Shown: positions 1 to 64,000 of the stretch, piece after piece
Position numbering within the stretch: the stretch's first letter is position 1
Layout of the letters: each line of letters starts with the position of its first letter
Virus record (IMG/VR): IMGVR_UViG_3300005289_000004
Location: 11,641-75,640 of that record
Source of the DNA: a virus
Reading direction: 5' to 3' (one strand)
DNA: 64,000 nt
Program-made: the position numbers and the translations under genes
The notes under the pieces: generated by a model
Told to the model about the DNA's origin: nothing
The model's database searches: none
What the model saw: the letters and a program-made list of their open reading frames with translations, nothing else

Positions 1-506
1 ACAACTACGTTATTTGCAACTGTTAAACTTCTACCAACTGGCGAGGCTGCATTGTATGTACCATCCCCCGCTTGTGTAGCTGTAATAGTTGTACTTCCAA
101 CTCCGACAATATGAATCAAGCCACTTACTATAGTTGCTACTGCTGTATTAGAACTGGAATAAGAAACTGGTAATCCTGAGCTAGCTGTTGCGTTAGGTGA
201 GAAGTCTACATCCCCCACTTGTTTGTTAGTTGGTAGTGTTGGGAAAGTAATCGTCTGGTCTAATTTAATAATTTCTCCACCCCCTATAATCCAGTACAAA
301 ATTCTTAGGTTAGCTAATACTGAGTCATCAAATTCATCAAGCTCAACTTTACCATCAAGTGCAACAAGTACTCTTTCCAGTATCTTTTGATTTTCAGATT
401 TACAAGCACAACCACGTAAGAAGTCTTCCCGTAGGTCTTCATTCATATTTGACAGGTATTCTTTCCCATCGGCTATAGCTTCTAAAACATAGGTAGGTAA
501 TGCCAT
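1..506 (-). CDS. Virion/tail-associated protein with bacterial Ig-like domain (3' end runs out of window)
   Basis: ATG at 506 directly follows the stop of 507..752; open to the window edge; translates to ...QTITFPTLP...ATASSGLPVSYSSSNTAVATIVSGLIHIVGVGSTTITATQAG, an Ig-like pattern. Confidence 0.7.
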   Translation of the reverse strand, partial: MALPTYVLEAIADGKEYLSNMNEDLREDFLRGCACKSENQKILERVLVALDGKVELDEFDDSVLANLRILYWIIGGGEIIKLDQTITFPTLPTNKQVGDVDFSPNATASSGLPVSYSSSNTAVATIVSGLIHIVGVGSTTITATQAGDGTYNAASPVGRSLTVANNVV

Positions 507-752
507 TTATGCGTAGTAATTATAAAGTAACTGGTAAGCTATTGCTAGGTCTTTCTTCCACTTCTCAGGGTAAGCAGTTTTATCATACAACCTATTAATC
601 ATCTGAGCATTGATTATGTCCATAGGAAGTTCTAGTGGATGACGTGTACCAAGATCGGCACTTACATCTGAGTACAGCCGAAGTAGCTCTGTCTCTACAG
701 TGGTATAATTAAGCCCTGAATCAGAAAAATTGAACTGAGTGTATGTTGCCAT
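507..752 (-). CDS. Hypothetical late protein
   Basis: 81 aa ORF directly downstream of the late promoter at 774-812. Confidence 0.6.
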   Translation of the reverse strand: MATYTQFNFSDSGLNYTTVETELLRLYSDVSADLGTRHPLELPMDIINAQMINRLYDKTAYPEKWKKDLAIAYQLLYNYYA

Positions 753-814
753 TCTTTGCTTTTTATATAATCACAAAAGTAGGCAAATATAAAAGAGGTA
801 TTTTATGAGGCTCG

Positions 815-1489
815 CTACTTATTTATGCGAGGGTTCTTAATGAAGTACAATACTGCACCAACTATTGCAAGAACTGCAACAATTGCAATAACAGCCCACA
901 TCCCTTTAGAAGTAGGTTCTGATTTTTTATCCAATACTACGTGTTTGTCTTCTGATTTACCCTTACCTGCGCTATCTAATGTCAACTTATAATTACTGGA
1001 ATCTTTTTTAGAGGTGTCTATTTTACTGGACGTATTTGAATAATTCTTTTTAATCCTTAGTTCTTCAAAGGGTATATTCTGACTCTTACCGTTACTGGTA
1101 ATTTTAGCGGTTAGCTCGTTCCTTTTCTTGTCCTGATAGATTACTACGCTTACCCCATTGTTGTTTATGTCTACCAGTTTTAATGCTGTGTCTCCTTTTA
1201 AAGTAGAAGCTGTGTCTAATCTAAAGGTTGCTGTTAATTCGATAGGAGTTGGGTTAGGATTCCCTTTCCTGTACGTTATATCCTCACTTGTTACTGTTGA
1301 AGTGTTTTCACTGACGCCTTTGGCTTCTGTAACCTTCACATCATCGACAGTCTTTTTAACATCTGTGTTACTTTCAGTTTTGGTGTAGTCTGACAGTTTA
1401 TTCTTAGAAGTCGCTTTAAACAAACCGCAACTCCCGTATATAAAGATAACTGCTATTGATGCTAAGATTATTAGTAATGTGCGCTTCAT
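815..1489 (-). CDS. Lipoprotein with C-terminal TM helix, putative unimolecular spanin
   Basis: Signal peptide ending in a lipobox-like IYGSC; beta-rich middle; C-terminal hydrophobic helix MWAVIAIVAVLAIVGAVLYFI. Confidence 0.6.
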   Translation of the reverse strand: MKRTLLIILASIAVIFIYGSCGLFKATSKNKLSDYTKTESNTDVKKTVDDVKVTEAKGVSENTSTVTSEDITYRKGNPNPTPIELTATFRLDTASTLKGDTALKLVDINNNGVSVVIYQDKKRNELTAKITSNGKSQNIPFEELRIKKNYSNTSSKIDTSKKDSSNYKLTLDSAGKGKSEDKHVVLDKKSEPTSKGMWAVIAIVAVLAIVGAVLYFIKNPRINK

Positions 1490-1791
1490 TTCTTTGGGGT
1501 TATTGTAATAGTGCTATTTTTATTTTTAATGTCCAGTAAATCTTTTATCTCCTTATAACTTGCATCAGTTCTATTTACGATCACTGCTTGCAGACTGTCT
1601 TTTTCTTTTCTCTCTTTAACTATCATATTATCTCTAATATTAATTTGTGTTTTGAGATAGTCTATATCTTTTTTGACATCCTCTAACCTACTTTTGTTTA
1701 TGACCGCAACATATGACGCAATACTTGATATACATCCCATCATCCATAGGGCTACTTTTTTATAACTGTCGTTTGTATTTGTATTCGGCAT
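1486..1791 (-). CDS. Single-TM coiled-coil membrane protein (holin-like)
   Basis: N-terminal TM segment then coiled coil; overlaps the spanin-like gene by 4 nt. Confidence 0.45.
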   Translation of the reverse strand: MPNTNTNDSYKKVALWMMGCISSIASYVAVINKSRLEDVKKDIDYLKTQINIRDNMIVKERKEKDSLQAVIVNRTDASYKEIKDLLDIKNKNSTITITPKK

Positions 1792-1872
1792 TAAATATTT
1801 CCCCGTTTATTTGATGTCTTACAAAACTAGGAAAAATATGTCGTGCTATTATATAGTGGTGCAAACATCATG

Positions 1873-2148
1873 CTACTTCTTAGTACTCTTTCCGTCCTTG
1901 CCATTACGGCCTCTGTTGACCTTGCTACTCTCTAAAACGAGTTTTCCTGACTTAGTGTGCGACCGATCTTTTCCCATAGCAGTCATCTTTCCGTATGTTC
2001 CGGCTTTTCTATTAGCACGATTGGTTTCTGCCCTATTACGTTTCTGTTCTGGTTTTGCAGAGAACTTTGCATCGTAAGCTAATTTCTTTTTCCTTGCTTC
2101 TGGACTAAGCGTACTTTTTCCTTTTCCGGCTAGTTTGTTTCTTGGCAT
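1873..2148 (-). CDS. Small very basic protein, degenerate HNH-like
   Basis: K/R-rich; GKDRSHTKSGKLVLESSKVNRGRN resembles a minimal HNH-like D-x-x-H...N-R-x-R-N motif. Confidence 0.45.
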   Translation of the reverse strand: MPRNKLAGKGKSTLSPEARKKKLAYDAKFSAKPEQKRNRAETNRANRKAGTYGKMTAMGKDRSHTKSGKLVLESSKVNRGRNGKDGKSTKK

Positions 2149-2152
2149 ATCT

Positions 2153-5100
2153 TTATATTTTTATTTTTCTACGGAATTTAGATTTTGCAATAGCTGCTCC
2201 TCTTGAATAAGCTGATTTCAATCTAGGTATCATTCTTTCAGGGTCAGTTTTATCAGTATAGTTTTTAAGTATTCTTTCCACTAACTTTCTTCTTTCCTGT
2301 CCTACCATCTTAGTCAACTCTGACTTTTGCTCCTTATCTAACTTGACTTTAAAATCCTTTTTAGTGAAGGTGTCGTCTATTGAATTAGGTATAGCTCCGT
2401 CATCCCTTGTCTTACGTTGTATGTCAAACACCGCATAAGTAATAGGGTCTTGCAAAATCTTTTGACTCCTGAATATATCAATTATCTGGTACACGTAAGG
2501 ATTAGAACCATCTGGTGTTTGTTTAATAGGTTTACCCCACATATCATATTTAATAGGCAAGTCTTCAACATTACCGACCTTTTCTTTTATGATATTAGCA
2601 AATGTTTGTAACTGATCGTCTGTGTACAAATCTCTCATATAATCGTTAGAGGCTCTGAATGTCTGAGAAACTGTATTTGGAATCCCCATTGTAACAAAAG
2701 TCTTTCCTAGCTGGGGTATTATATTTTTAGCTCCATCAGGTGTAGAGACTGCACTTAGAATTGTTTCTGCCCCTTGTACGAATGATTGGTTAAAGAAGTA
2801 GCGCATAGCAGCAGGAGCATTTGTTGCAAAATTACCTATGAAATTAAGTGGATTTAAACCTGCTTCTGGGTAGTACGCTTCTCCTTTAGTGTTAACTACA
2901 TCTGCTTTCTTCTTTTGTTCCCTTAACTGTTCTCCTTTTGTTGAAGAAACTATACCTATCTGTGCGCCAATCAATCCTAGTGGTACATAAGATACTACTC
3001 TATCTCCTTGTTTATAAGCGAAATCTTCTCCATTTAACAACCTTTTAACTCCATCTACATTTATTGTGTTTGGCGGTTGGGTAGCAAACATAAAATCTTT
3101 TTGTTTCTTTTGAAACTTGTCTTCTGGTAAATCTCCTGTTGCTAGTCCATTGGCTACTAAGATTGTTGCTGCACCTAATACTGCTCCACTTACTATAGCT
3201 TGACCCATGTGTTCAGAGAAGTCTTTTTGATGCCTACGTATAAGAGTCTCTTTAAGCTTGCTATCTTTCATCTTATAAGCCTTGGTTAGCTGAGTAGCAT
3301 CATAAATAGCTTGACTAAAGGGTATGGCAGGAACAGCAAACTTAACTGTCTTTAATGCAATAGAGGACGGAGTATTTACAAATGGTAAGATACCTTTCAT
3401 TATGAACCTGTAACTGGCACTGGCAGTTGTGCCTCCTATTTCCTCTATTCGTTTAGCTCCGTCCCCGATTAAGCGGTTTATGTTACGGGATATTACGTTC
3501 TCCTCTTGGAAAGTAGCTTCTTTACCATAGTTTGTGGCTTCTTCTAAGGATTTGGCATCTGGTTTTAAAACAAATCGTTCTAGTGCATCTCCCTCTAAAC
3601 CCTTATCATTCTTACCGATCTCAACAAGTCTTTGTGTTTTAGCTTGCTCAAAGAATGGATCATCCCCAAAAGGAAGTAACCTGAACATTAAGTTAGCAGG
3701 AACACCAATAGTAGACTCTGTAAAATCTGATAATCCTTGTGACCATCCATACTGATTCTCCTCACGGGTAGCTGAACTTTTAAGGTTTTCAAACAACCTG
3801 TTAAATGCTACTCTGGGTTTTAATCTACCACCTACATCATATTTTGCCAGCTCTGCATTAGCAGTACCTCTGACAGCTTTACGTGTAGCCCTTTTAGAGC
3901 CTTGTACAACAGCTCTACTTCCTAACCTAATGTTATCCGCACTAAGGGTAGGAGACTTCGTTCTACGGCTTGTAATTAGCCCCACTAGGGCATCAACTGC
4001 TGTAGCTACATCGTTCTCTGTACCTCTTAAACCGAATTGCATTAAGTTGGCAAATGGGTTGATAACAACAGATTTAAAACTAAGTAGGTTTCCCTGTAGT
4101 ATTTTAGCTAAAGTGTCTGGTAAGTTCTTTCCTCTTATATTGTCAATGTAATCCTCTAAATCTCTGATTGCATCTTCGTAAGCTATTTCATTTGCATAGT
4201 AATCTTTGTAGTCAGCATCATCTAAAGTTTCAGTTACTTTATTTAATGCTTCCTCTACTCTTGCAGCCGCTTGCTGTTGATTAGCAAACAGTTCTTTTAT
4301 TTTAGTCTTTTGAGGTTCGGTTAGCTTCTTATTAACTTTATCTAACCACTTTTCAACAAGCTGTATGTATCCGTCTGGTGTAGATGATTTAAACTCTCCG
4401 TATTGACGTAATGTTTGTGCAGCAACTGTAGCAGACTTAGAGAGGGTTTCAATTATCTTACTTGCTTCGTCAAAGTTTCCTTCTGAATTGTACTTGTTAA
4501 TTAACTCAATACCTGCTAGCACACCAATATTTTGTTCGGATGTTAGTTGAGATGTTACAGCAGAAAGTTCTCCCACTAACCGTTGTTTCTCTAAATCGTC
4601 CATTGTAGACAACCTACTCCTTATTTCCGCATAATCCTGTGTTTGATAAAGCTGTTCTGTATTATCTAAAAGTTCTGCTGTCTCTGTAGGTGTTGTTTCA
4701 TCGGTTCTAACTCTTTCGCCAAATCCACGTACACCGTATCCTAACTGTTCTGCTGACTGTCTGTAAATATCCCGTAACTGTTCATCAGGAATAGTCTTAC
4801 CTAAGTCCTGTCTCATCCGATCTGCAAAGTCTTTAAAGCGTATTACTCCTTCTTCTACATACGTAACACCAAGTTCTACTAAATCTTTAATAGCATCCGG
4901 GTTTATTCCTGTATTTATGTTAGAGAGTTTATCACTTAGTCTTTTGGTTATCTCTGCTCGTCTGGCTTGTATTTCGGTTAGCTTCTGTTCTGTAACTGTA
5001 AGTCGCTGTTCTGGTACAATTATTTCAGACTCTATATTTGAAGTGTTTTTTGATCTTTCATACTCTTTAAACGATTCAACATCGGCCTCAGACCCCAACT

Positions 5101-7048
5101 CATGTATTTGCTCAGGATTAAATACCAACACCTCAGGGAACTTTAAGTCATCAGCATAATCTTTAGGGTCTAGTCCATTATCTTTAATTCTCTGCTCGTA
5201 AATTTCTGGTGTAGCGATTAAACCGTCATAACCCTGATCTTCATACTCCTTAACAAGCTCTTTACTTGTTTTACGTGTTATCTCGTTAGCATCAACATAT
5301 TTAGGGTTCTTCAAGTTAACGACAACAGATATTGTTTTACCATCTTCTGAGAAATGACCTTGTTTAGAGGATGTAAAGTACATTGTTCTACTCTTATCGA
5401 AGCTCTTTAAGTCAAAGTCTTTAGTAGTTTGGTGGTACATAACAGCATTAACCTTAGACTCAGGGAATATGTTCTGAACATACGTTTCATATTGTTTTTC
5501 ATCCCCAATAGTCTTTATCTCATCTTTACTCCCATAAACATCAGATACACCTGTTATAGGTTCAGTAGTTGTATTTTCTGCAACAGGTGTAATAATGGAG
5601 TCTAACTCTGCCTCAACTTGATTTAACTCTTCTTGTAAGGTAGTTTTAGTTACCTCAGATAAAGTTTTATCTTTAAGTATATCGGTTATAGCATCTGCAC
5701 GTTGTACAAGAATGTCTGTATCGGCTCTCTGCTCTGGGGTTAGTTTTTGCTCTGTTGTAACTGCCCCTTCAACTAAGTTAGATAACTCTTCTGTCTTTTG
5801 CTCTAATACGTCACTAACAGCATCGCTACCTGTTTTATCTAAGTCAGCTTTAAGTTCGTTGATTTCAGTGGTTAGCTGCTCTACTCTCTCACGCCCTTGT
5901 TTATTTTTAACTGAACCTAGTATATTTCCTGCACCTTGAATACCACTATCCATTACACCACCAACTATAATAGCATCAGCCACACCTTGCATCAAATCTA
6001 AGTCAGGATTTAAACCGCTATATTTATCAAGCATGTTTTGAGTGAACTGTGTAAGCCCCTCAGAAGCTCCACCTTTACCAAAAGCTACAGGAATACCGTT
6101 CTTAGCGAATATCTTTTTCAAATAACCTTCTGCAAACTCTGTTGCTTTACGTTTGGCTACGTCTATTCCATCCCTACCCAAGTCCCGTACAATATCATCT
6201 ATAATTGCTTTAGAGCCGAATGCTTGTTCAAACACAACTTCACTTAAACCGTTAAAAGCAGCAACGATTGGTTTTTGATAGTTCTTAATGTCAGGGTTGT
6301 CTTCAATCTCTGCTAATTTGTTTGAAGCAAATGGTAGCGCATTTAAAGCTGTTTTGCTGATCGTAGAGAGGTTTGCTGCTTGTCCTAGACCTGCTGTAGC
6401 ATATAGCTGTAGTAAAGACGGTACAGAGCCTGTAATAGCGTTAGCTACCTGTCTTCCTGCATCACCTAGTTTACCGTTCTTAATTGAGTTATAAATATCA
6501 CCTTCAAACTTAGTTACCTCTTTATTGTAAGCCTCTGACTCTCCCCTGTAATGTTGAGACACTTGGTCTAACAGTTTTAATGGGGTGCTTGCTTTTCCTG
6601 TTTCGTTTAACAGTTCTGCGTAGGAGGTAGATAGCGTATTCTTTAACTCCCCTTCTGGCAATTGGTCTGCTATAAAATTTTGAGGAATAGCTGCTAACTC
6701 GTAAACTATTTTTGGAATATCTGCAACACCTGCATAAGCCTTGTTAAGGGAAGATGCAAACGTGTTCCAAGTATCTGACCAAAAACCATCATCTTTTTTG
6801 GGGGCTGTTATAGCAACTTCTTCTAATTGCTTTGTTCCGTAAGTTGGTTCAGGTTCAACAGGTGCAGGTGGGGCGATCTTAGTTTCAAAATCTTCGTAAC
6901 TTCCTAGATCGTACTCTTTACCCACTCCATCATAAAATGCTTTACGTTTTGTTGAGTCTCCCATCTTACCAGAGAACTCTTCGTAACTGCCAACACTATA
7001 ATCTTTGGATACGGCTTCATACAGTAATTTTAATTTCTCCTCATCCAT
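2153..7048 (-). CDS. Large internal virion/ejection protein (polyvalent protein) with ADP-ribosyltransferase-like domain
   Basis: 1631 aa, last of three cargo-position genes; VMYHQT..MYFTS..NLKNP..GYDG..EVLVFNPEQI segment (~5070-5510) matches the ART-PolyVal pattern; largely helical elsewhere. Confidence 0.7.
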   Translation of the reverse strand: MDEEKLKLLYEAVSKDYSVGSYEEFSGKMGDSTKRKAFYDGVGKEYDLGSYEDFETKIAPPAPVEPEPTYGTKQLEEVAITAPKKDDGFWSDTWNTFASSLNKAYAGVADIPKIVYELAAIPQNFIADQLPEGELKNTLSTSYAELLNETGKASTPLKLLDQVSQHYRGESEAYNKEVTKFEGDIYNSIKNGKLGDAGRQVANAITGSVPSLLQLYATAGLGQAANLSTISKTALNALPFASNKLAEIEDNPDIKNYQKPIVAAFNGLSEVVFEQAFGSKAIIDDIVRDLGRDGIDVAKRKATEFAEGYLKKIFAKNGIPVAFGKGGASEGLTQFTQNMLDKYSGLNPDLDLMQGVADAIIVGGVMDSGIQGAGNILGSVKNKQGRERVEQLTTEINELKADLDKTGSDAVSDVLEQKTEELSNLVEGAVTTEQKLTPEQRADTDILVQRADAITDILKDKTLSEVTKTTLQEELNQVEAELDSIITPVAENTTTEPITGVSDVYGSKDEIKTIGDEKQYETYVQNIFPESKVNAVMYHQTTKDFDLKSFDKSRTMYFTSSKQGHFSEDGKTISVVVNLKNPKYVDANEITRKTSKELVKEYEDQGYDGLIATPEIYEQRIKDNGLDPKDYADDLKFPEVLVFNPEQIHELGSEADVESFKEYERSKNTSNIESEIIVPEQRLTVTEQKLTEIQARRAEITKRLSDKLSNINTGINPDAIKDLVELGVTYVEEGVIRFKDFADRMRQDLGKTIPDEQLRDIYRQSAEQLGYGVRGFGERVRTDETTPTETAELLDNTEQLYQTQDYAEIRSRLSTMDDLEKQRLVGELSAVTSQLTSEQNIGVLAGIELINKYNSEGNFDEASKIIETLSKSATVAAQTLRQYGEFKSSTPDGYIQLVEKWLDKVNKKLTEPQKTKIKELFANQQQAAARVEEALNKVTETLDDADYKDYYANEIAYEDAIRDLEDYIDNIRGKNLPDTLAKILQGNLLSFKSVVINPFANLMQFGLRGTENDVATAVDALVGLITSRRTKSPTLSADNIRLGSRAVVQGSKRATRKAVRGTANAELAKYDVGGRLKPRVAFNRLFENLKSSATREENQYGWSQGLSDFTESTIGVPANLMFRLLPFGDDPFFEQAKTQRLVEIGKNDKGLEGDALERFVLKPDAKSLEEATNYGKEATFQEENVISRNINRLIGDGAKRIEEIGGTTASASYRFIMKGILPFVNTPSSIALKTVKFAVPAIPFSQAIYDATQLTKAYKMKDSKLKETLIRRHQKDFSEHMGQAIVSGAVLGAATILVANGLATGDLPEDKFQKKQKDFMFATQPPNTINVDGVKRLLNGEDFAYKQGDRVVSYVPLGLIGAQIGIVSSTKGEQLREQKKKADVVNTKGEAYYPEAGLNPLNFIGNFATNAPAAMRYFFNQSFVQGAETILSAVSTPDGAKNIIPQLGKTFVTMGIPNTVSQTFRASNDYMRDLYTDDQLQTFANIIKEKVGNVEDLPIKYDMWGKPIKQTPDGSNPYVYQIIDIFRSQKILQDPITYAVFDIQRKTRDDGAIPNSIDDTFTKKDFKVKLDKEQKSELTKMVGQERRKLVERILKNYTDKTDPERMIPRLKSAYSRGAAIAKSKFRRKIKI

Positions 7049-7050
7049 CT

Positions 7051-8433
7051 TTAAAATCCTTGTATTGTTTTCTTACCTGTTGACTTAGGGGCTGTTTGTT
7101 TTGGTGTTGATTTGGCAGTTGTACTTCCTGCTGTTGCTGGTTTAAAAGTTGACAATGCTTGCGCTATAGATTTAGAGTTTTTAACGTTAGCTGGTAATCT
7201 ATCATAAGGAATGAAATAATCATTAGCCACACCATCCTCTGCTAGCCTAACATGTATAACTGGTTTCCTAACCACATTATTAGGATTGTTTCTAGCAAAA
7301 TTAGGTTGTGCTATAGCTCCTGCAAGTGGATTTTTCCCTTGACCTTTTGCTGGTTTAATAAATGGTGCGTTAGTTATACCCACTACTTCATATCTGCCAG
7401 AAGAAGGTAACGGCTCATTCAAAGGTTTACCTGTTGCTAGGTCTATTGACTGACTACCTGCAAAATTCTTATTAGGGATAGATAGCGGTACATATTCATC
7501 TAACTGTACACTTCCTTTACCGTCTGCAAATGGAAGATTAACTGAGGTAAGACTGCCAACTGCTGCGTTACTTCCTGAACCAGATTTAGCTACAGCAGGG
7601 ATAACATCTCTGAACCTGTCTTTAACTTCGCCCGGTTTAAACGCACTATATAACTCTTGAGTTTTCTGTACAAGCAATTGATCTGGCGTAACACCTAGTT
7701 GTGCAGCTTGCGTATCAAAAATATTACGGTACTTACTATCATTATTATACTGCCAGCTAAGTGCTGTCCCTACAGTTTCTGGTGTTAAATTAGTTGTGGT
7801 TATTTTATCTCCTGTCAAAACACGACCGTCCATACTACCTTTACCGTACGATGTAGTTTTACCTGCTTTGTTAACAAGAGTATTCATCAGTTGTGACTCT
7901 TCGTTATTTAGGTAGCTGGTATCAGGTTGAGTGTAGTTGGCAAGGTTGTATGCTCCCAAGTCTATTTCATCAGTTGGTGTTTTATCCAGTTTTTGAAGTC
8001 TAGCTTTAGCATCAGAAGAAACTAATCCTGTACTTCTTGGGTCTGCTATAAAGTCGTATGCTTTGGTGGCAATTTTACCTCTTTCTTTACTGGTAGTTAT
8101 AAACTGTTTAGTCTCGTTAATGTCTTTCTCCAACTGCATTCTTAGCTTTAACCGTTCTTCCCTACTTGACGCTTTGTTAGCTTGATAGTAAGTGTCGTAA
8201 ACTTTAGTGAGTCTGCTGTTTAATTTATTTACATCTACCTGTTGTATGCCATTAGGGTTGATGTTTTTAATTAAAGTAGACAGTTCTTTTTGGTCGGCTG
8301 CTTGTTGTTTAGCTAATGCTTGCTGTTGTGATACTATTCTCTCTTGGTTAGCTTGCCACGCTTTACCTATTGTTCCGAAGAACGCACCCAACACGGCATC
8401 TCCTCCTCCATTATAATCTTGTGGTGTTGCCAT
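7051..8433 (-). CDS. Internal virion/ejection protein
   Basis: 460 aa, Q/A-rich coiled-coil N-terminus, lies between the small and large ejection genes. Confidence 0.6.
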   Translation of the reverse strand: MATPQDYNGGGDAVLGAFFGTIGKAWQANQERIVSQQQALAKQQAADQKELSTLIKNINPNGIQQVDVNKLNSRLTKVYDTYYQANKASSREERLKLRMQLEKDINETKQFITTSKERGKIATKAYDFIADPRSTGLVSSDAKARLQKLDKTPTDEIDLGAYNLANYTQPDTSYLNNEESQLMNTLVNKAGKTTSYGKGSMDGRVLTGDKITTTNLTPETVGTALSWQYNNDSKYRNIFDTQAAQLGVTPDQLLVQKTQELYSAFKPGEVKDRFRDVIPAVAKSGSGSNAAVGSLTSVNLPFADGKGSVQLDEYVPLSIPNKNFAGSQSIDLATGKPLNEPLPSSGRYEVVGITNAPFIKPAKGQGKNPLAGAIAQPNFARNNPNNVVRKPVIHVRLAEDGVANDYFIPYDRLPANVKNSKSIAQALSTFKPATAGSTTAKSTPKQTAPKSTGKKTIQGF

Positions 8434-8436
8434 AGT

Positions 8437-9063
8437 TTATGCGTAAAGTCCTTGTTGTCTGCCGTTAATTGGTGCAAACGGGTTGTATTGTAGTCCTGCT
8501 TGTCCTTGCGTTGATTGTTGTTGTCCTCCTAAACCACCTCCCATAGCAATTGCCGTTGCGCCACCGATGCCATTAAAGATATTTTGTACACCTGCATTTC
8601 TCATAGATGCCACTTGCTGTGCTGTCCTTAGGTACGGTTGTGCTTTATTCCAGTTCCAAACTCTTTGCTGTTCTTGAGCTAAAGTTTGATTCTGTTGCAT
8701 TGAAAGTATTTGATTCTGTCTACGTGCCTGTTCGTCCTGTATATTCAGATTTGTGGTGGCTTGGTTAGCTTGCCTAAGTAAACCAGCAACTGGTATATTT
8801 CTTCCTGAACGTGATGCCGAGGCCAGTATAGTAGAGAGGTTGTTCTGATTCTGTTGTAAGGCGTTATTATACTGAGTATTTGATAACCCAATTTGTGCCA
8901 TATTTCTAGCTTGTGCTGCGTTTTGAGCCAAAAGTGAGTTAACTTGTGCTACAGGTAATTGATTATTCCTTTCCAACGCGTTTGCCCTCGCCCCCTGAAA
9001 CAATCCGTATGCGGAGCCGAGTAGGTTTGCGCCAATTCCGAGTGCAGCTAAAGGTAATGCCAT
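8437..9063 (-). CDS. Small ejection (pilot-like) protein
   Basis: Q/N/A-rich coiled coil flanked by Gly/Ala hydrophobic helices, typical of podovirus ejected proteins. Confidence 0.65.
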   Translation of the reverse strand: MALPLAALGIGANLLGSAYGLFQGARANALERNNQLPVAQVNSLLAQNAAQARNMAQIGLSNTQYNNALQQNQNNLSTILASASRSGRNIPVAGLLRQANQATTNLNIQDEQARRQNQILSMQQNQTLAQEQQRVWNWNKAQPYLRTAQQVASMRNAGVQNIFNGIGGATAIAMGGGLGGQQQSTQGQAGLQYNPFAPINGRQQGLYA

Positions 9064-9124
9064 ATTCTATGTTTTAAAGTATAAGGCAAAGATAGGCTTT
9101 AAGTTAACTGTATTTTAAATAGGG

Positions 9125-9997
9125 TCACTCGTTGACCGTAGATACGTTTCCTTTTGTCACAATTTTAAATAACTGTAGAGCTTGCGAACCATCTATTGTT
9201 GTTAATTCCATGCTGAGGTAGCGACCTTTGAGTCTATCTCCGTCAACAAGTCCTGTTATCTTATCCCTCAGAAACTCTGCATAATGTATACCCTCTTTAC
9301 TGGTAAAATCTGCTTCTATTAAATCCGATACATGACCTAACTGAGTGGTAATACCGTCTGTTGTAGTTGCCATTATTATGTTGGAGTGGATAGCTACTGA
9401 ACTCCAAGTCTTAACGTAGCCTGAACCCATAGGAAACTTAACGGTTGTTTGAAACTGTTCTCCGTAGAAGTTGTTGTAGTTACTGTTGTTCTTGTGAATC
9501 CATAACTGACCGTTCTTCCAAGTAAACAAATCTGTGAACATGCTAAAACCGTTCTCTGGTCTGTAGCTTCTAAAGTCAACCCACCTGTTTCTGTCCTCAC
9601 TCCATATCACATTGAACTTACTGCCTGTGCTTACTTCTTCTCCTTCTTTCTGAATATTTAGCACCTCTATTTCGAGATAACCTGTTCCCCAGAATGTCAG
9701 TTTCTGGTTAGCTTCTGTTGTGGAGATTTCTACTGTTACATCTTGTACAGTTGTGTACGTAAACAAAGGTGTATCAAATCCTAAGCTAAGGCTTGGTGAG
9801 TTAGAAGCTGCTATAATTCTAAAACTTATAGTATAGTTGGTATCCTCATCAAAAGGATAAGTAAGCAGTTTTAACGGTGTATTGTTATTACACGGATAAT
9901 GAATAGCTTTAGTACCATTAAGCTCCCATGATCTGTCATTTAACAGTTCTTGAAAGTTTATAAGTACTGGTTGATCTTCTACAGTTTTAATATTCAT
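9125..9997 (-). CDS. C-terminal part of tail muzzle/stabilization protein
   Basis: WSEDRNRWVDFRSYRPE..LFTWKNGQLWIH..NNFYG..KEG..RD..GDRLKGRY resembles the C-terminus of crAss-like stabilization (P22 gp10-like) proteins. Confidence 0.6.
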   Translation of the reverse strand: MNIKTVEDQPVLINFQELLNDRSWELNGTKAIHYPCNNNTPLKLLTYPFDEDTNYTISFRIIAASNSPSLSLGFDTPLFTYTTVQDVTVEISTTEANQKLTFWGTGYLEIEVLNIQKEGEEVSTGSKFNVIWSEDRNRWVDFRSYRPENGFSMFTDLFTWKNGQLWIHKNNSNYNNFYGEQFQTTVKFPMGSGYVKTWSSVAIHSNIIMATTTDGITTQLGHVSDLIEADFTSKEGIHYAEFLRDKITGLVDGDRLKGRYLSMELTTIDGSQALQLFKIVTKGNVSTVNE

Positions 9998-10197
9998 TAC
10001 TTGCTCCTTTTGCTTTTTGGTACGTATCTCTTATAAATACCGTCTACTATTTCTATAACCCGATATATAGCACCTGAATCGTATGGCACTAAGTTATTCA
10101 AATTTTCCTGTCTTTTAGCACAAGGGTTGCAGTCTTTTTCTATTCCAACTGCTCTAAGCCCTGCCTTAACTGTATCTCCTAATCCTCTCTGTTTCAT
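9997..10197 (-). CDS. Small GLGDT/CxxC protein
   Basis: GLGDT...CNPCAKRQENLN motif; start and stop overlap both neighbours. Confidence 0.6.
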   Translation of the reverse strand: MKQRGLGDTVKAGLRAVGIEKDCNPCAKRQENLNNLVPYDSGAIYRVIEIVDGIYKRYVPKSKRSK

Positions 10198-11549
10198 TAG
10201 GGATCTACTCTATTAAATACAAAACTATAATATGAACCTACGTGATAAAGTGGGTCATTGGTTGAAGCGTTTATAGTTATAGTGTGATCTCCAATTGTTA
10301 ATGGGTAACCGCTTGGATATAAGTTTGTTGACACCACAGGCCCCATCTCACAACCAAGACTTCCACCAGGACTCGTTGCTGAACCTATTTCCACCCCATC
10401 TATAAATATAGTCATTTGTTCAAAAGTACTAGCTTGTTTCTCGGCTAAACCTTCCCAAATAGCCTGTATCGCTTGCGCAGTCGTTACGTTAATACTTACT
10501 GTTGCTGTTGCACTTTGAGTTTTATCATTTGTTCCTCCCGGACAATTGGCACTATCCTCCCAATTCACCCTTAGTCCATAACCACCTGCTGAAACGCTCC
10601 AAAATGCAGGGGTAGGTATTGAAGGGAAAGATGTTTGATCATACGTTCTTGTAGCAAGTATACTTCCTGCACCTGTGTCAGTGAAACTCCACGGGGTATT
10701 AAAAGTGAATGACGGTAACGGTTCTTCTTCTGTACAGTTTCTATGTTCTTCTGAATCTGCGTAAGCCTGTCCGTTATCTTCTATATCCTGTAGTGCGTCT
10801 GCGTTAGCTTCTTCTTTAGTCGCTGCTGTATAAGTATCTGCTGGCACAGTGTACGTTACAGTTCCCCCTACAAATCCTTCTGGACAGTTACTAACGAAAT
10901 CTTGACTTTGTAAATCATTACCTATTACTGGCGCAGCACCATGTTCTAATCGTATTATATCACCATCAAGAACATTTTCCGCTAAAGCTGTGTCTTTATT
11001 TAAAGCGAACTGAGCATTCGTTATATACGCTGGGAAAGAAGTGCTACTAGACCCTAAAAGCGTACCGTTGCGGTATATTCTTGACTGTTTACTAGCAGCC
11101 GAAGTGATACTATTTGCGGTCAAATACGATTCTATCCTTGATATATAGCTATCAGCAGGTATTGTTATGGATGTTGAATAAACTCCTCCTCCTCTAGTAA
11201 CAGTTGATGGAAACCATAAACCACCTAACACATCCGAAACCTGTAAGATGCGTACACTCATTCCTCTGCTATCCATAGCTTGATACCTTGCGTCTATAAA
11301 ATCGGGGTAAATCACGACTTCAAATATAAAGGTTACTGTATCTGTTGGAGTGGCGGGTTTAGTGGTTATATTAAAATCAGTGCTATACCCTCCTACTGTT
11401 AAGGTAGCAGTAGTGGTTGTGCTGTTGACGGCTGAACTATCTCTTCTTACCTTTACAACGTCTCCGTTTACCACAGTTCCTGCAACTGATGTGTACGCAT
11501 CTGTATTCTTTTTATACTCTCCGTTAACTATACTTATTGGTGTTGCCAT
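10197..11549 (-). CDS. Tail accessory/receptor-binding protein (partial Ig repeat, DUF5977-like repeat, beta-rich C-terminus)
   Basis: N-terminus completes an Ig repeat begun in the upstream gene; SQDFVSNCPEGFVGGTVTYTVPADTY..EANADA..GQAYA is a DUF5977-like repeat. Confidence 0.65.
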   Translation of the reverse strand: MATPISIVNGEYKKNTDAYTSVAGTVVNGDVVKVRRDSSAVNSTTTTATLTVGGYSTDFNITTKPATPTDTVTFIFEVVIYPDFIDARYQAMDSRGMSVRILQVSDVLGGLWFPSTVTRGGGVYSTSITIPADSYISRIESYLTANSITSAASKQSRIYRNGTLLGSSSTSFPAYITNAQFALNKDTALAENVLDGDIIRLEHGAAPVIGNDLQSQDFVSNCPEGFVGGTVTYTVPADTYTAATKEEANADALQDIEDNGQAYADSEEHRNCTEEEPLPSFTFNTPWSFTDTGAGSILATRTYDQTSFPSIPTPAFWSVSAGGYGLRVNWEDSANCPGGTNDKTQSATATVSINVTTAQAIQAIWEGLAEKQASTFEQMTIFIDGVEIGSATSPGGSLGCEMGPVVSTNLYPSGYPLTIGDHTITINASTNDPLYHVGSYYSFVFNRVDP

Positions 11550-11587
11550 AAACTTCGTTTTTTTTTACAAGGTGACCATCTTTAAAA

Positions 11588-14500
11588 TTATATTACTAAG
11601 GTAACTGCATTAGATTCATACGTTGTACTTAACTCTGCGTTAGTGACTGCTGTGAATGTAAATGGATTAGGGTCTATACTGTCTTTTGTAGTTATTGTAA
11701 AACTTGTTGTGTAGCTGCTTACTGTTACATCAACCGTCACTGCTGTGCTATAAGCTGTAGAACTGTTTCTTCTTAGTTTTAAAACATCTCCTACGTTTAT
11801 TGTACCTGTTGTAGATACCCAACCGCCTCCGTTTATTTGGTATTGTCCTCCAACTACCGAAATAGATACTGGTACGTTAATTCCGGCTATAGTAGCCCCA
11901 TTCGACGTTTGAAGGGTATTAAGATTAGCATTAGTAACAGGAGTAAATGTAAACGGAGTTGGCGTTGTAACTGGTATTTTAGTTACGGTTGTAAAAGTAC
12001 CTGTTTCTGTTGCGATAGTTAGTGTGGAATATGCCGAATCCCCAGCAGTTGCAGAAGTCAGGTGTCTTACTTTAACCACATCTCCTGCACTTACTAATCC
12101 TGCTGATGAAGTCCAAGCTCCGCCGTTTATCTGGTACTCACCTCCTGCTGAAATACTTATAGGTGCTGGAACATTATTTCCTGCTACTACTATTTCATTT
12201 GATTCCACTAAGACTCCGCCTGTTTGATCGGTTAGGGTTATGAAAGAAAATGGATTTACTTCACCGTCACCCTCCTCTACCTCTATACAAGCAATTTTGG
12301 TAATTAGGGTAGCACCATCCATAAAAGTAATACTTACTGCATCGTCTCCAAAGTAACCTGAATCTGGTGTGTAAAGTATATCTCCTGACTCATTTGTAGC
12401 TGTTCCGTTGTCTGGTTGCACTAAGGTTACGTCTGCTAAAGTTTTAACATAACTGTCTCTGTATTCCCATTGCTGTGAAGTAAAGCTAATTACTTTGATT
12501 TCTCCATCGTTGTTGGTTATAACAAAGTTTAGCTCGTTGTTAAAGTCGTCAAATATCAGTATAATTTCTTTAGGTTCTACACTTTTTATCAGATCATGGA
12601 AATACTTAGACATCTTAGTGTCAATAATGGTTAGCCCATTTCTTCCAAACTTACAAGGATAGCCGTTGTTGTGGTCTACGAAATAAATATCCCCCTTGTT
12701 TGAAACTGTTATTGCACGTTTAGCAAGTCCTGTTCCTATATTTCCTACGCTGTACCTTACATTATTTAACAGTTTATCACTGATAGTTAGCTGATCTTGT
12801 TCGGCTTGTGTAGTTATGATTGCCATGTTAACTGGAATAGAAGCCACTTTAAGCTCCTGTAAAGCTACCAGTATGTTATCACTCATTACCAGTTTAGTAA
12901 TAGCTCCATATATGGAAGTAGTCTCTCCCGGCTCATCTCCGTAGATTCTAGCTCCGTAAAACTTATTGATGGTATTAGTCAAGCTACCGATAGAAGATGG
13001 CTCTGAGTACCTTATACTGGCCTTACGTCTAACCTTTCCTACTTCATCGTTGTAAGTACGACCTCTTCCTGCACTCCAATACCTACTCGCATACTCATCA
13101 GAGAAGTTAAAGTCTTCTACAGGGAAAGCAAACACATCATTTGAACCTTCTACATTTGATCTAAACTTGCGGGGTTTAAGGTAAGCATCAACTGCGTTTA
13201 TAGTCCCTGCTGTTACTGAGTATTCTCCATCTATAATATCAAACTGCTCACCTATTTCATAAAATATTTTAGTCTCTACAGATTCAAAGTTGTTTTTAGG
13301 TGTGTATATCTCGATTAGTATTTCATTCTCTAAATCCGACACATCTATGATGTCTGACTTTTTAATCTTCAACAGATATTTAATAGGGTCTGCTTCTACT
13401 TCGGGAGCTTTAATCTCAAAACCCGCCACAGGTAAATCGATAGCTGGCGTATTAAACCATTTAACTACCTCCCCTGAACTATCAAAACTATTTATTAAAA
13501 TAACCCTGTCTGTTGGTGTGTAATCGTAAGCTACTGCACTATTGGCCAGAAAAGCCATGTTAAGGTAAATAAACTCATCGTCACTTTCATCAACATCATA
13601 CAGAGCTGTAGCATATAACGTGTTTAAGTACTTAGTGTTTTCAGATATACCCCACTGATAACTTACTGCACCTTCTGGCGGCGTTCCTTCTATACTCCAT
13701 CCAATCTGCGGTACTTTACCTTCACTTACTGCATAAGACGGTGTGTTGGCTACGTAGTTGCTTCCTGTAATAATTGGGAAATACCTGCCCTTGTCATCAA
13801 AGTGGAATAGGGTTAGCTGATAACTTGTGTTAGATTTAACTATGTTTTTAGTCAACCCATTTACATCCCCCACATCTCCCCATACTACATCTACACCTTT
13901 ACCTTCAAAATACGGTTTGGTTATGTAGAATACTGATATACTGCCATCTGAGTTATACACCTTTCTTTTATAAGGAATACCTCCACCACTTGTGGGGACA
14001 AATGAATAGTTAGGTAGTGTGTTTAAGAAGTTAGTTGTAAACGAGTCTAAGTCATTATTATCTCCCGAATTTGCTGTATAAGGAAAATCTTCTGGTGTAG
14101 AAGGTCTGCCCCATAACTGATCTGTACGGAGGGTAACTTTGTCCCCTGCTCTTGGGTCTCCCCTAAAAATAACTTCTACTTGCCTACGATGCCCCCAACC
14201 TCTAGGAGCAGTATTAATCATACTAGCAGTAAAGTCTCTAGGGTCGGTTACTGATATGCCTAAATCTAACTGGGTAGTTCCAACTGATACTTGTACATTA
14301 GGGTCTTCTGGTCTGTCATAACCTTCATCTAAATCTGCAATAGCAAGTACATTACCATCAATTACTTCTAAAGTCCCTGCGTTACGTGGTATAGCGTCAT
14401 AAGGTTCATCTGTCTCTAAGGGAGGTATCGGTTCGTAGGCTCCATCGTTGTAGAATATAAAGGTGTATATTCCTGTTGTTGGGTCATATGCCTCTCTGAC

Positions 14501-15364
14501 CTCATCCTCTAAATCTATTTCAGTAGGCAACGTGGTGAGATATTCTTTAGTAACTGTTTTTAAGATAAACCAATCACCTAAATTATACCTGCCAGCTATA
14601 CTTACCTTTTGTACCCTATCTGAGTCAATAAAGGTTTCCAGTTGGATACCGTTTACTTTTCTTGGGTCATCTCCAATTTCATCTGTAGACTCTAATTCAG
14701 GAACTGTTCTTTTAGATATTGTTCCCCAACTCGATCTCATCAAATCGAAGTACTCATTTAAATACCTGAACTGAAATAGCTTTCCTTTAATTAGGTTAGC
14801 TGTTTTTACCTCATCATTTATGTAGGTGGCTTTGATCGGCTTTAAAGGTTGAGCTTTAAGTAAGTTGAAGTCATCTGCTGTAATGGGGTCTGGGTATTCT
14901 CCTGCTTTTAGTCTGGCAATATTGATACAGTAAATCATACCGCTTATACCATCAGTCATAACAATGTACTCTTCCCTGTAAAGTTTAACGTCTAAGAAGA
15001 AGTGGTCAGGTTGTATGTTGAATAGTTGTACTCCACCTGTATCATCCAAATCAGTAAAGATTGTCGAAAGTTGCAGAGTATCATAGTCAAATTCCAACAA
15101 AGTATGTTTTCCTGTTGAACTGTAATCTATCCCGTATGCTTTACGAATATTTTTAAATACTCCTACACCGATATTAGCTGATAGCCCCTCTGGTAGTTCG
15201 TGTGCAATTAGGGTATTGCCCTGAATGTTCACACCAAATCCTTCGTCGCTTCCAGATGTTCCAGTTATCCTGTAGTTATGGCTTTCCTCATACTCTGTAT
15301 TATTTAGGTAGTCTGGTGCATCCTCTGTATTTAAACCTCCGTTGGGTATCTTTATCTCTTGCAT
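11588..15364 (-). CDS. Tail muzzle/nozzle (stabilization) protein N-terminal part, with Ig-like domains
   Basis: 1258 aa after the ring genes; GGLNTED start, IRYS..N..F..YGAITKL..LVALQE..K pattern; C-terminal cadherin-like (QPDNGT..YTPDSGYFGDD) and tandem Ig repeats. Confidence 0.75.
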   Translation of the reverse strand: MQEIKIPNGGLNTEDAPDYLNNTEYEESHNYRITGTSGSDEGFGVNIQGNTLIAHELPEGLSANIGVGVFKNIRKAYGIDYSSTGKHTLLEFDYDTLQLSTIFTDLDDTGGVQLFNIQPDHFFLDVKLYREEYIVMTDGISGMIYCINIARLKAGEYPDPITADDFNLLKAQPLKPIKATYINDEVKTANLIKGKLFQFRYLNEYFDLMRSSWGTISKRTVPELESTDEIGDDPRKVNGIQLETFIDSDRVQKVSIAGRYNLGDWFILKTVTKEYLTTLPTEIDLEDEVREAYDPTTGIYTFIFYNDGAYEPIPPLETDEPYDAIPRNAGTLEVIDGNVLAIADLDEGYDRPEDPNVQVSVGTTQLDLGISVTDPRDFTASMINTAPRGWGHRRQVEVIFRGDPRAGDKVTLRTDQLWGRPSTPEDFPYTANSGDNNDLDSFTTNFLNTLPNYSFVPTSGGGIPYKRKVYNSDGSISVFYITKPYFEGKGVDVVWGDVGDVNGLTKNIVKSNTSYQLTLFHFDDKGRYFPIITGSNYVANTPSYAVSEGKVPQIGWSIEGTPPEGAVSYQWGISENTKYLNTLYATALYDVDESDDEFIYLNMAFLANSAVAYDYTPTDRVILINSFDSSGEVVKWFNTPAIDLPVAGFEIKAPEVEADPIKYLLKIKKSDIIDVSDLENEILIEIYTPKNNFESVETKIFYEIGEQFDIIDGEYSVTAGTINAVDAYLKPRKFRSNVEGSNDVFAFPVEDFNFSDEYASRYWSAGRGRTYNDEVGKVRRKASIRYSEPSSIGSLTNTINKFYGARIYGDEPGETTSIYGAITKLVMSDNILVALQELKVASIPVNMAIITTQAEQDQLTISDKLLNNVRYSVGNIGTGLAKRAITVSNKGDIYFVDHNNGYPCKFGRNGLTIIDTKMSKYFHDLIKSVEPKEIILIFDDFNNELNFVITNNDGEIKVISFTSQQWEYRDSYVKTLADVTLVQPDNGTATNESGDILYTPDSGYFGDDAVSITFMDGATLITKIACIEVEEGDGEVNPFSFITLTDQTGGVLVESNEIVVAGNNVPAPISISAGGEYQINGGAWTSSAGLVSAGDVVKVRHLTSATAGDSAYSTLTIATETGTFTTVTKIPVTTPTPFTFTPVTNANLNTLQTSNGATIAGINVPVSISVVGGQYQINGGGWVSTTGTINVGDVLKLRRNSSTAYSTAVTVDVTVSSYTTSFTITTKDSIDPNPFTFTAVTNAELSTTYESNAVTLVI

Positions 15365-15370
15365 TGTATC

Positions 15371-16075
15371 TTAGCTTTTAAGGGACATTTTAACCGCCTC
15401 ACGGGAGTTTTTATTCATCTGTGACTTAGTGATCTTCTTAATACGTAAACGTGCCTTAGACTTCTCGTTATAGAACTGTCTCTCTTTATCTCGTTTCTCA
15501 TTTATACCCATACGTCTGTCTCCTTTACTCCATTGCCAATCTATCCAAGTAAGTAGTGCTTCTTGTGCCAGTTCGTTTATTTCGTAGTCATCGCAGTTAC
15601 CTGCTCCATTACTGATATATTTTAGCACAAAAGTTCCTGTGTATGTGTTATCAGGACTTAGTATAATCCTTCTCTCTTTTAGGTTGATGTTGTAGTAGCC
15701 TATGTTGTTGTAGCTTCCTATACCATAACTGTAACCTCCGTTTGGATAAATGTCTTTTGTGTTGCTAACCTTATTGCTAGGGTCGCTTGTAATCAATCTG
15801 TCAAGTGAGGTAAAGTTAGTTGATCTGGTGTAGCTTTGTATTCCCCCGTTACCGTTATCTATACCGAAATCTGCAATATTTAAAAAATCCTCTGGTAAGA
15901 AAATGGTCTTGTCGCTGTTAACCTCTAACCGTATTGTTTTAACCTGACCTGTAATATCCCAATTCAACTGTCTCCAACCTCTTACAGCTATCCTTAAAGC
16001 ACGTGCATACTCAGATTTCCCGAGATTTGTTAAATCCAAAAATTGTCCTACTACTTCTGAAACAAGTATGTTCAT
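15371..16075 (-). CDS. Tail ring/tubular protein
   Basis: Position before the muzzle gene; LPEDFL motif and helical ends typical of ring proteins. Confidence 0.6.
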   Translation of the reverse strand: MNILVSEVVGQFLDLTNLGKSEYARALRIAVRGWRQLNWDITGQVKTIRLEVNSDKTIFLPEDFLNIADFGIDNGNGGIQSYTRSTNFTSLDRLITSDPSNKVSNTKDIYPNGGYSYGIGSYNNIGYYNINLKERRIILSPDNTYTGTFVLKYISNGAGNCDDYEINELAQEALLTWIDWQWSKGDRRMGINEKRDKERQFYNEKSKARLRIKKITKSQMNKNSREAVKMSLKS

Positions 16076-16084
16076 AATTTAATT

Positions 16085-16696
16085 TTAAAGGTGTACACCG
16101 TCATTTGCACGGTCTGCTGGTAATAATGGTACAAGTAATCTGTAAGCTGCTTCAAAAGCCATATTTTCTACTTCACTTGGTAAGGTTAGGTCTGCATCGT
16201 CGTCAGCAGGTATACTGTACTTCTCTGTTACTAATACTTGAGCTTCTGTTACTTTCTTACCGATGAAGTACGCTTTGTTATTTTCTTTATAAAAATAGTT
16301 GATACAAGGCAAGCTAGTTTGCAGTTTATTAATGAACACTTCTTCTGTTCTTAACGGTATGTACATTGTAGCTACCCCTGATGCAGGGTTAACTGAGTTT
16401 ATGTCCAAGAACCTGTTACCTGCTATGCTAATTGATTTACCTGTAACCGTTACATACTGTAACCCTTTGGTTGCGTCTGTTGATACTGTAGCTAGATATG
16501 AGTAGGCTATACTATCATCTCCGTACTTGAAGTCTTCTAAATTACGCTGTGCAAAATAGCTGTCTCTCATTGCTTGAGCTATCCCTGCTACTACGTAACC
16601 TTTAAGTTCCCGATATGTAAAACGACTATCGTCGCCTAAATTTCCTCCATCAACTTTACGCCAAACGCGATAAACAATTTCTTTTATTGAGGACAT
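16085..16696 (-). CDS. Tail ring/tubular protein
   Basis: Likely start MSSIKE (16696); position in tail cluster, ~200 aa. Confidence 0.55.
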   Translation of the reverse strand: MSSIKEIVYRVWRKVDGGNLGDDSRFTYRELKGYVVAGIAQAMRDSYFAQRNLEDFKYGDDSIAYSYLATVSTDATKGLQYVTVTGKSISIAGNRFLDINSVNPASGVATMYIPLRTEEVFINKLQTSLPCINYFYKENNKAYFIGKKVTEAQVLVTEKYSIPADDDADLTLPSEVENMAFEAAYRLLVPLLPADRANDGVHL

Positions 16697-17592
16697 AACT
16701 CCTCCTTCCATATAAAACCGTACGAAAACTCTCTTTTGCCTGTTGTTGCCTTGCTTATGAACGAGGGGTCGAAGTTTAGTACCCTTCCTATTTCTGCTTT
16801 ATTTTTAAAACTACCTATTAAATTCATATCTTTATCATACTGATTAATTCTAATTTTAGCTAGCACAGGGCGTTCAAAACTTTCCCCCTTAAAACGCCAA
16901 ACATACCCTGAACAACCTTTAAATTTTCTTGCTGCACTTAAAATTTTCCAACTTCCCACACCTACACTTTGTGCTGCCTTCTCCGCACTTCTAAAACTTT
17001 GTACATAAACACCTTCTTGGGTGTATTGGTCAACAGCTTTATACCTGTATAGGTTTCCCTCCACAACTTTATCTATATACTCTTGAGATAATATTCTGCC
17101 TTTACGTTTTTCAGAAGCACGTTTATGAACTTCTGGGTCTCTTTTCTTCATAGCATCAGATATTTTAGCTTTAGTCTCAGGGGAAGCCTTTCTACCAATA
17201 GCTTTTTGTCTTAATTTTTCTTTTGTTTCTTCTGAGTGCTGTTTATTATTACCTGCTGGTTTTATATTGTATCCTATTTTTTTATCTAGTGACTTGTACT
17301 TTTCTACACAAGCTATTTCAATGGCATCTAGTAGCCCTATGTTAAATGTGCTATCTTTATGAGGTTTAAAGTACATCAACGCTTCTACTTTAAAATTATC
17401 AAACCCATATTTTCTAATAGCGTTACTAATGCTCATAGTAGGATTATTCTTAGAAGCAGTTTTATGAGTGTTTAATCGTTTTCTTAAATTTAAAGATTGT
17501 CCTATATATATCTTACCATTAGGTGCAGTTAGCTTATATACTCCGCAAACTCCAAAAGGTATATGACTTAATCTCTTATCAATCGGACTCAT
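16684..17592 (-). CDS. Free-standing GIY-YIG homing endonuclease with NUMOD3/NUMOD1 repeats
   Basis: GVYKL..GKIYIGQS..R; HSEETKEKLR (NUMOD3); VDQYTQEG..F.SA (NUMOD1); likely start MSPIDK just after the upstream stop. Confidence 0.9.
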   Translation of the reverse strand: MSPIDKRLSHIPFGVCGVYKLTAPNGKIYIGQSLNLRKRLNTHKTASKNNPTMSISNAIRKYGFDNFKVEALMYFKPHKDSTFNIGLLDAIEIACVEKYKSLDKKIGYNIKPAGNNKQHSEETKEKLRQKAIGRKASPETKAKISDAMKKRDPEVHKRASEKRKGRILSQEYIDKVVEGNLYRYKAVDQYTQEGVYVQSFRSAEKAAQSVGVGSWKILSAARKFKGCSGYVWRFKGESFERPVLAKIRINQYDKDMNLIGSFKNKAEIGRVLNFDPSFISKATTGKREFSYGFIWKEELCPQ

Positions 17593-17593
17593 A

Positions 17594-18241
17594 TTACTCT
17601 TGATTAATTTTATTATTAGCTGTCTGTAATTGTAAAACATCCCTCATCGACAACGAAGCCTTCTCTAAAATACGCGATGTCAACTCACTTTCTTCTGATT
17701 TATCCCATTGGTAGTAAGTAGAACCTGCATCATTATATACTGGTCTTCCTGATACTTCTGTGTAAGCGTATACCATAGGAGTAGGTCTTTCGTAGTATTC
17801 GACTGTTACTGCCAGTGAATCTTCTCCTAATAGGGTAAGCTCTTCGTAACCTTCTACATAATACTTATCTTCATCGTTAGGGCTTGCTAGTGGGTCTTCA
17901 AAGATTCTTGCTTGTCTGTCGTCATCTAAGGGTTTAACTGGTATTTTACCTGATGTAGTATAAACAGCCGATATGTAGGCACAGTTCTCTGGTTTGGTTA
18001 GCACCTCTCCTGAAAATGACAGATTAACTTTCTTTTTAAAGGGTAGCAGTCTTGTATCAACTAACCTGTTCTTACCAACTACAATTCTCGGATTAGTCTT
18101 TCTTCCTAAGAAGTCGTCAAACATCTCATTGGAAGCAATATTACCGTACCGTTCGTATTCTTTAGGGGCTACGTAAGCACCGCTATTTTTACTGAGCAGG
18201 TCTTTTAAGTATAAGTAGTTATCACCGGGTGAAATAGGCAT
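17594..18241 (-). CDS. Tail ring/tubular (head-tail adaptor) protein
   Basis: 215 aa, first gene after a late promoter; Y..RP motif typical of ring proteins. Confidence 0.55.
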   Translation of the reverse strand: MPISPGDNYLYLKDLLSKNSGAYVAPKEYERYGNIASNEMFDDFLGRKTNPRIVVGKNRLVDTRLLPFKKKVNLSFSGEVLTKPENCAYISAVYTTSGKIPVKPLDDDRQARIFEDPLASPNDEDKYYVEGYEELTLLGEDSLAVTVEYYERPTPMVYAYTEVSGRPVYNDAGSTYYQWDKSEESELTSRILEKASLSMRDVLQLQTANNKINQE

Positions 18242-18312
18242 GATCTGTTATTTTGTACAGTGGCAAATTTACGCCTTATCTACTAGGTATTTTACTGTAG
18301 CTTGTTAAACAT

Positions 18313-18339
18313 AAAAAGCCGAAGGGGTTAGCTCCGGCT
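18313..18339 (-). terminator. Rho-independent terminator
   Basis: AGCCG...CGGCT stem followed by a T-run on the minus strand. Confidence 0.6.
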
Positions 18340-18403
18340 AGTTGGACAAAGAGAGAAAAGAAGGTCGTTCAAGTTTTCTTAAAGGGTGTCCCCCAGAAAA
18401 TAG

Positions 18404-19336
18404 TTATTTTAGTTCACCCTCTAGCAGAGAGTAAAACTCTTTTGCTTCCTTGTCACCACCTAACACCCAACGTGCTAAGGCTTCGTCGTAGGAATGACGA
18501 GATTGGTCAAAATCTTTAATTACTGTACCTGACTTCACATACTTGATCTGATTACCGTCTACTGCTAAGAACTGATCTTCATGTGCTTTTTGGATAGCAG
18601 CTTTGATTTTGTGCTTAGGATTGGTAAAGTCAGTTACAAATAATGCGGGGTTGGCTTGTGCTTTCTTGTAAGCTATCTTAATGATCTCCTCATCTCTTTC
18701 AGAAGTTTCACCGAAGCGACTTCTCATAAAGTTACGGATGTCTCCAATCTTAGCTTCTTCGATAATTGCACCTGCTTTAACTACCTGTTTGTAGTATTCA
18801 ATTTCTGCATTGTCAGCAGCAGTTGTGTCACGTAGCTTATATAGATTCTTAATAGGGTTGTTTGCAGGAAGAATTTTCTTTTTATCTCCATTAGCATCGT
18901 AAGCAAGCAAGTAACGTATTTTAGCTTTTTCGTGTCCTGAAACAATCAGTTCTTTTGAGTTAAACTTGATCTGTTCCCGCTCTACTTTGGCTGTTGGTTC
19001 TTGCTCATCTACATAAGGAGATTCTTCTGTTTTAACGTACCGTATGTCCCGTATAGATTGGGTAGCTTCACACCACACGCTAGCTGTTGTAGGGATGTTG
19101 TGCCTAGCTTCTTTCCTACGTTGTAAGTCAAAACTGTATTCTTTATTTTGGTCAATTTCAAAATCCATTACAGGGTCTTTAACCTCTGACTGTTCTTTTT
19201 TAGCTTTAGGTTCTTCAACCTCTCCATCAAAATTATCAATCAGTTCTTGGAGCTTTTCTTCGTCCCAACCGTGATATGCTTTCTTCTGGTAAAGTTCTTC
19301 GTATTGTTTTTTTAATTCTTCTTTATCTTGTGCCAT
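18404..19336 (-). CDS. Conserved protein downstream of capsid gene
   Basis: 310 aa, position after MCP as in crAss-like structural modules. Confidence 0.55.
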   Translation of the reverse strand: MAQDKEELKKQYEELYQKKAYHGWDEEKLQELIDNFDGEVEEPKAKKEQSEVKDPVMDFEIDQNKEYSFDLQRRKEARHNIPTTASVWCEATQSIRDIRYVKTEESPYVDEQEPTAKVEREQIKFNSKELIVSGHEKAKIRYLLAYDANGDKKKILPANNPIKNLYKLRDTTAADNAEIEYYKQVVKAGAIIEEAKIGDIRNFMRSRFGETSERDEEIIKIAYKKAQANPALFVTDFTNPKHKIKAAIQKAHEDQFLAVDGNQIKYVKSGTVIKDFDQSRHSYDEALARWVLGGDKEAKEFYSLLEGELK

Positions 19337-19396
19337 AACGCTTTGCTTTTCGTCCTAAGCGGACTTAATTTTATATTTTCTTCTCTTTTTAAATTA

Positions 19397-19429
19397 AATA
19401 GGGGAGAGCGATTAACCCTCCCCTTTATT
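19397..19429 (-). terminator. Terminator after major capsid gene
   Basis: Inverted repeat AGGGGAG/CTCCCCT right after the MCP stop. Confidence 0.65.
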
Positions 19430-19439
19430 GTGTAATTGC

Positions 19440-20795
19440 TTACGGAGCGATCTTAGCGATTTTGTAACCGTGGATGTTATAAGTTTCCAAACCTTTGTAA
19501 GATATGATTGATACTTGACCGTTAGCTTTAGTGTTTTTGTCAAACATTCCACCATCAGTAAGTACTTTGTTAATCCAACCTTCGTTAGGTCTAGTCATGT
19601 AACGGATACGGAACATTGGAAGGTTTCCTTGGAAGTCATCTCCGTTGATGAACACGTCACCTTGTGGGATAAATACTGCCATACCTTTCAAGTAAGAAGC
19701 TGTTGCGTCTGAACCGTGAGTCCTAGCTGTGTTGAACAAAGCGTAGTTTTTAAATCCTAACTCCATTCCGTAGATTTTGAAATCGCTGAAATCAAAGTTA
19801 ACCCTTAAATCTTCCTGACCAGTAGTGTTGATAACTACAGTACGGCTACCAGAAGTCAACTTAGTATCCAACCAGTCCTCAGTCTCATACCAGAACTCAT
19901 TCTCCACAAGAACATCGTATTTCTTAGTGTAACCGTCAGCATCAGCAGAACGTGCCATAGCTTTCCAGAATGCGTCTCCGATTGTAACTGATTGTCCTAA
20001 GTCTTCACCCCACTCACGGATTTGTTCTACCAGACCCATTGAGTTAGAGTTACGTGTACCCGGAGCAGCAGTACCTAAGTTTGTTCTTGCCCTACCTAGC
20101 ATCAACTGATCTTCTGTTGAATAAAGGTGACGGTCGTTCATATCGGTTTTATCCAAATCATAATACGTCTGTCCTTCATACTCCAACTCTTCCAACATAG
20201 CAAGATCGGTGTAGTTCTTATCAGTTCTGATGATTGATAGCTCTCTACGTCTCTTAGCCCAAGTTTTGTACATTCCGTCTTGTTGATCGCTAGCTTCCTC
20301 AGCTGATTGACGACCTTTCCATAAGAATACAGAAGAAGTAGTAATAGCAGCAGACTCAGTTGAATCAGTTGGCCTTAGCGTGATTGTGTGTGCGCCAGCA
20401 GATGTTTTATTTACTGCAACACCTACGTACTCGATACCAGTAGTATCATCTACAAAGAAGTGCCCAACAACAGCAGGAGACAAGCTAGTAGCACCAGCTA
20501 CGTGAGAGTCAGCAGTAAGTGTAACTGTTACGTTAGCACCAGCAGCGCCCGAAGCAGCACCTGTTACTTTAAAATTCTCAAACGGTTTAGAGTCCTGAAC
20601 CCACTGGTCAAAAAATGTGTTACCTGTACGCTCAATCTTCCCTGCGGCTTCCTGAGATACGATATAATAGTCTTTAAATAATCCGGGATACTTATCAATG
20701 TAAGCCCCCAAATTGTCTGGTTTAAGTAATCCAAGTGTGCTGATTACACCTTGTGATAACATCGGATGTGCAAATCCATTCGGTCTTGATGCCAT
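19440..20795 (-). CDS. Major capsid protein
   Basis: 451 aa, after portal and scaffold, followed by a terminator; size and position as in crAss-like modules. Confidence 0.8.
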   Translation of the reverse strand: MASRPNGFAHPMLSQGVISTLGLLKPDNLGAYIDKYPGLFKDYYIVSQEAAGKIERTGNTFFDQWVQDSKPFENFKVTGAASGAAGANVTVTLTADSHVAGATSLSPAVVGHFFVDDTTGIEYVGVAVNKTSAGAHTITLRPTDSTESAAITTSSVFLWKGRQSAEEASDQQDGMYKTWAKRRRELSIIRTDKNYTDLAMLEELEYEGQTYYDLDKTDMNDRHLYSTEDQLMLGRARTNLGTAAPGTRNSNSMGLVEQIREWGEDLGQSVTIGDAFWKAMARSADADGYTKKYDVLVENEFWYETEDWLDTKLTSGSRTVVINTTGQEDLRVNFDFSDFKIYGMELGFKNYALFNTARTHGSDATASYLKGMAVFIPQGDVFINGDDFQGNLPMFRIRYMTRPNEGWINKVLTDGGMFDKNTKANGQVSIISYKGLETYNIHGYKIAKIAP

Positions 20796-20815
20796 AATTC
20801 TTTAAGTTTTGTTTT

Positions 20816-21895
20816 TTAACGTTTTAACATGAAATTTTCAAAGTCATTATCTGACGAGTGGGCTGATGGAGTGTGATTCCTAGCTTCCTCTGAATAGTTA
20901 ACAACTTTATTTTTAATCAAATCCTCCCTTGCTTTCGCAGCCGCTTCTTTCGCAATAGTCTTGTATATCTTTTTTCTCAGTAACTCTTCGGATTTTTCTT
21001 GTACAAACCTCTGTACGTCTACTCCTGTTGTGTTACCCTCTCCATCCTTAATGAAGTATTTCTCATCACTAGGTTGGCTAATATAGTCTGACAACTGTCC
21101 AAGAACCTCTGTTTTCTCTTGCTCGGAAAGTTTGTAGTTAACGTTTAAAACAACCTCGTTTTCGCCATCAACGTACTTAACCTCTTCCTTAATTGAATCT
21201 ACAGATGTAAATGCCTCTTTAAGTTGGGGAATCCATTGTTCTTCTTTTTGTTTTTGAGCTTGCTCTGTTAACTGTTGGGTATACTGTTGTAGTATTTCCT
21301 CTGGTTTAGCTTGCTCTTGTGAGCCTTCATCTTCAAACTGATATTCAAACTTCGGTAATTCTAGGTCTGTATACTGAGAAGACAAATAACTCACTGCTTC
21401 CTTACCGTCTTTTTTAAGTGATCGGATAGATGCGTCAATTTTCTTGTTGTGTAGCTTGGCTTCTTTAATTTCATCATCGGTCATACTGTCCTGATCGATT
21501 TCTATCTTTTGAAGTCCCACTGCATATTTATCTTGTAGCTCTGCTTCTACATCAGATGAGTCCCATTCAGGATTATCTTTTTGTAGCTTAATTCGCAAAG
21601 CATCTTCGTTACTCAAAGAACTGTAGTCTTTTCCTTTTTCGGTTAGGACTTTTAATACTGTATCCTGATTAGTCTTTAGAAATTCGTAAATGTCAATCTC
21701 TACTTTCTTAGGTTCAGGTGTAGTTACAGGTTCAGGTTCAACAACTGGTTCTGCAACTGGTTCTGCAACTGGTACTACGGGTTCAGGCACTATCGGCTCT
21801 TCTGGCGTAATAGCTGGTTCAGGTGCAATTACAGGTTCTTCTTTACCTGCCATCTTATCCAATTCACTCATTCTAAAATCTTGTACTTCACTCAT
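20816..21895 (-). CDS. Putative scaffold protein
   Basis: Acidic, P/E/V-rich N-terminus, helical, between portal and MCP. Confidence 0.65.
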   Translation of the reverse strand: MSEVQDFRMSELDKMAGKEEPVIAPEPAITPEEPIVPEPVVPVAEPVAEPVVEPEPVTTPEPKKVEIDIYEFLKTNQDTVLKVLTEKGKDYSSLSNEDALRIKLQKDNPEWDSSDVEAELQDKYAVGLQKIEIDQDSMTDDEIKEAKLHNKKIDASIRSLKKDGKEAVSYLSSQYTDLELPKFEYQFEDEGSQEQAKPEEILQQYTQQLTEQAQKQKEEQWIPQLKEAFTSVDSIKEEVKYVDGENEVVLNVNYKLSEQEKTEVLGQLSDYISQPSDEKYFIKDGEGNTTGVDVQRFVQEKSEELLRKKIYKTIAKEAAAKAREDLIKNKVVNYSEEARNHTPSAHSSDNDFENFMLKR

Positions 21896-21957
21896 ATAAT
21901 TTCTTCTTTTCTTCCGTTTACAAAGCTACAACGCTTGTTTGGCATTTTTTACGTATG

Positions 21958-24402
21958 CTAAGCGAGTCCGTTTTGTTGGGCTATACTTAGTGCCTCCTCC
22001 TCGGTCATCTCTCCACTATCTACTGCTGCCTGTAACTCTTGTCCCATTTGTTGTTGAGCTTGTTGCTGTTCTAACTGCTGTTGTTCTTGTTCTGCTTGCT
22101 GAGAACTGCTACTTGTCTTGACTGCTGCATTTTGAAGTGCCAGTGAAACTAACGGCTCGTACATTGGTGGAATTGGCGTGCCTGTTTTAAATGATTCGGT
22201 TATCATGTCCATAGCTCCTTTTAACAATACCTGTATTTGGTCGTTATCTCCTTTGGCTTTTTCTTTCGCTTGTTCGTACTGTAGTTGGAGTTGAATGTTC
22301 TGTCCTCTGGCTTGTTCAGTTGCTTGGGCTGCTTGTGCGTTATATTCAGCAGCACTTCTCTGGGCTACGTCTGCATCTGCTACACGTTCTTTACGTCTTT
22401 TCTCAGTCAGGTAACTAAGCATTCTTTCAGCTAGCGCATATCCTGCATCCATTGTACGTCTTATACGCATTACGTCTTCCATGTATAGAGTTCCTGATGC
22501 TAAGGCTCTTTCTATGTTCTGTTCAAGATAAGCCCTTTCATCTGAACTGATGCCTAACTCATATTTAAAATCGTAAATAGACTGTACTACTTCATCTTTA
22601 GCTTGGATAAGTTTAGCATTCTTTTCTCCTAGCAGTTTTAAGTACCCTTTATTTGGATTACCGTATTTTAAAGCATCCCATATTCTAATACCCATTTGTC
22701 GGGTTAGCTTGGTTGTTGCTTTAACGTAAGCCATGTAATTAGACACCGTTGCTGTATTTGATGCTTGTGCTTGTGACTGAGCGAACTTAAAACCAATTCT
22801 GGCTGCTGATGCTGAACCATCCCTAAACTCATTAATACCTAAAGTCTCCCTTACATTTTGTTGGGCTAGGTTATAAGCTACAATAAATCCGTTTATACTT
22901 GCACCGATGTCAACTGCTTCATTAACTACAGGGGGTTTGTAATCTATGTTACCTTCTTCATCTTTACTGTTGTAATAAAGATCACCTGTTTGTCTTCGGA
23001 TGGTTAGCACTTCTATCGGTTCTATCTCTCCATCTCCCAAGTCAATGTTCATCAAAGAGCGTATGTCAATAGAAAGTCCCGGAGGCGGTGTCTTGGCAAT
23101 TACCTGTTTTATCTTTAACCAGTTCAAATCCATGATCTGAAAGTAATCCTTGACGTTCTCTATAGGACTAGGACTTAGCATACCTCCATGATTATCTACC
23201 ATGTGGAATATGAAAGGACAGATCAACTCTTGCTTGTAATTACCATCTCTTAACTGGTTAGTTTGTTCAGCCCATTCAAGACAATAACAACCGCCACCCA
23301 AGAAATAACCTTCGTATGCTGTAAGTGGATAAACTCTTCCTGTATTCTTTCTGCCATCTGAGGATTTTCCTGTTGGGGTTAGCTTATCTGATACGTCAAA
23401 CACTGATCTACCATATCTATCTTTACCCTCTGTGTATTCTAACACTTGGTTACAAGACCACCAGACGTGCAATACCTCAACCATGAAGTTATCATACGGT
23501 CTTACGTCCCTAAACCGATAATCTTCTGTCCATCTTGGAAGTGAAGCGTTACCAAACCTACCTGCAAACTTTTTAAGATAACCATGTAGTTCTTTCTCGT
23601 CTAATCCTTTAAGTGCAAACCTAGCTCTAAGTTTAGCTAGTGGCATTCTTATTAACCGTCCTGCATAACCGCCCTCTGGTATCTCACTGAAATCATCTGT
23701 AAAACAGTTTGAATAAATACAGTCTTCTCCTTGGATGTAGTCTACAACTTCCCGACCGTTATTGTCTATGTATTCGTAAAGACCAAACAGATTGACTTGA
23801 AACTGATCGGTTAGGATTCTACGTTTAAGTTTTTCAATGTCTATGTCGTTAAAAGCAAAGGTTAAGGTTTCCTGTAGAAGTAACTCTTCTTTCTCTTTGT
23901 CGTTAATATCGTAGTACAGTTCTAAATCTTCCTTAGATTCTGGGGTATATTCTGATGGGTCTGTAAGAGGAACACCTGCTTCTTGTGATAGTTCACCTAA
24001 CACCCCGCCGTACTCCATCCTAAATTGAGCGTCTGATTTACGTTTTTCTTTTCGTTCTTGTATGTGTGCTGATAATGCAGTTACTCTTGGGAACTCCTGT
24101 CTTGATTCCATGTAGCCGTCTACTACAATCTTTTCAAATTTCTTAGCGTATGCTCCCGGTTTAATCGATATATTTGTATAGGTTGACTTACCATCAATTT
24201 CCACCATATCCAAGATAGGCTTCATATCCTGCTTTCCCTCAGCGTAAGCCCTGTTGCTTGAAAATATCTTATTACGCTTTTCCCGGTAATCGTATGTGGA
24301 TGCTAATATTGCCTTTGCTACAGAAGTACCAAATGCTTTGGTATCTTTATCTACCTTTGCCGACAATGGATTAGGAAAGTTGTCATTTATAATTAACTGC
24401 AT
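21958..24402 (-). CDS. Portal protein
   Basis: 814 aa directly after terminase; LGINEFRDG and Q-rich coiled-coil tail typical of podovirus portals. Confidence 0.8.
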   Translation of the reverse strand: MQLIINDNFPNPLSAKVDKDTKAFGTSVAKAILASTYDYREKRNKIFSSNRAYAEGKQDMKPILDMVEIDGKSTYTNISIKPGAYAKKFEKIVVDGYMESRQEFPRVTALSAHIQERKEKRKSDAQFRMEYGGVLGELSQEAGVPLTDPSEYTPESKEDLELYYDINDKEKEELLLQETLTFAFNDIDIEKLKRRILTDQFQVNLFGLYEYIDNNGREVVDYIQGEDCIYSNCFTDDFSEIPEGGYAGRLIRMPLAKLRARFALKGLDEKELHGYLKKFAGRFGNASLPRWTEDYRFRDVRPYDNFMVEVLHVWWSCNQVLEYTEGKDRYGRSVFDVSDKLTPTGKSSDGRKNTGRVYPLTAYEGYFLGGGCYCLEWAEQTNQLRDGNYKQELICPFIFHMVDNHGGMLSPSPIENVKDYFQIMDLNWLKIKQVIAKTPPPGLSIDIRSLMNIDLGDGEIEPIEVLTIRRQTGDLYYNSKDEEGNIDYKPPVVNEAVDIGASINGFIVAYNLAQQNVRETLGINEFRDGSASAARIGFKFAQSQAQASNTATVSNYMAYVKATTKLTRQMGIRIWDALKYGNPNKGYLKLLGEKNAKLIQAKDEVVQSIYDFKYELGISSDERAYLEQNIERALASGTLYMEDVMRIRRTMDAGYALAERMLSYLTEKRRKERVADADVAQRSAAEYNAQAAQATEQARGQNIQLQLQYEQAKEKAKGDNDQIQVLLKGAMDMITESFKTGTPIPPMYEPLVSLALQNAAVKTSSSSQQAEQEQQQLEQQQAQQQMGQELQAAVDSGEMTEEEALSIAQQNGLA

Positions 24403-24473
24403 GTTATCGATTTATGTTTGCAAAATTAGTTTAAATACTTGTGGTGTTTTGCTTAGGCTGAGAACTGTTACTT

Positions 24474-26528
24474 TTAGCGATAAGTTGTTATACGACCATG
24501 TTTGACAAATTTCTTTCCTTTTGGCTTATCTTTGACTTGTTTTAGGGGTTCTTTGATTGTTATGAGAGAATTTCCGTCACTTATGGCGGTATCATAATCG
24601 GTTCGGTCATTTACATCGAAGTCTAAACGGTCTTTAATTAGGCGTTTAAAGAATATTTTTTCCACATCATTGTAAGAACTCTCTACCATTTCTGTAAGAT
24701 GTTCTTCTATGTACTCTTTGTTTTGTGGGGCTGCACCATACACCCAAGTCCCATCTGATCTTTGAGTTCCAAGTAAAAACTGTTCGTACCCATTTTCCTT
24801 AGCCCAATCAACCCAGTCAGTTGGCGAACGTTCTCCGAGCATTCTAACACCGTAAAACTTTAACCCCCAGTAGGTTTGCTTATGAAAATCTGGCTTATTA
24901 TCCATACGACCAAGAAACATAGCTACAGGGCATCCGCTTTTTTCAGGGTCAATAATAGTGTACCTTCTTCTTATCATTATTGAGGCATCACTGCCCTTTT
25001 CTACAGTAGCATCGCTGTGTGCTATAGCATCAAGACCAGCACCGCCATAAGCAGTTCCTGTAGGTTTATACTTAGGTTTACCACCAATCTCACTTTTTTC
25101 AAACTGGTTAGGTTTATCGGGGAATTGTAGTATGTACCACAACCCTTTGGGGTCGTCTTCAAAAAATACAGTGCCATCAAACTTCTCCCTAAACCAACCT
25201 CTTCTTCCAAGTTCATCTTTTTCAGGGTCTTTACCTTCGGCTACCAATTGATCTTTTATAACTTGTAATTGTGCTTCATGCCTTTTCCTGTCGAAGTGTA
25301 TCTTCTTATTGGCACTCTCAAATACTTCTTTATCGTTCCAAGGATTCTGTCTTATCTCCTCTTCTAAGGCTTCAAGATCATTCTCCAATGCCTTTCTTGT
25401 ATTAGCTTGATACTGTTTAGCACCTATAGTTGGGTCGAGGCAACCAATGGTTTCAAGATATTTTGTCTGTTCAGGTGTTGGTGTGTCCCACACAGATTCC
25501 CCAAATGCGCCAATCCAACCGTCATACCCGAAATAAGCGGGCAACATTATACGATAAAGTCCTGTTTTTGTTTCCCCTAAGTAGTTAGCTTTAGATTGAT
25601 CGCTTGACTGCCACGTAATTTGATACTCAGCTCCACCAGATTTTTTATCATTCACAGTGGTAGGCATAAATATCTTTCCAGTTATTCTAGCCCCTTTCTT
25701 GACGCACTTTGCAGCAATTGATAAGTATTTGTTGATCGGAGTTTCAGTTGGGAACTTACCCCCTTCATCGATAAGTAAGTAAGCAAGAGCATATCCATCA
25801 TAAGAGTTAAGGTCTGTATTTTCCCAAGATAGTTCATTATTAAGACCCTCCCCTTTAGTGGCAGACTTTTTTGTTTTAGTTATTCTGTCTGCTTGCTTCT
25901 TTAAAGAGAGAACCTGTTTTGGTGCAGTGTTACCCTCTTGTATGGGTTTTAAAAACTCCGGTAAATTTCCCAAAGCCTTAACAGCATATTGAAAAGCCTT
26001 ACCAGCATCCTTTCCCTTTTTAGATACAATACCTAAGTTAGCGTTTCTTAGGGTTAGCATCTTTAATAGTAAGGCAGACATAATCATTGAGGTAGCCCCC
26101 AACCTACGGGCTTTTAGTAACGTATGCCCCAGACAAGTCTTTGTATTATCACATATTTCTAAAAACCTGTAATAGTAAAGGGACGTGTCTCTATATTCTG
26201 GGTACACTCCTTCGGGTAATAAAAACCAGTTGAGGAAAAAGTAAAAATAGCTGTTTATGTAGGTTGGTTCTCCGTTTACATATAACCACATTCCTGAGTT
26301 TAGTCTCTCTACCTCTTCTACCAAATAATTTACTTGATCGGGATTATCATTTAACCTATCTTCCCAACCGCCTGACCAATCAAACTTCTCGTAATCAACT
26401 ACCCTTGACCATTTCTGTTTTGACTTAGGTATCCCATAGCCTCTAATATCTTTAAGAGGCGGTCTTTTAGGGAACTCGTATTTTAACCCTTCTACATAAT
26501 ATTCTCCATCTACCCAGATTCCTAACAT
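24474..26528 (-). CDS. terL: Terminase large subunit
   Basis: LKARRLGAT Walker A region, LLIDEGGK Walker B, C-terminal RNase H-like acidic residues (GLDA..SDAS..DTAISD). Confidence 0.9.
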   Translation of the reverse strand: MLGIWVDGEYYVEGLKYEFPKRPPLKDIRGYGIPKSKQKWSRVVDYEKFDWSGGWEDRLNDNPDQVNYLVEEVERLNSGMWLYVNGEPTYINSYFYFFLNWFLLPEGVYPEYRDTSLYYYRFLEICDNTKTCLGHTLLKARRLGATSMIMSALLLKMLTLRNANLGIVSKKGKDAGKAFQYAVKALGNLPEFLKPIQEGNTAPKQVLSLKKQADRITKTKKSATKGEGLNNELSWENTDLNSYDGYALAYLLIDEGGKFPTETPINKYLSIAAKCVKKGARITGKIFMPTTVNDKKSGGAEYQITWQSSDQSKANYLGETKTGLYRIMLPAYFGYDGWIGAFGESVWDTPTPEQTKYLETIGCLDPTIGAKQYQANTRKALENDLEALEEEIRQNPWNDKEVFESANKKIHFDRKRHEAQLQVIKDQLVAEGKDPEKDELGRRGWFREKFDGTVFFEDDPKGLWYILQFPDKPNQFEKSEIGGKPKYKPTGTAYGGAGLDAIAHSDATVEKGSDASIMIRRRYTIIDPEKSGCPVAMFLGRMDNKPDFHKQTYWGLKFYGVRMLGERSPTDWVDWAKENGYEQFLLGTQRSDGTWVYGAAPQNKEYIEEHLTEMVESSYNDVEKIFFKRLIKDRLDFDVNDRTDYDTAISDGNSLITIKEPLKQVKDKPKGKKFVKHGRITTYR

Positions 26529-26944
26529 TATATCTTACCCTCAAGTCTTTGCTTCTGTAACTGCTCAAACGGATTAGAGGTTGGGTCAATTTTTATTTGT
26601 GATTTTTTAGTTTCACCCTTTTTTGCAATATCAGGCCTGAGTGCCTCGGCCATATCCGATACTTTTTTAAATGAATCTATCTTCTCCACCAGCTTCATTA
26701 CACGGTCGAAGGTTTTATCTTGAGCATCGTTTGATAATATAGTCAACTTTTCTAACTCTCCGTTGGTAACATGATTAATATCGTCAGTTAGTTTTACAGA
26801 CAGCTCGTCAAGCGAAATCAATAGTTGTTTGATACTACTAGTTTCGAAATTTACGAGGTAGTTATGCAATTCATACAAGTAAAGGTTTATCTCTTCACTT
26901 TCAGACACTAGGTCTAATCTCAATTCAAATTTCTCTTCGTTCAT
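26528..26944 (-). CDS. Helical protein coupled to terL, possible terminase small subunit
   Basis: Stop overlaps terL start; likely start MNEEKF at 26944. Confidence 0.4.
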   Translation of the reverse strand: MNEEKFELRLDLVSESEEINLYLYELHNYLVNFETSSIKQLLISLDELSVKLTDDINHVTNGELEKLTILSNDAQDKTFDRVMKLVEKIDSFKKVSDMAEALRPDIAKKGETKKSQIKIDPTSNPFEQLQKQRLEGKI

Positions 26945-26949
26945 AATTT

Positions 26950-27762
26950 TTATATTCTTTTCCAAACATACCCCCAAGCCTTGAGTGGCTCTTTGTCTTT
27001 CCTAAATTTGTCTATAACATCATCTAAATAGCACACTCCATGTTTACCCTTACCAAAATATCTACATGCTTCTATTTTAGATGGGAAAGTTTTATACAGC
27101 TCACCTGTTAAATCGTAACATGCTATCTCTACACAATCTGGATGATTATTAAAAGTTTTTGCTTTCTGCTTTAATAGAATATCCTCCCGCTCTTTTTTCC
27201 AGTTGTGTGGTTCTCTGCTGAAAAATAAGTGTTTCCACCCTCTGGCTTCTCCCCTTAGAGTTCCGCTTACTCTGGCTTGGTTAGCGCCTAACATACGCCT
27301 AACTTCGCAAGCACTTTCAAACTCCCCCAAGATTTGATCTGTATTCATATCTATTGCATATATCAAACCTCGAAATTTATGGTTGTCTTTACCCCAATTA
27401 GCTGGCCCTCTCCTTCCACCTAAACATAAGTTATAGTTAAAATCTGCGTCTACCCACGCTTGATCTACCATATTTTCCTCCGCTAAGTAGGCTTCATCTT
27501 CGGTATCAAATAATTGTAGGTTTTCTCTTTTAAAATTTTTATAACCGTATTTAAGGACAGCATTTATAAAACAGGTTTTACCTTTTCTTTCTATAATTCT
27601 AACTTTTTCTCTTATAGCATCTGCGTCTGAGGTTACTCCATCTCCAATATACTTGTCGTGTAATTTGTTTGAAGCATGTACTCCTACGTAAATTTTTCCG
27701 TTGATTAAATTTGTCGTTTTATAAAGTATGTTATATTTCTTATCTTGTTTTGATGCCCCCAT
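26950..27762 (-). CDS. Free-standing GIY-YIG homing endonuclease (NUMOD1 repeats)
   Basis: ILYKTTNLINGKIYVGVH; YNLCLGG; C-terminal NUMOD1-like repeats. Confidence 0.88.
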   Translation of the reverse strand: MGASKQDKKYNILYKTTNLINGKIYVGVHASNKLHDKYIGDGVTSDADAIREKVRIIERKGKTCFINAVLKYGYKNFKRENLQLFDTEDEAYLAEENMVDQAWVDADFNYNLCLGGRRGPANWGKDNHKFRGLIYAIDMNTDQILGEFESACEVRRMLGANQARVSGTLRGEARGWKHLFFSREPHNWKKEREDILLKQKAKTFNNHPDCVEIACYDLTGELYKTFPSKIEACRYFGKGKHGVCYLDDVIDKFRKDKEPLKAWGYVWKRI

Positions 27763-27842
27763 ATAAATAAAAATGCACACTAGTGGTTTAAACTGTGTGC
27801 AAATATAATCAATAAAGGGGGTAGTATTTTACTAGGCTATCA

Positions 27843-28169
27843 CTACGCTTCTATAATCCCTAAAACGTTCTTCTCTTCAATCAGTATGTACTTCTCTCCG
27901 TTGTGTTCGATACGAGTTCCCCTGTTGTCAAATATTACAGTATCTCCTTCTACTACTTCTTCACAGTCTTTTCCTACTCTTAGTATGTCTAGTCGGTTTG
28001 TGGGGGTTAGCTTGTCTGTTTTAGCTACTAGGTTTTTTACCAGTTCGTGATCTTCATCACCTATCCCTAGGATAAGCCCTGATGCTGATTCTACAGGTTT
28101 TACTTCTTCAAATATCTGTTTAGCTAGTATCCTATTCTTAATAGGTCTGAAATTTACTCGTTGTTCCAT
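27843..28169 (-). CDS. GroES-like co-chaperonin
   Basis: FRPIKNRIL..SASGLIL..VG..V.EGDTVIF..GEKYILIEEKNVLGII. Confidence 0.8.
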   Translation of the reverse strand: MEQRVNFRPIKNRILAKQIFEEVKPVESASGLILGIGDEDHELVKNLVAKTDKLTPTNRLDILRVGKDCEEVVEGDTVIFDNRGTRIEHNGEKYILIEEKNVLGIIEA

Positions 28170-28178
28170 TTTATAGTT

Positions 28179-28862
28179 TTATGTTGTTTTATCAGTTACA
28201 GTAGAGTGGTCACGCTGGTGGATTAACAGTTCTTCTGCTCTCCAATCTTTACTGTCTACTACGGCTGCTATATCATCAAAGTAGTCGTCTGATTTAACGT
28301 AGTCTGTGCCGTTGAAGTTAAAGTGGTAATCACCTCCTTTTTCTAGGAAAATGTAATCCCCCGGTTTGTAGTCTGTACAACCTATCCATACTTTCAATAC
28401 CTTTGCTACATCTCTGCGGTAATCTTCTAAGTTGCCAGCTAAGTCTAAGAATGTACTGGTTAGCTTATCATATATAGGTTCGGATAGCACTATCCCTTCT
28501 CGTGGTATAAGTTCTTCTCCATCTACCTTAAACATTATCTCTGCGTTGTATACCTTGTAGTACTTAATACCGTCCTGTTCAAAGAAATGATTAGAAGTCT
28601 TGTTCTCTTTTTCAAATGCAAAGTGCTTACACAGTAACTGATCTCCTACATTAAAATCACAGTTACCTATTACCTGTACTACTGTTCCCACGTTAGGGTG
28701 AGCAGTTCTGTGGTTATTGTTGTACTTTTGTGGGGTGTATAAGGTTAGCTGACCATCTACAGTTTCTATCTGCTTAGATTCCTTCTGTTCAAGATCGCAC
28801 GTCATTATGTAGCATCCTGAAAAATTATAATCGTCTTTATCTAATTCTGCTTTAAACTGCAT
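28179..28862 (-). CDS. Tandem GroES-like domain protein
   Basis: Two repeats with G.V...VGD / KPGD signatures, adjacent to GroES. Confidence 0.5.
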   Translation of the reverse strand: MQFKAELDKDDYNFSGCYIMTCDLEQKESKQIETVDGQLTLYTPQKYNNNHRTAHPNVGTVVQVIGNCDFNVGDQLLCKHFAFEKENKTSNHFFEQDGIKYYKVYNAEIMFKVDGEELIPREGIVLSEPIYDKLTSTFLDLAGNLEDYRRDVAKVLKVWIGCTDYKPGDYIFLEKGGDYHFNFNGTDYVKSDDYFDDIAAVVDSKDWRAEELLIHQRDHSTVTDKTT

Positions 28863-29070
28863 CTAACCATCTAATTAAAAGTTGTGCGGGCATTTCGTCC
28901 TGAAAAGTGTCAGAGTTCCATTCTGAATCTGGTATAGAGAATTTTACGTCTGTTCCATCTGCTAGTGTCGTTCTGTACACATTGGTATTGTAAACAACAG
29001 AAGATACTATTCCACGTTTAGCTGTTGGTTTTTCTTTATAAAGAGCTTTCTTTATTTCTGTCTTGGTCAT
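28852..29070 (-). CDS. Hypothetical protein
   Basis: 72 aa, overlaps both neighbours. Confidence 0.6.
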   Translation of the reverse strand: MTKTEIKKALYKEKPTAKRGIVSSVVYNTNVYRTTLADGTDVKFSIPDSEWNSDTFQDEMPAQLLIRWLDAV

Positions 29071-29885
29071 TGTGTTAATATTGATTTTCCAAATGATAAT
29101 GCGTTCTTGTGATCTTTAATTAATTGTTTACCTTCCATGCTTACAAACCAGTACTTCTTAGCTCCTACAGCATTGTTAGACTGTAAGTATCCTTTTTCGG
29201 TTAGTTGAGTAAGTATGCTGTACGATGTAGTCAGTAAATCACTTTTTTTAATGCTACCCAGAACTTCCGCTTGCATAACTGTTGTAAACTGGTCAAAGGT
29301 AAGTCCTTTCTTTTTAAGAAACTTGTGTGTCCTTGTTAAATACTCTAGGTTGTTAAGAGTCTTCTCGTCCACCCCACCATCTGCTATTTTCTGTAACCTC
29401 TGTGCCTCTCTACTCAATTTCTCTTTTACAGTTCTGGTGTATCCTCTCTTCTTCTGACTCCTAACTTCCTGTAGTATATCATGTGACTTGTCCAATTCAC
29501 GATTAAGTTTAGCTATCTCCCTGTCTTTTGCTTTTGATTCCAGTTCCAGTTGCTCTACTTCTGAATCCAGTTTCTCTATGCGATCTTCCCTCCTGTAAAC
29601 TTTATCACGCATTAGTTCTTTCGCATGAATCTGTTTTTGTACTTTCTCTTTAGTTTTTATCAGTTTGTCTGTGACATCCTTGGCTTTGTAAAGTTCTAGT
29701 ACGTATTTAATCTTTTTAATTCTGACTAGCTGGTGTGTAATACAATTTCGCAAGTCTTCGATATACAGTTTAAGTTCTTTGCTACTCTTCCCCCTAACAT
29801 CCCACCTAGCGTAATTAGCATAGAACCCCCCGAAAGTTTTCTTCTTTGTCTTGTGAGTAGCTTTTACTCTTGGTTCTGTTTCCAT
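29067..29885 (-). CDS. Coiled-coil protein with C-terminal winged-helix-like domain, candidate regulator
   Basis: Long coiled coil; C-terminal LTQLTEKGYL..KYWFVSMEGKQL is wHTH-like. Confidence 0.5.
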   Translation of the reverse strand: METEPRVKATHKTKKKTFGGFYANYARWDVRGKSSKELKLYIEDLRNCITHQLVRIKKIKYVLELYKAKDVTDKLIKTKEKVQKQIHAKELMRDKVYRREDRIEKLDSEVEQLELESKAKDREIAKLNRELDKSHDILQEVRSQKKRGYTRTVKEKLSREAQRLQKIADGGVDEKTLNNLEYLTRTHKFLKKKGLTFDQFTTVMQAEVLGSIKKSDLLTTSYSILTQLTEKGYLQSNNAVGAKKYWFVSMEGKQLIKDHKNALSFGKSILTQ

Positions 29886-29968
29886 ACAATCTTTAAATAA
29901 GAGGAGTGATACATGAGGGCTTAAACCGACCTGTTCGTAGATTTCCTAACGACTTCACATCTCCTCAA

Positions 29969-30457
29969 TTAGTTTACTATTGCTTTTGAAAATCCAAACA
30001 TTGCAGGATACTTTGCTACTTGAAAACCGCCATTTACAAATGCTTGTAGAACATCTATGTGGAACTCATCTTCTGGGTTGTACTTCTCTTCGTAAAAGTC
30101 TTCTATGTACTTCTGACCCATTTCAATTAGCAATTCTTCTAGGGTGTGTTGCTCAGTTGCCTTGCGATGTTTCATAGTTTACTGTTTACCAAATACATCC
30201 TCTAAAGACACTCCAACTAGCTCAGCTACTTTTTTAAGTAGAGCTACCTTATCTTCTACCTCGCATTCAGGTTCATTGTTCTGTTCGTCGTAAAGTTTAG
30301 CTTTGATAAGTAGTTTTTTCATCTCTTCAACCTCAGCCTTTAATTTATCGAACTCTTGTCTGCTTACCTGTATAGGGTTTACAAGGGGGTTTTTAAACTG
30401 TCCCAAATCTTTCCACTTGTCTGAATAGTGGTCGCCAATCATTGATACTACGCACAT
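29969..30457 (-). CDS. Two small hypothetical proteins (29969..30175, 30179..30457)
   Basis: Tightly packed ORFs in the same operon. Confidence 0.55.
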
Positions 30458-30460
30458 AAC

Positions 30461-30709
30461 TTAAAACGGTAAATCTGACGAATCTCCGTTAGTTTGTCCT
30501 GTTGGTTTGAAATCGTTAAGCACCGCATATTTCTTACCCCCTTCTTTAGCGTTTAAAATATCAACGTTACAATACCCTTTTTCGTTGGTGTGATCTTGCA
30601 GGAACTGTGCGAAGTCTGCTGTTTTGAAGGATAGCTTTGTGATCTCTCCGAAGGTAGTGTTTTTAACGTCTACGAATAAGCCGTTTGCATAAATTTTCTC
30701 GTTTGCCAT
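30461..30709 (-). CDS. Small ssDNA-binding-like protein with DLPF tail
   Basis: 82 aa beta-rich protein ending in the acidic SSB-type tail DSSDLPF. Confidence 0.55.
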   Translation of the reverse strand: MANEKIYANGLFVDVKNTTFGEITKLSFKTADFAQFLQDHTNEKGYCNVDILNAKEGGKKYAVLNDFKPTGQTNGDSSDLPF

Positions 30710-30730
30710 TTTTACTTTTGTTTAAGTTTA

Positions 30731-31042
30731 CTATTTAATTTGTTTTCCTTCAACATTACGTTTCACTCTATCAGCAGTTCTTTTATTTAACCACATAAGA
30801 GACTCTTCCAATTTGGTTATTACCAATGCGTTCTCTCTACACGGAAACTTAGATTGCAAATAGTTCATCCTTGCAATAAGGACTTCTAAAACCTCCTCAT
30901 TAGTTGTACCATCACTTACAGTCATCAACTCAACCGAACCCTCTTCTTTTGGTTCTTTTTGAATAAACTGGATTGTCTGTCCGTTCCTTGACTCTTCAAA
31001 GTTTGAAGCAACGTACCTGTGTCCTTCTACTAGTTCTTGCAT
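30731..31042 (-). CDS. tad1: Tad1/Acb2-family anti-defence sponge protein
   Basis: FPCRENALVITKLEESLMWLNKRTADRVKRNVEG matches the Tad1 helical hairpin motif RENA.A.T..EEALMW.N.R..DR..RNV.G. Confidence 0.75.
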   Translation of the reverse strand: MQELVEGHRYVASNFEESRNGQTIQFIQKEPKEEGSVELMTVSDGTTNEEVLEVLIARMNYLQSKFPCRENALVITKLEESLMWLNKRTADRVKRNVEGKQIK

Positions 31043-31170
31043 GTTTTTAATTCTAATTTATATTGTTTCTTTAATCTTTTATACAATGTCCGTTTTGGTA
31101 TGTCGCTGTTACTCTCAGCTAGTAGTACACCAGCTAACCCTCTTAATTCTCGTGCTTTATTTCCGGTCAT

Positions 31171-31365
31171 TTACAGTAGAATTAGTTTTTCATCATTTAT
31201 AAGTTCAGACTGCCAATCTCTTAAAAGATTTATTGCATGTTTTAATTCTTTCGCTCTAACCTGATCTGTTAGAACTTCTTCTGGTTTAATGTAACCACCA
31301 TCTGAAATGTCATACCAAAAACCATCTGTTGTGACAATTTCTTGTTCGTCTTTGTACTTACTCAT
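31171..31365 (-). CDS. Hypothetical protein
   Basis: 64 aa with FWYD...GGYIKPE motif; TATATTTG promoter just upstream. Confidence 0.6.
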   Translation of the reverse strand: MSKYKDEQEIVTTDGFWYDISDGGYIKPEEVLTDQVRAKELKHAINLLRDWQSELINDEKLILL

Positions 31366-31549
31366 CTTCTTTAATGTTTAACTTAACAATTCAAATATAC
31401 GACTACTATATGACATTACCAAATTTATTTTTATAAAGGGATAGCTTTACTTTTTCGTATAGGATGTTAAGTTATAACTGTACTTGTGTCACCCTGTTAA
31501 AATAGGTATACTATTTCTGTATATATTTGCAATTGTAAAAGTAAAGTAG

Positions 31550-31557
31550 TACCTTTG
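31550..31557 (+). promoter_or_regulatory. Bacteroidota -7 promoter element TACCTTTG
   Basis: Matches TAnnTTTG with an upstream TTTG -33 element. Confidence 0.7.
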
Positions 31558-31560
31558 CAT

Positions 31561-32055
31561 GTATAAGTAGTTGTTATATCAGGAGTGTAACATACCGCAG
31601 CTTAAAAGATATTAGAAAGGCCGATAAGTCGTCAAATAGGAACTCCTGATTCCTGATGTACTTTGAAGCCTTTTCTGTTTTAAATATTTTATTTAAGCTG
31701 TTGTATGTAGTCGTTGAACAGCTTGGGATATAAGAAGCCCTTAAACAAAAACAACCGTTAAGAAAATAGGCTAAGAAATAAAGAGTTAGCAATGCTTACG
31801 CCAGCAACTAACGACCTGAATGACAGAAATGTTCAAACACTTAGACCGCCATTGAGAATAAGATTTAGCTTTGATTGAGATTTACGAGCTATTTGGGAGG
31901 GGTGATGGGTAGTTTTCTTATAGATTGTAACCTTTAGAACTTAGATCAGCTATAATGCTAGATTATTAATAAGGGTTAACTCAGGAAGGTTGGGATCAAG
32001 TATCTCTACATTCAGGGGTATAAGGCGGGAACTGTCTAATCAGCAACTAACGATC
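31561..32055 (+). ncRNA. Candidate large structured ncRNA with 5' kissing-loop module
   Basis: No credible ORF; loops ATCAGGAGT and ACTCCTGAT are complementary; several long-range complementary segments. Confidence 0.55.
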
Positions 32056-32066
32056 ATATATAGGTT

Positions 32067-32285
32067 ATGTCAAGAAGTTATAAAAAGAGTGCAGTAATAA
32101 AAGATGGTGGGCATGAAGGTAAGAAACGCTTCAACCAAAACTTTAGGAGTAAAAATAAAATACACATAAGGTTAGGTCTTGAACCCAAGTTGCCCAATGA
32201 AGTAGAAAATCAATACAATTTATGTGATTGGGGGTGCAGGTTTGAGAAGAGTCATCCCGACTATAAAGTAAGAAAAAGAAAATAA
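32067..32285 (+). CDS. Small basic protein
   Basis: MSRSYKK..., K/R-rich, directly after the candidate ncRNA. Confidence 0.65.
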   Translation: MSRSYKKSAVIKDGGHEGKKRFNQNFRSKNKIHIRLGLEPKLPNEVENQYNLCDWGCRFEKSHPDYKVRKRK

Positions 32286-32341
32286 TACTTGCACATATAA
32301 AAATAAAACACTTACTTTGACTTATATTAAAAAACAAAATT

Positions 32342-32797
32342 ATGGAAGACCTAAGAATTAGAGAGCTTGACTTTTTCAAGCACAGAACAATCACTTATAT
32401 GTGTAAAGCAAGAGTGGGTGAAATGGTAATATTTAATAATGAGATGGTTCACGAATCGGAATGTGAAAGAGTCACGGAACCCTTCAAGCTTTCGTATAAT
32501 CTTATGAAGTCAGGCGCTCAATTAATATCAACAGAGAGGCGTGAACAAATGTCTAAGCACAAATACAATGATTCTAACGATGACGAGTACGTAAACGGAG
32601 AGTTGAAACAGGCTGCAATATATGCCTTAACGTGTAATGATGATGTAGTTTCCAATTACCCTAAGGACTGGCATCCTATTTTTGGTGATAAATGTGCTAC
32701 CAAAGATGAGATAGGATTATTGACTGTAGCTGGAGCTTTAATTGCGGCTGAAATAGACAGAATTAGAAGGCTGGAAGAAAAGGAAAACAATTTTTAA
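32342..32797 (+). CDS. Conserved phage hypothetical protein
   Basis: ER..Q...DD....GEL..AA.YA..AGALIAAEIDR motif. Confidence 0.65.
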   Translation: MEDLRIRELDFFKHRTITYMCKARVGEMVIFNNEMVHESECERVTEPFKLSYNLMKSGAQLISTERREQMSKHKYNDSNDDEYVNGELKQAAIYALTCNDDVVSNYPKDWHPIFGDKCATKDEIGLLTVAGALIAAEIDRIRRLEEKENNF

Positions 32798-32814
32798 CAA
32801 CTCCACTTTAATAT

Positions 32815-33243
32815 ATGAAAAATCAATTAGCAATAGCAATTAGTTTAACCGCACAGGTTTTTGAAACTAAAACTGATAAGGCAGGACAACCTTACATCCT
32901 ACATTGTTTAAGAGTAATGAACGCTGTAGCAGGAGATGACGAGTTAATGCAGATAGCAGTTCTTCACGATGTTGTTGAAGACACTAACATGACTTTAGAG
33001 GACTTGAAAGGTTTAGGATTCACAGACAGGGTTATAACAGCAGTTAGTAGGCTGACACACAATTCAGGTGAAAACTACGACGAGTATATTAAATGGATTT
33101 CATTTAGCCCTGATGCCACAAAAGTAAAGCTAGCAGACTTAAAAGATAACAGTGATATTACAAGACTAAAAGGGCTGACTAAAAAAGACTTTGACAGGAT
33201 GGAGAAATACCATAAATCCTATGTCTACTTATCTTCCATATAA
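32815..33243 (+). CDS. HD-domain hydrolase (RelA/SpoT hydrolase/Mesh1-like)
   Basis: GQPYILHCLRV..AVLHDVVEDT..LTH..VKLADLKDN. Confidence 0.85.
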   Translation: MKNQLAIAISLTAQVFETKTDKAGQPYILHCLRVMNAVAGDDELMQIAVLHDVVEDTNMTLEDLKGLGFTDRVITAVSRLTHNSGENYDEYIKWISFSPDATKVKLADLKDNSDITRLKGLTKKDFDRMEKYHKSYVYLSSI

Positions 33244-33247
33244 ACTT

Positions 33248-33847
33248 ATGATGACGCCATCCCAGATAAGACGATGTGAACGATTAAAACAGGAGACTAA
33301 AGCTAGGAGAACGTTACGGTTAGCTGAGAAAGCTAAAGAGAAGCAAAGACAGTTAGTTTTAAAGGCTAAACAGAAAGCAGACCGTAAATTAGCAAAGGCT
33401 GTACCAGTTAAACCTGAACAAGAGAAGCTACCCAACAGACAGATAAATTTAGACAAGTGTGTAAGAGTACAGCTAGACGATAACACTGAAGTCTACGTAA
33501 AAGAAGGAACGGATATTAACACACTTAAAGCTAGACATAAAAAGGCACGTAAAGTAGGTTCAATAGGTAAGGTTAGAGAGTGGAGTAACAAGCAGGAGCG
33601 TTGGTTAGCAGATAATTATAAAGAACTTACAGATGCCGAGATGTCCAAACATTTAGGAAGAACGCCTCATGCTATCAAAGAGAGAAGATGCCAGTTAAGG
33701 TTACTGAGAAACTGCGGGGACACTTTGTCCTTAAAAGCCAAAATAAAGCGCATGAAGGAACTAATAACTTTATGTGAAGCTAATCCTTCACCACCTATAA
33801 AAGATGGCTATAAACTAGAGCTAATGAAGTTAAGCGGATTATGGTAA
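33248..33847 (+). CDS. Basic protein with HTH/Myb-like motif
   Basis: WSNKQERWLADNY..EMSKHLGRTPHAIKERRCQLRL; likely start MMTPSQ. Confidence 0.55.
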   Translation: MMTPSQIRRCERLKQETKARRTLRLAEKAKEKQRQLVLKAKQKADRKLAKAVPVKPEQEKLPNRQINLDKCVRVQLDDNTEVYVKEGTDINTLKARHKKARKVGSIGKVREWSNKQERWLADNYKELTDAEMSKHLGRTPHAIKERRCQLRLLRNCGDTLSLKAKIKRMKELITLCEANPSPPIKDGYKLELMKLSGLW

Positions 33848-34203
33848 GAACGAAAACAATAGACATTCCAATTTACTTTGGATATTTCAGAATTATAGTG
33901 GCTGATGATTTTTCTGATGTTCATTTAGGAGGAGCTACGCACCTAAAGGATGTCAAATATTATTCAGCTTTCGTATTTACAGACTACACTCCGAAAGACA
34001 TACAGCGTTTTACAATAGTGGTAAAGCCTAAGACAACACATAGTATTATTGCTCATGAAGTAGTACACTTAGTCAATTCCCTGTTTGTAGGTAGGGGTAT
34101 AACCTTAGATGCACACAACGACGAGCCACAAGCCTACCTTACGGGTTGGTTTACAAAAGAGATATACAAGTTTATTAAGCCTGAGAATGTTAGTTTGTAT
34201 TAG
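33841..34203 (+). CDS. HExxH zincin-like protein
   Basis: IIAHEVVH...DEPQAYL. Confidence 0.6.
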   Translation: MVRTKTIDIPIYFGYFRIIVADDFSDVHLGGATHLKDVKYYSAFVFTDYTPKDIQRFTIVVKPKTTHSIIAHEVVHLVNSLFVGRGITLDAHNDEPQAYLTGWFTKEIYKFIKPENVSLY

Positions 34204-34585
34204 GTGAGGATTGCATGAATTTTTCCTTAACTCGTGTAAGTAGCTGTTCTCTTTCTTCTGGGCTAAGTGTTCCTTTAATGTCGCCTAAATATAAGTCTCG
34301 CTCTACCTCTGATAACCCAAACCATAAATTGTACGTATCAAACTCATCTGTTGCACGTAGGAAGGGTATCATTTCGAAGGCCGAAAGCGATGAATGTTGT
34401 GCGTACCTCTTTATAAGCGTAGATTTCGTAACATTAGTACATTCCCATAACAGTTCTATTAGCATAGCTCGCATAAAAGACTTATCTGTATGAAAATAAT
34501 CAACAGCAATCCTCCACCTCACACTGTCCAGCATTTCCTCGATTGTAAAACTCGCAGTACGACCTTTCCTTTTCACTTTACCCAT
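34190..34585 (-). CDS. Lone antisense-oriented hypothetical protein
   Basis: Likely start MGKVKR at 34585, own TATCTTTG promoter just upstream. Confidence 0.55.
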   Translation of the reverse strand: MGKVKRKGRTASFTIEEMLDSVRWRIAVDYFHTDKSFMRAMLIELLWECTNVTKSTLIKRYAQHSSLSAFEMIPFLRATDEFDTYNLWFGLSEVERDLYLGDIKGTLSPEEREQLLTRVKEKFMQSSPNTN

Positions 34586-34683
34586 AACACTATTTATATT
34601 TAGGTCAAAGATAACTATTTTAAAATAAATTTGCAAGTCTGACAAATAGCACATATCTTAGCGTTATATTAAAAATCAAAAAT

Positions 34684-35097
34684 ATGGAATTAGAGAACTT
34701 GACTAGATCACAAAAAGAGTTAGTAAGCTATAAAATGAAAATAGCTTCAAATGTAAACTCTCTTTCAACACTTTGCAATGGTTTATCTACTGATGCTGGT
34801 TGGTGGAAGGGTAATGAAGAACCAAGTATTGAGTGTTTAGCTGTGAAGTTATGTTTAGTACATAGTGAAGTATCTGAGGCTTTAGAAGGTTTAAGAAAAG
34901 GGCTACAAGACGATCATCTACCAGAAAGAAAGATGTTTGAGGTTGAACTAGCTGATGTGCTTATCAGAGTTTTTGATTTAGCAGGACAACTTGATATGGA
35001 TTTAGGTGGTGCTATGGTTGACAAACTGTTATACAACCAACAAAGAGCAGATCATAAGCTAGAGAACAGGGAAAAAGAAAACGGTAAGAAATTTTAA
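34684..35097 (+). CDS. MazG-like NTP pyrophosphohydrolase
   Basis: LCLVHSEVSEALEGLRK..EVELADVLIRVFDL..K..YN..R. Confidence 0.85.
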   Translation: MELENLTRSQKELVSYKMKIASNVNSLSTLCNGLSTDAGWWKGNEEPSIECLAVKLCLVHSEVSEALEGLRKGLQDDHLPERKMFEVELADVLIRVFDLAGQLDMDLGGAMVDKLLYNQQRADHKLENREKENGKKF

Positions 35098-35100
35098 CAT

Positions 35101-36642
35101 ATGAGACAAATATTTACAGTAGAAGAGCTAATCAATTTAGGATTTGAAAAGGTAGAGGACAGCCCAACATACCTACAATATATACTCAACAAAAACGATT
35201 ATTTCTCATCAAACTTCATTGCGAGCGAGGACGTATGGAATTTAGAGAGCGGTATGGAGCTTAGAGTATCAGCTAGCGGAGATGAAAACTGGTTAGGTGA
35301 AGAAGAGTTATTAGCAATCATTAAAAGAGGGTATTTATAATGGAAGAAACAGCAGAACTAACGCTAGAGGACAAGCTAACCGCATTCTCCCAACAGGTTA
35401 ACGAAGATTATCAAAAGATAGACTCTGAACAGAACTTAGAACTGGTACTTGACAAAGAGCATTTAGATTTAATCTTAACAGTAGGATTTGGAATACCTTA
35501 TCACAAGGTTAGCTTGATACGTACAGACGGAAAGTATTTAAAACTTAAACTAGAGAAGATATGAAAAATTCAATATTAATTGCAATACTAGCTTTTACAT
35601 GTGTATCAGCATCGGTAGTGTCAAGTAGCATTATTACTACACCCGCTAAACCAAAGGAAGTGTTTACTGATTGGTACGGTATATCTTCATCCTTAACGTC
35701 AGATATTAAAAGATACCACGCAAAAGGATTTATTGTTAAAACAGTTACTTCTGGGGGTGGTGAAGGTAGTAAATACATTCTTGTAATGGAAAAATATTAA
35801 TAGTATGACTAGGCAAGAAGTAAGAAACTACATATTCAACTTTCCCACTAAGTACGAACAGGGATTTACAAATTCGGAGATATACACTGTGATTGAAGAT
35901 TTCCCACCTATTACTCACAACGAGTTCTTTAGAGTGCTTGGAGTTAACACAGTAATGGTGATTGGAGGAGAGACGGTGACCTATGCGTGCGATATAGAGA
36001 AAACGCTGATGGCTTGTTTAGAAGGTCGGGAACTTAACTGGTGGGAGGTAGACTGATGGACTTTAATACGAGGTTTAGGATTAAACGTAGGGTTATCAAA
36101 AGCAACAGAGTAACTAACCAAAGAGATTACGGTGATGTTGGGTTGTTTTTAAAATTTGGTGTAGAAACTTTTAAGCGGTACAACGTCAAAGAGTACTTTA
36201 CGGGCAGACCTTCTGGTGAGGTAGGAGAAATATGGACGTTCGATTTAAAAGCTAGAAAGTTTGTTAAGCAGGATATTGATTTTATTGAGCGTGAATTAAA
36301 TATTGAATTATGAGTGACGTATTTATATCAGTTACAATACAAGATAGCACTACACCTGTATGGAAATTATCAGCTTTGTTTTTAGACGGCAAGTATACAA
36401 TGGTGGGGTTAGAAACTCCATTTGAAGACATGTCGTATTGGGACAATCCAATCTACCTGTATGGCACACTTTATCCTCTACTTAGGAGATTTATAGATCA
36501 CACATTGACTGAAGAAGATGTGTATGAACTGCACGACAATAAATTAGCAACAGTTTTTAAAGAAGATAACAACTTACCACAAGTGCTATTTGATATGCTT
36601 GATAAGGGTAAAGAGTTGGGTTGGCATCTGGTAAAGTTGTAA
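35101..36642 (+). CDS. Run of six small hypothetical genes
   Basis: Abutting/overlapping ORFs; 35561..35800 has a signal peptide-like N-terminus. Confidence 0.55.
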
Positions 36643-36743
36643 CTGTTAAATTGAGACAAGTTAAACGGTAATAATTAGGTTATCTTAAAAATAAATTGCA
36701 GATAACTCTTGACATTGTAAATTTAAGATTGTAGATTAGCAGG

Positions 36744-39101
36744 ATGAAAAAAAGATGTTTAGTCGATTTAGAGTCGAGTGCGCTACTATCTCAAATGTTA
36801 GATTACAGAACTCTACCATACAAACTACGAAAGGATGCGAAACTATGGTGTGTTGTTGTCACAGACTTAGAAACTAAAGAATCTAATGTAGCTGTTGGTA
36901 ATCAGATCACTAAGCAGTGGATGCAAGATGCTCTCAAAGACTACGACTTCATAATACTTCACAACGGGCATAAGTTTGACTTAATAGTTTTATGGTTGTT
37001 TGGAGTTCTTGAATACTCAATCGGCTATTTAAATGAAAGTGACACCTGTTTTGGGAGAGAGGTTCAGTTTGTTGACACCCTCATATTATCTCGTATAGCA
37101 AACCCAGATAGATTTGGAGGACACTCTTTACATGCTTGGGGCGTACGCTTAGGAAACTATAAAACTGATTTTAGACAACAATGTATAGAAACTGGAGTTA
37201 TTGAGAAAGGCTCACCTAAAGCATCAGAATTTTTACAGTACACCCCTTTGATGACTGAGTACTGCATTCAAGATACCCTAGTTACGGGTGACACCTACGA
37301 AGAGTTGGTTAAAGAACTTAGTGGTTGGGATGGATGGAAGCAAGCTATCAAATTAGAACATAAACTGGCAGACCTATCAGTAAGAAGAGAGACGTTCGGT
37401 TTTTGGTTTGACAAAGAATCAGCTTTAAAATGCCTTGAAGATTTAACTGTTAAGATGCAGGAACTGACTGATAAGGTTAACCCACTGCTACCCGAAATAC
37501 CTTTAAGTAAAGGAAAGCTAGACGACTACACCCCACCTAAGAATCAGTTTAAGGCAGACGGAACACCAACTGTTCACATGGTAAGATTTGTTCAGAGACT
37601 AGGTGCTAAGGTAGAAGACAACCAACTGTTCTACGAAGGTAATTGGTATACACTCCCACTAACTGAACCACTGAAGACTACAGCCAAAGCTACTATAGAT
37701 GATATGGATGCGGTGAAGATGCATCTTATTGACTTGGGATGGGAACCGACAGAATGGAAAGAGCGGGATTTAACAAAAGATTCTAAGAAGCAAAACTTGT
37801 CTATAGAGAAAAGAGTTAAAGCCTTAGATCGGTGGTATTCTGAAACTATGGCAGGTAAGTATAAAAAAGCTAGACTGGCAATTGTTGGTGATAAAGACAC
37901 GTACAACAAACTAAGAAGACGGCTTAACGAAAATAAACCTGTTAGAGTACCGACCTCTCCTGCTGTAAGGGTTGGGGTTGAGAAAGAACTTTGCCCCCAC
38001 TTACTAGAACTAGGCGATAAGGTGGCATTTGCTAGAGACTTTGCTGACTACCTAACCTACCGTCACAGAAAAAGCAGTATTGCTGGTGGAGATATAGAGG
38101 AAATGGATTTTGACGAGGATATACCAAACACAGGATTCTTGTCGATGTATAGGGAAGAGGACGGAAGAATACCAACACCTGCAATAGAGATCGGTGCAGC
38201 CACGAACAGATATAGACACATAGGGGTTGCAAACATACCAAGAGCTTCATCAACTTATGGTAAAGAGATGCGAAGCCTTTTCGGATGTGGAGAAGGATAC
38301 GTACAGTTAGGATTTGATTTTTCTTCATTAGAAAATAGGGTTCAAGGGTCGTATGTTTTTAACGGCACAGACGGTCAACTCTTAGCTAAACAACTGATAG
38401 CTGACAAGCCTGACGATTTGCACACCATTAATGGGCAGAAGCTAGGTATATCAAGAACAGATGCCAAGTCTTTTACTTATGCTATTCTTTACGGTGCGTC
38501 TGCTAAGAAAGTTTCAAAGATGCTTAGTTGTACAATGGAGCGAGCAGAACAATTAGTTACAGAGTTTTGGGAAGCTGTACCAGCGCTAAATGAACTGAAG
38601 CAACAGAAAGAACAGGAATGGTTACAAACAGGTAAAAAATATATTCGGGGCGTAGATGGTAGGAAGATCAACATCAGAAGTCAGCATAGCATATTAAATG
38701 CTTTATTTCAAAGTGGCGGTGTTATCTGTACAAAGTACACCACAGTATTTTTACTAGAACAGTTGGAGAAACAAGGTTACTGTATTGATTGTTTTAAAGG
38801 AGTACCTGATGTAGCAGAGATGATTTCTTATCATGACGAAAGCCAACTAGCTGTTAGACAAGCACTTACACAATTTATACCATTTGAAACTGAGGGCGAA
38901 GGAAAAGAATTTATCAGTAGTGTTTCGTTAGATTACCAGTTGTCTGCTTTATCCGAAGGAAAGAGTTGGTATATCACACTTCCTAATGTCGTATCCCAAG
39001 CTATTGAAGACAGCATTAAAAAGACAGGAGAGCTAGTTGGATTGAATGTTCCGCTAGGTTACGAATGGATAGTTAATAAGACTTGGTACGGATGCCATTA
39101 G
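36744..39101 (+). CDS. polA: DNA polymerase family A (T7-like) with 3'-5' exonuclease
   Basis: ExoI DLE, ExoII HNGHKFD, ExoIII YCIQD; motif A DFSSLENR, motif B RTDAKSFTYAILYG, motif C HDE. Confidence 0.95.
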   Translation: MKKRCLVDLESSALLSQMLDYRTLPYKLRKDAKLWCVVVTDLETKESNVAVGNQITKQWMQDALKDYDFIILHNGHKFDLIVLWLFGVLEYSIGYLNESDTCFGREVQFVDTLILSRIANPDRFGGHSLHAWGVRLGNYKTDFRQQCIETGVIEKGSPKASEFLQYTPLMTEYCIQDTLVTGDTYEELVKELSGWDGWKQAIKLEHKLADLSVRRETFGFWFDKESALKCLEDLTVKMQELTDKVNPLLPEIPLSKGKLDDYTPPKNQFKADGTPTVHMVRFVQRLGAKVEDNQLFYEGNWYTLPLTEPLKTTAKATIDDMDAVKMHLIDLGWEPTEWKERDLTKDSKKQNLSIEKRVKALDRWYSETMAGKYKKARLAIVGDKDTYNKLRRRLNENKPVRVPTSPAVRVGVEKELCPHLLELGDKVAFARDFADYLTYRHRKSSIAGGDIEEMDFDEDIPNTGFLSMYREEDGRIPTPAIEIGAATNRYRHIGVANIPRASSTYGKEMRSLFGCGEGYVQLGFDFSSLENRVQGSYVFNGTDGQLLAKQLIADKPDDLHTINGQKLGISRTDAKSFTYAILYGASAKKVSKMLSCTMERAEQLVTEFWEAVPALNELKQQKEQEWLQTGKKYIRGVDGRKINIRSQHSILNALFQSGGVICTKYTTVFLLEQLEKQGYCIDCFKGVPDVAEMISYHDESQLAVRQALTQFIPFETEGEGKEFISSVSLDYQLSALSEGKSWYITLPNVVSQAIEDSIKKTGELVGLNVPLGYEWIVNKTWYGCH

Positions 39102-39121
39102 GAAATTACTAAAAATTTTAG

Positions 39122-39223
39122 TATCTTTGTGCTGTTACAGTATCTCAATTTAAGTAACAGTAAGAAATTTAACACCCATTGCACCTAAAAGTGAGTTGAG
39201 ATACACTGGCGGGAGTAGTGGGT
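39122..39223 (+). promoter_or_regulatory. Promoter plus kissing-loop RNA leader
   Basis: TATCTTTG followed by two hairpins whose loops TATCTCAATT / AGTTGAGATA are complementary. Confidence 0.6.
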
Positions 39224-39233
39224 TTATTATTTT

Positions 39234-40163
39234 ATGACACGCTCAGAAGAAATTTTAAATGGGTTCAACGAAACTCATAACTACAAATACACCTATCCTA
39301 ATTACGGTGCTAAGAACCTTCAAGAAAAAGTTACAATCGTCTGTCCTGAACACGGAGAGTTTGTTAAGTTCGGATATTGCCATTTGAGAAGAAAGCAAGG
39401 ATGCCCCAAGTGTTCGCACATTGGTTTGTCAAGGTATACAGAAGAGGAGTTCATGGATAGCCTAATTAAAACTCACGGTTATCCGTTACCTTTTGAAATT
39501 TTGTCTCCGTATGTGGGTAATAAGGATGACATTATGATTAAGGATAAGTATGGTATTTGCAAAACTAAACCCTATAACCTTACACGAACCTCTTATGGTT
39601 CCTTACGAACTGCCGTAGATAAAACTGCGTACATGATTGCCAAGTTTAATGAAAAACACAACTTCAAATACACTTACGACAATTTTGTGTACAAAGGTAA
39701 TAGGGTACTAGGTACAGTCACTTGCCCTGAGCATGGGGATTTTGAACAGTTGGTGGATGTACACTTAATGGGTTGTGGATGCCCTAAATGTGCAGACTCT
39801 AATAAGGTAAGCGGCTACGGGAGAAATGATTACATAAGGGTTTGTAAAGAAAGGGAGGCAAGTTTATACATCATATGCTGTTACAGCGAGGATGAGTTCT
39901 TTGTTAAAGTGGGTATTACATCTACAGGAGTGAATAAAAGATTTAGAGACAGAAGTGCGATGCCCTATGAATTTTCTTCATTATTTGAAACTATAGGTGA
40001 TCCTGCTGAAATTTGGGATTTAGAACTGAGCTTGAAAAGAAAATATAAAGGCAATACATACCTGCCACAAGTTTATTTCAAAGGACAGACAGAATGCTTT
40101 ACTTTTGAGACAGCAGAAAAAATGATTGAAGAAATTAAAAATAAATTTGTAAATGCGACATAG
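39234..40163 (+). CDS. Homing endonuclease with CPxHG zinc-ribbon repeats and C-terminal GIY-YIG-like domain
   Basis: Two CPEHGxF..H..G.GCPKC repeats; LYII..FVKVGIT..RF..E..GQTECF. Confidence 0.8.
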   Translation: MTRSEEILNGFNETHNYKYTYPNYGAKNLQEKVTIVCPEHGEFVKFGYCHLRRKQGCPKCSHIGLSRYTEEEFMDSLIKTHGYPLPFEILSPYVGNKDDIMIKDKYGICKTKPYNLTRTSYGSLRTAVDKTAYMIAKFNEKHNFKYTYDNFVYKGNRVLGTVTCPEHGDFEQLVDVHLMGCGCPKCADSNKVSGYGRNDYIRVCKEREASLYIICCYSEDEFFVKVGITSTGVNKRFRDRSAMPYEFSSLFETIGDPAEIWDLELSLKRKYKGNTYLPQVYFKGQTECFTFETAEKMIEEIKNKFVNAT

Positions 40164-40420
40164 ACAAGTTACATTTGATAAACACAACATCCAAAACAAT
40201 TGAAAATGGATAAAATAATAACCAACATGAAATACACACGATACGAAATACAAGAACGCAAGCATAGCTCGAATGTAGTCTTAGGAATATACGAGATTTT
40301 TAACAATCACAAAGGTGAATACGAAGAGCATTCTCAGATTATAGCTATACCTGTTGAACGTAAAGCAGAAGGAGATAAGTTAGCGATATTAATTTGCGAT
40401 ATGTTAAATGGTCAGTTGAA

Positions 40421-41353
40421 ATGAATTACCTAGATACCCAGATTCAATATTACGAAAACGATATACGCAAAACCAAGCCCATCGGAGTTTGTACACTAGG
40501 GCAGTTATTAGCCAGCATACGTAACCCTAAACAGGAAGTCTTAGAAAGGTTCAAGGAGATTGCTAAAGCCAGTTCAGACGGAGATAAGAAGTTGAAAGAC
40601 GAACTTAAATCTAAACTGTGGTATTTTACACCTTGTATATACAGCAAAGGAAACAACAGAACCTACGAAGACATAGATCACTGGACAGCTGTTATGGTTT
40701 TAGATTTTGATAATCTGGAACAAGAGTTAGCGGTTGAATTAAGAGATTGGCTGTTTGAAAATTATTCCTGTGTTGTAGCTAGTATGTTATCTAGTTCCCG
40801 TAAGGGTGTTAAATGTTTTGTGAGGATTCCAGAGGTTATCAGTGTGGAAGAGTTTAAACTGTATTTTTATGGGATAGCTTCTGAGATGCAGTATATTGTC
40901 GGGTTCGACCATACTACTCAAAATAGCGCATTGGCTTTCTACCTCACCTACGACTATGACATAAAGGTTCGGGAAGACGCAACTGAATGGACACAGACAG
41001 GTTATAAGCTAGACGAGTTTAAGCAGTGGGAAGGTGGAGAGATTATACCAATTGACGATGTAACAGAACAAGACAGGGAAGAAATAATAAAACAGCTAAC
41101 CTGTATGTACGCAAATATAACTGATAATGGGCATATTCCAAATCGAAGCGCAGGACTCCTCATGGGGGGTTATATCGGTTCGGGGTACTTTACTTATGAC
41201 GAAGCAGTTGACATACTAGATGAGCTAATTGACAATACAAGCTATCTACAAGCTAAACCAAGAACGTACAAGACCACTACACGACAGATGTTAAAAATTG
41301 GCAGTAAGTCCCCCCTATACCTAACCCGACACGAACACTTATATGAAGCCTAA
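40421..41353 (+). CDS. VirE N-terminal/BT4734-like (primase-fold) protein
   Basis: LKSKLWYFTPC..R..VMVLDFD..SSSRKGVK pattern plus a helical C-terminal domain. Confidence 0.65.
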   Translation: MNYLDTQIQYYENDIRKTKPIGVCTLGQLLASIRNPKQEVLERFKEIAKASSDGDKKLKDELKSKLWYFTPCIYSKGNNRTYEDIDHWTAVMVLDFDNLEQELAVELRDWLFENYSCVVASMLSSSRKGVKCFVRIPEVISVEEFKLYFYGIASEMQYIVGFDHTTQNSALAFYLTYDYDIKVREDATEWTQTGYKLDEFKQWEGGEIIPIDDVTEQDREEIIKQLTCMYANITDNGHIPNRSAGLLMGGYIGSGYFTYDEAVDILDELIDNTSYLQAKPRTYKTTTRQMLKIGSKSPLYLTRHEHLYEA

Positions 41354-41711
41354 CAGATTAAAAGTATACAACAAATACGGAGGAAAGTGCGCTTACTGTG
41401 GTACAGATATACAGTTTAAAGATATGCAGGTTGACCACGTTATACCTCAATGGAGAGGTGGTAGCCATAGCAGAGCAATTCCTGTAGACGAAATACACTG
41501 TGAAGACAACTACATGCCTAGCTGTAGATCGTGTAACAACTACAAATCAGGGAATCCGTTAGAAGTTTTTAGAAAATCTATAGAGAACCAGATTGAAATA
41601 TTAAGAAGAGACAGGCCAACTTTCAGACTAGCTGAGAGATATGGACTAATTGAATGCAAACCTAAACCTGTAATATTTTACTATGAAGGATATACCACAA
41701 CAATTCCTTAA
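41343..41711 (+). CDS. HNH endonuclease
   Basis: CAYCG..VDHVIP..GG..N..PSCRSCNNYK. Confidence 0.9.
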   Translation: MKPNRLKVYNKYGGKCAYCGTDIQFKDMQVDHVIPQWRGGSHSRAIPVDEIHCEDNYMPSCRSCNNYKSGNPLEVFRKSIENQIEILRRDRPTFRLAERYGLIECKPKPVIFYYEGYTTTIP

Positions 41712-41756
41712 AAAGGATGTAAAGATTAAATTTAAACCTTACTGTAACAAAACGAC

Positions 41757-44700
41757 ATGGAACATAATTATCACGAACAGGAAAATGAATGGGTCAGAGA
41801 TAGCTTCGACCTAGAGAAGTTAATAGAATTTACTTCAAAGCATAAAGTAGAGGTACTTATGGGGGCTAGCTTTCAATATGAAGCCTACGTAGATTACAAA
41901 GAGGGGGACGGTTGTTATGGAACAGGGCTTACAATTCTAGGTGCAATAGTCACAGCTATAAAGACTTTTGAAAATAAATATCAGTAATTATTTGGAAGTT
42001 AAAAAATAAGTATATACCTTAGACTTATGAAGAGCAACACAAACGAAAAGGCACAGAGTGCTGAGGAAATACTTAAATCATTCATGGCTGAATGCGATAC
42101 TTACTATGCAGACAGTAATGGTAATGGTTATGTAGACGCATCAAATCACTCTGTATTAAAAGCTATGGAGAACTACGCTCAATCCAGCATCTCCCAACTC
42201 GAAACCGACCTTGCTAAATCGCAGGAACGCATAGCACAACTGGAAGCTAAGTGCCAAAGGTATGAGGAGGCTTTTAATAGGATAAACAACATGAAGTCAG
42301 ATAATAGTAGATCAACAGGTAATCGTTTTTTAATAGCAACCGAATTATCAGAACAAGCACTAAAAACAACAAGAGATGAGCAAATTTAAAATAGTAACCC
42401 TAAAAGGCAATATTGAAAATATACCAGCTAAAAGTATAATTGATGCGGTGAATAGGTTCTACAAAGACCCAAGCACATCTGAACAGACAATAAAATCAGT
42501 CACGTTAATTGAAGAGGCTAAAAAAGAAAAGTCCACTTTGATATTAAAATTCGGTGGTATTAAGGGTGGAGATTATACAGGTAGCCCAGAAGCACTTAAA
42601 TTAAGTGATGAGCTAAACACCATCTATGACGATTTGGAACGAAAGAGAAAAGAGTGTGAAATTATAGACGTATATAACGGCAACTTTCTAATTTGGTGGG
42701 GACAAGTAAAGGCCTCTAAAGAACAAGCAAAAGAGTACATCATGAATTATGAAAGTAAAGTTTAACCCCAAAAGACTGAAAGATGAAAACAATTAGAAGT
42801 TACTTAGCAGAACTTACTCAGGCGTATAGCGGAGTAGATGCAATCACAAAGAACATACTTGATGTATGTGAAGAACAGGCAAAGTACGGTCACAAGTACC
42901 ACAGGCACTCTGTACACAAATCCCGTACAGAAGAAGTAGTCAGTTATTTAGTTACAGTAGGTAAGCTGGACGTAGAGGTTTTACATAATAACGATAACTC
43001 AGACTGCGACCTAATTGAGGTGAGTTGGGACGGAGGTAGTGATGTATAACAGCGAGAAACTTACAAAGATACTGTTGGAATGCTATATTGAAGCCTATAA
43101 ATTTATTGGAGTAAACTTCCATGAGATAGATAAAAAGGAAGACTTCTTTCTTGACTACGAGTTGTGTGATTCAGAGCAAGAGAAGATCATCAACAGGGTT
43201 ATTAACAAACACAAGCTAAAGTCTTACGAGAGACAGTGTATTAAAAATAGTTATTGGCTCGGCTGTTCACCAGCTAGCACTAAGATGACAAGAAATGAAA
43301 AAGAGTAGTAGAGATAGAAGAGTTCAACTAAGAGCTAAGAAACGTTATGGCTTAAAAGATGGAGTCAAAATGTATAGGTATGGATATAAGAACAAAAAAG
43401 GTAATAAGTATGATGGGTCTAAAATTCCTAACCTGTTTATTATACTGCAAGAGCAGCAGATGTGGGATGACATCGATAGGACGAGGATAGAAAATCCTTG
43501 GTTAGCACAGTTAGCAACAAAAGGAAGTGGGGTTATAGGTAAGTCCATGTTTACATCAACTGTAGAAGAAGGGGTAAGTTGTTACAGAACCGTTTGGGAA
43601 GATGGCGATGATAATAAAGAAAATGGTTTGTATCGTTATTTTATCCCACACAGCGAACTGTATAGTAGAGAGTACATTGTAAGTTTAAGGGAAGAATTTA
43701 AAGATAAGGATTGTGAACCAGCGCCAGAACGTAGAAAATCACCAAGATGAAAAAGAGTAAGCCACAACTTATAAACCAGTTTCACCACACTGAGAATATT
43801 GTAATCGATACGTGGGGAGGAGACTGTATAGCAGTACACGTAGGAGAAGACATCAAAGAACTTTGCGATCATTTCTGTGATTTTTACAAGTTACCAGATA
43901 ATTACCGTATTACTTCTCACACTGTGCAAGGTACGTTTGTGTGGGTTGAAGAGAAACATCATCAGTCTTATAACCTTTTTGTGCAGTTTAATTTTTCATC
44001 AGATAGAGTTTTAATCCACGAGTGTCTACATATCGTCCATAGGATACTAAAGAATAAAGGTATGAAGCTAACTGATTCGTCTGAGGAGGCTTACTGTTAT
44101 CTGCTGGACTATTTGTTCAATGAAGTACAAAGTATCGTTAAACGGGCTAAAATTGAGTTTAAAAAGTATAAGAAGAATGAGAGTACCAAGAAAGCTAAAG
44201 AAGAAAATACCTAATGGTATGTATTGTTACACAGGTATAGGTTGGAAAGGCAACTACTATCTAGTTAAACCTTGTCCACTGTTTAATCGTGCTAATAATG
44301 GTGAATGGTACTGCAAACTATTCAACAAAGCTACGGATAATGTAGAGTGGGATATATTGTTAAGTGACCAATGTAAGGTTTGTGGAATTAAAAATAATTG
44401 GAAATGAAAGATCAAGAAATAGTAATAGAGCTAAACGACTACCATTATACTTGTGGAGATGGCTGTTGTGATAATTATGGTACAGTTATTAAAGTGGACG
44501 GTGAAGAGTTAGAAGGTAGAAATACTGATGCAGGAGCTATTCTAAAAGAAGTGCTAACCCACTTAGGTTATACAAAAGTTAAAGTAATTATAGATGGAGA
44601 AGGATACTACTAAGATTGAAGAGATTAAGCAGTTTCTTTACGAAGAGATTATACATCGAAGACAATACAGCGCATCCAAGTCATTTGAAGTTGTTCTGCA

Positions 44701-46892
44701 ATTTATAGAAGAGTTGGAACAAGGTAAAACCTGTAAGAAGGTAAGGACACCCGTTCAAATTGTAACGGACAGGATAAATGCTATCCAGAGTAAAATATCC
44801 ACTTACAGAAGTCACTTGTTGAAACTTGGTGCGCAAGGTCAGTTTTATCAATATACGTACTCTCAGATTATAGCTTTGAACTGTGCTAAACTAGAAGAAT
44901 TAAGAATTGTAAAAAATAAATTGCATAATACTTGCAAGTCTGAAAAATAATACTGTACTTAGCAGAATGAAAAAGACAACAAGCATGGAAGGAGTTACGA
45001 CTCTTTATATAACCAGAGATGAATGGCACTTTGGTTACAAGACAATTATTTCAGAGTTAAATGTAGATGATATTGTAATATTTACAGACAGTAAGGAGAT
45101 AATGGTTGTGGAGCAAGTAAAACAACTAAAGAGGATATGAGTAAGTTACGAAGACAACCATTAACTAAAGAGCGTGCTAGGAAGATAGGAATGTCATTTA
45201 GACATATGTATGTACTAAGTGTGCTAATGGAGTTAGAATATATGGAACATTGTGATGTCAACCTGAAACATCCTACGATACATCAGAAGCTAAGTCGCAT
45301 TAAAAGCGATTTACAGGACGTACAGAAGCATCACGCATTAGTGTTGGATGGAAAGGATGTTGAAACTATTTTAGAGCCTATACACCATCTAAATGAGGTT
45401 ATAAAAGTTCTGTTGGAATTAGAGCCAAATCAGATCGAAGCATTCAGTCAAGGTTTAAGTAAAATGATAAACGATGGAAAATAAAAAAGGGAGAATTGAT
45501 GCAGGTGGAATAGCAGTCCTTCTGCTGTGTCTAGGATTAGTTGTAATTATGGTATGGCAGTTCTTTTTAACAGCAATTAAAGAAAAAACAGCTCTTTGTA
45601 AGTGCAAGACAAGTCAAGAGATAATTTTGTTACACGAAAAAAGAAGTCGGTTTATTGACGCACTCGAATATCCGAACCACCAGCTAACCAAGAAAGAGAA
45701 GGATAGCATTATTGATTCAGTTACACACTATACAAATTTACTAAGATGAAAGACAAGCTAATTATAGGTAAGACTTATCAGATAGACGAAACCTACACTG
45801 GCGTACTTAAAGAAATTGACAGCCGCGGTTATCCACTGTTCGATATGATTAGGAACCCATATTACAAAGTAAACGAGAATGGTTTGACTCCGTTCGGAAC
45901 TAAGAACTTTAAACTTGTAAATGATGAACCGAGAACTACATCCTAAGCTAACCGCAGAACAAACAGGTAAGACAGTAACCTATTTCCTAAAAGATGGAGC
46001 AACTTGGAACTGCACTGAGAACGACCTGATTGAATACATAGAAAAGAACAACTTAAATGTAGATGAGATATTCAGTCATAACGAAGACCCAGAGGGACAA
46101 GCTAACCCTGCATACGATGTAATGGCCATAGTAACGAAAGACCCACAGGATATTCTTACGGATGATTGGGAAATGATAACAATTCAATATTACAAAGATA
46201 AATTTAGATTGAGATGAAAATACAACTTGAACAAATAGGAGATCAGTTCTGTATATCAATTAAGGACGGTTGGTTTGGCGATAAGAAATATATAGATATA
46301 CGAGACCCTCAATATAAATGGTATAGAACAGACACGTATTTTAAACATTGCTTATCAACAAAAGATAAAGTAGAAGAATTATATAATCTTATAACTTCAA
46401 AAGGAAAAGTTATTAAATCAACAACATTATGAAAATTAAATTAGAACTATGGAACCAATAAGATTACCACAAGGAACATACTCTCAATACTATGTAACAA
46501 ATAACGGAAGTGTAGTAAAAAGATACGGAGAACAATTTGTATTCGTAACTAACACAATTGACGATGAGAGAATAGGTAGTTACGTTTACTACAATAAACG
46601 GTTAAAGCACATATCAGGTAATCATATAGAGCAAAACTCTGGGTACAACATAAACTACCCATGTGATTATCTATCAGATAGAATACTACAACCCTACTGT
46701 AACATTAAAATAGGACAAGAGTTTACTATAGATGAATATGTACCTAGAACTACGTTAGGAGAGACTTACTATGTAGAATCAATAAAGATAACAAAAGATT
46801 ACTATGAAATAGAGTTTTATAATGATCGAGGGCAAATATCTGCTATATACGATTTAAGTATAGTTACCCTAAGGCAACAGGAGGAAAAATAA
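41757..46892 (+). CDS. Run of about 17 small hypothetical middle genes
   Basis: Tightly packed plus-strand ORFs, including 44967..45140 that is absent from the ORF track. Confidence 0.55.
43747..44214 (+). CDS. HExxH zincin-like protein, paralog of 33841..34203
   Basis: VLIHECLH...SEEAYCYL. Confidence 0.6.
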   Translation: MKKSKPQLINQFHHTENIVIDTWGGDCIAVHVGEDIKELCDHFCDFYKLPDNYRITSHTVQGTFVWVEEKHHQSYNLFVQFNFSSDRVLIHECLHIVHRILKNKGMKLTDSSEEAYCYLLDYLFNEVQSIVKRAKIEFKKYKKNESTKKAKEENT

Positions 46893-47143
46893 TTCCAAAA
46901 AAATTTTATATAAGTGTCTGTTGGGGACTATCCCATATATTAAGCGACTCCCGTATCAATGGGGGCAAGTAGGGGCGGCCTCTTCAATCTCAATCTCAAG
47001 TCGGATAAACATTACCTAAGCTACCCGTATCAAGCTATATAAGGGCAATGGCAAGTCTAAAGCTATCCAGATAATACATTATACATCTGATCTTAGATCG
47101 TTGCGTGTTGGCTTTCTTATTGTGCTGTATTGAGGGGGAAATG

Positions 47144-47602
47144 TTATTCGTTCTCACCTTGCAGTTTGATTAACAATGCTAATCCATCAGTCTTTAATAC
47201 TTGCGCTCTAGTCTTTCTATCTCCTTTCCAAAATACATGCGGATTGATCGTATAGTTCCCAAAGCTACCAGTAATTAAACCTTTCTTAATAAGGCTCTTT
47301 ATATTCTTACTGATGTTGGTCAACCCTATATTCAACTCTTTACATATCTCTATACGTGATGCTGTGGTTAGCTGTACAACTCCTGTATTGTACTCAGCTA
47401 CTTCGCAGAACTTTACCAATAACTTTAAGTCGGATAGCTTAGTAAGTCCGTACAATGAACTGATAAACTTTGTGTACGTCATAAAGAACTCCTCTGTTTC
47501 TATCTTAACATTAAACTGTTTGGTTGTTTCGATCAACCTTACTTCTCCTGTTTCGTAATCTACTGTTTCTGTGGTCTGTGATTGTGTTGTGAACTTTGCC
47601 AT
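47144..47602 (-). CDS. repL: RepL-like replication initiator (HTH)
   Basis: VDYETGEV N-terminus, HTH (ICKELNIGLTNISKNIKSLIKKGLI), YTINPHVFWKGD. Confidence 0.75.
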   Translation of the reverse strand: MAKFTTQSQTTETVDYETGEVRLIETTKQFNVKIETEEFFMTYTKFISSLYGLTKLSDLKLLVKFCEVAEYNTGVVQLTTASRIEICKELNIGLTNISKNIKSLIKKGLITGSFGNYTINPHVFWKGDRKTRAQVLKTDGLALLIKLQGENE

Positions 47603-47633
47603 AATGCTTTGCTAATTTATTTAGTAACAAAGA

Positions 47634-47756
47634 TACTACTAAATAGTACGTGTATTTACTAAGGGTTAGTAAGCGGTTTACTATTCTCTAGTATTTAAAT
47701 ACTAATAATTCGGTGTAGAATACTAATCTCTAGTACTACGTTACTAATGGGTATCA
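47634..47756. repeat. Iteron-like array TACTA-N5-TAGTA
   Basis: Copies start at 47634, 47657, 47679, 47700, 47721, 47742 (four perfect palindromes, two half-degenerate), period 21-23 bp. Confidence 0.8.
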
Positions 47757-48821
47757 TTCATTTAGTTGTAATACAGGCAGTTATAAAACCTCTCTATCTT
47801 ATCTAATTAGGTATTATTTATTAATGCTAGGTTGTTGGTTCACTTTTCTGAACCTGTTGAAATCCTTACTGTACACTAAGCTACTAACAGTTTCTTTTAT
47901 TCATGCGGTGTAGCATACGTACTCACGATAGTTTAAATGCGGTTTATGAAAAGCTGTGAAGAGGTCAGTTTTAGCTAGTAATTTACACTAAGTAGGGTAT
48001 TTTAGCTGTTTTATAGTGGGATTTGGGGAAATTTGATGTGTAATGTGTGCATGAGAGACGAATAGTGCCTTTGTCCTTATCTCCCTTATCACTATTTGAA
48101 GCTATCCTAATCTATTGTATTACCTATTTAAACCCCCACATCGTCACTTTGTCCATGCATTTGTCTATGCTCCCACTTTAAACCGTCCTCTTTACCTATC
48201 TGTATTCATGCTGGCTGTCTTACTTACGTATGTTAGGCTTATCCCCTTTTATTCTCTGGTTAGCTTAGCACGTGTAATTATAGAAGATTCGTTCTAATTT
48301 CGGGATTATAGTCTGTTTGTTCTATATTATGTTGAGGTGTACTATTCAGCTAGTACAGTTAGTAGTCATTCTGTTTAAACATGTAATCATTTGGTTACCT
48401 ATTCCTTAACTGTTATGTTGTATACATAGGTTATTACTATTATCAGTTGGTTAGCTTATAAGGTGCAATGTTATTCGGTTAGCTATTCACTTAAAATTAT
48501 TATCTCTCATTTTCAGACAGTTACATTTTATTTGAAAATATTTATTGCTATTTGTTTGGTTTGCCTAATAATCCTTTGTATGTTTGTTATGTCGTTAGTG
48601 ATTAACGCAATCAGATAGGCAACTGTAAAGGTCATTCCGCAAAGCTAGGGTAATAATATAGCATAAGGTAAAGCATACCGACTGTACAAATGCATCTTCG
48701 TGTAATGTAGCTTAGTTAACTAATATGGTTAGCTGATCAGTTCAAAGCCTGAGAAAGTAATTACAGTTTTGTAATGAACAAATACAGATGACACAAACAG
48801 AAACTTTTAAACTTAAATATT

Positions 48822-51800
48822 ATGAGAGAATTAACAGTAACACAACAGTCTTTTAACAGTATGTTATTAGGCTTGATACAATCAGGTGTAACATTTGAAG
48901 CTACTGAACAACCAAACGGTACAATATTAATCACATTCACAGGAGGGTATTAAAATGCAAGACAAATGGTTTTTATACGCACTCGTTGCTATGGGTGTTA
49001 TAGCTTTAATAATATTATCCACACTTTAAATTATACAGTTATGAATACACTGGAATTTTTATCTAAGGCAGAATCGATGTACTTAGACTACGTTAACAAC
49101 TTCATTACACTTGAAGGATTTGCAAGTCACTACGCAATTAGTATCGGGTTAGCTATTGAACTAATAAACTTTGGCAGAGTAGTATTTGAATCAAGTGAAT
49201 ACGAACGTAACACAGACCTTTAATTTTAAAACTATGAATACTCAAATTGAATTTACCCGCATTAACAACGACACAAACGGCAATCCTAGGTATGTGTGTC
49301 ACTTCTTAAATCTGTTAAATAGTAAAGAGCAGGTTGTAATAGCTGCTAAAGCTAAACCATTTCAATCTATACCTGATATGTACAGGGAGGCAGTTAACAA
49401 AGCACGTGCAATAGGTGGTAAGAAATTCCACAACAAACAATACGGAGGTGGTATAGTATTTCAGTCTTACAGCATTCAACAAACAGAGAAAGATATTTTA
49501 AACCTTGTAAATAGCTAGAAAATGGAAGTAGTTTATATAGCAACCTACAAAAAAGATAACGGATATATCAACACTGTACAGTTTGCAGACTTCAATGAAA
49601 TGGTTGAATACCTAGAGACGTACAGAGACTGTAAAGTAATAATAACCACTATTTACATTTAACAATTACAAACATGAAAACTACAGCAATACAACAACAG
49701 TTAATTAACCATCTTGAAGCAGGATTTTTAGTTAGCAAAAAAGAACAAGATAATTTGTTCAAAATACTAAACGGCTCTAACACTGAACTAATAGACAAAT
49801 TAAAAGAACTGTTAAATGAAAGTGAGGGTATTAGTTTATCTGATGAACATAGCAATCAGGGCAAAGACTGGCTTTTAAATCTTTGGAAGTCACTAACAGG
49901 TAAAGAGCGTAAAAACAATCCATTTGGGTACAGAGAGCAGGAAATATTGACAGATTTTAGTCACTGCGAATTGGCAGGTTATTATAACGGTGGTAATAGG
50001 TATATGAACTACTACATTCCTTTGTATGACGTTGTAAGTAATGACGGCAGTAGTTTTCAATACTACATGCAAGGTGGTGAAATTAGTATAGTAGGGTAAC
50101 ATACCAAAACAAATAGAAAGTGTCTAAAATCGGCTAATAATAACCTTAAATCAAAGAATATGAAAACTAAAGAACAAAAAATAGCAGAACTATATAGTAA
50201 CATTGAATTGAACTATAAATTAATAGATGCTATTGTTGACTTGCAAGATGCGGGTTTTGGTAGTAGTGCATTATCACTAGCTCAAGACGAGGCAAATATG
50301 AGAGTTTCAATTAATCAAGAATGCTTAAAAGAACACGAATAACAATCCCTTCCCTGTCTACAGATTTAAATAGCTTGTAACTATTCAGGGAACTAAACTT
50401 AAACAAAATAACATCATGTATTTAACAGAAAAACAAATCAATAGAGTTGCTATAGTGGGTAGCTTTATTATAATCTCTCTAGTAGTATACGCCTTAACAA
50501 AAGGTAATGTGTCTAATCTTTCAACTATAGGATATTAGGTTATGACAAACAGCCAATTTACTATTACCTTAGCATTAGGTCTCTTGCTAGGTATTCTAAT
50601 AACAGTATTAACTTATTCATTATTTAATGTATGAAAACATTAACATTAAACCCTAAAAACTATAAGGTAGGTGATACCATTAAGTTTAGTACAATTACTA
50701 GGTCAGGAAAAGAGACTGTTAAACGGAAGATTGTTTCTATTGATAGCTTTGGTTTAGGTGTAAGATACAACGGTTGGAATCCCTATTACTTAAATAACCC
50801 GATGTTAGATAAAATTATTGAACATATAAAATTATAATTGTTATGAAAACAAACAACAAGAAAGAGGTGATAGCTACGGCCATAGCGTTTGTAGTTATCA
50901 TGAACATGTGTATAGGGTTTACAATAGTAATAGCCCTAACTGATGTGTACACAGTAGAATGCTGGTTAGCTTTGGTATTCAGTGTAGGTATTCTTATACT
51001 GGTAGGTCTTAAACTGGTAGCTGATATGGTAGAATATGAAATAAATAAACAACTTGAATTATAATTGGTAAATTCAAAAGGAGAATTAACTATGAAAAAG
51101 AAAACAATTATACTACAGCTACTGACTGTAGATTTTGAGAATCCTAATTATGGCAGCAATTGTGACTGTCCTGTAGGTAAAGCATGTGCTAGGCAATTAG
51201 GGCTTAACAGGGACGATATTATAGAGTGTGTTGATTGGGTTTATCTAGGTTACGATTTAGACCGATACGACCACGAAGTTTACGGTTTAGATAAGTTTAA
51301 TGCAGACGTTAAGCTAGCCGAACAAAAAGAACCAAACACAGTAATTAGAACACTTACCTTAACTAAAGCATAACATGTATTTACAAACAGAAATACCGAC
51401 ACGTGGTAGCTGGGTAGCTTGGTTAGCCACGATGATAGTTGGAGAGGTTAAAGTAGCTGACCCAAAAGACAGGAATAGAATAGCCACAAGTATTAGCAGT
51501 GCTTTTCATAAAAAGAAGCTGGCTAGGTTTACTATTAAAATTAACAAAAACGACCGTTCAGAATTACATATTACGAGAATCGCATGAGACTGCCTGAAAT
51601 GGTTGCATTAGCGCAACAAGGGGTAAAAATGACCCATAGATATTTTAGTGAAAATGAGTGGTTAGTTATGCAGGGCAACTTAGTTGTGTTTGAAGATGGA
51701 GTTAAGATATTCCTGTCTGAATGGATAACTAATAAAGAGTGGTTAAACGATGGTTGGTCTAAATTTGAAGAGTTATGAAAAGTGTAAATTTCAAAGTAGT

Positions 51801-53838
51801 TAACAGTGACGGTTTATTTGACAAAGGAGAAGTGTTAGCAATCATAGTGCAGCCTTCCGAACAACTCGAAGCTTACCAGCTATTTAAAAAAGACAGTAAA
51901 GTGTTATCTAAGCAGTTTATCAGAACCAATACAAGGAATGCTAAACCAAAGGAGATCATATCGTTAGCTTCTCACTTAACTAAATTAGGAATACAGTATA
52001 AACAAATTAACAGTTTGAAGGGATGAAAAACATTGATACTACAAAACCAAATTGGTTTACAAAAGAGGTTAAAGAGTCTTGGTTAGCTGACCTTAAATCT
52101 GGCAAGTTTATACAAGGGTACGGAGCTTTAAGATATGAAAAAACCTACTGTTGTCTTGGGGTACTTTGTGTAACATTAGATAAAGAATACGAGTTAATCA
52201 GTGAATGTGGTATGAGTAATGGGGATAGCATCTATAACTTACTAGGCCGGGAAATAGGCGACATGAGGGTAGATCATCTGTTTAGGGCTAATGACAGGGA
52301 CTATAACAATAAACACCACAAACATGACTACTCAAACGTAATACCATTAATTGAACAGTTACCTACTAAAGATTAAGTTATGAAAGACGAGAAATTTAAC
52401 CAACTAGTGCTACACATTAATATTCTTATGGGTATATATGCGGAGAGGGAAAAGACCAAAGCGGAATTTAACAGTTACGGAGAAGCGCACGAATGTTTAA
52501 TTAAAAGATCAGTGTTAGAGAATTTACTTATAGAGGCAACTAAAATCAGCAAAGATGAAAAAGTTTAAATCATACTGTCTCCAAACTTTGGATAAAAGTA
52601 ATGGTGGCTATCAACACAGAATGCAAAATAAAACGTTATATCTGGCTAAGGGAGGTGTTGAACTTAAATTAGATGGGCATGAGATTAAAGAATTACTACA
52701 AACGCTTGGTGTTACAGGCGATTTTTGGAATGGATTTAAAGATTAAGTTATGAAACGGTATAGAATAATAAACAGGCTCTATAAAACACTGCTCTTCTTA
52801 TTGCTAACTGTTATACCTCTTACTATGTATCATTTAGACGGTGGTATGAGTAGCTGGTATCCGATATACTATCATTTAATTTGTGGGGCTACGATTAGCT
52901 TGGCATACGATCTACCCTTGTTCCTTAAAAGAAAAATAACAGGGTTATGAGTATAGATAATATGTGTAGCGTAGTCGAGGACTATATTTACAAAAGAAAG
53001 AACGTAAGAGTAACAATCAACAGAGGTTCAATTAATAACTATGCACACTTTCAAATGTTATAAATGGCGTATGAAGTTGCAATAAACTACAAAGACAATG
53101 GCTACTAAAGAATCAGTTATCGCAAATTTGACTAAAGCTACGTATTCGGCAAAAGAAGTCCTGCATTTAATTAGTACTGTTACATTAGACCCTATAAAAC
53201 CGCCCTTTATTATTAAAGGAGATTGTTATTTTGACAGAATTGGGGCTAAGAAAAGACCGTTCTGTGTTATTAAGGTTGTCAGTGATTTAGCTTATGCTAT
53301 ACCGCTTACTACAACTGATAATCAAATGGTGCTGTGTGAAGGTAAGATGCCTAGGTTTGCCCCTAATTACGGGTTAGCTAAGTCTTATTTTGCAAGATCA
53401 GTGGTTGCTGTCCCTATTAATGTGGTGCAAGAGAACTACATGTTTAACTATGAGAATAACGCAGCTATTAACAAAGCTATCCGAGAAATGCGAAAATTAA
53501 TGTGGCAAGTGCTTGGATAATAGAAAACTAACATTTATATTTACAAAATGAAGTACTTAGAATTTTATAGGTTAAGACATAAACCAACAGGTCTTTATTA
53601 CAAACCTAAACGAAAGAGTTGGGACGGTAACCTTTCAAGAAAAGGTAAAGTGTATACCGTAAAGCCTAGTTTAAACCACGTTGGTCTTTGGGTTGATCTG
53701 CCTACAAGCTATGCACCTAATCAAGCAGTCGTTAAAACTGTTATTGAATGTATGGGTGCAGATGCTGTTAAAGAGCGGTATGGTAGACGGTATATTGATT
53801 GCACACAAGAAGATTGGGAAATAACAAAAGAAAATTAA
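48822..53838 (+). CDS. Early gene region: about 20 small hypothetical genes
   Basis: Follows ~1 kb non-coding DNA and a TATGTTTG promoter near 48580; short ORFs with A-rich initiation regions. Confidence 0.55.
51584..51778 (+). CDS. Possible Tad2/DUF2829-like small protein
   Basis: E...A.QG.K..H.YF..W and terminal D.W pattern; weak resemblance only. Confidence 0.3.
   Translation: MRLPEMVALAQQGVKMTHRYFSENEWLVMQGNLVVFEDGVKIFLSEWITNKEWLNDGWSKFEEL
53098..53520 (+). CDS. PemK/MazF-fold protein
   Basis: KGD....KKRPFCVI....AIPLTT matches the PemK/MazF signature. Confidence 0.5.
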   Translation: MATKESVIANLTKATYSAKEVLHLISTVTLDPIKPPFIIKGDCYFDRIGAKKRPFCVIKVVSDLAYAIPLTTTDNQMVLCEGKMPRFAPNYGLAKSYFARSVVAVPINVVQENYMFNYENNAAINKAIREMRKLMWQVLG

Positions 53839-53844
53839 AACATT

Positions 53845-55035
53845 ATGAAAAAAGAATTAAAAGGGTTAGAACAACCCAAAACAGTTGTGCATTGTGACAC
53901 AGAAGAAAAAGCTAACCAAGTACTTAAAATTGCTACAGAGGCTGGCTATGATGGTTTCAGTGATGGTGTTAAGTATTCGGAGGATAACAAGTATGAGCGC
54001 TACAAAGAGAACACATGTTATCAAATTAAACAAGGGTGGTACTCAGGTTTAAACTTTTACACAAGTGAAGGTTACAAGATAATCACAGCAGAAGAATTTA
54101 TTAAAGCTAACCCAACAGTAAAGCTACCCTCCAAAGAAGATGTATACGTAGTACTTGACACACCGGAAAAAGTAAGACAGTTTTATAGTGTTCTTGTACA
54201 GGCAAATGAACCTATATATTATACCTCTAAAGAACGTTGGAGTAAAGGTGAGGTTGACAGTGAATATGATTATTCAAAATATAGTGGTGGTGAATGGAAT
54301 GGGCTTGGAATAAAAAGTGGAACAGAAGTATCAGTAGAACAATTAGCAGAAATATTAAACGTAAAGGTCGTGGAAACAAATTATCGGTTTAAGGTAGGTG
54401 ACAGAGTTAGCACAGCTCATGGAATAGGTACAATCGTAGCTATAACTGACCATCAAAGTCAAAAATACATAGTAGCGAACGACCAAACATTCTTGCAAGG
54501 GCACAACTGTTACAGCAATTCGAATATAATTGACGGTAGCAAGGACGGTTTAAACAGTAACGGTTGGTTTTATAAAGAAAATGAAATGGAATTAGTTAAG
54601 ACAGAAACTCAAACTAAATCGTCCGAGAAAACTCAAACTATCATCCCTAACCGTAAAGTATCACGTGAAGCTCTGGCTGTTATTTACCCACAAGTTTGTT
54701 CAGGATGGCAAGCTAATATTACCAGTCTGTTAGCTAAGACCAGTGCATTTAGCAATGAGGTTGAAGTATCTGAGGATATGGTTAAGACAGCTTATAATGA
54801 GGCTAACGACACGCAAAGAAAATGGCTGAACCTACACTTACCTGCACCTAAAAAGATTGAAACAGTTGAGGTTGTTAAGTGGGCTGTTCTTGACTTAGAA
54901 GATTTAATCATAGGCTCTTATGCAACTGAAAAATTAGCAAGAGGAGCTGCTGGCGGTAATACTGTTGTTGAACTTAAAGGTAGCTACACCGTAGAAGTAG
55001 AAGATGAAGAGTACAGTTTTGAGTTGCCCTTCTGA
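53845..55035 (+). CDS. Multi-domain hypothetical protein with acidic ELPF tail
   Basis: Two related N-terminal domains (VHCDTEEK / VVLDTPEK), SH3-like FKVGDRV segment, C-terminal EDEEYSFELPF. Confidence 0.6.
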   Translation: MKKELKGLEQPKTVVHCDTEEKANQVLKIATEAGYDGFSDGVKYSEDNKYERYKENTCYQIKQGWYSGLNFYTSEGYKIITAEEFIKANPTVKLPSKEDVYVVLDTPEKVRQFYSVLVQANEPIYYTSKERWSKGEVDSEYDYSKYSGGEWNGLGIKSGTEVSVEQLAEILNVKVVETNYRFKVGDRVSTAHGIGTIVAITDHQSQKYIVANDQTFLQGHNCYSNSNIIDGSKDGLNSNGWFYKENEMELVKTETQTKSSEKTQTIIPNRKVSREALAVIYPQVCSGWQANITSLLAKTSAFSNEVEVSEDMVKTAYNEANDTQRKWLNLHLPAPKKIETVEVVKWAVLDLEDLIIGSYATEKLARGAAGGNTVVELKGSYTVEVEDEEYSFELPF

Positions 55036-55060
55036 TAAAACAAACAGCAGTCTTGTCTCG

Positions 55061-55095
55061 AACCGTTATCTCTTAATTGGGGTAGCGGTTTTGTT
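55061..55095 (+). terminator. Rho-independent terminator of the early operon
   Basis: AACCGTTATCTC/GGGGTAGCGGTT stem then T-rich tail. Confidence 0.7.
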
Positions 55096-55099
55096 GTTT

Positions 55100-55600
55100 A
55101 AGCATTATTAACTTTAAAGAAACTGGTAATTTTGACTATAATCAACTGTCCTATAGTGCTATACAACTATCATCTAAACAGGGATTCTTAACCACTCAGC
55201 ATAAATAGAACTGGTAATAGCACACTCGCTAGAAAATGCAACTTGGTAGTTAAGATAAAAGGTAAAAGGTTAGTCTTCGACCCCTCCTGTAAATTATTGT
55301 ATTTGATATCGCCAGTCACTTTTATGGCATTGCTTCCTAAATTAATAGCTTGGGGAATCCGAATTTACAAGGACAACGGTTGGGTACGTTTCAGCGATAA
55401 CTATACAGAAGCTATGTATCTGATCCAATATACGTGTGAAGTATAAAGTGTGGATGCTTGAATGCTTAGACTCAAAACAAAAGCAACAGCCCCCGTATGT
55501 AAGAGTGCAACGTCTTTACGGATAAATAGTGGGGGCAGGAATATTGCTTTGAATATCTTTTATTATTTATCTAACGTTGCAATACAAAGGTGCAACAAAG
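55100..55600 (-). ncRNA. Second candidate large structured ncRNA with kissing-loop module
   Basis: TATATTTG promoter at 55632-55639 (minus); loops TGCAACGT/ACGTTGCA; linker TAAAAGATATT identical to the 31.6 kb copy; no credible ORF. Confidence 0.5.
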
Positions 55601-55672
55601 ATTTAATATATTTTGACTAGGCTTAATGGGACAAATATACAAATAATTCTTATATTTACAAAAAGAAAAGTT

Positions 55673-56068
55673 ATGCCTAAAATATGTAAGCTATGCACTT
55701 ACCCCGTATTCTCAAAAGGACTGTGTGTAAGGCACGATAGGGAGAGAAGAGCAGTAGAGTCCCAGAAGAGTCCGAAAGTGGCTAGAAACGCCCCAAAACG
55801 ATCTCAAATAAAGAAGAAGTTTCCTAAACCTACCGGAGAAAAGTCCTTGTTTCTTGAGATATGGAATGAAAGACCTCACATCTGTGTTAATTGTAAGACT
55901 CACTTAGGAGATGAACCGTTAGCACACTACTTTAGTCACATTAAACCGAAAGGTCTGTACCCTGAATTACGGTTGGATAAATCTAACGTAGAAATTTTGT
56001 GTATACCATGCCATACTGCATATGGAACACAGTCAAAAGAAAAGTACGAGGCTAGGGCTAGGTTGTAA
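55673..56068 (+). CDS. HNH/NinG-like nuclease
   Basis: CVNC..FSHIKPKG.YPELRLD..N..LCIPCH. Confidence 0.75.
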   Translation: MPKICKLCTYPVFSKGLCVRHDRERRAVESQKSPKVARNAPKRSQIKKKFPKPTGEKSLFLEIWNERPHICVNCKTHLGDEPLAHYFSHIKPKGLYPELRLDKSNVEILCIPCHTAYGTQSKEKYEARARL

Positions 56069-56126
56069 ACTAGAAAATGAACAATAAACTTAACTAGTTT
56101 AGTATGCAATATCAGGTTTAGTAAAT

Positions 56127-56160
56127 AAAAAAGGTGAGCTAACATTTCTGCTAACCCACC
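56127..56160 (-). terminator. Rho-independent terminator
   Basis: GGTGGGTTAGCA-GAAA-TGTTAGCTCACC followed by T6 on the minus strand. Confidence 0.8.
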
Positions 56161-56183
56161 CAATCACGGGGATGATTTAATGT

Positions 56184-57047
56184 TTACTTGGCTGTTAGTT
56201 GTCCGTACATTTCCAGTACCTTATCAATAGGCGCTTCTTTCACAAACTCTTGTACGCTTGTAAATTTGTAGCCTGATTTTATGGTTGATTTGAGTACAGT
56301 TGCTGCGTCTAGTTTGTTAAATAATTCCAATGCCTTAGCACGTCTGGCAGATTCGTCAGAAGCCGAACCCTCTGTAGGTTGACCTTTTACTTCCGTTTTA
56401 TCAAAGTTAGTGTTAGGTTGGATTGCACTACCAGTAATTTGTGTGCTAGGTTTAGATTTTTCCGTAGTGGTAGCTTTAGCAGTTGGTGTAACCTTTTTTA
56501 CTGGTTGTGGTGTTACTGTTGCACCTGCTAAGGCTTTAACTCCATACTTAGTCCTATCTAAATCTCCACTCTCTGCAACTTTCTCACAGTATTCAGTTAG
56601 CTCATCAACAGTCCAAAGGATTTTACTATCATCTGTAGCAGGGTATTCCTTGCCATTTGTGTGAGTAGCTGTCTTTAAAGTTATGATTCCTAGTTTATAC
56701 AAGAACCGACCCAATCCCCATTTGACACAGGCTCTTTTAAATGCGTCAGATATTTCACCCTTTTCAGCGTCAGTGTTAGACTCTGTACCTAAATCTTTCT
56801 TAGTTACCCATTCTTCACCGTCAGCTCTGCCTACTAAAATTGAAACTGATGCCACTACACTCTTATCTAGCAGTTCGTAATTGTCTTGCCAGTTCTCTGC
56901 ACCTAGTACATCATCCAACCGTTGCGCTGCCTGTCTGGAATCGATATAGCTGACAATAGTTGCTCTTCCGTTCTTAGCTGACTGTAATCTATACTTGTAA
57001 GGTATATTTTCTTGTAGCTGTTTTAATTGTTCTGTTGTTACTCCCAT
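56184..57047 (-). CDS. Rad52/Rad22-like ssDNA annealing protein (Sak)
   Basis: YIDSR...RLDDVLG..NW..K.D.G..EKG..SDAFKRACVKWGLGRFLY. Confidence 0.85.
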   Translation of the reverse strand: MGVTTEQLKQLQENIPYKYRLQSAKNGRATIVSYIDSRQAAQRLDDVLGAENWQDNYELLDKSVVASVSILVGRADGEEWVTKKDLGTESNTDAEKGEISDAFKRACVKWGLGRFLYKLGIITLKTATHTNGKEYPATDDSKILWTVDELTEYCEKVAESGDLDRTKYGVKALAGATVTPQPVKKVTPTAKATTTEKSKPSTQITGSAIQPNTNFDKTEVKGQPTEGSASDESARRAKALELFNKLDAATVLKSTIKSGYKFTSVQEFVKEAPIDKVLEMYGQLTAK

Positions 57048-57052
57048 GTTTT

Positions 57053-58402
57053 TTATTTTTTAATTAATTCACAAATTTGTTTAGCAAGATTAGAGACGAT
57101 ATTACCTGTTTGTGTTAGGTCGGTGTACTCTACAATAAAGTCTATAAAGTCAGTTTCTACATTAAATTCTTCATCTACAATCAGGCACTTAGCAAACTTA
57201 TCAGCCACAACCTTACTGCCTTTTAGTTTAGCAACCTTAATCTCTACGTCAATTTTAAAGTTGTACAGTTTAGTAATACTGTCTTGAATAGAAGGTGTAG
57301 TGCTAACAACGTCAACCTCAGCAACGGGAACAGACTCTACCGAAACAGTTTTACTGTAACTCCATAAGCTATCCTCTACAGTTTTGATCTTTCTACCTGT
57401 TAGTGTGCAATCCTTACGGCTTTTAACCTTATCGATTAACCATCTGTATGAACTAACCTCTCCATGCTCCTCATTAACTGCTGTAACCACCTCGTTAACT
57501 AGATTTGAAACAGCATAATAAGAGCCAGCTTCACTTAAAAACTCATTCTCTTTAACTTCAAAGTCTGGTGTTATAATAACTTCAAGAAAGTCTCTGTTAG
57601 TAGTTGTGCATACAGCGTTGGCTATTGTCTGTTCTATCTCGTACACATTTCTAAGTAACCGTCTTTCATCGATCTCACCAAAGTTAATGTTCCAAGCAAA
57701 CCGACTAGGTATGTCTTTGTCCTCATGCACCAGAATGTTACGTTTGTATATACGTAGGTAATCTTCCTCGTTAGCTAGCACCTCAATACCTTCATTTAGT
57801 TTATACAGCACATCAGACTCATTTATGTAAAGGTGCTTGTTATTCCAAACTTCGGTAAAAGCATTCTCTTCATCAAAGGAAAGTGAAATGATAGTTCCCT
57901 CCACTACATCCTCACCGACATAATTTGGAGACTCTGAAATAGTACCACCCTCATCAACCATATTAGAATACAGTTCTCTTAGAGCCATCCACAACTCCCA
58001 ATTATACCCTAGATTCTTAGCAAAGCCTGTATCAATAGTCCAATCTTCTGGTGAGCTAGGTTCACGCATATCATATTGGTTCATAGGTAACCCTCCATGT
58101 GGAGTACGTGTACAGTTTACTCTTATCAGTTCTTTCTCTTTACCTGTATTGCCACACTGACTTACAAAGGTTGTAAAACTGTAGCTTTCTGTAGTTGGTT
58201 CTTCCCAAGTTTCATGTACAATAGGTTCCCCTTCAACATGAATGCTAATTTCTACATCGTGTCTGAGCAACAAAGCTATAGCATATTTAAGACCGCTATC
58301 AAACTGCCCTATTGTATTTACATTTCCTCTTTTTACAGAGTCTCCCATAGAGGTTATATCGAGAACGGATATTCTTGTTGGCGTAATAAAGTTTATTTCC
58401 AT
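57053..58402 (-). CDS. GHKL-type ATPase with permuted motif order
   Basis: IGQFDSGLKYAIA (G2-box-like) precedes ALRELYSNMVDE (N-box). Confidence 0.65.
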   Translation of the reverse strand: MEINFITPTRISVLDITSMGDSVKRGNVNTIGQFDSGLKYAIALLLRHDVEISIHVEGEPIVHETWEEPTTESYSFTTFVSQCGNTGKEKELIRVNCTRTPHGGLPMNQYDMREPSSPEDWTIDTGFAKNLGYNWELWMALRELYSNMVDEGGTISESPNYVGEDVVEGTIISLSFDEENAFTEVWNNKHLYINESDVLYKLNEGIEVLANEEDYLRIYKRNILVHEDKDIPSRFAWNINFGEIDERRLLRNVYEIEQTIANAVCTTTNRDFLEVIITPDFEVKENEFLSEAGSYYAVSNLVNEVVTAVNEEHGEVSSYRWLIDKVKSRKDCTLTGRKIKTVEDSLWSYSKTVSVESVPVAEVDVVSTTPSIQDSITKLYNFKIDVEIKVAKLKGSKVVADKFAKCLIVDEEFNVETDFIDFIVEYTDLTQTGNIVSNLAKQICELIKK

Positions 58403-58453
58403 ATTTAAAAGAGATAAGAAGGGAGAGAGTGTTTAATTCCCTCCCGACAAGGG

Positions 58454-58732
58454 TTACTCAGAGATGAACTCTGCTTCAAAAGATTTGTAAAGCTCTAGGG
58501 ATGACTTTAGTTCTTTGATGTTGTTATACAGCCCTTCTATAACAGATTTGTCAAGTGGAGTCTCGTTAGACAGACGAACAGTTAGTTGCTCAGTAGCGTC
58601 TTCAATCTTATCCTCAATGTCCCGTTTAGCACGTTTTAAAAACTTAGCGTCTTTAGTGGTAGTTAAGTCGATAACTGACTGTACGTTTTTCTCCTCAGAG
58701 AGTGTTGCTTTTAATAAGTCTTTTCTTTTCAT
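58454..58732 (-). CDS. Coiled-coil hypothetical protein
   Basis: 92 aa helical ORF followed by a hairpin. Confidence 0.6.
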   Translation of the reverse strand: MKRKDLLKATLSEEKNVQSVIDLTTTKDAKFLKRAKRDIEDKIEDATEQLTVRLSNETPLDKSVIEGLYNNIKELKSSLELYKSFEAEFISE

Positions 58733-58790
58733 GATTACTTTTATTTTTTGTTAAAGATATAGTTTAATATTTAATCTGCCAAATTTATTA

Positions 58791-59873
58791 TCACTTAATT
58801 GAGAAATATCCTTTTTTCAGATTGGTTGGTCTTCTGTTGATACACTTTCTATCTCCCGCTTTAAGTCCTTCAAAATCTTCACAAGCTAACAGTATTCTAG
58901 CTTTTAGTAAATCCTTGTAATCTTTTATCTTATTTAACAGTGAATTACATTTAAGGTACTGGTTCATGTGGTACTCATCTGTATCATCTCCTTGTTTCTC
59001 AAGACCGTTACTATCATCATACACCTCTTTAAGAAGCTCCACATTATCACCGTCTGTACCATCAGAGCTAACCATACCAACAGGTTCAGGGGTAACACTT
59101 TCAAATATAGCGTGGAATGCTGCATACTCTTCCATATCACCAGCTAGTTCAGCTTCTTTCATCCCTTGTAAAGCCATCTTACCGATCTTAACTTTCTCAG
59201 CAAAAAGATTTACCTGTTCGATAATAAACTGCTGTCTTATTGGATTAGCTTCTATCTCTTTGGCTTTGAATTTAACACCGTCTATAAGAACTAAAAACAC
59301 AGCTAATGGAGTATTGGTTAATAAACATTGGTACAGTATTTGGTCGTAATACTGAGCTGCTATACCATCAGGCCACTTCATAACGTACTGTGCGTTACTG
59401 TGCTTTAACTCAATTGGTGTAAGAGGCGCATACTGCTCACCTGTGAATGGAGAAAACTGTTTACCTTTTGGTGTATAGTCAAGCGATAAGAAGCTGTGAG
59501 GATATGCTGAGTTCAACAGGAAATACTCTGCTTTACTTGTCTTACGTAACTTTACTTTGTTAAGCGCATTAATATAAGATTGCTCTTCACTATTAGGGTC
59601 GAAACTTTCCCATCTGCTAATAGTTATCGGTTCTTGAAGGTGGCCTGCTAATGTAGTCTCTGTAATAAAGAAACTGTGGTGGTAACCTGTCAAGTGGTAA
59701 AATAACCTCATAGGACACTTCCATCTGTTAGTCCCGGTTATGACACTTACGTCACTTGCACCTATACGAACTATATCGGGGTCGCCAATACCTTCAATTT
59801 TCTTTCTAGCCAAACCCCAATCGTCCATTGAAAGATTCTTAGCCCACTTGATTTTTGTTATTTTACTTTTCAT
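58791..59873 (-). CDS. YqaJ/lambda-exonuclease-like recombination nuclease
   Basis: IGASDV..W..P..L...TG, GH..EP, SLD..ELK, Y..Q...Q. Confidence 0.85.
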   Translation of the reverse strand: MKSKITKIKWAKNLSMDDWGLARKKIEGIGDPDIVRIGASDVSVITGTNRWKCPMRLFYHLTGYHHSFFITETTLAGHLQEPITISRWESFDPNSEEQSYINALNKVKLRKTSKAEYFLLNSAYPHSFLSLDYTPKGKQFSPFTGEQYAPLTPIELKHSNAQYVMKWPDGIAAQYYDQILYQCLLTNTPLAVFLVLIDGVKFKAKEIEANPIRQQFIIEQVNLFAEKVKIGKMALQGMKEAELAGDMEEYAAFHAIFESVTPEPVGMVSSDGTDGDNVELLKEVYDDSNGLEKQGDDTDEYHMNQYLKCNSLLNKIKDYKDLLKARILLACEDFEGLKAGDRKCINRRPTNLKKGYFSIK

Positions 59874-60750
59874 TTATTTCTGTTTTTTGGTATTTCCAAA
59901 TATAACCTTTGTAAGAACAGTACCTACCTGTCCTACAAGAACTAATACCTTGAGCCCCTATACCTAAAGATTCGGCAGCCTCTTTAGCACTTTTATAAGT
60001 AGCAATATACTTACCTTCAAGGGTGTATTGCTCCACAGGCAAAAATTTACTACTGCTAATCTTATCTTTACTTTCCTTATTGTGTTTCTTCCCTGTACTT
60101 GTAATTCTAAGTCTTTCAATATGCTCTGGCGACAATTTTCTACCTCTATTAAAAGTGTGTCCTTTTAGTTTATCAGACTTGGTTAGTTTTGCCATTTCTA
60201 GTACGTCAGTTGAGTATGTTGTAACCTCATTAGCCCATAAAAACCCATATGCAGTCAAAAATTTACCTTTTATACAATACCTAATGTAGCTCGCAGTATA
60301 ATTACTAAACTCCCTGATTTCACTCCAATTCTTCCAAACTCGCACAAGATTACCGTCTGTGTCATATTGATATTTGTAATCTATAAGCGCAGAGTTGTAT
60401 GCTTTTAAAGATTTAATAACTTTATCACGAGTTTCATCTGAATACACCACTCTACTCTCGTCAGTTTGTACATACTTACAGTTTAGTCCCTCACTTCTAT
60501 CTAATACATTATAGTACTCTTGCCAGTACCTTTCTCTAGTGTATAAATTTACATCTTCACATAATTCTAATATATCAAACTCATGAGTTTTAGACCCATA
60601 CTTTTTTAAAGAATTATATAGCTTTATTTGTTTTGAACAAGATAATTTTTTATAGTCTTCAAATCTTCTAGCAATGTTTTTAGAACTACCTACATAAACT
60701 TTCCCTACAGGGGAGGTAACCTTATATACCCCACATAATACTTCATCCAT
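59863..60750 (-). CDS. Free-standing GIY-YIG homing endonuclease (NUMOD3/NUMOD1)
   Basis: GVYKVTSPVGKVYVGSSKNIARR; NUMOD3 GKKHNKESKDKIS; NUMOD1 VEQYTLEG. Confidence 0.9.
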   Translation of the reverse strand: MDEVLCGVYKVTSPVGKVYVGSSKNIARRFEDYKKLSCSKQIKLYNSLKKYGSKTHEFDILELCEDVNLYTRERYWQEYYNVLDRSEGLNCKYVQTDESRVVYSDETRDKVIKSLKAYNSALIDYKYQYDTDGNLVRVWKNWSEIREFSNYTASYIRYCIKGKFLTAYGFLWANEVTTYSTDVLEMAKLTKSDKLKGHTFNRGRKLSPEHIERLRITSTGKKHNKESKDKISSSKFLPVEQYTLEGKYIATYKSAKEAAESLGIGAQGISSCRTGRYCSYKGYIWKYQKTEINEK

Positions 60751-60812
60751 AATAGTGTAAATATAATCACTATGTATGAGTAAATTTAGATAGGGTATAT
60801 AAAGAAAACAAT

Positions 60813-61292
60813 TTAAATATATACTATCACAGTTTTTTCAGTCGGTCTAACTTCATAGCCATATCCATTGTCGTAAGTTCCACCTTCGTAAGAAGCATAC
60901 CAACCGTCTGTACGGATATAAACATCATGGTCTACAAAGTGCTTAACGGAGTAATAGTCTGACCCTTTGCCCTCGCCTCCGTAGTCCTCAACCGTTACAA
61001 CCTTACCTAAACCAAGCTGTTCTAGTATCTGACGATCTGATTCTTCATACCTACTAGGCATGTTTTGCCACTGTTTAAACAAAGGGTCGTTAACCCTGTT
61101 AGAGTTTGGTAGCTTGGGTTCAATTTCTTTCCAGAAGTCATCCTTAGCTTTCTGAACCTGTTCTACTTTTTCTTGGTCGATAGTTACAACTGAGTCATCT
61201 TCCAACTCTGACCATTGAGCTTCACCAAAGTTGTCATTACTCCAATTCTTTTCTGCGATTTCTAAAATCTGCTGTGCTGTTAGCTTATTCAT
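60813..61292 (-). CDS. SYxG-motif protein, paralog 3
   Basis: C-terminal YASYEGG..EVRPTEKTVIVY. Confidence 0.65.
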   Translation of the reverse strand: MNKLTAQQILEIAEKNWSNDNFGEAQWSELEDDSVVTIDQEKVEQVQKAKDDFWKEIEPKLPNSNRVNDPLFKQWQNMPSRYEESDRQILEQLGLGKVVTVEDYGGEGKGSDYYSVKHFVDHDVYIRTDGWYASYEGGTYDNGYGYEVRPTEKTVIVYI

Positions 61293-61593
61293 AATACGTT
61301 ACTTGTTTTGTTTGAGGGTTTACAAATTCTAAATTATTCCAGTCTGTACCACTATAAGAGCAACGTGTACCAGACAATCTGACGAATAGGTCTAGTTCTT
61401 CATGCCTATAAATGCGTTTCAACTTGCTGTCTTCACTTCCGTAAGAATCATAGTTAATTACGTCATCGTTAGACACTAAAGTTAGCCCTATTTTATTTGA
61501 CTCAGGATTTTCTTGTAAGTCTTCAACTAACTCATACACACCATCTTCATAAAGTTCCTCGAACCTCTGATTAAATATTTCTTGATTATTCAT
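61285..61593 (-). CDS. SYxG-motif protein, paralog 2
   Basis: RCSYSG..FVNPQTKQVTYYE. Confidence 0.65.
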   Translation of the reverse strand: MNNQEIFNQRFEELYEDGVYELVEDLQENPESNKIGLTLVSNDDVINYDSYGSEDSKLKRIYRHEELDLFVRLSGTRCSYSGTDWNNLEFVNPQTKQVTYYE

Positions 61594-61867
61594 ATACTGT
61601 TTCGTAAACTGTTACTTGTTGTGTTCGTGGTTTTACAAATTGCACTGATGTAATACCAATGGTATCGCCATAAGAATCGGAGGTTTCTACAACCTTTAGA
61701 AATAAGCCGTCCGACATGTCATAAACGCTAGTGCGCTCTCCTGTATCCCCTTGATCTTTTTCTGATGAAAAGTTGTCAGATTCGTTTTGTTGTACTTGTT
61801 TGTACTTTCTCTTCAAAGACCACTCTGATAAATCCAATAGTGCTTCGTTAATCTTTTTTAAGTCCAT
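61586..61867 (-). CDS. SYxG-motif protein, paralog 1
   Basis: SDSYG..FVKPRTQQVTVYE. Confidence 0.65.
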   Translation of the reverse strand: MDLKKINEALLDLSEWSLKRKYKQVQQNESDNFSSEKDQGDTGERTSVYDMSDGLFLKVVETSDSYGDTIGITSVQFVKPRTQQVTVYETVYE

Positions 61868-62585
61868 TTTCTTGAATTGTTTTTATAAAGTTAATACTTG
61901 GGTTATATAATTGTCTGTAATTAATAATAGCAAACAGGGCTATATAGAAAGGGAAGTGCTTGATGATATTGTCTTTTAACTGACGGATAAACGCTTTCTT
62001 GTAGTACAAGTTAGGGTATCTTTCAAATGCCATGACTGCCGTTTCTTCAAACACAACAGCTTTCTTCTCTTCAAAGGATAATGTCTCCCATTTACTAGGG
62101 TCAAGCTCCACCTCACTGCCATCTTTCAACAGTTTAGTGAACATTGGTACAGGATTTAGCAGTGTGTGTAAATAATCATGCTGATCTGTATCTTCATTAA
62201 CTGCATTTGTAAAGAAGCTCTCTTTAGTCATAGCTAAATCGCTACGTCTGATCTTAGGAAGATAGTCTGTCCAAAACTCTATCAGTTTATCTAGTAGATC
62301 GTAATGTATCTTATGTCCTTTATCTAGTATAAAGTGGCAATCCCACAAATGCTTCTCCCAATTATTATCCCAAAACAGGTGGCTAACTTTAAGTGTTAAC
62401 AGTGTATCTCCGTCTACTTCACCATCACCTACCCAATCACAAAGTATAGGGTTATAGAGGTACTCTACTCTAGGTATATCAGACTTTTTATCCACATCTA
62501 CTGCAAAATCAACATCTTTTGGGGTGCGATTAAATTCAGGGTACAGTTCTTTTAATCTACAACTACCTATTAAAATCCGTTTCAT
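61848..62585 (-). CDS. Pol-beta-superfamily nucleotidyltransferase-like protein
   Basis: N-terminal ILIGS...PKDVDF (GS-xn-DxD), then K.SH..W..KH and HDYLH motifs. Confidence 0.6.
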   Translation of the reverse strand: MKRILIGSCRLKELYPEFNRTPKDVDFAVDVDKKSDIPRVEYLYNPILCDWVGDGEVDGDTLLTLKVSHLFWDNNWEKHLWDCHFILDKGHKIHYDLLDKLIEFWTDYLPKIRRSDLAMTKESFFTNAVNEDTDQHDYLHTLLNPVPMFTKLLKDGSEVELDPSKWETLSFEEKKAVVFEETAVMAFERYPNLYYKKAFIRQLKDNIIKHFPFYIALFAIINYRQLYNPSINFIKTIQENGLKKD

Positions 62586-63516
62586 AAATAATTCGGTTTA
62601 ACTTGTTTTAAAGTTGTGATCTTAAACTTAGCTTCAATCTCTTTACGCTTAGCATTAGCTGCAAGACGTTGTTCTTCTACCTCTTTTTCATGTTGAGCTA
62701 ACTCTTCCCAATACTGTGCATTCTCTGGTGTATGTAGAATATAGCGGTCTAAGTAATAGTCAGAAATCTGTTCTTTAGCTCCATCTTCTGTCTCAAGTAC
62801 AAATCGGTTATCTTTCCTTATACCTACAACAGTTCCTTTTTTACCACTACTAAACACATCACTAATAGGATTAGGCTCAACCCTAAAAGACTTGAAATTG
62901 GCAGTATCTTTCTTCCACTCGTCTATAAATTTCTTTACAGCAGCGTAAGATTTTTTAACTGAACTCTCGTGATCTATGTCGCAAGAGAATGTTTCGTAGT
63001 GGGTATCAAACCAGATTTCAATACCTCTGTATTTTTCAATTGTTGTTTTCATAATTTGTTATTCCTGTAGTATTGTACTAACTCTGATAATGATTCAAAC
63101 TCTTTAACAACTCTACTACTACCGTATATATTTTCGATTAAATTAGCTTGTCCAGTCTTTGTATAATAATCGCAAGAGTGTGCGTATTCATCATACGCCT
63201 TGATTGATAAGTTAACTACAACATCTTCCCAACCATATAGTTGAGGTATTATAGCCAAATTTTCTAGCGGTATGCTCTCTACATTTATAAAACAATACCT
63301 AACCATAATACCTGTTTGCGCTCCTTCTCTATCTCTGAGATAAGTTCTACCATTAAAATATATTCCAAAGTCTGCCAGATAAGTCCTAAGTAAATCTTGA
63401 ACAGTTGGGTTGTTGCTAATCTTACCTTTCCGCTTAGGAAACTCATCTAAGGTCATTAGTGTAGACAACTTATATTCGCTAATAAGAGTGTCTTCCAGTT
63501 CGTTGTATATTTTCAT
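62582..63516 (-). CDS. Two hypothetical proteins (62582..63052, 63049..63516)
   Basis: Overlapping ORFs heading the NTase operon. Confidence 0.6.
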
Positions 63517-63601
63517 AACGCTAAGGTAAGTGGTTATTTCTTAACTTCCAAATTTATTTGCACATTTTCTAAAGTTTTTTCGGTCTTTGGAAAAACGACT
63601 T

Positions 63602-64000
63602 TTAAAATAAATCTTCACTGTCAAATCTACTGCTAGGTTTAAGTGTGTTAGCTGTTGGTGTTAATTTGTTATAGTATTCATTTGCCCCATATCTTACACC
63701 TGCTATTTCCTCTTCCATCTTATGTGTTCTAGGATTAAAGTATATAGTCCTTGTTCCTAATGCACCTGAGCCAAAAGGCTTGGCCTTACAACATATCACA
63801 TCAATTGCGTTGGCAGGATAAGGCATACCTGTTGCTTTGTTTATTACACCTTCTGGATTTCTCCACAACGCTATTAACTGGTAGCCTCCCCTTGCATTAC
63901 TTTGACCGCCCATAATGTCCGTTACGTGTGGAATTGGGTAGTATTTAATTTGACTGTCCTTATCGACTATAAGCTCAACATCTCTACAGTGCGATGATAG
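63602..64000 (-). CDS. C-terminus of DnaB/T7 gp4-like helicase (partial)
   Basis: Frame open from the window edge: SH..YPIP..DIMGG....GYQLIALWR..KAKPFGSG..G, SF4 helicase H4 region. Confidence 0.7.
   Translation of the reverse strand, partial: LSSHCRDVELIVDKDSQIKYYPIPHVTDIMGGQSNARGGYQLIALWRNPEGVINKATGMPYPANAIDVICCKAKPFGSGALGTRTIYFNPRTHKMEEEIAGVRYGANEYYNKLTPTANTLKPSSRFDSEDLF

Follow-up and report, generated by a model that had tools for sequence, protein, structure and literature searches.

A candidate phage-specific promoter class, with an upstream box in the place of the host -33 element, before virion, packaging and lysis operons of an uncultured Flavobacteria-type phage

The middle promoters of phage T4 pair a MotA box at -30 with the sigma-70 -10 element, and the activator MotA acts there together with AsiA in the process known as 'sigma appropriation'. 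The middle and late sites of phage Mu (Mor/C) and the late sites of P2/P4 (Ogr/Delta) are dyad-symmetric and are served by proteins of the Mor/C or zinc-finger families, small phage DNA-binding activators that are made earlier, from genes lying just ahead of the late region. Joining a downstream box of the host to an upstream box private to the phage is thus a classical design. To our knowledge, hardly any work on expression timing in Bacteroidota phages goes beyond one crAss-like model. In that crAss-like phage, phi14:2, a virion RNA polymerase transcribes the early genes, and host RNA polymerase transcribes the middle and late genes from extended tripartite promoters, which E. coli sigma-70 holoenzyme alone transcribes in vitro; the motif includes an extra conserved block that is common to related phages (bioRxiv 10.1101/2020.03.07.982082). 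The canonical Bacteroidota sigma-ABfr promoter consists of a -33 TTTG and a -7 TAnnTTTG element, and in Flavobacterium johnsoniae promoters a clear -33 is often missing and AT-rich blocks are present (PMC6847099). We searched the literature for the motif described below and found no description of it, and the phi38:1 transcriptome paper is silent on promoters.

Our subject is an uncultured phage with a 75.6-kb genome and Flavobacteria-type hosts. The window analysed here is a stretch of 64,000 nt (positions 11,641-75,640 of IMGVR_UViG_3300005289_000004), and positions within the box, such as -31 or -22, are counted as nucleotides upstream of the T of the TAnnTTTG -7 box. A sequence-only reading had proposed that six minus-strand -7 boxes are preceded by a phage-specific box, A(G/C)C..AAAATAC, which replaces the host -33 element at fixed spacing. 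All six boxes and their upstream strings are where it had placed them, with the first A exactly 31 nt upstream in each, and a weaker seventh site (ACCACTATATAATAGC) is likewise in register. The box does occupy the place of the host -33 TTTG: the sites are absent from the list of TTG-N17-21-TAnnTTTG matches, which holds eight other intergenic sites. One part of the proposed box needs correction, in that A(C/G)C keeps its fixed place at -31 but AAAATAC moves by 1 nt among sites, so that A(C/G)C at -31..-29 together with AAA at -22..-20 is a better description. The -7 element is an exact TAnnTTTG in all nine full sites. It lies 19-26 nt before the start codon at the seven sites with a gene directly downstream, site 27800 being measured to the GTG start at 27780, and at the endolysin site it lies 5 nt before the ORF start. 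A 22-site profile gives the consensus ACCcT....AAAaTAC, which has no inverted half-sites; AA at -21/-20 is invariant (22/22), and the spacers that separate the conserved positions have diverged. We also considered whether the box might be an inverted -33 element, with CAAA as the reverse of TTTG, and rejected this, as the base preceding the A-tract is T or A at most sites rather than C.

The pattern ASC-N6-AAA-N19-TAnnTTTG is far more frequent than chance predicts: the window contains 8 matches where 0.10 would be expected, 100 shuffled windows gave at most 2, and the genome as a whole has 9 matches, where 300 Markov simulations gave 0.07. It is also tied to one spacing: when the spacer was varied from N12 to N27, all 9 matches fell at N19, and each other spacing gave 0-1. 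Position matters as well, since A(C/G)C stands at -31 before 8 of 18 intergenic -7 boxes and before none of 93 coding ones. We are therefore highly confident that the sites form a real promoter class, with promoter activity itself predicted from the DNA. One might argue instead that the pattern is non-functional, arising by chance or as a by-product of gene ends or of homing-endonuclease insertion sites, as homing endonuclease genes adjoin three of the sites and boxes abut the stop codons of upstream genes. We consider this extremely unlikely, because not one of the 100 shuffles reaches the observed count, most sites lie away from any endonuclease, and two relatives (G001 and G002, introduced below) keep sites without endonucleases.

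Table 1. Predicted promoters of the two types and the candidate regulator gene (window coordinates).
Feature	Position	Strand	Genes served or context
Box-type promoter (AGCCTAGTAAAATAC, 16 nt, TATATTTG)	27800..27838	-	before homing endonuclease, 149-aa putative small terminase, large terminase
Box-type promoter	24421..24459	-	before portal gene 21958-24402
Box-type promoter	21921..21959	-	before head-gene block (359, 451, 310 aa)
Box-type promoter	18264..18302	-	before 215-aa gene and tail/structural block
Box-type promoter	9087..9125	-	before 208-, 460-, 1631-aa virion genes
Weak box-type promoter (ACC at -31; TAA for AAA at -22..-20)	1822..1860	-	before 101- and 224-aa genes
Box-type promoter	774..812	-	before 81- and 275-aa genes and 1071-aa tail-fibre-like gene
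Additional box-type promoter (ACCCTTAGTAAATAC)	47628..47666	-	before lone minus-strand 152-aa wHTH/RepL-like gene 47144-47602
Additional box-type promoter (ACCCTGTTAAAATAG)	31491..31529	+	heads ORF-free leader at strand switch
Box match (AGCCTAGTCAAAATAT), one-mismatch -7 box (CACCTTTG)	55585..55623	-	just downstream of host-type promoter at 55632
Box match (ACCCTATCTAAATTTAC), one-mismatch -7 box (TATATTTA)	60758..60796	-	before GIY-YIG homing endonuclease gene 59863-60750
Host-type promoter (TTG-N20-TATATTTG)	31392..31422	-	early leftward operon; contrast
Host-type promoter (TTG-N20-TACCTTTG)	31527..31557	+	rightward operon; contrast
Host-type promoter (TTG-N20-TACATTTG)	40147..40177	+	contrast
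Candidate regulator p272	29067..29885	-	third-from-last gene of early leftward operon

The box is found before packaging, portal, head, tail and endolysin operons (Table 1). The earlier suggestion, under which every site stands before virion, packaging or lysis genes, is only mostly borne out, the exceptions being the extra sites at 47628-47666 and 31491-31529. The new sites precede a 152-aa wHTH gene, whose product has Pfam RepL/HTH matches, a conserved leader RNA and, in a third case, the endolysin gene, so that the class is not purely structural; nor is it strictly late, as the rightward operon's leader RNA also stands behind a box promoter, an arrangement that G001 conserves. The site at 31491-31529 is in tandem with a host-type promoter, such that the end of its -7 box is that promoter's -33 TTTG, and at the equivalent spot G001 has two box-type promoters. 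An Rfam scan of the window gave no match, and no tRNA genes were found. A terminator-like hairpin (18317-18339) lies directly upstream of site 18264. The two promoter types divide the genome much as had been claimed for the middle and early promoters, with early and DNA-metabolism genes preceded by TTG-N19/20-TAnnTTTG.

Searching with the large terminase TerL retrieved 223 relatives at E<=1e-20, the closest being 82% and 61% identical. For the box comparison we used this phage (G000) and two relatives, G001 and G002, with TerL 52% and 44% identical. In both, the same register is marked out: A(C/G)C stands at exactly -31 before 6 of 13 intergenic against 1 of 95 coding -7 boxes in G001, and before 6/10 against 0/39 in G002. 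The box is present on orthologous operons in all three phages. Site 21921 corresponds to 59755-59793 in G001 and 28388-28426 in G002, and site 9087 to 69828-69866 and 17941-17979, respectively; in G001 the orthologue of site 27800 (54663-54701) immediately precedes the 149-aa gene, and that of the weak site 1822 (4640-4678) is a full match. Farther out, distant relatives keep the A-tract at -23 to -19 with an altered 5' half (GCTCAAAA, GTTAAAAAAA), having AAA at -22..-20 in 32/65 late-strand boxes against 16/433 coding boxes, and the TerL-portal spacer of many relatives retains an A-tract in register. In the cultured Cellulophaga phage phi46:3 (TerL 27%) the same box is absent and the A-tract is found in 1 of 4 late-strand boxes.

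Outside the phages the picture is different. Across 61 Flavobacteriaceae genomes the pattern is not enriched (255 matches against 299 for the control), and AAA alone at the box register shows no enrichment in host-family genomes either. The strict pattern of box plus -7 element occurs as 29 single, scattered matches in 596 Gbp, and the five Bacteroidota genomes that match it have no related TerL. A TerL profile search of bacterial genomes yielded no prophage or host lead, and megablast against phage records gave no match. The proposal that the box is phage-specific thus agrees with its confinement to this phage lineage. These searches also bear on the idea that the phage has borrowed a host transcription factor, for which the box would be the binding site, with the late genes tracking a host signal. 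We think this very unlikely, given the lack of enrichment in the host family, the single and scattered strict matches, and a box that is non-palindromic and matches no regulator site that we can name.

The best explanation overall, and the one we hold to be somewhat probable, is that the phage has a second, private promoter class that is read by host sigma-A RNA polymerase with the help of a phage factor. The host primary sigma would still read the -7 element TAnnTTTG, with the A-tract taking the place of the -33 TTTG, some 35 to 31 nt before the likely start, and A(C/G)C lying one helical turn farther upstream, at about -43. A phage factor produced from the early host-type promoters would bind the box and recruit or re-target host RNA polymerase, thereby turning on the packaging, head, tail and lysis operons along with the leader RNA and the wHTH gene. 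That the box promoters need such a factor strikes us as moderately likely; we infer this dependence, as well as the timing and the identity of the factor.

A simpler model is that host RNA polymerase suffices, the box being a strong variant upstream region whose A-tract serves as an UP element or a -33 substitute without any phage protein, and timing coming from genome entry, replication, or terminators and leaders. F. johnsoniae promoters are commonly weak at -33 and carry AT-rich blocks (PMC6847099), so a -7 box with an A-tract might work unaided, and the extended promoters of phi14:2 are transcribed by holoenzyme alone. Within this phage, the early operon is separated from site 27800 by a gap of only 62 nt without a terminator, and sigma, AsiA and MotA domains were not found. 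A generic AT-rich effect, however, poorly explains why the boxes of three diverged phages keep ACC or AGC fixed at -31. The 5' half varies by phage clade, and neither the full pattern nor the in-register AAA is enriched in host-family genomes. We regard transcription by the host enzyme alone as a rather improbable alternative.

Another possibility is that the phage appropriates sigma or encodes a cryptic sigma-like subunit of its own: a small protein would remodel or replace host sigma region 4, making the A-tract acceptable, and ACC may be read by a second protein. The A-tract coincides exactly with the position at which sigma region 4 would read TTTG, and it is found family-wide with a clade-specific 5' half, the two-part layout resembles the logic of T4 MotA/AsiA, and the early operons encode many small proteins with no assigned function. 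Against this, six-frame Pfam searches at E<=1 found no Sigma-70 region 2/4 match (r2, r4 and r4_2; PF04542, PF04545, PF08281), a search in which controls match and very diverged sigma-like proteins could escape, no AsiA match (PF09010), and, across the whole genome, no match to the MotA family (MotCF, PF09158). A conserved small candidate was not found either. The 82-aa shared protein resembles, by eye, a small SSB with a DLPF tail, and we rejected it as a regulator. The 131-aa early protein (34190-34585) is common to G000, G001 and G002, with only 3 homologues and weak atlas leads, and its model is unusable (pLDDT 56). We judge this explanation unlikely.

If a phage factor does act at the box, which protein might it be? 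When 19 early and candidate proteins were compared with Pfam, none matched Mor/C or Ogr/Delta, and the 227-aa protein was rejected as a regulator because it is GroES-like. The sequence-only reading had named two candidates. For the second, the HTH protein at 33191-33847 (33248-33847 in that reading), the case weakened: its HTH match is weak, and we down-weighted it because neither G001 nor G002, which share the box, has an orthologue. The first, p272, had been called a wHTH protein, and its structural prediction upholds that description. p272 is basic (pI 9.8), and its AlphaFold2 model (pLDDT 87) predicts a 112-residue helix followed by a C-terminal MarR-like winged helix, in which residues 159-265 form helices and a beta-hairpin wing. 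The top Foldseek matches all belong to the MarR family (NadR, MarR, MhqR), with E of 6e-4 to 1e-2 and a target-normalised TM-score (TMt) of ~0.5. The protein has no Pfam sequence match, and PDB sequence searches with the 227-, 272- and 152-aa proteins gave nothing useful. A box without dyad symmetry is unusual for a dimeric MarR-type binder.

Orthologues of p272 are syntenic in G001 and G002, both of which carry the box, and the family has 38 representatives. A p272 profile search of IMG/VR gave no match, and one of metagenomes gave four short contigs, of which one was informative. On a fourth p272 contig the first downstream promoter has AGC at -31 and AA at -21/-20, and relatives without a p272 match show no peak at -31 across 65 late-strand boxes. 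Co-occurrence of p272 and the box is confounded by relatedness. Analogues of p272 in G003 and G004 are weakly alignable, and the one in G003 itself lies behind a box-type promoter. The recognition helices of p272 are unlike among G000, G001 and G002 despite their similar boxes. It is also conceivable that a basic coiled-coil wHTH protein adjoining the terminase genes could serve packaging instead. p272 is the best candidate reader of the clade-specific ACC half; that it is indeed the phage factor acting at the box is a suggestion we make tentatively.

Putting the family-wide and the clade-specific halves of the box together, we speculate that Flavobacteriia phages related to Pachyviridae re-target the Bacteroidota primary sigma in two parts: a family-wide component would let the A-tract be accepted for the -33 TTTG, and the fast-evolving p272 family would read the clade-specific word at -43. 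We find this two-part system possible, short of probable. Were it correct, the phylum would have its first described late-gene switch that works by redirecting sigma, and orthogonal, switchable promoters for Bacteroidota could be drawn from it. Under the broader premise of a phage factor, the system would show how the atypical Bacteroidota sigma can be redirected, and could give Flavobacteriia genetics a promoter/activator pair that is inducible and orthogonal to the host. In the meantime the motif can serve as a marker, readable from sequence, of late operons in a large family of mostly uncultured phages of roughly 70-80 kb. It also sets two promoter classes apart inside one genome, and p272 is one concrete, testable candidate regulator.

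How does this promoter class compare with the described systems? With the canonical sigma-ABfr promoter the box sites share an identical -7 element and short leaders, but they have no TTG at -33, carrying the A-tract there instead, with A(C/G)C added 31 nt before the -7 box. The likeness to phi14:2 lies in an extra promoter block in a Bacteroidota phage and is drawn from its description; phi14:2 belongs to a different phage order and retains both -35-like and -10-like blocks in its promoters. Mu middle and late promoters and P2/P4 late promoters also combine a host-type downstream element with a poor or absent upstream element, whereas the box here has no dyad and the candidate is a coiled-coil, MarR-like wHTH protein. 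As in T4 middle promoters, the host downstream element is kept and the upstream element gives way to a phage-specific, non-palindromic box at fixed spacing, and expression would follow an early phase driven from host-type promoters. Unlike T4, where a MotA/AsiA pair serves middle genes, this phage has yielded no MotA/AsiA homologue, and it uses the TAnnTTTG/TTTG elements of its host and a bipartite box that reaches to about -43, placed mainly before genes that would be late.

The promoters in question join the host -7 box, TAnnTTTG, to an upstream box of this phage's lineage, A(C/G)C plus an A-tract, and we call the combination a box promoter. The six minus-strand sites of the sequence-only reading are all as it gave them, and each (6/6) has its first A precisely 31 nt 5' of the T in TAnnTTTG; the AAAATAC box that it described is present too, but the whole string slides one base between sites. 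What is conserved is A(C/G)C at -31 to -29 and AAA at -22 to -20, numbered relative to the -7 box's first base. In this fixed register, ASC-N6-AAA-N19-TAnnTTTG occurs 8 times in the window versus 0.10 expected (100 dinucleotide shuffles, maximum 2) and 9 times in the whole genome versus 0.07 expected (300 Markov simulations), and replacing N19 by gaps from 12 to 27 across the genome gives 9 matches at 19 and 0-1 at any other gap. A(C/G)C stands at -31 of 8/18 intergenic -7 boxes near a gene start versus 0/93 within coding sequence. Only four of the genome's 31 copies of AAAATAC have a -7 box downstream, all of them in these promoters. With the -7 T placed at -12 (PMC6847099), the A-tract falls at about -35 to -31, the site of the host -33 element, and ACC at about -43, one helical turn 5' of the A-tract; the box lacks dyad symmetry. 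The motif is solidly observed, and literature searches found no published description of it.

The served genes had been read as virion, packaging or lysis genes, which is true of those six sites but not of the class, as 47628-47666 and 31491-31529 have non-structural targets. The first heads a gene for a 152-aa wHTH protein (Pfam RepL, 2e-6) that lies inside a plus-strand block and is specific to this genome; its full box promoter means that expression could be late or autoregulated. At the place equivalent to the second, the relative G001 has two box promoters, and an ORF-free stretch of ~540-700 nt follows the strand-switch box promoters in both phages, with no Rfam match for this leader. 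Homing endonucleases lie in or beside late operons, and the one between a late promoter and the 149-aa/TerL genes is missing in G001 and G002. Two strong terminator-like hairpins follow structural-region genes, one of which, the 451-aa gene, is likely the major capsid. Middle and early promoters were said to carry TTG, and canonical TTG-N19/20-TAnnTTTG is indeed found in the same genome, making two promoter classes. Some promoters are arranged in tandem, such that the TTTG of one TAnnTTTG doubles as the -33 of the next -7 box 20 nt downstream.

Promoters, genes and other features (window coordinates unless marked genome)
Feature	Position (strand)	Gene served or remark
Box promoter	27800 (-)	GIY-YIG-type homing endonuclease, 149-aa gene, TerL
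Box promoter	24421 (-)	portal
Box promoter	21921 (-)	head genes
Box promoter	18264 (-)	structural and tail genes; directly after hairpin 18317-18339
Box promoter	9087 (-)	208-, 460-, 1631-aa virion genes
Box promoter	774 (-)	tail-fibre-like block
Box promoter, ninth full site	genome 4867-4905, outside window	endolysin
Box promoter	47628-47666 (-)	lone minus-strand wHTH/RepL-like gene 47144-47602 (-)
Box promoter	31491-31529 (+)	ORF-free leader of rightward operon
Box match, -7 box with one mismatch	55585-55623 (-)	
Box match, -7 box with one mismatch	60758-60796 (-)	another homing endonuclease
TTG-N19/20-TAnnTTTG	31392 (-), 31550 (+)	divergent switch region
TTG-N19/20-TAnnTTTG	34606 (-)	
TTG-N19/20-TAnnTTTG	40170 (+)	
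TTG-N19/20-TAnnTTTG	48579 (+)	
TTG-N19/20-TAnnTTTG	55632 (-)	
TTG-N19/20-TAnnTTTG	genome 6307 and 3763, outside window	HNH endonuclease and DNA-repair exonuclease
Tandem promoters	31392-31427 (-), 31522-31557 (+), 40142-40177 (+)	
ORF-free stretch	31530-32066 (+); G001 50920-51515 (-)	
Terminator-like hairpin	19400-19424 (-)	after 451-aa gene
Terminator-like hairpin	18317-18339 (-)	after 310-aa gene
Homing endonuclease	26950-27780 (-)	PHROG 314
Homing endonuclease	16684-17640 (-)	PHROG 314; GIY-YIG PHROG match
Homing endonuclease	59863-60750 (-)	PHROG 314; GIY-YIG PHROG match
Homing endonuclease, fourth	genome 5294-6271	HNH type
TerL	24474-26528	PHROG 6681
Portal	21958-24402	PHROG 6547
Cpn10 (GroES), 108 aa	27843-28169 (-)	adjacent to next
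GroES-like, 227 aa	28179-28862 (-)	
p272	29067-29885 (-)	272-aa candidate regulator
82-aa acidic protein	30461-30709 (-)	possible mini-SSB or decoy
103-aa protein	30731-31042 (-)	candidate cyclic-nucleotide sponge

The virus record (75,640 bp, 129-bp terminal repeat, 37% G+C) has its nearest cultured relatives, at ~27% TerL identity, in Cellulophaga Pachyviridae (phi46:3 and others) and Flavobacterium 'elemo' podophages; closer to it is a large uncultured family with genomes of roughly 70-80 kb. The window covers bases 11641-75640 of the record. Our comparison set held 36 related IMG/VR loci and five whole relatives, G001 to G005, whose TerL identities to this phage are 52%, 44%, 42%, 40% and 40%. 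Several TerL relatives (P0043, P0048, P0053 and others) have ~1035 aa with Hint/intein and LAGLIDADG domains (PF05203, PF05204, PF14528) and are intein-bearing terminases within this phage family. A(C/G)C lies exactly at -31 of 6/13 intergenic boxes versus 1/95 coding boxes in G001 and of 6/10 versus 0/39 in G002, and the weak seventh site of the sequence-only reading, 1822-1860, finds a full match at its orthologous site in G001. The 22 aligned sites of this phage, G001 and G002 all have AA at -21/-20, and the stretches between conserved blocks have diverged; the genes behind the sites are orthologous (a 134-149-aa gene upstream of TerL, and 359-aa head, 215-aa, 208-aa and 101-aa genes). More distant relatives differ in the 5' half of the box: G003 has GCTCAAAA, G005 has G(T)TAAAAAAA and another group has AGCAGCACAAAAATATC. 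The A-tract is family-wide, with AAA at -22 to -20 on 32/65 late-strand intergenic boxes versus 16/433 coding boxes, and the relatives' late-strand intergenic boxes have an A frequency of 0.57-0.78 at -23 to -19.

The main alternative, that the host holoenzyme reads box promoters unaided, has precedent in F. johnsoniae promoters, often without a clear -33 element (PMC6847099), and in crAss-like phi14:2, whose extended middle promoters the E. coli holoenzyme transcribed by itself (bioRxiv 10.1101/2020.03.07.982082), but is opposed by the invariant position of ACC, by its turnover between clades and by the lack of enrichment in host-family genomes. The pattern matched 255 times in 61 Flavobacteriaceae genomes of 1.6-5.4 Mb, versus 299 for a reversed-pattern control, or roughly 1.2 per Mb (assuming ~215 Mb in total) versus ~119 per Mb in the phage; five further Bacteroidota genomes were also checked. 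AAA-N19-TAnnTTTG alone showed no excess there (1646 versus 1911 for the control), and the strict AGCCT-N3-AAAATAC-N16-TAnnTTTG, found twice in this phage, gave 29 single scattered matches in 596 Gbp of prokaryote genomes. The box is not a host feature.

The early leftward operon runs from the host-type promoter at 31392 to 62 nt short of the first box promoter and encodes Acb2/Tad1-like, small SSB-like, p272, 227-aa GroES-like and GroES products. Its 103-aa protein matches the Pfam Acb2/Tad1 hairpin (PF24729, 28.8 bits, cut-off 27) and is a candidate sponge against CBASS/Thoeris-type defence. The 82-aa protein ends in DLPF like an SSB C-terminal tail (ELPF and SLPF in the G001 and G002 orthologues). 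Throughout the family, with gp092 of phi46:3 as one case, the 227-aa gene keeps its place beside the terminase genes.

Domain searches found no sigma-70 region 2 or 4, AsiA or MotA C-terminal domain encoded by the phage. Of the two regulators suggested by the sequence-only reading, the gene at 33191/33248-33847 fared poorly: its HTH match is weak, and neither G001 nor G002 has an orthologue. The other, p272 (pI 9.8), has no Pfam match and 38 representative relatives among 1.84 billion proteins; in its AlphaFold2 model (pLDDT 87) a helix of 112 residues leads into a winged helix, the wHTH that had been proposed, and the best PDB matches of this domain are all MarR-family regulators. G001 and G002 have orthologues at the equivalent position, and on contig L092, the fourth with p272, the first downstream promoter carries AGC at -31 and AA at -21/-20, whereas relatives without a p272 match show no -31 peak across 65 late-strand boxes; G003 and G004 have analogues that align weakly. 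Fold, synteny, the L092 box and the missing peak support p272 as a candidate regulator of box promoters, on evidence confounded by relatedness, but as a basic coiled-coil wHTH protein beside terminase genes it could act in packaging instead. The box promoters share the classical architecture of middle promoters in T4 and late promoters in Mu; that a phage factor acts on them is an inference.

Follow-up and report, generated by a model that had tools for sequence, protein, structure and literature searches.

In chaperone-usher pili of the FimA/PapA type, a neighbouring subunit uses a terminal extension to complete an Ig-like fold from which strands are missing, which gives a very stable non-covalent joint; in the pilins a single C-terminal strand is missing, and the donated extension is N-terminal. 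In phage tails, the crystal structure of BppU/BppA from the Lactococcus phage Tuc2009 shows a BppU hairpin joining the BppA sandwich: the 25-residue C-terminal beta extension of BppU completes the incomplete sheet of the BppA sandwich, and the composite titin-like Ig domain so formed tethers BppA, an accessory protein that probably binds carbohydrate (PMC4742702). The nozzle of the Pseudomonas podophage A1002 is made of gp39 and gp42, whose truncated domains supply each other's missing strands in the cryo-EM structure (PMC13730344).

We analyzed a 64,000-nt stretch of DNA (the window; positions 11,641 to 75,640 of IMG/VR record IMGVR_UViG_3300005289_000004) from an uncultured phage of ∼75 kb, in which a tail-tip gene is broken inside an Ig-like domain and the remainder of that domain opens the next gene. 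Fission in the last Ig-like repeat has probably left two separately translated chains, P0001 and P0002, that rebuild the domain in trans. Docking by domain rebuilding is known from a few solved phage tails, and our results indicate that fused and split versions of such a domain occur side by side here.

The locus resembles Tuc2009 in the short C-terminal extension of the carrier protein (25 residues in BppU, 26 in P0001), but no fused relatives are described there (PMC4742702). In the present family most relatives keep that domain whole, and intact tandem copies stand just upstream of the joint. The Tuc2009 joint is a solved structure and that of P0001 and P0002 a predicted one. The likeness to A1002 lies in a tail-tip (nozzle) protein that exists as two polypeptides restoring a canonical architecture; there the split runs through the nozzle-core platform and beta-propeller, and here through an appended Ig-like repeat that would carry a distal module. 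Unlike the pilins, P0002 would be an acceptor without its first three short strands that receives a C-terminal extension; it would form one joint instead of a polymer, and assembly would be cytoplasmic, with no secretion. A scan of neighbouring genes in the phage structural operon turned up no chaperone or usher family.

The divided repeat and its genomic setting

The sequence-only reading had described an Ig repeat divided between two tail genes, and ORF reading, repeat alignment and profile matches all bear this out (Table 1). The repeat unit measures ∼97 aa. A 100-position repeat profile matches the extreme end of P0001 at positions 1–24 (22.8 bits) and the extreme start of P0002 at positions 30–97 (72.5 bits), far beyond chance on both ORF ends, so that neither half is a complete domain and the two profile segments lie on separate ORFs. 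The C-terminus of P0001 reads ...YESNAVTLVI and the N-terminus of P0002 reads MATPISIV.... With two placeholder residues set between them, the pieces make up a third repeat that can be aligned gap-free with repeats 1 and 2, which agrees with the earlier estimate that about two loop residues are absent.

P0002 occupies a separate reading frame with its own start context. Past the last codon, the P0001 frame continues with TAA, one codon and TAA; the P0002 frame carries a TAA five codons ahead of its ATG and is offset by one base relative to P0001. A single indel therefore cannot rejoin the two, and the account of a 38-nt gap with stops in both frames and an A-rich start region is confirmed by this layout. 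The 20 nt upstream of the P0002 ATG contain 55% A and lack a Shine-Dalgarno motif, a start context typical of this operon, in which most genes have 40–70% A.

Table 1. Features of the split locus, with positions in the window
Feature	Position	Strand	Remarks
P0001 gene, 1258-aa tail-tip ('muzzle-like') virion protein	11588..15364	-	core, two complete Ig-like repeats and C-terminal half-domain tag
P0001 core			P0001 residues 1–1036
Repeat 1, complete	11960..12256	-	P0001 residues 1037–1135; profile positions 1–100, 104.9 bits
Repeat 2, complete	11669..11959	-	P0001 residues 1136–1232; 115.6 bits; predicted all-beta sandwich, pLDDT 95
C-terminal tag (opening 26 residues of repeat 3)	11591..11668	-	P0001 residues 1233–1258; profile match; predicted interface
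TAA stop (11588–11590) and 38-nt intergenic gap	11550..11590	-	second in-frame TAA, A9 run, A-rich start region
N-terminal plug, other two thirds of repeat 3	11355..11549	-	P0002 residues 1–65; profile positions 30–97
P0002 gene, 450 aa	10197..11549	-	plug, second beta domain, DUF5977, distal beta domain
P0002 inner layout			second beta domain ∼66–205; DUF5977 210–266; then distal beta domain
290-aa ORF (orf290)	9125..9997	-	in relatives, stands immediately after the fused ORF

Modeled singly, the repeat is predicted to form a two-sheet all-beta sandwich of ∼100 residues with 8–9 strands and no helices (pLDDT 95), and the break, at repeat positions 26–30, falls in a loop between strands of this predicted sandwich. 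The best matches of the fold in the PDB were PapD-like, PKD, titin Ig and Rib domains, all of them weak (TM ∼0.5, E ∼0.01). No Pfam family covered P0001 residues 1037–1258, the sole match being Big_9 at residues 975–1019 with 23.1 bits, where the cut-off is 23.6 bits. Even so, the repeat occurs widely: a 70-residue plug query matched 2941 representative proteins at E ≤ 0.001, and the best 150 of its matches were all long multi-repeat proteins, among which N-terminal plugs were not discernible.

P0001 was assigned to phrog_14478, a virion structural protein family. The name 'muzzle', taken over from the crAss-type tail, is applied to it tentatively, on a weak profile likeness: hhalign against crAss001 gp44 gave a probability of 37% (E = 3.6e-4), N-terminally collinear and confined to residues 9–153 of P0001 and 9–150 of gp44. 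Sequence and profile searches of P0001 against the PDB gave no match, nor did a tblastn search in 50,697 phage records. The place in the operon does match that of a muzzle, whose gene stands right behind one for a ring/tubular protein of ∼235 aa and ahead of those for large internal proteins. A 234-aa virion protein gene (15371–16075) precedes P0001, and genes of 208, 460 and 1631 aa follow in the window's operon; in crAss001 the order is gp43 (236 aa), gp44 and then gp45–47.

Fused and split relatives

P0001 has 68 homologous IMG/VR loci. All 35 repeat-bearing IMG/VR loci contain only complete repeats, inside a single ORF, and in most of these 35 the fused ORF is followed directly by an orf290 homologue. 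P0002 therefore sits where relatives carry variable C-terminal domains, and DUF5977 occurs in three fused relatives as well. The fused state is the rule among relatives, and since most of them are fused, the split is best read as derived. In two loci (L010 and L015) the genes inserted between the fused ORF and orf290 encode unrelated enzymes and were rejected as split partners. The 290-aa ORF corresponds to the C-terminal part of a one-piece protein in distant relatives, and the window's family may have another, A1002-like split between this ORF and the P0001 core.

The same break is present in close relatives at 73–84% identity, two of them at 73–80%, with full-length intact ORFs on either side, so the split point is conserved among homologues and the relatives are not all fused; uniformly fused relatives, together with absence of the 450-aa product from virions, were what the sequence-only reading had named as contrary to its proposal. 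On the tag side, P0014 (84% identical overall to P0001) terminates at the same residue. On the plug side, P0003 and P0004 share their first 15 residues with P0002, and these residues are invariant across three relatives that differ elsewhere by 26–50%. P0014 and P0004 are taken to be neighbours solely because their contigs have the same length (27,954 bp).

More distant, probably split lineages are represented here by their tail-tip (tag-side) proteins. P0068/P0244, P0078 and P0081 all terminate at profile position 27, and their 26-residue tags end in ...YESNTITISGL, one residue off the P0001 end and on another final codon. P0078 and P0068 share the PHROG family of P0001, while P0081 falls in a second virion-protein family. 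Tags are 60–85% identical between lineages whose cores are 26–31% identical, against a baseline in which the starts of ordinary repeats match the window tag at 41% identity on average and at most 56%. Strong constraint thus acts on a tail that is unable to fold alone. On the core tree the split state appears at three distinct positions, which lends indirect support to the idea of an exchangeable receptor-binding module; the recombination breakpoint in the close relatives (n = 3), however, lies near P0002 residue 205, away from the joint.

Wider searches added little. The whole-protein search with P0002 for related IMG/VR loci returned no relative, and P0003 and P0004 were the only homologues found of P0002 residues 1–65. 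A scan of viral, metagenome and genome contigs for the tag and stop pattern yielded no useful further split locus; a longer tag pattern in viral and metagenome contigs and a plug-start pattern in viral contigs likewise gave nothing useful, and the seven matches to a looser plug-start pattern all came from one unrelated pentapeptide-repeat gene. Searches of phage records gave no informative cultured relative.

Predicted joint domain and competing explanations

Complex prediction of the P0001 end with the P0002 start, the modeling that the sequence-only reading had suggested, joined the two pieces as one domain with an ipSAE of 0.81, against 0.00 for the best of three controls. Of 80 solved complexes 58 attained the mark for this score, as did 2 of 110 mismatched pairs, a calibration that holds roughly because own alignments were used. 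Runs agreed in at least 98% of contacts with partner pLDDT of at least 63, and the predicted interface consists of exactly P0001 1230–1258 with P0002 1–4, 26–42 and 50–65. Such a pass could reflect compatibility with one fold, possibly mere likeness to an intact repeat, rather than binding. When P0002 was modeled alone, residues 1–68 reached a pLDDT of only 30–43, which is weak evidence given the three rows of its alignment; the whole P0002 model was too poor for a fold search (pLDDT 57), and in an Atlas look-up it bore no more than a faint resemblance to hypothetical viral proteins of small size. Taken as predictive and comparative evidence, the complex prediction, the conservation and the pLDDT of the plug alone support the earlier proposal that the two polypeptides refold one Ig domain non-covalently.

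Under the mechanism that we propose, gene fission within the last Ig-like repeat of the tail-tip protein would have given rise to P0001 and P0002. The 26-residue tag of P0001, presumably unable to fold alone, would form the first short strands of the predicted composite sandwich, and the first ∼65 residues of P0002 would contribute the other six. The tag would slot into the incomplete P0002 sandwich, its first strand pairing with the last plug strand and its later strands with a strand near P0002 residues 29–38. The resulting non-covalent domain would anchor one P0002, the likely distal host-contacting module and a putative virion component, per P0001 C-terminal arm (1:1 stoichiometry), at the site where most relatives carry their module covalently. 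We infer its receptor-binding function from gene position only.

The strongest competitor, which we nevertheless consider unlikely, is a fission scar without complementation, in which an insertion cut the gene and the half-domains are leftover, largely unstructured ends, P0002 being held on the tail by another surface or existing as a free or non-virion protein. Useless ends would be expected to decay or disappear in a compact phage genome, yet the tag is the best-conserved C-terminal part across lineages with strongly diverged cores and the plug start is invariant among relatives that differ elsewhere; the cut, moreover, falls in a loop, where a fold can tolerate it. What a scar would explain well is the fused state of most relatives, the split being derived and possibly recent in the window's lineage, together with the poor model of the rest of P0002, and likeness to the intact repeat alone could yield the pass in complex prediction.

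Recoding into a fused chain is far less probable. T4 gene 60 is translated by programmed bypass across a 50-nt gap, and a similar bypass (ATA to ATA in P0002) or a double frameshift could be imagined here: the last sense codon of P0001 is ATA with a stop immediately after it, ATA recurs at P0002 codons 5 and 7, ∼53 nt downstream and thus near the gene 60 distance, and the gap contains an A9 run. But ATA codons are common in a 37% G+C genome, landing on one of them would remove a conserved Pro and several domain residues, and the A9 run lies beyond the two stops of the upstream frame, where slippage would be no rescue. The RNA of the gap folds worse than shuffled controls (-13.8 vs mean -19.8 kcal/mol, z = +1.79) and therefore offers no take-off hairpin. 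In relatives the gene start is conserved, with its ATG, A-rich surroundings and opening residues, and the distant tags end one residue later with another last codon. Ribosomal bypass, which the sequence-only reading had entertained as an alternative, is thus disfavoured by the two stops, the frame change and the lack of a stable RNA structure.

That the split arose as an artefact of assembly or sequencing, or that an inactivating mutation very recently left P0002 as a dead gene remnant, is likewise very improbable. The homopolymer run in the gap is the kind of place where such an error might arise, but identical proteins are present in both JGI/IMG and ENA assemblies, on two to three contigs, the intact split recurs in the close relatives, and the ∼35 extra nt, two stops and frame change between the pieces do not amount to one error.

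Other mechanisms can be set aside briefly. The frame and stop layout rules out a single frameshift, transcriptional slippage on the A9 run and stop-codon read-through. Split intein halves comprise tens to ∼100 residues flanking the break; here the sequence up to the break is the repeat itself, with only about two residues missing and no extra segment. An isopeptide lock was rejected on the repeat consensus, which lacks a conserved Lys/Asn/Glu set.

Implications for tail modules and neighbouring genes

Attachment and exchange of receptor-binding modules on tails are central to phage host range. If the halves do reassemble, the locus would be a clean natural case of protein-fragment complementation in virion assembly and would provide a tag and acceptor, small and naturally occurring, with which modules could be attached to phage tails. 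It would also supply a testable rule for uncultured crass-like phages, namely that a gene starting mid-domain belongs on a protein ending mid-domain, and sequence alone could in this way tell where in the virion the products of 'hypothetical' genes beside tail genes belong.

It is possible, though we do not lean towards it, that the tag and the ∼65-residue plug make up a portable split-domain docking pair, which has moved between divergent crass-like tail-tip proteins or has arisen in them repeatedly. If so, whole distal host-recognition genes would be swappable between phages with the large tail-tip gene untouched, and the fused and split relatives would offer a natural plug-and-socket that could be engineered for the host-range modules of phages.

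Elsewhere in the window, the 460-aa ORF (7051–8433) was considered as a second plug and rejected, its start not being a partial repeat; it opens with the same four codons as P0002 (MATP).

A repeat divided between adjacent tail genes

The tail-tip protein P0001 ends in two complete Ig-like repeats (residues 1037–1135 and 1136–1232) followed by the opening 26 residues of a third (1233–1258, the tag), and the product of the next gene, P0002, begins with the remaining ~65 residues (the plug), as a sequence-only reading had described. A profile built on 399 repeat instances matches at positions 1–24 at the end of P0001 and at positions 30–97 at the start of P0002, and the repeat joined with two placeholder residues aligns to the complete repeats with no further gaps, in line with the ~2 absent loop residues proposed earlier. 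The complete repeat is predicted as an all-beta sandwich (pLDDT 95), in which the break at positions 26–30 falls in the loop that separates the short early strands from the one at 31–36. The predicted fold finds weak, generic matches in the PDB, to PapD-like, PKD, and titin Ig domains (TM ∼0.5), and no Pfam model covers the repeat, which is widespread in large multi-repeat proteins.

Around the 38-nt gap (window 11550–11587, minus strand) both frames do carry stops: two TAA codons in the upstream frame, and a TAA five codons ahead of the P0002 ATG, whose frame is offset by one base from that of P0001. The gap also contains a four-codon mini-ORF in the P0002 frame (ATG GTC ACC TTG TAA) with no evident function, followed by an A9 run. 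Ribosome recoding across the gap, yielding one fused polypeptide, is unlikely: the surrounding RNA folds less stably than shuffled controls, the A9 run comes after both upstream-frame stops, and an ATA-to-ATA hop would remove conserved residues.

Identical P0001 and P0002 sequences occur in JGI/IMG and ENA assemblies (2–3 contigs); judged from these sequences, the split is not an artefact. The split point, for which conservation in homologues had been suggested as a check, recurs in close relatives: P0003 and P0004 (74% and 50% identical to P0002, the latter with a different middle module) share its 15 invariant first residues, and P0014 (84% identical to P0001), whose contig equals in length the one carrying P0004, stops exactly where P0001 does. 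Gene fission inside the Ig-like domain is real and conserved.

Fit of the two halves and known parallels

Complex prediction, also suggested by the earlier reading, gave a score of 0.81 for P0001 1136–1258 with P0002 1–215, against 0.00 for the best of three controls; 58 of 80 solved complexes reached the score mark, as did 2 of 110 mismatched pairs, rough counts because the analysis's own alignments were used. Across runs, contact agreement was ≥ 98% and partner pLDDT ≥ 63. The confident predicted interface comprises exactly the tag and plug, with P0001 1240–1245 against P0002 60–64, pairing first and last strands, and P0001 1247–1256 against P0002 29–40. Modelled alone, P0002 1–68 reached pLDDT 30–43 (alignment of 3 rows only). 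A split domain may score well by resembling the intact one, so the prediction indicates fit to one fold rather than binding. We consider it fairly likely that P0001 and P0002 form a trans-complemented docking joint.

The principle is already known. In the Tuc2009 baseplate, BppU ends in a 25-residue hairpin that completes one sheet of the BppA sandwich, forming a titin-like composite domain (PMC4742702), and the A1002 nozzle consists of two proteins filling each other's truncated platform and propeller (PMC13730344).

The core of the tail-tip protein also seems to be divided, between P0001 and the 290-aa ORF, an arrangement resembling the solved A1002 split nozzle. In 10–12 distant relatives, one 1082–1334 aa ORF matches P0001 from residue 1 to ∼950 and then directly the 290-aa ORF at ∼125–280 (matches to both in one ORF: L033, L034, L037, L039, L041, L047, L056, and L062–L064). 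Within the clade of the window they are encoded separately, with repeats and variable domains appended at the break. The muzzle of crAss001 forms a hexamer; it has a T7-nozzle-like propeller as well as inserted Ig and crass domains. Its homology to P0001 is only weakly indicated, and PDB sequence and profile searches were negative, though the two share their gene order.

Fused relatives and recurrence of the split

P0001 homologues occur in 68 IMG/VR loci. The repeat is present in 35 of them, without exception as complete copies within one ORF running on into a variable C-terminal region, making the fused state the rule among these loci. In most loci a homologue of the 290-aa ORF directly follows the fused ORF, so P0002 occupies the position of the fused relatives' C-terminal domains. 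DUF5977 is also present in some fused relatives. Two loci (L010, 9828–11926; L015, 9935–12868) have 2–3 kb of enzyme-like genes inserted between the fused ORF and the 290-aa homologue, and in the fused ORFs of both, the repeat is followed by long Thr/Ser/Pro-rich linkers.

On the core tree (quick IQ-TREE search, midpoint root, 24 selected homologue rows), the split state appears at three separate places, with well-supported branches requiring at least three changes; P0001 and P0014 are nested within the fused sisters P0028, P0025, and P0024. Either a split cassette may have moved between lineages, or fission/fusion may have recurred at the same loop.

More distant virion proteins (phrog_14478 or phrog_15100), namely P0068 (with P0244, the full-length member of its cluster), P0078, and P0081, all terminate at profile position 27, one residue past P0001's end, with a near-identical tag. 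Their identity to P0001 is 26–31% in the cores, 45–60% in the last full repeats, and 60–85% in the tags; the starts of ordinary repeats match the window tag at 41% identity on average (maximum 56%). Contig ends are ruled out as the cause, since several independent proteins stop at one position.

Support for P0002 as a module exchangeable via the joint is mixed. For their first 200 residues P0003 and P0004 share ∼90% identity, falling to 15–50% beyond, whereas P0002 and P0003 show the opposite pattern (50–70%, then 85–90%), which places a recombination breakpoint among these three close relatives near P0002 residue 205, after the second domain and away from the joint.

Genome setting

The window covers bases 11641–75640 of an IMG/VR virus record that is 75,640 bp long and bears direct terminal repeats, and no similar cultured phage was found in a 50,697-record collection. 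Both genes sit in a long minus-strand structural operon whose leaders are A-rich, without Shine-Dalgarno motifs.

Features of the structural operon, in operon order
Feature	Window position	Strand	Remark
Portal	21958–24402	-	Start of the order given
Homing-endonuclease-like ORF, 318 aa	16684–17640	-	Strong matches; phrog_314, E 5e-27
Virion protein, 234 aa		-	Between the 318-aa ORF and P0001
P0001, 1258 aa	11588–15364	-	
P0002, 450 aa	10197–11549	-	Carries DUF5977
ORF, 66 aa		-	Directly after P0002
ORF, 290 aa	9125–9997	-	
ORF, 208 aa		-	
ORF, 460 aa	7051–8433	-	
Protein, 1631 aa	2153–7048	-	Operon end

The homing-endonuclease-like ORF is placed among virion protein genes. The 460-aa ORF shares its first 12 nucleotides (MATP) with P0002, probably by coincidence, the rest being unrelated. 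The 1631-aa protein is possibly an ejected internal protein; a short stretch of it (residues 685–753) matches a DarB-like antirestriction family.

Follow-up and report, generated by a model that had tools for sequence, protein, structure and literature searches.

A promoter-headed, gene-free stretch of a Flavobacteriia-type phage, conserved in uncultured relatives: a candidate transcription-gating leader joined to a putative non-coding RNA body

What keeps some 700 nucleotides free of genes between two divergent gene blocks of a phage genome in which about 91% of the DNA is coding (by a rough gene call) and only three gaps exceed 400 nt? This question is raised by a 75,640-bp IMG/VR virus record with direct terminal repeats, bases 11641-75640 of which were analyzed here as one window of 64,000 nucleotides; all positions are given in the numbering of this window. 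The gap in question comprises 701 nt (31366-32066), with a leftward gene block that ends at 31365 on one side and a rightward block on the other, and the minimum of the cumulative GC skew falls at this stretch, between the divergent operons. The TerL protein of the phage is only ~27% identical to those of its nearest relatives in GenBank (the Cellulophaga phi46:3 group, Flavobacterium and Maribacter phages), and its promoters are of the Bacteroidota type; on the grounds of this distant TerL and these promoters, we therefore assign the source to an uncultured Flavobacteriia-type podophage without close sequenced kin.

An initial annotation had interpreted positions 31550-32066 as a single, pseudoknotted non-coding RNA of about 500 nt with a kissing-loop head, possibly partnered by the K/R-rich protein of 72 amino acids encoded directly behind it. 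Each of the motifs and pairings that it described is found in the sequence at the position assigned to it. The reading that we favor, tentatively and with a confidence that falls somewhat short of an even balance, is that of a modular unit, in which a promoter and a leader that gates transcription are followed by a conserved non-coding RNA body. The features on which the discussion of this unit draws are as follows.

31526..31557, plus strand: rightward promoter, with TTTG at -33 (31526-29), a 20-nt spacer and TACCTTTG at -7 (31550-57), inside the block conserved in a relative from compost
31572..31592, plus strand: hairpin 1, stem TGTTAT/GTAACA, loop ATCAGGAGT at 31578-86, unchanged in the compost relative
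31603..31613, plus strand: linker, the 11-mer TAAAAGATATT, present twice in the genome
31614..31676, plus strand: hairpin 2, base AGAAAGGC/GCCTTTTCT, inner AGGA/TCCT, a long interrupted stem and the apical loop ACTCCTGAT at 31642-50
31677..31694, plus strand: U-rich tract GTTTTAAATATTTTATTT on the 3' side of hairpin 2, to which it gives a terminator-like character
31688..31863, plus strand: most conserved core of the body, ~97% in contigs of canine and brine origin, MFE z of -0.69
31792-31878, plus strand: 28-aa ORF MLTPATNDLNDRNVQTLRPPLRIRFSFD, with an ATG start and A-rich DNA upstream
31802..31814 (copy 1) and 32041-53 (copy 2), plus strand: 13-nt exact direct repeat CAGCAACTAACGA
31864..32047, plus strand: tail of the body, less well conserved, containing the G-rich word GGAGGGGT (31896-903) and the word TAACCTTT (31928-35)
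32067..32285, plus strand: K/R-rich ORF of 72 amino acids, an orphan outside the conserved module

The rightward promoter at 31550 is one of ten full two-part promoters of the Bacteroidota type in the 75.6-kb genome, and a leftward promoter of the same kind at 31399 (minus strand) provides the gap with a divergent promoter pair. Only two of the ten, those at 31550 (plus strand) and 55639 (minus strand), precede about 500 gene-free nucleotides; at 31399 and 40170, where the leaders were read directly, the ATG follows ~25-30 nt downstream. That the stretch holds no credible ORF was borne out by the absence of any plus-strand ORF of at least 30 amino acids at 31550-31990 and by stops in all six frames. 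The sole sizeable ORF is a 72-aa frame on the minus strand with a TTG start, and this frame is destroyed in the compost relative by a 1-nt deletion at 31634.

The head of the unit consists of hairpin 1, the linker, hairpin 2 and the U-rich tract. Loop 1 (ATCAGGAGT) and loop 2 (ACTCCTGAT) are perfect 9-nt complements, just as the initial annotation had it. Hairpin 2 possesses an interrupted stem, 63 nt in length, whose base is built from GGC/GCC plus A/U pairs and is followed by GUUUUAAAUAUUUUAUUU; a predicted helix (31597-606/31692-701) encloses this hairpin, and the head as a whole has an MFE z of -1.93. A strict terminator scan of 31000-32800 did not call hairpin 2, nor did it call a terminator at the 3' end of the stretch. 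Short BLAST matches to 31662-31709 were found in eight of 401 Bacteroidota genomes, and we read them as generic terminator-like tails. A strict genome-wide scan for two hairpins with at least eight complementary loop bases returned three cases against one to seven in shuffled genomes, and the kissing architecture, taken alone, is therefore within chance; the counts at 80 other phage loci were inside the shuffle range as well. A relaxed scan for the head, in which G-U pairs were allowed, proved to be too permissive.

The head is not confined to this locus. The linker TAAAAGATATT occurs at exactly two sites of the genome, 31603 (plus strand) and 55562 (minus strand), where 0.27 would be expected, and the second site lies within a second head; a third copy, which consists of the head only, was found upstream of an endonuclease gene.

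55470..55662, minus strand: second head, with the promoter TTTG-N19-TATATTTG (55662-55632), the hairpin TGTTGCA/TGCAACG and the linker at 55562-52
55513-06 and 55581-74, minus strand: apex ACGTTGCA of the long hairpin 2 of the second head and the word TGCAACGT to which it is complementary
39122..39233, plus strand: third copy, consisting of the head, immediately upstream of an HNH-type endonuclease gene, with the loops TATCTCAATT (39141-50) and AGTTGAGATA (39194-203)

At both linker sites, a word within the 40 nt on the upstream side has its perfect complement within the 75 nt on the downstream side: ATCAGGAGT with 9 nt at the first and TGCAACGT with 8 nt at the second. The chance of such complements at random positions amounts to P = 0.008 and 0.025, respectively (20,000 genome positions), and jointly to about 2e-4. 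At the first site the complementary word forms the loop of hairpin 1, whereas the second copy has it in the 3' strand of that hairpin; about 400 ORF-free bases follow this second head, which leads from 55639 (minus strand) through ~500 ORF-free bases to the end of a convergent gene. At the third site, only two bases separate the promoter box from hairpin 1, the stem letters of hairpin 1 (TGTTA/GTAACA) are reused at 39132-60 with different loop words, and the loops TATCTCAATT and AGTTGAGATA could form ten pairs, one of them G-U. All three loci (31550, plus; 55639, minus; 39122, plus) present a promoter-proximal 5' hairpin and a terminator-like hairpin that runs into a U tract, and all three versions of hairpin 2 are long, with an A-rich 5' base and a U-rich 3' base ahead of the U tract. 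The complements measure 9, 8 and 8(+2) nt at the three sites and differ in their letters, a pattern that suggests covariation of the matched words from copy to copy; the strict scan for hairpin pairs stays within shuffles.

Whether the resemblance of the first and second copy extends into their bodies was addressed in several ways. A local alignment of the two bodies did not rise above shuffles. Five words of at least 8 nt are shared and collinear in both copies, three of which are absent from the rest of the genome; an 8-mer chain test of the bodies alone gave P values between 0.02 and 0.35, depending on the settings, and other windows of the genome outscore copy 2 against copy 1. In an anchored alignment analyzed with alifold, only hairpin 1 and a GGAGG/CCUUU hairpin were shared. 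Homology of the two bodies is hence unsupported, as alignment, chain test and alifold all fail to establish it. The gap at 47603-48965 (1.36 kb) was also considered as a further copy of the module and was discarded, as it has no features in common with it.

Relatives of the stretch in other metagenomes provide the strongest evidence. Parts of it are present in eight public sequencing runs from six studies (compost, canine, brine, aquatic, viral and freshwater), and none of these runs is on record as RNA; four of the eight were compared over 30700-33300, with the relatives read only as differences against the window. Three relatives are known, and all are so nearly identical in the core that they show no covariation. 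A contig of 608 nt from compost covers 31512-32047 at ~95% identity (25 mismatches, one gap), whereas neighboring coding DNA in the same run is 85-92% alike, with most of it not alignable at 80% or more. On its left flank a weaker likeness continues by our own reading; on its right flank the last ~13 nt before an ATG are kept and then followed by different codons. The changes listed for the compost relative crowd into the tail (31856-32001); the head has few of them and 31691-31855 only two, a count to be read with the proviso that a few unlisted changes have no assignable position. Conservation is accordingly graded along the module.

None of the changes listed for the compost head touches hairpin 1, either loop, the linker or the hairpin 2 stems; the words of loop 1 and loop 2 are unchanged, and the alterations within hairpin 2 (the deletion at 31634 and 31635 A>G) fall in an internal loop only. 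Two further changes, 31601 C>T and 31695 A>G, the latter just downstream of the head, keep their pairs in the helix 31597-606/31692-701 as G-U on the plus strand, which offers weak support for an RNA read from this strand. The contig of canine origin holds 31688-31863 and that from brine 31688-31855, each with five mismatches (~97%); upstream of this part neither can be aligned, yet both retain the form ..AGCCTTTTTT(A/G)CGTTTAAAA, which corresponds to the 3' side of hairpin 2 and the U tract. From these conserved blocks it follows that the unit begins with the promoter and stops just short of the next gene, and that head and core diverge at different rates. On the grounds of this conservation we consider it very likely that the stretch is functional, probably as RNA; conservation at the nucleotide level, taken by itself, does not distinguish an RNA from a DNA site.

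How the body might fold is a separate question. All five helices proposed for it exist (31695/31717, 31759/31913, 31815/32009, 31841/32034 and 31846/32024), and that at 31815/32009 does cross the last two. The MFE z of the whole stretch is -1.04 on either strand; perfect helices of at least 8 bp number six, where dinucleotide shuffles have 2.5 +/- 1.5 (P = 0.026), and the 5' end (31568-75) is predicted to pair with 32042-49 over 8 bp. No internal duplication was found in the body beyond the 13-mer, whose second copy (32041-53) is not whole in the compost relative, where the alignment stops at 32047. The word GGAGGGGT occurs in the genome only at 31896-903 and at 55287 (minus strand); the compost relative keeps this word intact between two changed bases, 31895 and 31904. 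By its own sequence, the stretch thus stands out from chance only weakly; it is lifted above chance by the paralogue test and by its conservation in other metagenomes.

Searches against known RNAs and sequence collections yielded no established identity. No match at gathering thresholds was obtained for the whole window against Rfam 15, whose families include group I/II introns, GOLLD, ROOL, OLE, HEARO, guanidine-IV, Flavo-1, tmRNA and 6S, in agreement with the view that the stretch belongs to no recognized class; with E values up to 10, the only matches on 31000-32600 were three weak ones, at chance level and all within the 72-aa ORF, and the region of the second copy (54900-55800) gave nothing. 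Blastn against GenBank phages found no match to the stretch. The 20-mer CAGCAACTAACGACCTGAAT from the core had chance matches only in IMG/VR, JGI metagenomes and GTDB genomes, namely in the coding DNA of unrelated, G+C-richer contigs and in one Mucilaginibacter MAG, and two gapped patterns of three motifs each found nothing in IMG/VR. A tmRNA-like tag was rejected, as ARAGORN finds neither a tRNA nor a tmRNA, and a guide RNA of the TnpB/IscB type was rejected given the absence of such a protein nearby. A host-derived core was discarded as well: the 401 Bacteroidota genomes give short and scattered matches at chance level, and those that recur concern the promoter part and the terminator-like part.

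The proposal that the 72-aa protein is the partner of the RNA is not supported. Its sole match among 5.8 billion proteins is itself, it belongs to no Pfam or PHROG family, none of the contigs of the relatives aligns to its ORF at 80% or more, and in the compost relative the codons behind the module differ. No IMG/VR relatives of this protein, of the neighboring 151-aa protein or of TerL were found. An Acb2-like neighbor has 151 relatives, and none of the 80 loci examined shares synteny or DNA with the gap. Among the neighbors searched in Pfam and PHROGs, no antiterminator or sensing factor was recognized. A conserved promoter-like block at 32281-32319 suggests that the next gene has a promoter of its own.

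Of the initial proposal of an unclassified large phage RNA, the descriptive part stands, as the stretch is unclassified, ORF-free, headed by a promoter and constrained at the nucleotide level; the global pseudoknotted fold is not supported. In the modular reading that we favor, the first module would consist of the host-type promoter and a leader of ~120 nt with a 5' hairpin, an A-rich linker, a long terminator-like hairpin and a U tract. The loop of hairpin 1 could pair with the apex of hairpin 2, and the leader may thereby gate onward transcription, by attenuation or as the site on which an antitermination mechanism acts. The second module would be the ORF-free body of ~370 nt (31688-32047), whose first ~170 nt are almost invariant among the relatives. 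This body may be an RNA product in which the sequence matters over a stable global fold, and it could serve as a binding or decoy platform or as a base-pairing RNA. We infer transcription of the stretch, termination at hairpin 2, kissing of the two loops and action of the body as RNA from the DNA. The ordinary folding energy, the shuffle-level number of hairpin pairs, the failure of hairpin 2 in the terminator scan, the unsupported homology of the second body and the stem position of the complementary word in the second head were counted against this modular reading.

Parts of this arrangement resemble known systems. In lambdoid phages, the PR'-6S RNA-tR' unit couples a constitutive promoter to a terminator at ~100-200 nt, and a short RNA results unless the Q antiterminator acts. 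The likeness lies in a promoter followed by a terminator-like hairpin; the differences are that hairpin 2 is long and interrupted here and that loop-loop pairing is absent from the lambda unit. The guanidine-IV riboswitch (mepA motif) possesses two hairpins with kissing loops, the second of which is tied to a terminator. No match to Rfam was found for the present stretch at E values up to 10 on 31000-32600, and the loop words differ freely between the copies, which makes them ill-suited to a ligand pocket of the guanidine-IV type. With GOLLD, ROOL and OLE, the stretch has in common its large size, its phage or prophage setting and an unexplained function; it differs from them in that it has no Rfam match, no tRNA neighborhood and no sign of an exceptionally stable or covarying fold.

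The closest parallel in setting is provided by the Cellulophaga crAss-like phage phi14:2, in which the RNAs of the g004-g005 and g005-g006 intergenic regions are early, abundant, persistent and transcribed rightward, with a function that is unexplained (Drobysheva et al., bioRxiv 10.1101/2020.03.07.982082). Both phages have a Flavobacteriia-type host and a long ORF-free intergenic stretch at the start of the early arm; the RNAs of phi14:2 were demonstrated by RNA-seq, whereas that of the module described here is predicted from its DNA sequence. None of five motif words is present in positions 1-9000 of phi14:2, and the GenBank phage search was also without similarity. A bolder version of the modular reading, which we regard as unlikely but worth stating, would make the near-invariant core (31688-31863, ~170 nt) the representative of a new class of trans-acting phage lncRNAs, situated behind a kissing-loop gate, that act by binding or titrating a conserved factor of the host or the phage, are akin to the lncRNAs of phi14:2 and are common to phages from compost, brine and animal-associated habitats.

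Long non-coding RNAs of phages are rare and for the most part unexplained, and the module offers a compact and well-delimited candidate. It starts from a promoter of the host's type, its separable leader is present at three loci of one genome, each with a matched pair of words, and its core is better kept than the surrounding genes across habitats. It raises the questions of whether loop-loop pairing on a terminator can act as a transcription gate in phages of the Bacteroidota, and of what role a sequence-constrained but weakly folded RNA might have.

Among the readings that depart from the modular one, we consider doubtful a purely cis-acting 5' untranslated leader of the rightward genes, which would combine attenuation with translational control and yield no separate RNA product. 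In this genome as in the compost relative, the conserved block does span the DNA from the promoter to a point ~20 nt short of the next ATG, and its 3' end lacks a terminator. An SD-like GGAGG at 31896, which is followed by a mini-ORF of ten codons, could be a control element, and a similar head stands directly before the endonuclease gene. However, the gene behind the stretch is an orphan that is undetected in the relatives, and the second head at 55639 (minus strand) has no gene to regulate; a purely cis-acting leader is less likely for these two reasons. The promoter-like block at 32281-32319 and the short leaders of other full promoters (31399 and 40170) also speak against it.

A DNA-level element at the divergent switch is rather improbable in our estimation. 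It might be a transcription-activated or R-loop origin, comparable to ColE1 RNA II and to T4 oriF/oriG, or a set of protein-binding sites. The position of the GC-skew minimum between divergent operons, the strong promoter, the G-rich block at 31895-31909 some 340 nt downstream of it, the 13-nt direct repeat and an A-rich core without stable structure would all suit such an element. The skew minimum of a phage follows gene orientation, however, and is thus not independent evidence. An origin is already on offer at 47.1-49.0 kb, where the RepL gene, a palindrome array beside it and the 1.36-kb gene-poor region lie; the second copy of the direct repeat is not kept whole in the compost relative, and the covarying complementary words of the heads point to base pairing and against a fixed protein site. 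In contrast to the ColE1 RNA II/RNA I pair, there is no antisense promoter here, as the promoter scan found no minus-strand TAnnTTTG box between 31560 and 31700. If the function does lie in the DNA, the module would be a control site that this phage group has conserved at its main divergent switch.

The single, ornate RNA of ~500 nt put forward initially, in which head and body would form one pseudoknotted architecture reminiscent of GOLLD or ROOL and perhaps bound by the 72-aa protein, is in our judgement quite improbable. It can draw on the presence of all the proposed pairings, the mild enrichment of helices of at least 8 bp, the terminal helix 31568-75/32042-49 and the strong nucleotide conservation. 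Against it stand the ordinary folding energy, both of the whole stretch and of its best-conserved part, and long-range helices that are near chance. The extension of the 31759/31913 helix is disrupted in the compost relative by 31923 G>A and 31926 T>C, with no compensating change, and the 3' strand of the terminal helix is incomplete there. Moreover, the head occurs alone at 39122-39233 and diverges apart from the core in the canine and brine contigs, and the presumed protein partner is an orphan.

That the core is kept for a micro-protein, the 28-aa ORF at 31792-31878, is very unlikely: its ATG, the A-rich DNA upstream, its position inside the most conserved stretch and the conservative nature (R to K) of the compost change 31856 G>A are compatible with it, but it covers only about half of the core, the compost relative has no listed change in the first 21 codons or in the ~60 nt upstream (31730-31791), the canine and brine contigs have five mismatches each, and the brine contig diverges after 31855, with a stop at codon 23. 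No synonymous changes were seen, and the constraint therefore acts on the nucleotides.

Equally hard to credit is a non-functional AT-rich spacer with chance inverted repeats that looks conserved because its relatives are recent, for which the near-chance fold statistics and the mere handful of runs containing the stretch could be cited, but the stretch is better conserved than adjacent coding DNA in the same relatives, its conservation follows an internal gradient, the recurrence of its head is improbable by chance, and a spacer of 700 nt would be exceptional in so densely coding a genome.

Four smaller features lie in or near the promoter-headed, ORF-free module (about 31526-32047, +):

30731-31042 (-), gene encoding 103 aa, Acb2/Tad1 hairpin domain (PF24729)
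31366-31511 (-), leftward promoter block, with TATATTTG at 31399-31392 and a -33 TTTG 20 nt apart
31896-31937 (+), Shine-Dalgarno-like word GGAGGGGTGAT, a 4-nt gap and a 10-codon mini-ORF (MGSFLIDCNL)
32281-32319 (+), short block flanked by the 72-aa and the 151-aa ORF, with ..CACTTACTTTG at its end

Shine-Dalgarno sequences are mostly absent from Bacteroidota mRNAs, and a word as strong as that at 31896 is unusual for this group. The sequence GGAGGGGT is found at two sites only, within 31896-31937 (+) and at 55287 (-) in the second copy, where no ORF follows it.

The leftward promoter is bracketed by a perfect 10-bp inverted repeat, TAACTTAACA / TGTTAAGTTA (31379-88 / 31465-74). Between 31377 and 31488 an aquatic-metagenome contig differs by a single mismatch, while the coding piece beside it is about 86% alike; this relative lacks the 64-aa gene, and 31152 is joined to 31377 through 23 other bases. 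The block at 32281-32319 is kept at 90-92% in two compost contigs, beyond which these continue into a different gene start (..ATGAATTTAAAAC); the block is probably a portable promoter.

The 103-aa protein scores 28.8 bits for PF24729 (cut-off 27), a domain that makes it a candidate sponge of the anti-CBASS/Thoeris kind. IMG/VR contains 151 relatives (identity up to 80%); since none of the 80 relative loci inspected shared a neighbouring gene with it within about 0.7 kb, the gene appears to be an accessory one that moves freely.

Elsewhere in the window lie further copies of the two-hairpin head, and a gene to the right of the second stretch:

39122-39233 (+), head-only two-hairpin leader copy directly 5' of a 309-aa HNH-type endonuclease gene
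55036-55672 (-), second promoter-headed ORF-free stretch of about 500 nt
56184-57047 (-), gene for a single-strand annealing protein of the Rad52/Rad22 family (PF04098, E 9e-11)

The 309-aa endonuclease (PHROG 681/559; Pfam DUF723) is encoded after the DNA polymerase gene. Because only 2 nt separate the end of the -7 box from hairpin 1 in this head-only copy, the predicted folds of own-promoter and read-through transcripts would differ. The second stretch, which gave no Rfam match, is flanked by an HNH gene (PF01844) and by the end of a 396-aa gene without known family, whose terminator may plausibly lie at about 55062-55100 (+). To the right, the Rad52/Rad22-family gene opens a leftward block.

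Three other features deserve mention:

2153-7048 (-), gene of a 1,631-aa protein
47144-47602, RepL-family gene (PF05732)
47603-48965, gene-poor region of 1,363 nt adjoining the RepL-family gene

The 1,631-aa protein matches PF18760, the polyvalent-protein ADP-ribosyltransferase domain, only weakly, at 23.3 bits and under the cut-off. As a candidate replication origin the gene-poor region is more obvious than the module; within it lie a full promoter (48579) and what may be a 44-aa ORF (48823-48957).

Follow-up and report, generated by a model that had tools for sequence, protein, structure and literature searches.

The DNA analysed here, which we call the window, is a stretch of 64,000 nucleotides. 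It spans positions 11641-75640 of a viral record that is 75,640 bp long and carries direct terminal repeats. Its promoter-like sites of the form TTTG-N19-21-TAnnTTTG are of a type that we associate with Bacteroides and Flavobacterium, so the host phylum is presumably Bacteroidota. Within the window, the 132-nt gap between a gene for a family A DNA polymerase and a gene for an endonuclease is occupied by a leader of about 100 bases, which consists of four parts: a TAnnTTTG box is followed by a 5' hairpin, then by a linker rich in A, and finally by a long hairpin with a U-tract (Table 1).

Table 1. The leader and its flanking genes (positions in the window)
Feature	Position	Strand	Details and basis
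Family A DNA polymerase gene, complete, 785 aa	36744..39101	+	Pfam DNA_pol_A; full-length alignment
Promoter box TATCTTTG, Bacteroidota-type -7, predicted	39122..39129	+	sequence; covariance-model column
Hairpin 1	39130..39162	+	39130-39138 with 39154-39162, 9 bp including one G-U; 15-nt loop
K1, segment of loop 1	39141..39150	+	10 nt complementary to 39194-39203, one G-U
A-rich linker	39163..39173	+	pairs with the U-rich tail in the minimum-energy fold, extending hairpin 2
Hairpin 2	39174..39223	+	outer stem 39174-39182 with 39215-39223, 9 bp, two G-U, base CCC/GGG
K2, apical loop of hairpin 2, partner of K1	39194..39203	+	complementarity
U-rich tail, 8 U in 10	39224..39233	+	between hairpin 2 and the start codon
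Homing-endonuclease-like gene, free-standing, 309 aa	39234..40163	+	Pfam DUF723; PHROG 681 'endonuclease' E 5e-39
Promoter of the following gene, full consensus (TTTG, 20 nt, TACATTTG)	40146..40177	+	predicted from sequence

The polymerase is full length when compared with its relatives (52-60% identity), and it stops at the same C-terminal residues as they do. The nuclease combines DUF723 zinc-ribbon repeats with a T5orf172/GIY-YIG-like C-terminal part (an ortholog on contig L044 gives a faint T5orf172 match); its closest relatives are 97, 81, 66 and 53% identical, and the leader comparison described below was made without the contigs that encode them. The promoter of the next gene has its -33 element within the 3'-terminal part of the nuclease coding sequence, which makes the nuclease cassette self-contained. 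The intergenic site behind the polymerase is conserved among related genomes but variably occupied: it is empty in L039 (Cellulophaga phage phi4:1) and L040, whereas it holds an HNH/NUMOD4 gene in L042 (3672-4343, 24 nt past the stop), the 45%-identical ortholog of the window nuclease in L044 (1028-1930, with its start in a TAATG overlap), and a GIY-YIG/NUMOD1 gene in L038 (2883-3896). As judged from its protein family and from this variable occupancy, the gene behind the leader is a free-standing homing endonuclease cassette of predicted activity. The post-polymerase site is a hot spot, with three unrelated types of free-standing nuclease across the relatives (HNH/NUMOD4, DUF723/T5orf172, and GIY-YIG/NUMOD1). 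The window also carries a second, small HNH endonuclease gene (41343-41711; 122 aa; Pfam HNH_5 and HNH), which overlaps the end of the preceding gene and has no leader of its own. The genome is otherwise tightly packed, with the exception of four long stretches that lack any ORF of at least 70 aa: 47602-48966, 50099-50843, 52376-53098 and 55035-55613 (1.36, 0.74, 0.72 and 0.58 kb, respectively).

A sequence-only reading of the region had described the promoter box, both hairpins, the inner stem, the loop pair with its single G-U, and the distance to the ATG, and on re-checking against the sequence all of these coordinates proved exact. The predicted box aligns to the same covariance-model column as the TATATTTG boxes of four homologous leaders; no good -33 TTTG lies upstream of it, and the box motif by itself is not enriched within the window. 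Hairpin 1 begins 0-3 nt past the box (the core kept in homologs is 39133-39138 with 39154-39159), and a start so close to a -7 element places it, by prediction, at the RNA's 5' end or in its immediate vicinity. Inside hairpin 2, a symmetric internal loop (7/7) leads to an inner stem of 4 bp (39190-39193 with 39204-39207) that is capped by a loop of 10 nt, and the nuclease ATG follows 10 nt past the outer stem, at 39234. Both hairpins are present in the unconstrained minimum-energy fold (z about -2), and the duplex formed by K1 and K2, the two complementary loop segments, has a calculated energy of -9.3 kcal/mol.

Under a loose definition, random sequence of this composition often contains pairs of hairpins whose loops are complementary, and the pairing could in principle reflect chance in an A+T-rich intergenic region. 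A loose scan, which required two neighbouring hairpins with loops complementary over at least 9 nt, returned 11 sites in the real genome versus 20-31 in Markov-random genomes; because such sites are no rarer in random sequence, bare loop complementarity is not significant. Among the sites of the loose scan are intergenic hairpin pairs at window 31374-31483 (+) and 47607-47657 (+), with loops complementary over 10 nt, where either the promoter box or the U-tail is absent. A fuller descriptor, which called for a promoter box, a hairpin of 36-80 nt whose apex is complementary to a segment upstream of it, and a tail rich in U, found exactly three sites in the 75.6-kb genome, at 31550 (+), 39122 (+) and 55639 (-), with 10, 11 and 9 pairs; with at least 9 pairs it found none in 12 Markov-random genomes. 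This result is supportive only, since the descriptor was written after the sites had been seen. Shuffling the upstream 44 nt of the window copy gave p = 0.0002.

Homologous leaders elsewhere provide the decisive comparison. Five further members were found in other viral contigs (L038, L046, L101/L113, L103 and L163, with L101 and L113 being the same), so that the family sample consists of six distinct members. L038 has the only leader among the polymerase relatives compared, and shows the same architecture with a different loop pair of 7 bp. Features common to the window copy and L038, namely CCCAUU at the stem base together with its pairing partner, and a UUAUU..UUUU tail, then served as patterns for searches of viral contigs, which returned L046, L101/L113 and L103, and a later search added L163; with a pattern of box plus stem base, almost all of the matches listed were random, and at least one (L163) was a true member. 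L046, L101/L113 and L103 show all of the features that the search patterns had left unrequired: a TATATTTG box 39-45 nt 5' of the stem, a short 5' hairpin 3-6 nt past the box, complementarity between loop 1 and the apical loop of hairpin 2, and a start codon (ATG) 10-17 nt past the stem. L163 is a variant, in which the complementary 9-mer stands at the transcript 5' end without a hairpin of its own. The stem base CCCAUU/(A/G)(G/A)UGGG is kept in the six members, hairpin 2 is followed in all of them by a U-rich tail 10-17 nt long, and the start codon falls within 10-17 nt in six of six. The anatomy was checked programmatically in five members, and unconstrained folding from the predicted 5' end recovers it in five.

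The loops show conservation of pairing rather than of letters. Across the six members there are five different complementary loop pairs, four of which differ from that of the window, and the pairing extends over 10 nt in the window and over 7, 6-8, 8 and 9 nt in other members. The window and L101 have a common kissing core, UCUCA/UGAGA, around which the flanking positions have changed together; hairpin 1 also shows a compensatory change relative to L101 (G-C to A-U). The energies of the loop duplexes fall between -9.3 and -12.6 kcal/mol (the L163 pair excluded), over lengths of 6-10 nt and G+C contents of 20-83%, and this near-constancy despite varied length and composition looks like selection on stability. 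Covariance models recover members that were not used to build them: model R1, built from L101 and L103 only, matches the window copy over its full length (39.5 bits, E 3.7e-6) and L046 at E 0.0019, and a model built without L038 finds L038 at E 3e-4 in 0.8 Mb. All leader alignments were model-based, MAFFT alignments being structurally wrong. When four members were aligned with the model, 95.8% of cells proved to be paired, and 6 of the 18 pairs had changes on both sides; covariation scored 0.481 versus 0.188 in shuffles (0 of 500 reach 0.481) and at most 0.10 with the partners slid, and although an alignment fitted to the model favours the structure, the slid controls carry the same bias. In the three homologs that had not been used for discovery, the shuffle test gave p values of 0.075, 0.024 and 0.047 for run length (combined 0.0046) and a combined p of 0.0003 for duplex energy. 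The window alone would be insufficient, but with independent homologs that keep the pairing in different letters, covariance models that recover those homologs, and the shuffle and random-genome tests, chance is scarcely credible and is already refuted by the comparative data. The window copy itself has the TAnnTTTG box at the family spacing, the stem base and tail, a member-specific loop pair, and a match to an independently built model. Comparative sequence data thus indicate that the leader is real and conserved in unrelated phages.

The same data bear on whether the conserved element acts as RNA or as DNA. A nuclease homing site, a replication origin or inverted repeats that bind a protein could be expected at such positions, given that the leader lies directly upstream of replication-initiator genes in four contigs (a usual location for an origin), that it coincides with mosaic breakpoints, and that the site behind the polymerase is a hot spot for nuclease insertion. 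We nevertheless consider an element of this kind very unlikely: stems and loop pairing both include G-U pairs, which on the opposite strand or within a cruciform would turn into A-C mismatches, stems and loops covary with no single binding sequence kept, and the strand always matches that of the downstream gene. From these G-U pairs it follows that the structure belongs to the strand of the downstream gene, and hence to its RNA.

The leader family is absent from Rfam: no family matched in a search of the whole window at the gathering score or in a local search of the element at E up to 10, and permissive thresholds applied to the element and to the head at 31550 (head 1) gave noise only. Among INPHARED phages no DNA similarity was detected, and we found no description in the literature of a kissing-loop phage leader of this kind. 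Covariance model R2, applied with limited sensitivity to 151 Flavobacteriaceae genomes, found no true member and one plain terminator, and a strict pattern gave 16 matches in prokaryote genomes, none with a promoter box, as would be consistent with chance. A 14-nt match between Cellulophaga phage phi4:1 and the linker of head 1 lies within coding sequence and was dismissed as chance, and the descriptor matches in this phage were mostly noise or plain terminators. One site in phi4:1 (L078:12419-12536, about base 91,600-91,740) has a promoter box, TACGTTTG, followed by a strong terminator whose hairpin interior has two blocks, of 7 and 9 nt, that are complementary to the 5' region; the site may be distantly related to the leader architecture, or may be a small RNA.

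A kissing-loop riboswitch that binds a ligand, similar to guanidine-II or guanidine-IV, would also show a pair of hairpins that interact through their loops ahead of a terminator, an arrangement seen in guanidine-IV, and a fragment of a group I intron might likewise be expected to have a nuclease gene behind it, as in many phage introns. Neither fits the data: Rfam gives no match even at E up to 10, loop sequences that are wholly different between members leave no conserved ligand pocket, and the polymerase gene is complete, with no second exon behind it. A reading along these lines is already largely refuted, and we hold it to be highly improbable. The group I intron was rejected specifically, as the polymerase is whole and ends as in its relatives and no Rfam intron matched; with the polymerase gene complete and unsplit, the leader is not part of an intron.

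The three sites of the fuller descriptor are the leader (head 3) and the heads of two large regions in the same genome that had been taken for noncoding RNAs, and the scan bears out the earlier claim that they have an architecture in common. Heads 1 and 2 have U-rich tails and are not directly followed by an ORF; the CCCAUU stem base is absent from both, and covariance model R2 does not recover them. The suggestion that these ORF-less copies derive from an endonuclease-linked element finds no support, because heads 1 and 2 show no detectable sequence homology to head 3, and common descent of the three heads is therefore not supported. The two regions (window 31550-32066 and 55100-55640, each about 500 nt) have a linker 11-mer in addition to the head architecture in common; their bodies of about 380 nt gave no convincing alignment, the area around 31550-32066 gave only noise in Rfam at a permissive threshold, and 55100-55640 was covered, with no match, by the whole-window search at the gathering score. 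Head 2 lies in the ORF-free stretch at 55035-55613.

Three copies in one genome, each with its own loop code, could point to a stand-alone small RNA gene, whose product of about 95-105 nt would be compact, nuclease-resistant and active in trans (for example as an immunity-type RNA or a decoy), with any read-through being incidental. Such an RNA would be delimited as a discrete unit by the promoter box and the terminator-like 3' end, and its fold is compact with both ends paired. We regard it as distinctly unlikely, given that the loops are complementary to each other and not to other sites in the genome, that no single-stranded seed region is conserved, and that a start codon follows so closely in every member.

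The genes behind the leader differ from member to member. A DUF723/T5orf172-like nuclease stands behind it in the window and a GIY-YIG nuclease in L038; the leader of L046 is followed by a DnaD-like helicase loader and then DnaB, that of L101/L113 by a replication initiator and then DnaB, that of L103 by a different replication initiator and then DnaB, and that of L163 by a replication module with DnaB. The sequence-only reading had presented the leader as a portable 5' module and had tied it to homing endonucleases. Portability is well borne out, with homologous leaders standing before different genes in contigs that have no detectable protein in common: none of L046, L101, L113 and L103 encodes a protein in common with the window genome (tblastx E 1e-4 or better), and in L038 the polymerase is the only one. 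Further, L101/L113 and L103 are about 90% identical until 5 nt past the leader's ATG and then divergent, which marks the leader as a module boundary. Past this recombination breakpoint, in the comparison of L103:1-765 with L113:13321-12558, the contigs carry different alleles of the replication initiator, and L103 has additional ParB-like and glucosyltransferase genes. The tie to homing endonucleases is not general, with nuclease genes behind two of the six leaders and replication-initiator/DnaB modules behind the other four; since four of six members head replication modules, the leader is portable and not an attribute of homing endonucleases. No leader is present at the L044 ortholog, which occupies the same post-polymerase site, or at the L042 HNH nuclease, nor was a convincing one found upstream of 35 distant nuclease homolog loci; a candidate in L007 was rejected because it overlaps a coding region.

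What the leader does is suggested mainly by hairpin 2 and the sequence that follows it. The G+C-rich stem base CCC/GGG runs directly into the U-tract, as in an intrinsic terminator, and a GUGGGG plus U-tract 3' half also occurs in plain terminators of other phages returned by the same pattern search. Hairpin 2 is not a compact hairpin (50 nt in all, including the internal loop and the 10-nt apical loop), and, being long and interrupted, it is not called by a simple consensus terminator scanner. The A-rich linker pairs with the U-rich tail. Initiation regions in the window are otherwise A-rich, while the tail before the nuclease gene is U-rich and terminator-like: the 14 nt before its ATG contain 9 T and 2 A (versus means of 3.7 T and 6.7 A), making it the T-richest of 80 gene starts.

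The earlier proposal was that the module serves as a stabiliser or in translational control. In its developed form this would be a 5' leader with no role in termination, in which a hairpin locked by the kissing loop shields the mRNA from RNases that depend on the 5' end, while hairpin 2 and the pairing of linker with tail limit access of ribosomes to the AUG. The anatomy accommodates such a leader: hairpin 1 starts 3-6 nt past the -7 box in all members that have it, a placement typical of protective 5' hairpins, and hairpin 2 ends 10-17 nt before the AUG, beside which the linker pairs with the tail. Nucleases of phage T4 are, moreover, regulated by hairpins at the ribosome-binding site (PMC2988022). 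On the other side, the tail, being U-rich, departs from the A-rich initiation regions that the other 79 genes have and resembles a terminator tract, and heads 1 and 2, with the same architecture, have no ORF directly behind them. We consider a leader confined to these two functions unlikely, although stabiliser and terminator functions are not mutually exclusive. As originally put, the proposal is not upheld; the U-tract and the terminator-like hairpin 2, which it had overlooked, move the likely function towards transcription attenuation.

We hypothesize that the leader is a cis-acting RNA in which a terminator-like second hairpin, coupled to the 5' end by a kissing loop, gates read-through into the gene behind, and we give this reading an even chance of being correct. 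Transcription would start from the leader's own predicted Bacteroidota-type promoter, and hairpin 1 would form at the very 5' end of the transcript. Hairpin 2, with its G+C-rich base, the A-rich tract before it, and the U-tract after it, would constitute an intrinsic-terminator-like gate 10 nt before the start codon; we infer both promoter firing and termination at hairpin 2 from predicted elements. Loop 1 would form 6-10 bp with the loop at the apex of the terminator hairpin (about -9 to -13 kcal/mol), and this docking would couple folding of the terminator to the 5' end of the same RNA; the leader would thus set the number of polymerases that read through into the gene behind. In the window it would throttle a potentially harmful nuclease, and in other phages it would head a replication module.

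The kissing loop could act in either of two directions. It may pre-organise the long hairpin and raise termination, with the nuclease being throttled. Alternatively, as in the guanidine-IV riboswitch, it may keep the stem from closing and so allow read-through, an effect that would suit the four members with essential replication genes. Because such genes lie behind these four, termination cannot at the same time be strong and unconditional. No alternative pairing of the anti-terminator kind was found to be conserved, and the idea that read-through transcripts refold to hide K1 was dropped, as it holds for L038 only and not for the window.

Extending the gating model, the kissing loop might be a self-addressed code, in which the 6-10-nt pair of each leader licenses or enforces only its own terminator, such that several gates could operate without cross-talk and the cassette could move among unrelated Bacteroidota phages, coming to stand before replication modules and selfish nuclease genes; we put this forward tentatively, as a possibility that falls short of even odds. 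If loop pairing does set termination, the leader would be a compact device for dosing genes that works independently of any protein or ligand and owes its specificity to a few swappable bases, of interest both to RNA biology and to the engineering of Bacteroidota, where regulatory parts are few. It would also illustrate how Bacteroidota phages keep free-standing nuclease genes in check and begin their replication modules, and its signature could help to locate promoters and operon starts in uncultured Bacteroidota phages.

Several known systems resemble the leader in part. In the lambdoid PR' - 6S RNA - tR' arrangement, promoter and terminator lie within about 100-200 nt of each other and the downstream genes are expressed by read-through only, released by Q. 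The leader would have in common with it a promoter-proximal terminator with the genes behind expressed by read-through (predicted in the case of the leader); lambda differs in requiring Q at the promoter for read-through and in having no kissing loop. No Q-like read-through factor was found, the leader-bearing contigs having no detectable protein in common with the window genome apart from the L038 polymerase. The put RNA of HK022 consists of two promoter-proximal hairpins that act in cis on the transcribing polymerase, and leaders of the ompA type prolong the life of an mRNA through a base-paired 5' end. The phage leader resembles put in its two promoter-proximal hairpins and ompA in its base-paired 5' end; by contrast, put has a conserved sequence, no loop-loop pairing, and a position upstream of separate terminators, and ompA-type stabilisers lack a terminator-like second hairpin.

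A further parallel is offered by the free-standing homing endonuclease genes of T4 (mobE, segF, segB and I-TevI), which likewise form cassettes between conserved genes. Their expression is limited by 5' terminators or hairpins, with the promoter of the next gene right behind the cassette, as for mobE and nrdB, or, as an alternative arrangement, with a UAAUGA stop-start overlap (PMC2988022); the window, L038 and L044 show the same solutions. The T4 elements differ from the phage leader in that they are simple hairpins, without loop-loop pairing, and do not form a conserved portable family, whereas the leader heads replication modules too.

Also comparable is the guanidine-IV riboswitch (mepA motif), in which the loop of a 5' hairpin kisses the loop of the terminator hairpin in the same leader, and this kissing interaction competes with completion of the terminator stem and so decides between termination and read-through (PMC11611296). 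The loop nucleotides of guanidine-IV are conserved and bind guanidine; across the members of the phage family no loop position is conserved, and Rfam returned neither guanidine-IV nor guanidine-II (gathering score, or E up to 10). In their place the phage leader has 6-10 member-specific Watson-Crick pairs, and loop pairs that are so long and so variable in their letters indicate that no ligand is involved. If the self-addressed code proves true, the leader would amount to a programmable version of the guanidine-IV mechanism that works without a ligand, and would represent a new class of phage transcription control.

Follow-up and report, generated by a model that had tools for sequence, protein, structure and literature searches.

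In phage lambda, short non-coding RNAs arise where a strong promoter has a terminator hairpin no more than ~150 nt downstream, as in the PR'-6S RNA-tR' unit and in oop RNA, and the element proposed here is built alike. The homing endonuclease genes of T-even phages (I-TevI, I-TevII, I-TevIII, segB, mobE, and segF) carry hairpins, terminators, and promoter-overlapping sites, and elements of the same kinds are packed beside the free-standing HNH gene studied here (PMC2988022). The mobE and segF genes have 5' terminators, several of the endonuclease genes have regulatory hairpins, and the T4 intron endonucleases repress their own promoters via operators that resemble their homing sites (PMC2988022). 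On a larger scale, the GOLLD and ROOL RNAs (Rfam; PMC12286853) likewise occupy ORF-free stretches of several hundred nucleotides in phage genomes.

The locus considered here is a 637-nt gap (55036-55672) between two phage genes. Structure prediction and motif analysis suggest that only its right-hand ~160 nt, referred to below as the head, has the anatomy of an RNA element, and that this element would be read from the minus strand.

The phage and the gene map around the gap

The window is the whole stretch of DNA that was analyzed, 64,000 nt in length, and comprises bases 11641-75640 of an IMG/VR virus record of 75,640 bp, which has direct terminal repeats and is rated complete. The phage encodes a family A DNA polymerase (PolA; at most 56% identity to its nearest cultured relatives), a Rad52/Erf-type annealing protein (SSAP), and a YqaJ-type exonuclease. 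Its gene starts have A-rich leaders without a Shine-Dalgarno sequence, and complete TTTG-N19-21-TAnnTTTG promoters are present at intergenic positions. A-rich leaders of this kind, together with TTTG/TAnnTTTG promoters, are the Bacteroidota pattern (PMC7366714, which is also the source of the promoter consensus used here), and the phage appears to be an uncultured one of 75.6 kb that uses Bacteroidota-type promoters.

Searches of a phage database, IMG/VR, JGI metagenomes, and GTDB genomes revealed no relative above ~53% protein identity. The phage database gave zero DNA matches; in IMG/VR, the SSAP query gave at most 50% identity, the PolA query 53%, and the 396-aa protein encoded upstream of the gap no match, a three-protein alignment of the latter recovering domain-only matches. 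JGI metagenomes returned matches to the N-terminal domain only, and GTDB genomes returned none. The protein P0002 (53% identity) is encoded on a 34-kb contig. BLAST and nhmmer searches with both this gap and the gap at 31.6 kb gave no matches in any of the loci retrieved, nor in the regions upstream of HNH relatives.

Some genes elsewhere in the window were recorded in passing. A 110-aa protein (49186-49518, +) matches Phage_TreK (PF24229, E 9e-24), which is unexpected alongside Bacteroidota-type signals because the family is named after Staphylococcus phage terminal-repeat proteins. A 103-aa protein (30731-31042, -) matches the Acb2/Tad1 hairpin domain (PF24729, 28.8 bits, cut-off 27) and phrog_2428, and is a candidate sponge for cyclic-nucleotide defense signals. 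A RepL-like winged-helix protein (PF05732, E 2e-6) is encoded at 47144-47602 on the minus strand, within a plus-strand block, and its gene adjoins a 1.36-kb stretch (47603-48965) that has no ORF of at least 80 aa and contains a complete promoter at 48579-86.

The gap is flanked on the left by the gene for the 396-aa protein, whose terminator forms the left edge of the spacer (plus-strand windows there give z -2.2 to -3.2), and on the right by a free-standing HNH endonuclease gene (55673-56068, +), of which the ATG at 55673 is the likely start. The HNH product matches Pfam PF01844 (22.8 bits, cut-off 21.4) and phrog_144 (E 4e-15), and its gene, with a coding score of +1.3 bits per 100 nt, is convergent with the minus-strand recombination operon. 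This gene had been overlooked in a sequence-only reading of the region; since it is on the plus strand, the gap is flanked by plus-strand genes on both sides and immediately precedes a selfish nuclease gene. The minus-strand ORFs at 55712-55903 and 55936-56163 match no family, score negatively for coding, whether strongly or mildly, and are spurious shadows of the HNH gene. Because a terminator ends the recombination operon at its SSAP gene (Table 1), the operon is not expected to read through into the spacer.

The 34 nt before the HNH start (55634-55667, +) resemble the 27-nt spacer before the gene at 53548 (53519-53552, +; 79% identity), both consisting of TTATATTTAC followed by an A-rich run. 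TTATATTA-like boxes also precede the genes at 32342 and 34684, and the TTATATTTAC/TTATATTA boxes may be a common start-region signal of plus-strand genes.

The gap itself is probably non-coding. When scored with a coding model that had been trained on the long genes of the phage, all ORFs of the gap came out negative, the best at -0.9 bits per 100 nt; real genes, both small and large, score about +5 to +12 bits per 100 nt in the same model. Pfam and PHROG searches assigned no family to any frame of the gap, minus-strand stop-to-stop frames included. The minus strand has zero ATG-initiated ORFs of at least 20 codons; its longest ORF (43 aa, GTG start) scores -9.9 per 100 nt, and no gene follows the head on the same strand. 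ARAGORN reported neither a tRNA nor a tmRNA, and there are no iterons in the gap. The plus-strand ORF at 55192-55446 was considered as a gene and rejected: it has no Pfam, PHROG, or phage tblastn match, and among 1.84 billion representative proteins it gave three multi-stretch, repeat-like matches at 30% identity, none of which is a credible homologue. Recoding (TAG as Q or TGA as W) opened no long frame in the gap.

Table 1. Coordinates of the features in and around the gap
Feature	Position	Strand	Description
Intrinsic terminator of the upstream 396-aa gene	55060..55091	+	13-bp stem, 6-nt loop, T tract
ORF-free body	55100..55465		No coding, structure, or 31.6-kb similarity signal
Long imperfect hairpin	55466..55554	-	AAAGCAA/TTGCTTT foot; GCCCCC/GGGGGC clamp; apex ACGTTGCA (S1, 55506-13); U-rich tail UGUUGCUUUUGUUUUG
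11-mer TAAAAGATATT	55552..55562	-	Identical to 31603-13; in the A-rich linker/5' foot of the long hairpin at both loci
Small hairpin GUUGCA(C)-N9-UGCAAC(G)	55574..55596	-	7 bp; -9 kcal/mol with outer pairs
Complete Bacteroidota-type promoter	55632..55662	-	TTTG (55659-62), 19-nt spacer, TATATTTG (55632-39)
Canonical intrinsic terminator ending the recombination operon (SSAP)	56132..56161	-	From terminator scan

Comparison with the locus at 31.6 kb

The sequence-only reading had placed a ~540-nt minus-strand non-coding RNA at 55100-55640, interpreted as a diverged paralogue of an element at 31.6 kb (here copy 1, the present locus being copy 2) with a kissing-loop head and a conserved, structured body. 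The 15 sequence words to which it pointed are all where, and on the strand on which, it had placed them. Both loci are long ORF-free stretches after a host-type promoter, and over the whole regions they share 22 8-mers (~12 ± 5 in controls, 3-5% tail) and a collinear 8-mer chain of 7 (3.6 ± 1.1, reached by 0-5 of 400-500 controls). The collinearity is rough: the step from TATATTTG to the 11-mer measures 81 nt at 31.6 kb and 77 nt at the present locus, and the three that follow are 149/180, 144/95, and 32/15 nt.

Division of the two regions into heads and bodies locates this signal. Between the bodies (31615-32120 vs 55040-55550), shared 6-mers number 99 compared with 98 in controls and shared 7-mers 27 compared with 27.6, which is no excess over random genome windows. 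The 8-mer chain of the bodies (5 vs 2.6 ± 1.1), which contains the three body words said to run in the same order at both loci, was reached by 21 of 400 controls, such that the order of these words is near chance. Between the heads, 45 6-mers are shared (25 ± 6.5 expected, 1/400 shuffles) together with a 7-mer chain of 5 (2.5 expected, 10/400), the 8-mers not being significant, and the common words are the promoter box, ACCTTTG, and the A-rich 11-mer. The word-sharing signal between the two loci thus lies entirely in the head. The 11-mer is identical at the two loci, as claimed, but it is not distinctive: a shared word of at least 11 nt occurs in 16-19% of control window pairs, and with at most one mismatch the 11-mer has 7 matches vs 5.6 expected. 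Copy 1, too, has a long hairpin with a U-rich stretch after it, and the 11-mer again falls within the A-rich 5' foot; there is therefore a functional reason for similar A/U-rich words at this position.

Searches for a more general relationship were negative. Local alignment of 31500-32120 with the reverse complement of 55040-55660 gave a score of 25 (22.7 ± 2.7 for dinucleotide shuffles, 46 of 200 of which reach it), and nhmmer and sensitive self-BLAST searches of both gaps against the whole genome returned only self-matches and short AT-rich matches upstream of other plus-strand genes. A covariance model of the copy 1 head, employing the two-hairpin structure proposed in the earlier reading with filters off, and of limited reach as a single-sequence model, scored 190 bits on itself; neither copy 2 nor an element at 39.1 kb (copy 3) was among its 13 matches at E ≤ 10. 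None of these methods links the loci as a paralogous RNA family. Because the 31.6-kb and 55-kb loci cannot be aligned, the differences between their complementary sequences, which had been described as natural covariation, cannot be claimed as such, and the likeness of the two loci is at most one of shared design.

Nor does the body show the structure expected of a large RNA. The helices proposed within it have no stability beyond that of shuffles: the 586-nt fold gives z -0.59 on the minus strand and -0.05 on the plus strand (copy 1, z +0.15), and minus-strand 100-nt windows across 55100-55460 are mostly above 0, with one at -2.0. Rfam, with GOLLD, ROOL, and the Bacteroidota sRNAs among its families, gave nothing at gathering score in the window and nothing at E ≤ 10 in 54900-55900, and the terminator scan found no minus-strand terminator near 55100. 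Unlike GOLLD and ROOL, the gap has no Rfam match at E ≤ 10, no excess folding energy, and no conserved body. The similarity tests appear largely to have refuted a large-RNA paralogue already, and we regard it as very improbable; there is no evidence for a family of large non-coding RNAs in this phage. From the proposal of a second RNA copy, the minus-strand orientation and the ~160-nt head are retained, and its length of ~540 nt and its paralogy are not. In practical terms the outcome is negative: no large-ncRNA family emerges, and the local gene map is corrected by the addition of the HNH gene and the removal of two minus-strand ORFs.

Promoter, hairpins, and complementary sites of the head

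The proposed promoter word of the head is present and has TTTG upstream at the spacing given in Table 1. The window contains 109 TAnnTTTG boxes, only 10 of which, including 55632-62, have TTTG at 17-23 nt, and five of these 10 are intergenic; from base frequencies, ~0.04 complete promoters would be expected in the gap. The upstream edge of the promoter lies 11 nt from the HNH start codon, which is on the opposite strand. The complete promoters at 31392, 40170, and 48579 are not followed by twin hairpins. Two of them, at 31392-31399 (-) and 40170-40177 (+), share nearly the same upstream text (AATAAATTTG...TA.ATTTGA) and are probably a co-regulated pair.

The small hairpin lies ~30 nt downstream of the likely transcription start. 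Its TGCAACGT segment (55574-81) had been described as a loop, but has no credible enclosing stem and, in the predicted fold, is the 3' arm of the 7-bp hairpin, opposite GTTGCA at 55590-95; the first complementary site is accordingly paired (UGCAACG with UGUUGCA) rather than exposed in a 5' hairpin loop. As the supposed first loop is a stem arm, the arrangement is one of three sites, S3, S2, and S1. The long hairpin with its named arms is borne out by folding: its 5' end is at 55554 and its 3' end at 55470 (dG -23.0), and the minus strand of 55466-55565 folds at -23.6 kcal/mol with z -2.7, a value matched by 2 of 200 shuffles, although the 150-nt head as a whole reaches only z -1.6. Compared with a canonical terminator it has a 6-bp GC clamp, an interior of 36 nt, and 11 U among the 16 nt of its tail, and was not called by the consensus terminator scan; the predicted structure is terminator-like but probably non-canonical. 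The apex sequence ACGTTGCA was confirmed as the exact complement of TGCAACGT. S2 (55574-81, UGCAACGU) is predicted to pair with S3 (55591-96) at -7.6 kcal/mol or, alternatively, with the apical S1 of the long hairpin at -10.2 kcal/mol. TGCAAC/GTTGCA occurs in 33 copies in the genome, and the only triple cluster within 100 nt is that in the head (0.03 expected). A host-type promoter lies directly upstream, the second hairpin is terminator-like and complementary at its apex to the first site, and the parts are laid out as in the heads at 31550 and 39122.

The complementarity between apex and upstream site carries little weight on its own. When the 21-nt apex of the long hairpin is compared with the 71-nt leader, the 8-mer complement has p 0.013 by shuffling, and the same test gives p 0.0016 for copy 1 and p 0.0014 for copy 3, making copy 2 the weakest of the three elements. 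Among 1045 stable single hairpins genome-wide, 12 have an apex-to-upstream complement of at least 8 nt vs 13 after shuffling, so the design is not enriched genome-wide; such hairpins account for 4/110 outside ORFs vs 8/935 inside (4-fold, Fisher p 0.03), and examples at 40709 and 56506, both within genes, are just as good. A looser loop-loop census, which counted 8-nt inverted repeats at distances of 25-100 nt whose two arms each had 4-5-bp flanking stems, gave 1, 37, 8, and 17 in the real genome vs 5.6, 58, 14, and 24 in Markov-random sequence, that is, fewer.

These counts bear on whether the head consists of chance features, a promoter match, a hairpin, and repeats without function, in spacer DNA that the HNH cassette left behind on insertion and that is now decaying. 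By chance, about 12 hairpins per genome have an 8-nt apex complement, such architectures are not enriched over random sequence, and the phage has several other large ORF-poor gaps. We nevertheless judge a chance origin rather unlikely, given the coincidence of a promoter (~0.04 expected), a hairpin of z -2.7, and a three-site cluster (0.03 expected), and the recurrence of the same order of parts at two other loci.

Near the 39.1-kb element, a 309-aa protein encoded just after PolA (39234-40163, +) has a DUF723 match and zinc-ribbon hints and is probably another selfish nuclease-type gene product. The 104-nt leader before it (39130-39233) folds into two clean hairpins (z -3.6) with loops complementary over 11 bp, including one G-U pair.

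The three TGCAAC(GT) sites might also act as DNA, as protein sites in a back-to-back promoter region, used for HNH autorepression or by another regulator, with the hairpin serving as a two-way terminator or insulator and with no functional minus-strand RNA. The uniqueness of the site cluster in the genome, the position of the GTTGCA-N9-TGCAAC palindrome adjoining the promoter boxes, and the T-rich runs flanking the hairpin on both strands are consistent with such a role, for which autorepression by T4 intron endonucleases is a precedent (PMC2988022). A pattern scan of IMG/VR with the three sites returned four high-GC (56-64%) viral contigs (L097:660-910, L098, L099, and L100:11920-12150), which are unrelated and were rejected as relatives. 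They carry dense AACGTTGCA arrays, made up of (A)ACGTTGCA and TGCAACGT(T) in both orientations, with at least 10 copies in ~200 nt in L097; the arrays look like iterons or operators of a DNA-binding protein, and this resemblance to protein sites again fits a DNA-level role. However, the half-sites in the head are 15 bp apart, center to center, and hence lie on opposite faces of the helix, and S1, exactly at the hairpin apex, stands alone as a half-site at a distance of 60 bp. The 31.6-kb and 39.1-kb sites are spelled differently and would therefore need other proteins, and no DNA-binding domain was found in the neighboring genes. Overall we consider a purely DNA-level function credible but unlikely.

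Structure alone does not fix the strand, because TGCAACGT/ACGTTGCA can also fold on the plus strand, into another hairpin with z -3.45. This 78-nt hairpin, in plus-strand window 55510-55609, has TGCAACGT/ACGTTGCA as the base of its stem and 16 further pairs, including 6 G-U, can form on the plus strand only, and has the best z score in the gap. The HNH gene shares this strand and lies 92 nt downstream from the sites, and the hairpins could be a structured 5' leader or an upstream terminator limiting read-through or HNH expression, as in the T-even cassettes, where the 5' terminators of mobE and segF provide a precedent (PMC2988022). Yet there is no complete plus-strand promoter upstream of the hairpins, the terminator at 55060-91 already stops the upstream gene, and the hairpins leave the HNH start region untouched; moreover, the U tract of the plus strand, which begins 8 nt past the GC clamp, is weaker than that on the minus strand, and the 150-nt plus-strand fold has z -0.33. 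A plus-strand role is, in our estimation, improbable, and the minus strand is favored by its complete promoter, its better U tract, and the order in which the parts occur.

A proposed short RNA and its relation to known systems

The explanation that we tentatively prefer, while placing it slightly short of an even chance, is that the head specifies a short, promoter-proximal, terminated minus-strand RNA with two alternative folds; its transcription, termination, and switching are inferred from the promoter match and predicted structures. Transcription would start near 55625 from the host-type promoter, and the small hairpin (S3:S2) would be the first to form in the RNA. The A-rich linker would follow, and then the long hairpin running into the U-rich tract near 55470, where most transcripts would stop. 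S2 would switch between two partners, S3 within the small hairpin and the apical site S1 of the long one. The design would be the same as that of the heads at 31550 and 39122, here without a downstream gene, and the product may be a small RNA in its own right, or a leader that remained when its cassette was lost or rearranged. Because the minus-strand promoter abuts the HNH start, it may also curb HNH expression, possibly via polymerase occupancy.

A further proposal, which we consider possible but doubtful, is that Bacteroidota phages carry a class of promoter-proximal leader RNAs that has not been catalogued, and that the ~160-nt head is a functional member. In such a class, the apex of a terminator-like hairpin would pair with an upstream site, each copy having its own 'address'; the present head would be a three-site variant (S3/S2/S1) that functions as a stand-alone small RNA beside a selfish HNH gene. 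If the RNA is real, it would be a case of an undescribed Bacteroidota-phage design, in which a promoter is followed by two hairpins with pairing exposed parts. The twin-hairpin design might then gate transcription beside selfish nuclease genes, and copy 2 would be unusual within it in having three sites and no downstream gene.

Unlike the lambda 6S and oop units, the head has no evident antiterminator (a Q- or N-like gene) or target gene, and its terminator-like hairpin is long and imperfect. To our knowledge, the three-site complementarity has no counterpart in lambda. The T-even elements are on the endonuclease gene's own strand, where they sequester its ribosome-binding site, or are inside the 5' coding region (PMC2988022). 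In contrast, the best promoter and terminator at the present locus are on the strand opposite the HNH gene and point away from it, and the HNH start region is left unpaired. By analogy, the purpose shared with the T-even elements is presumably the tight control of a selfish nuclease.
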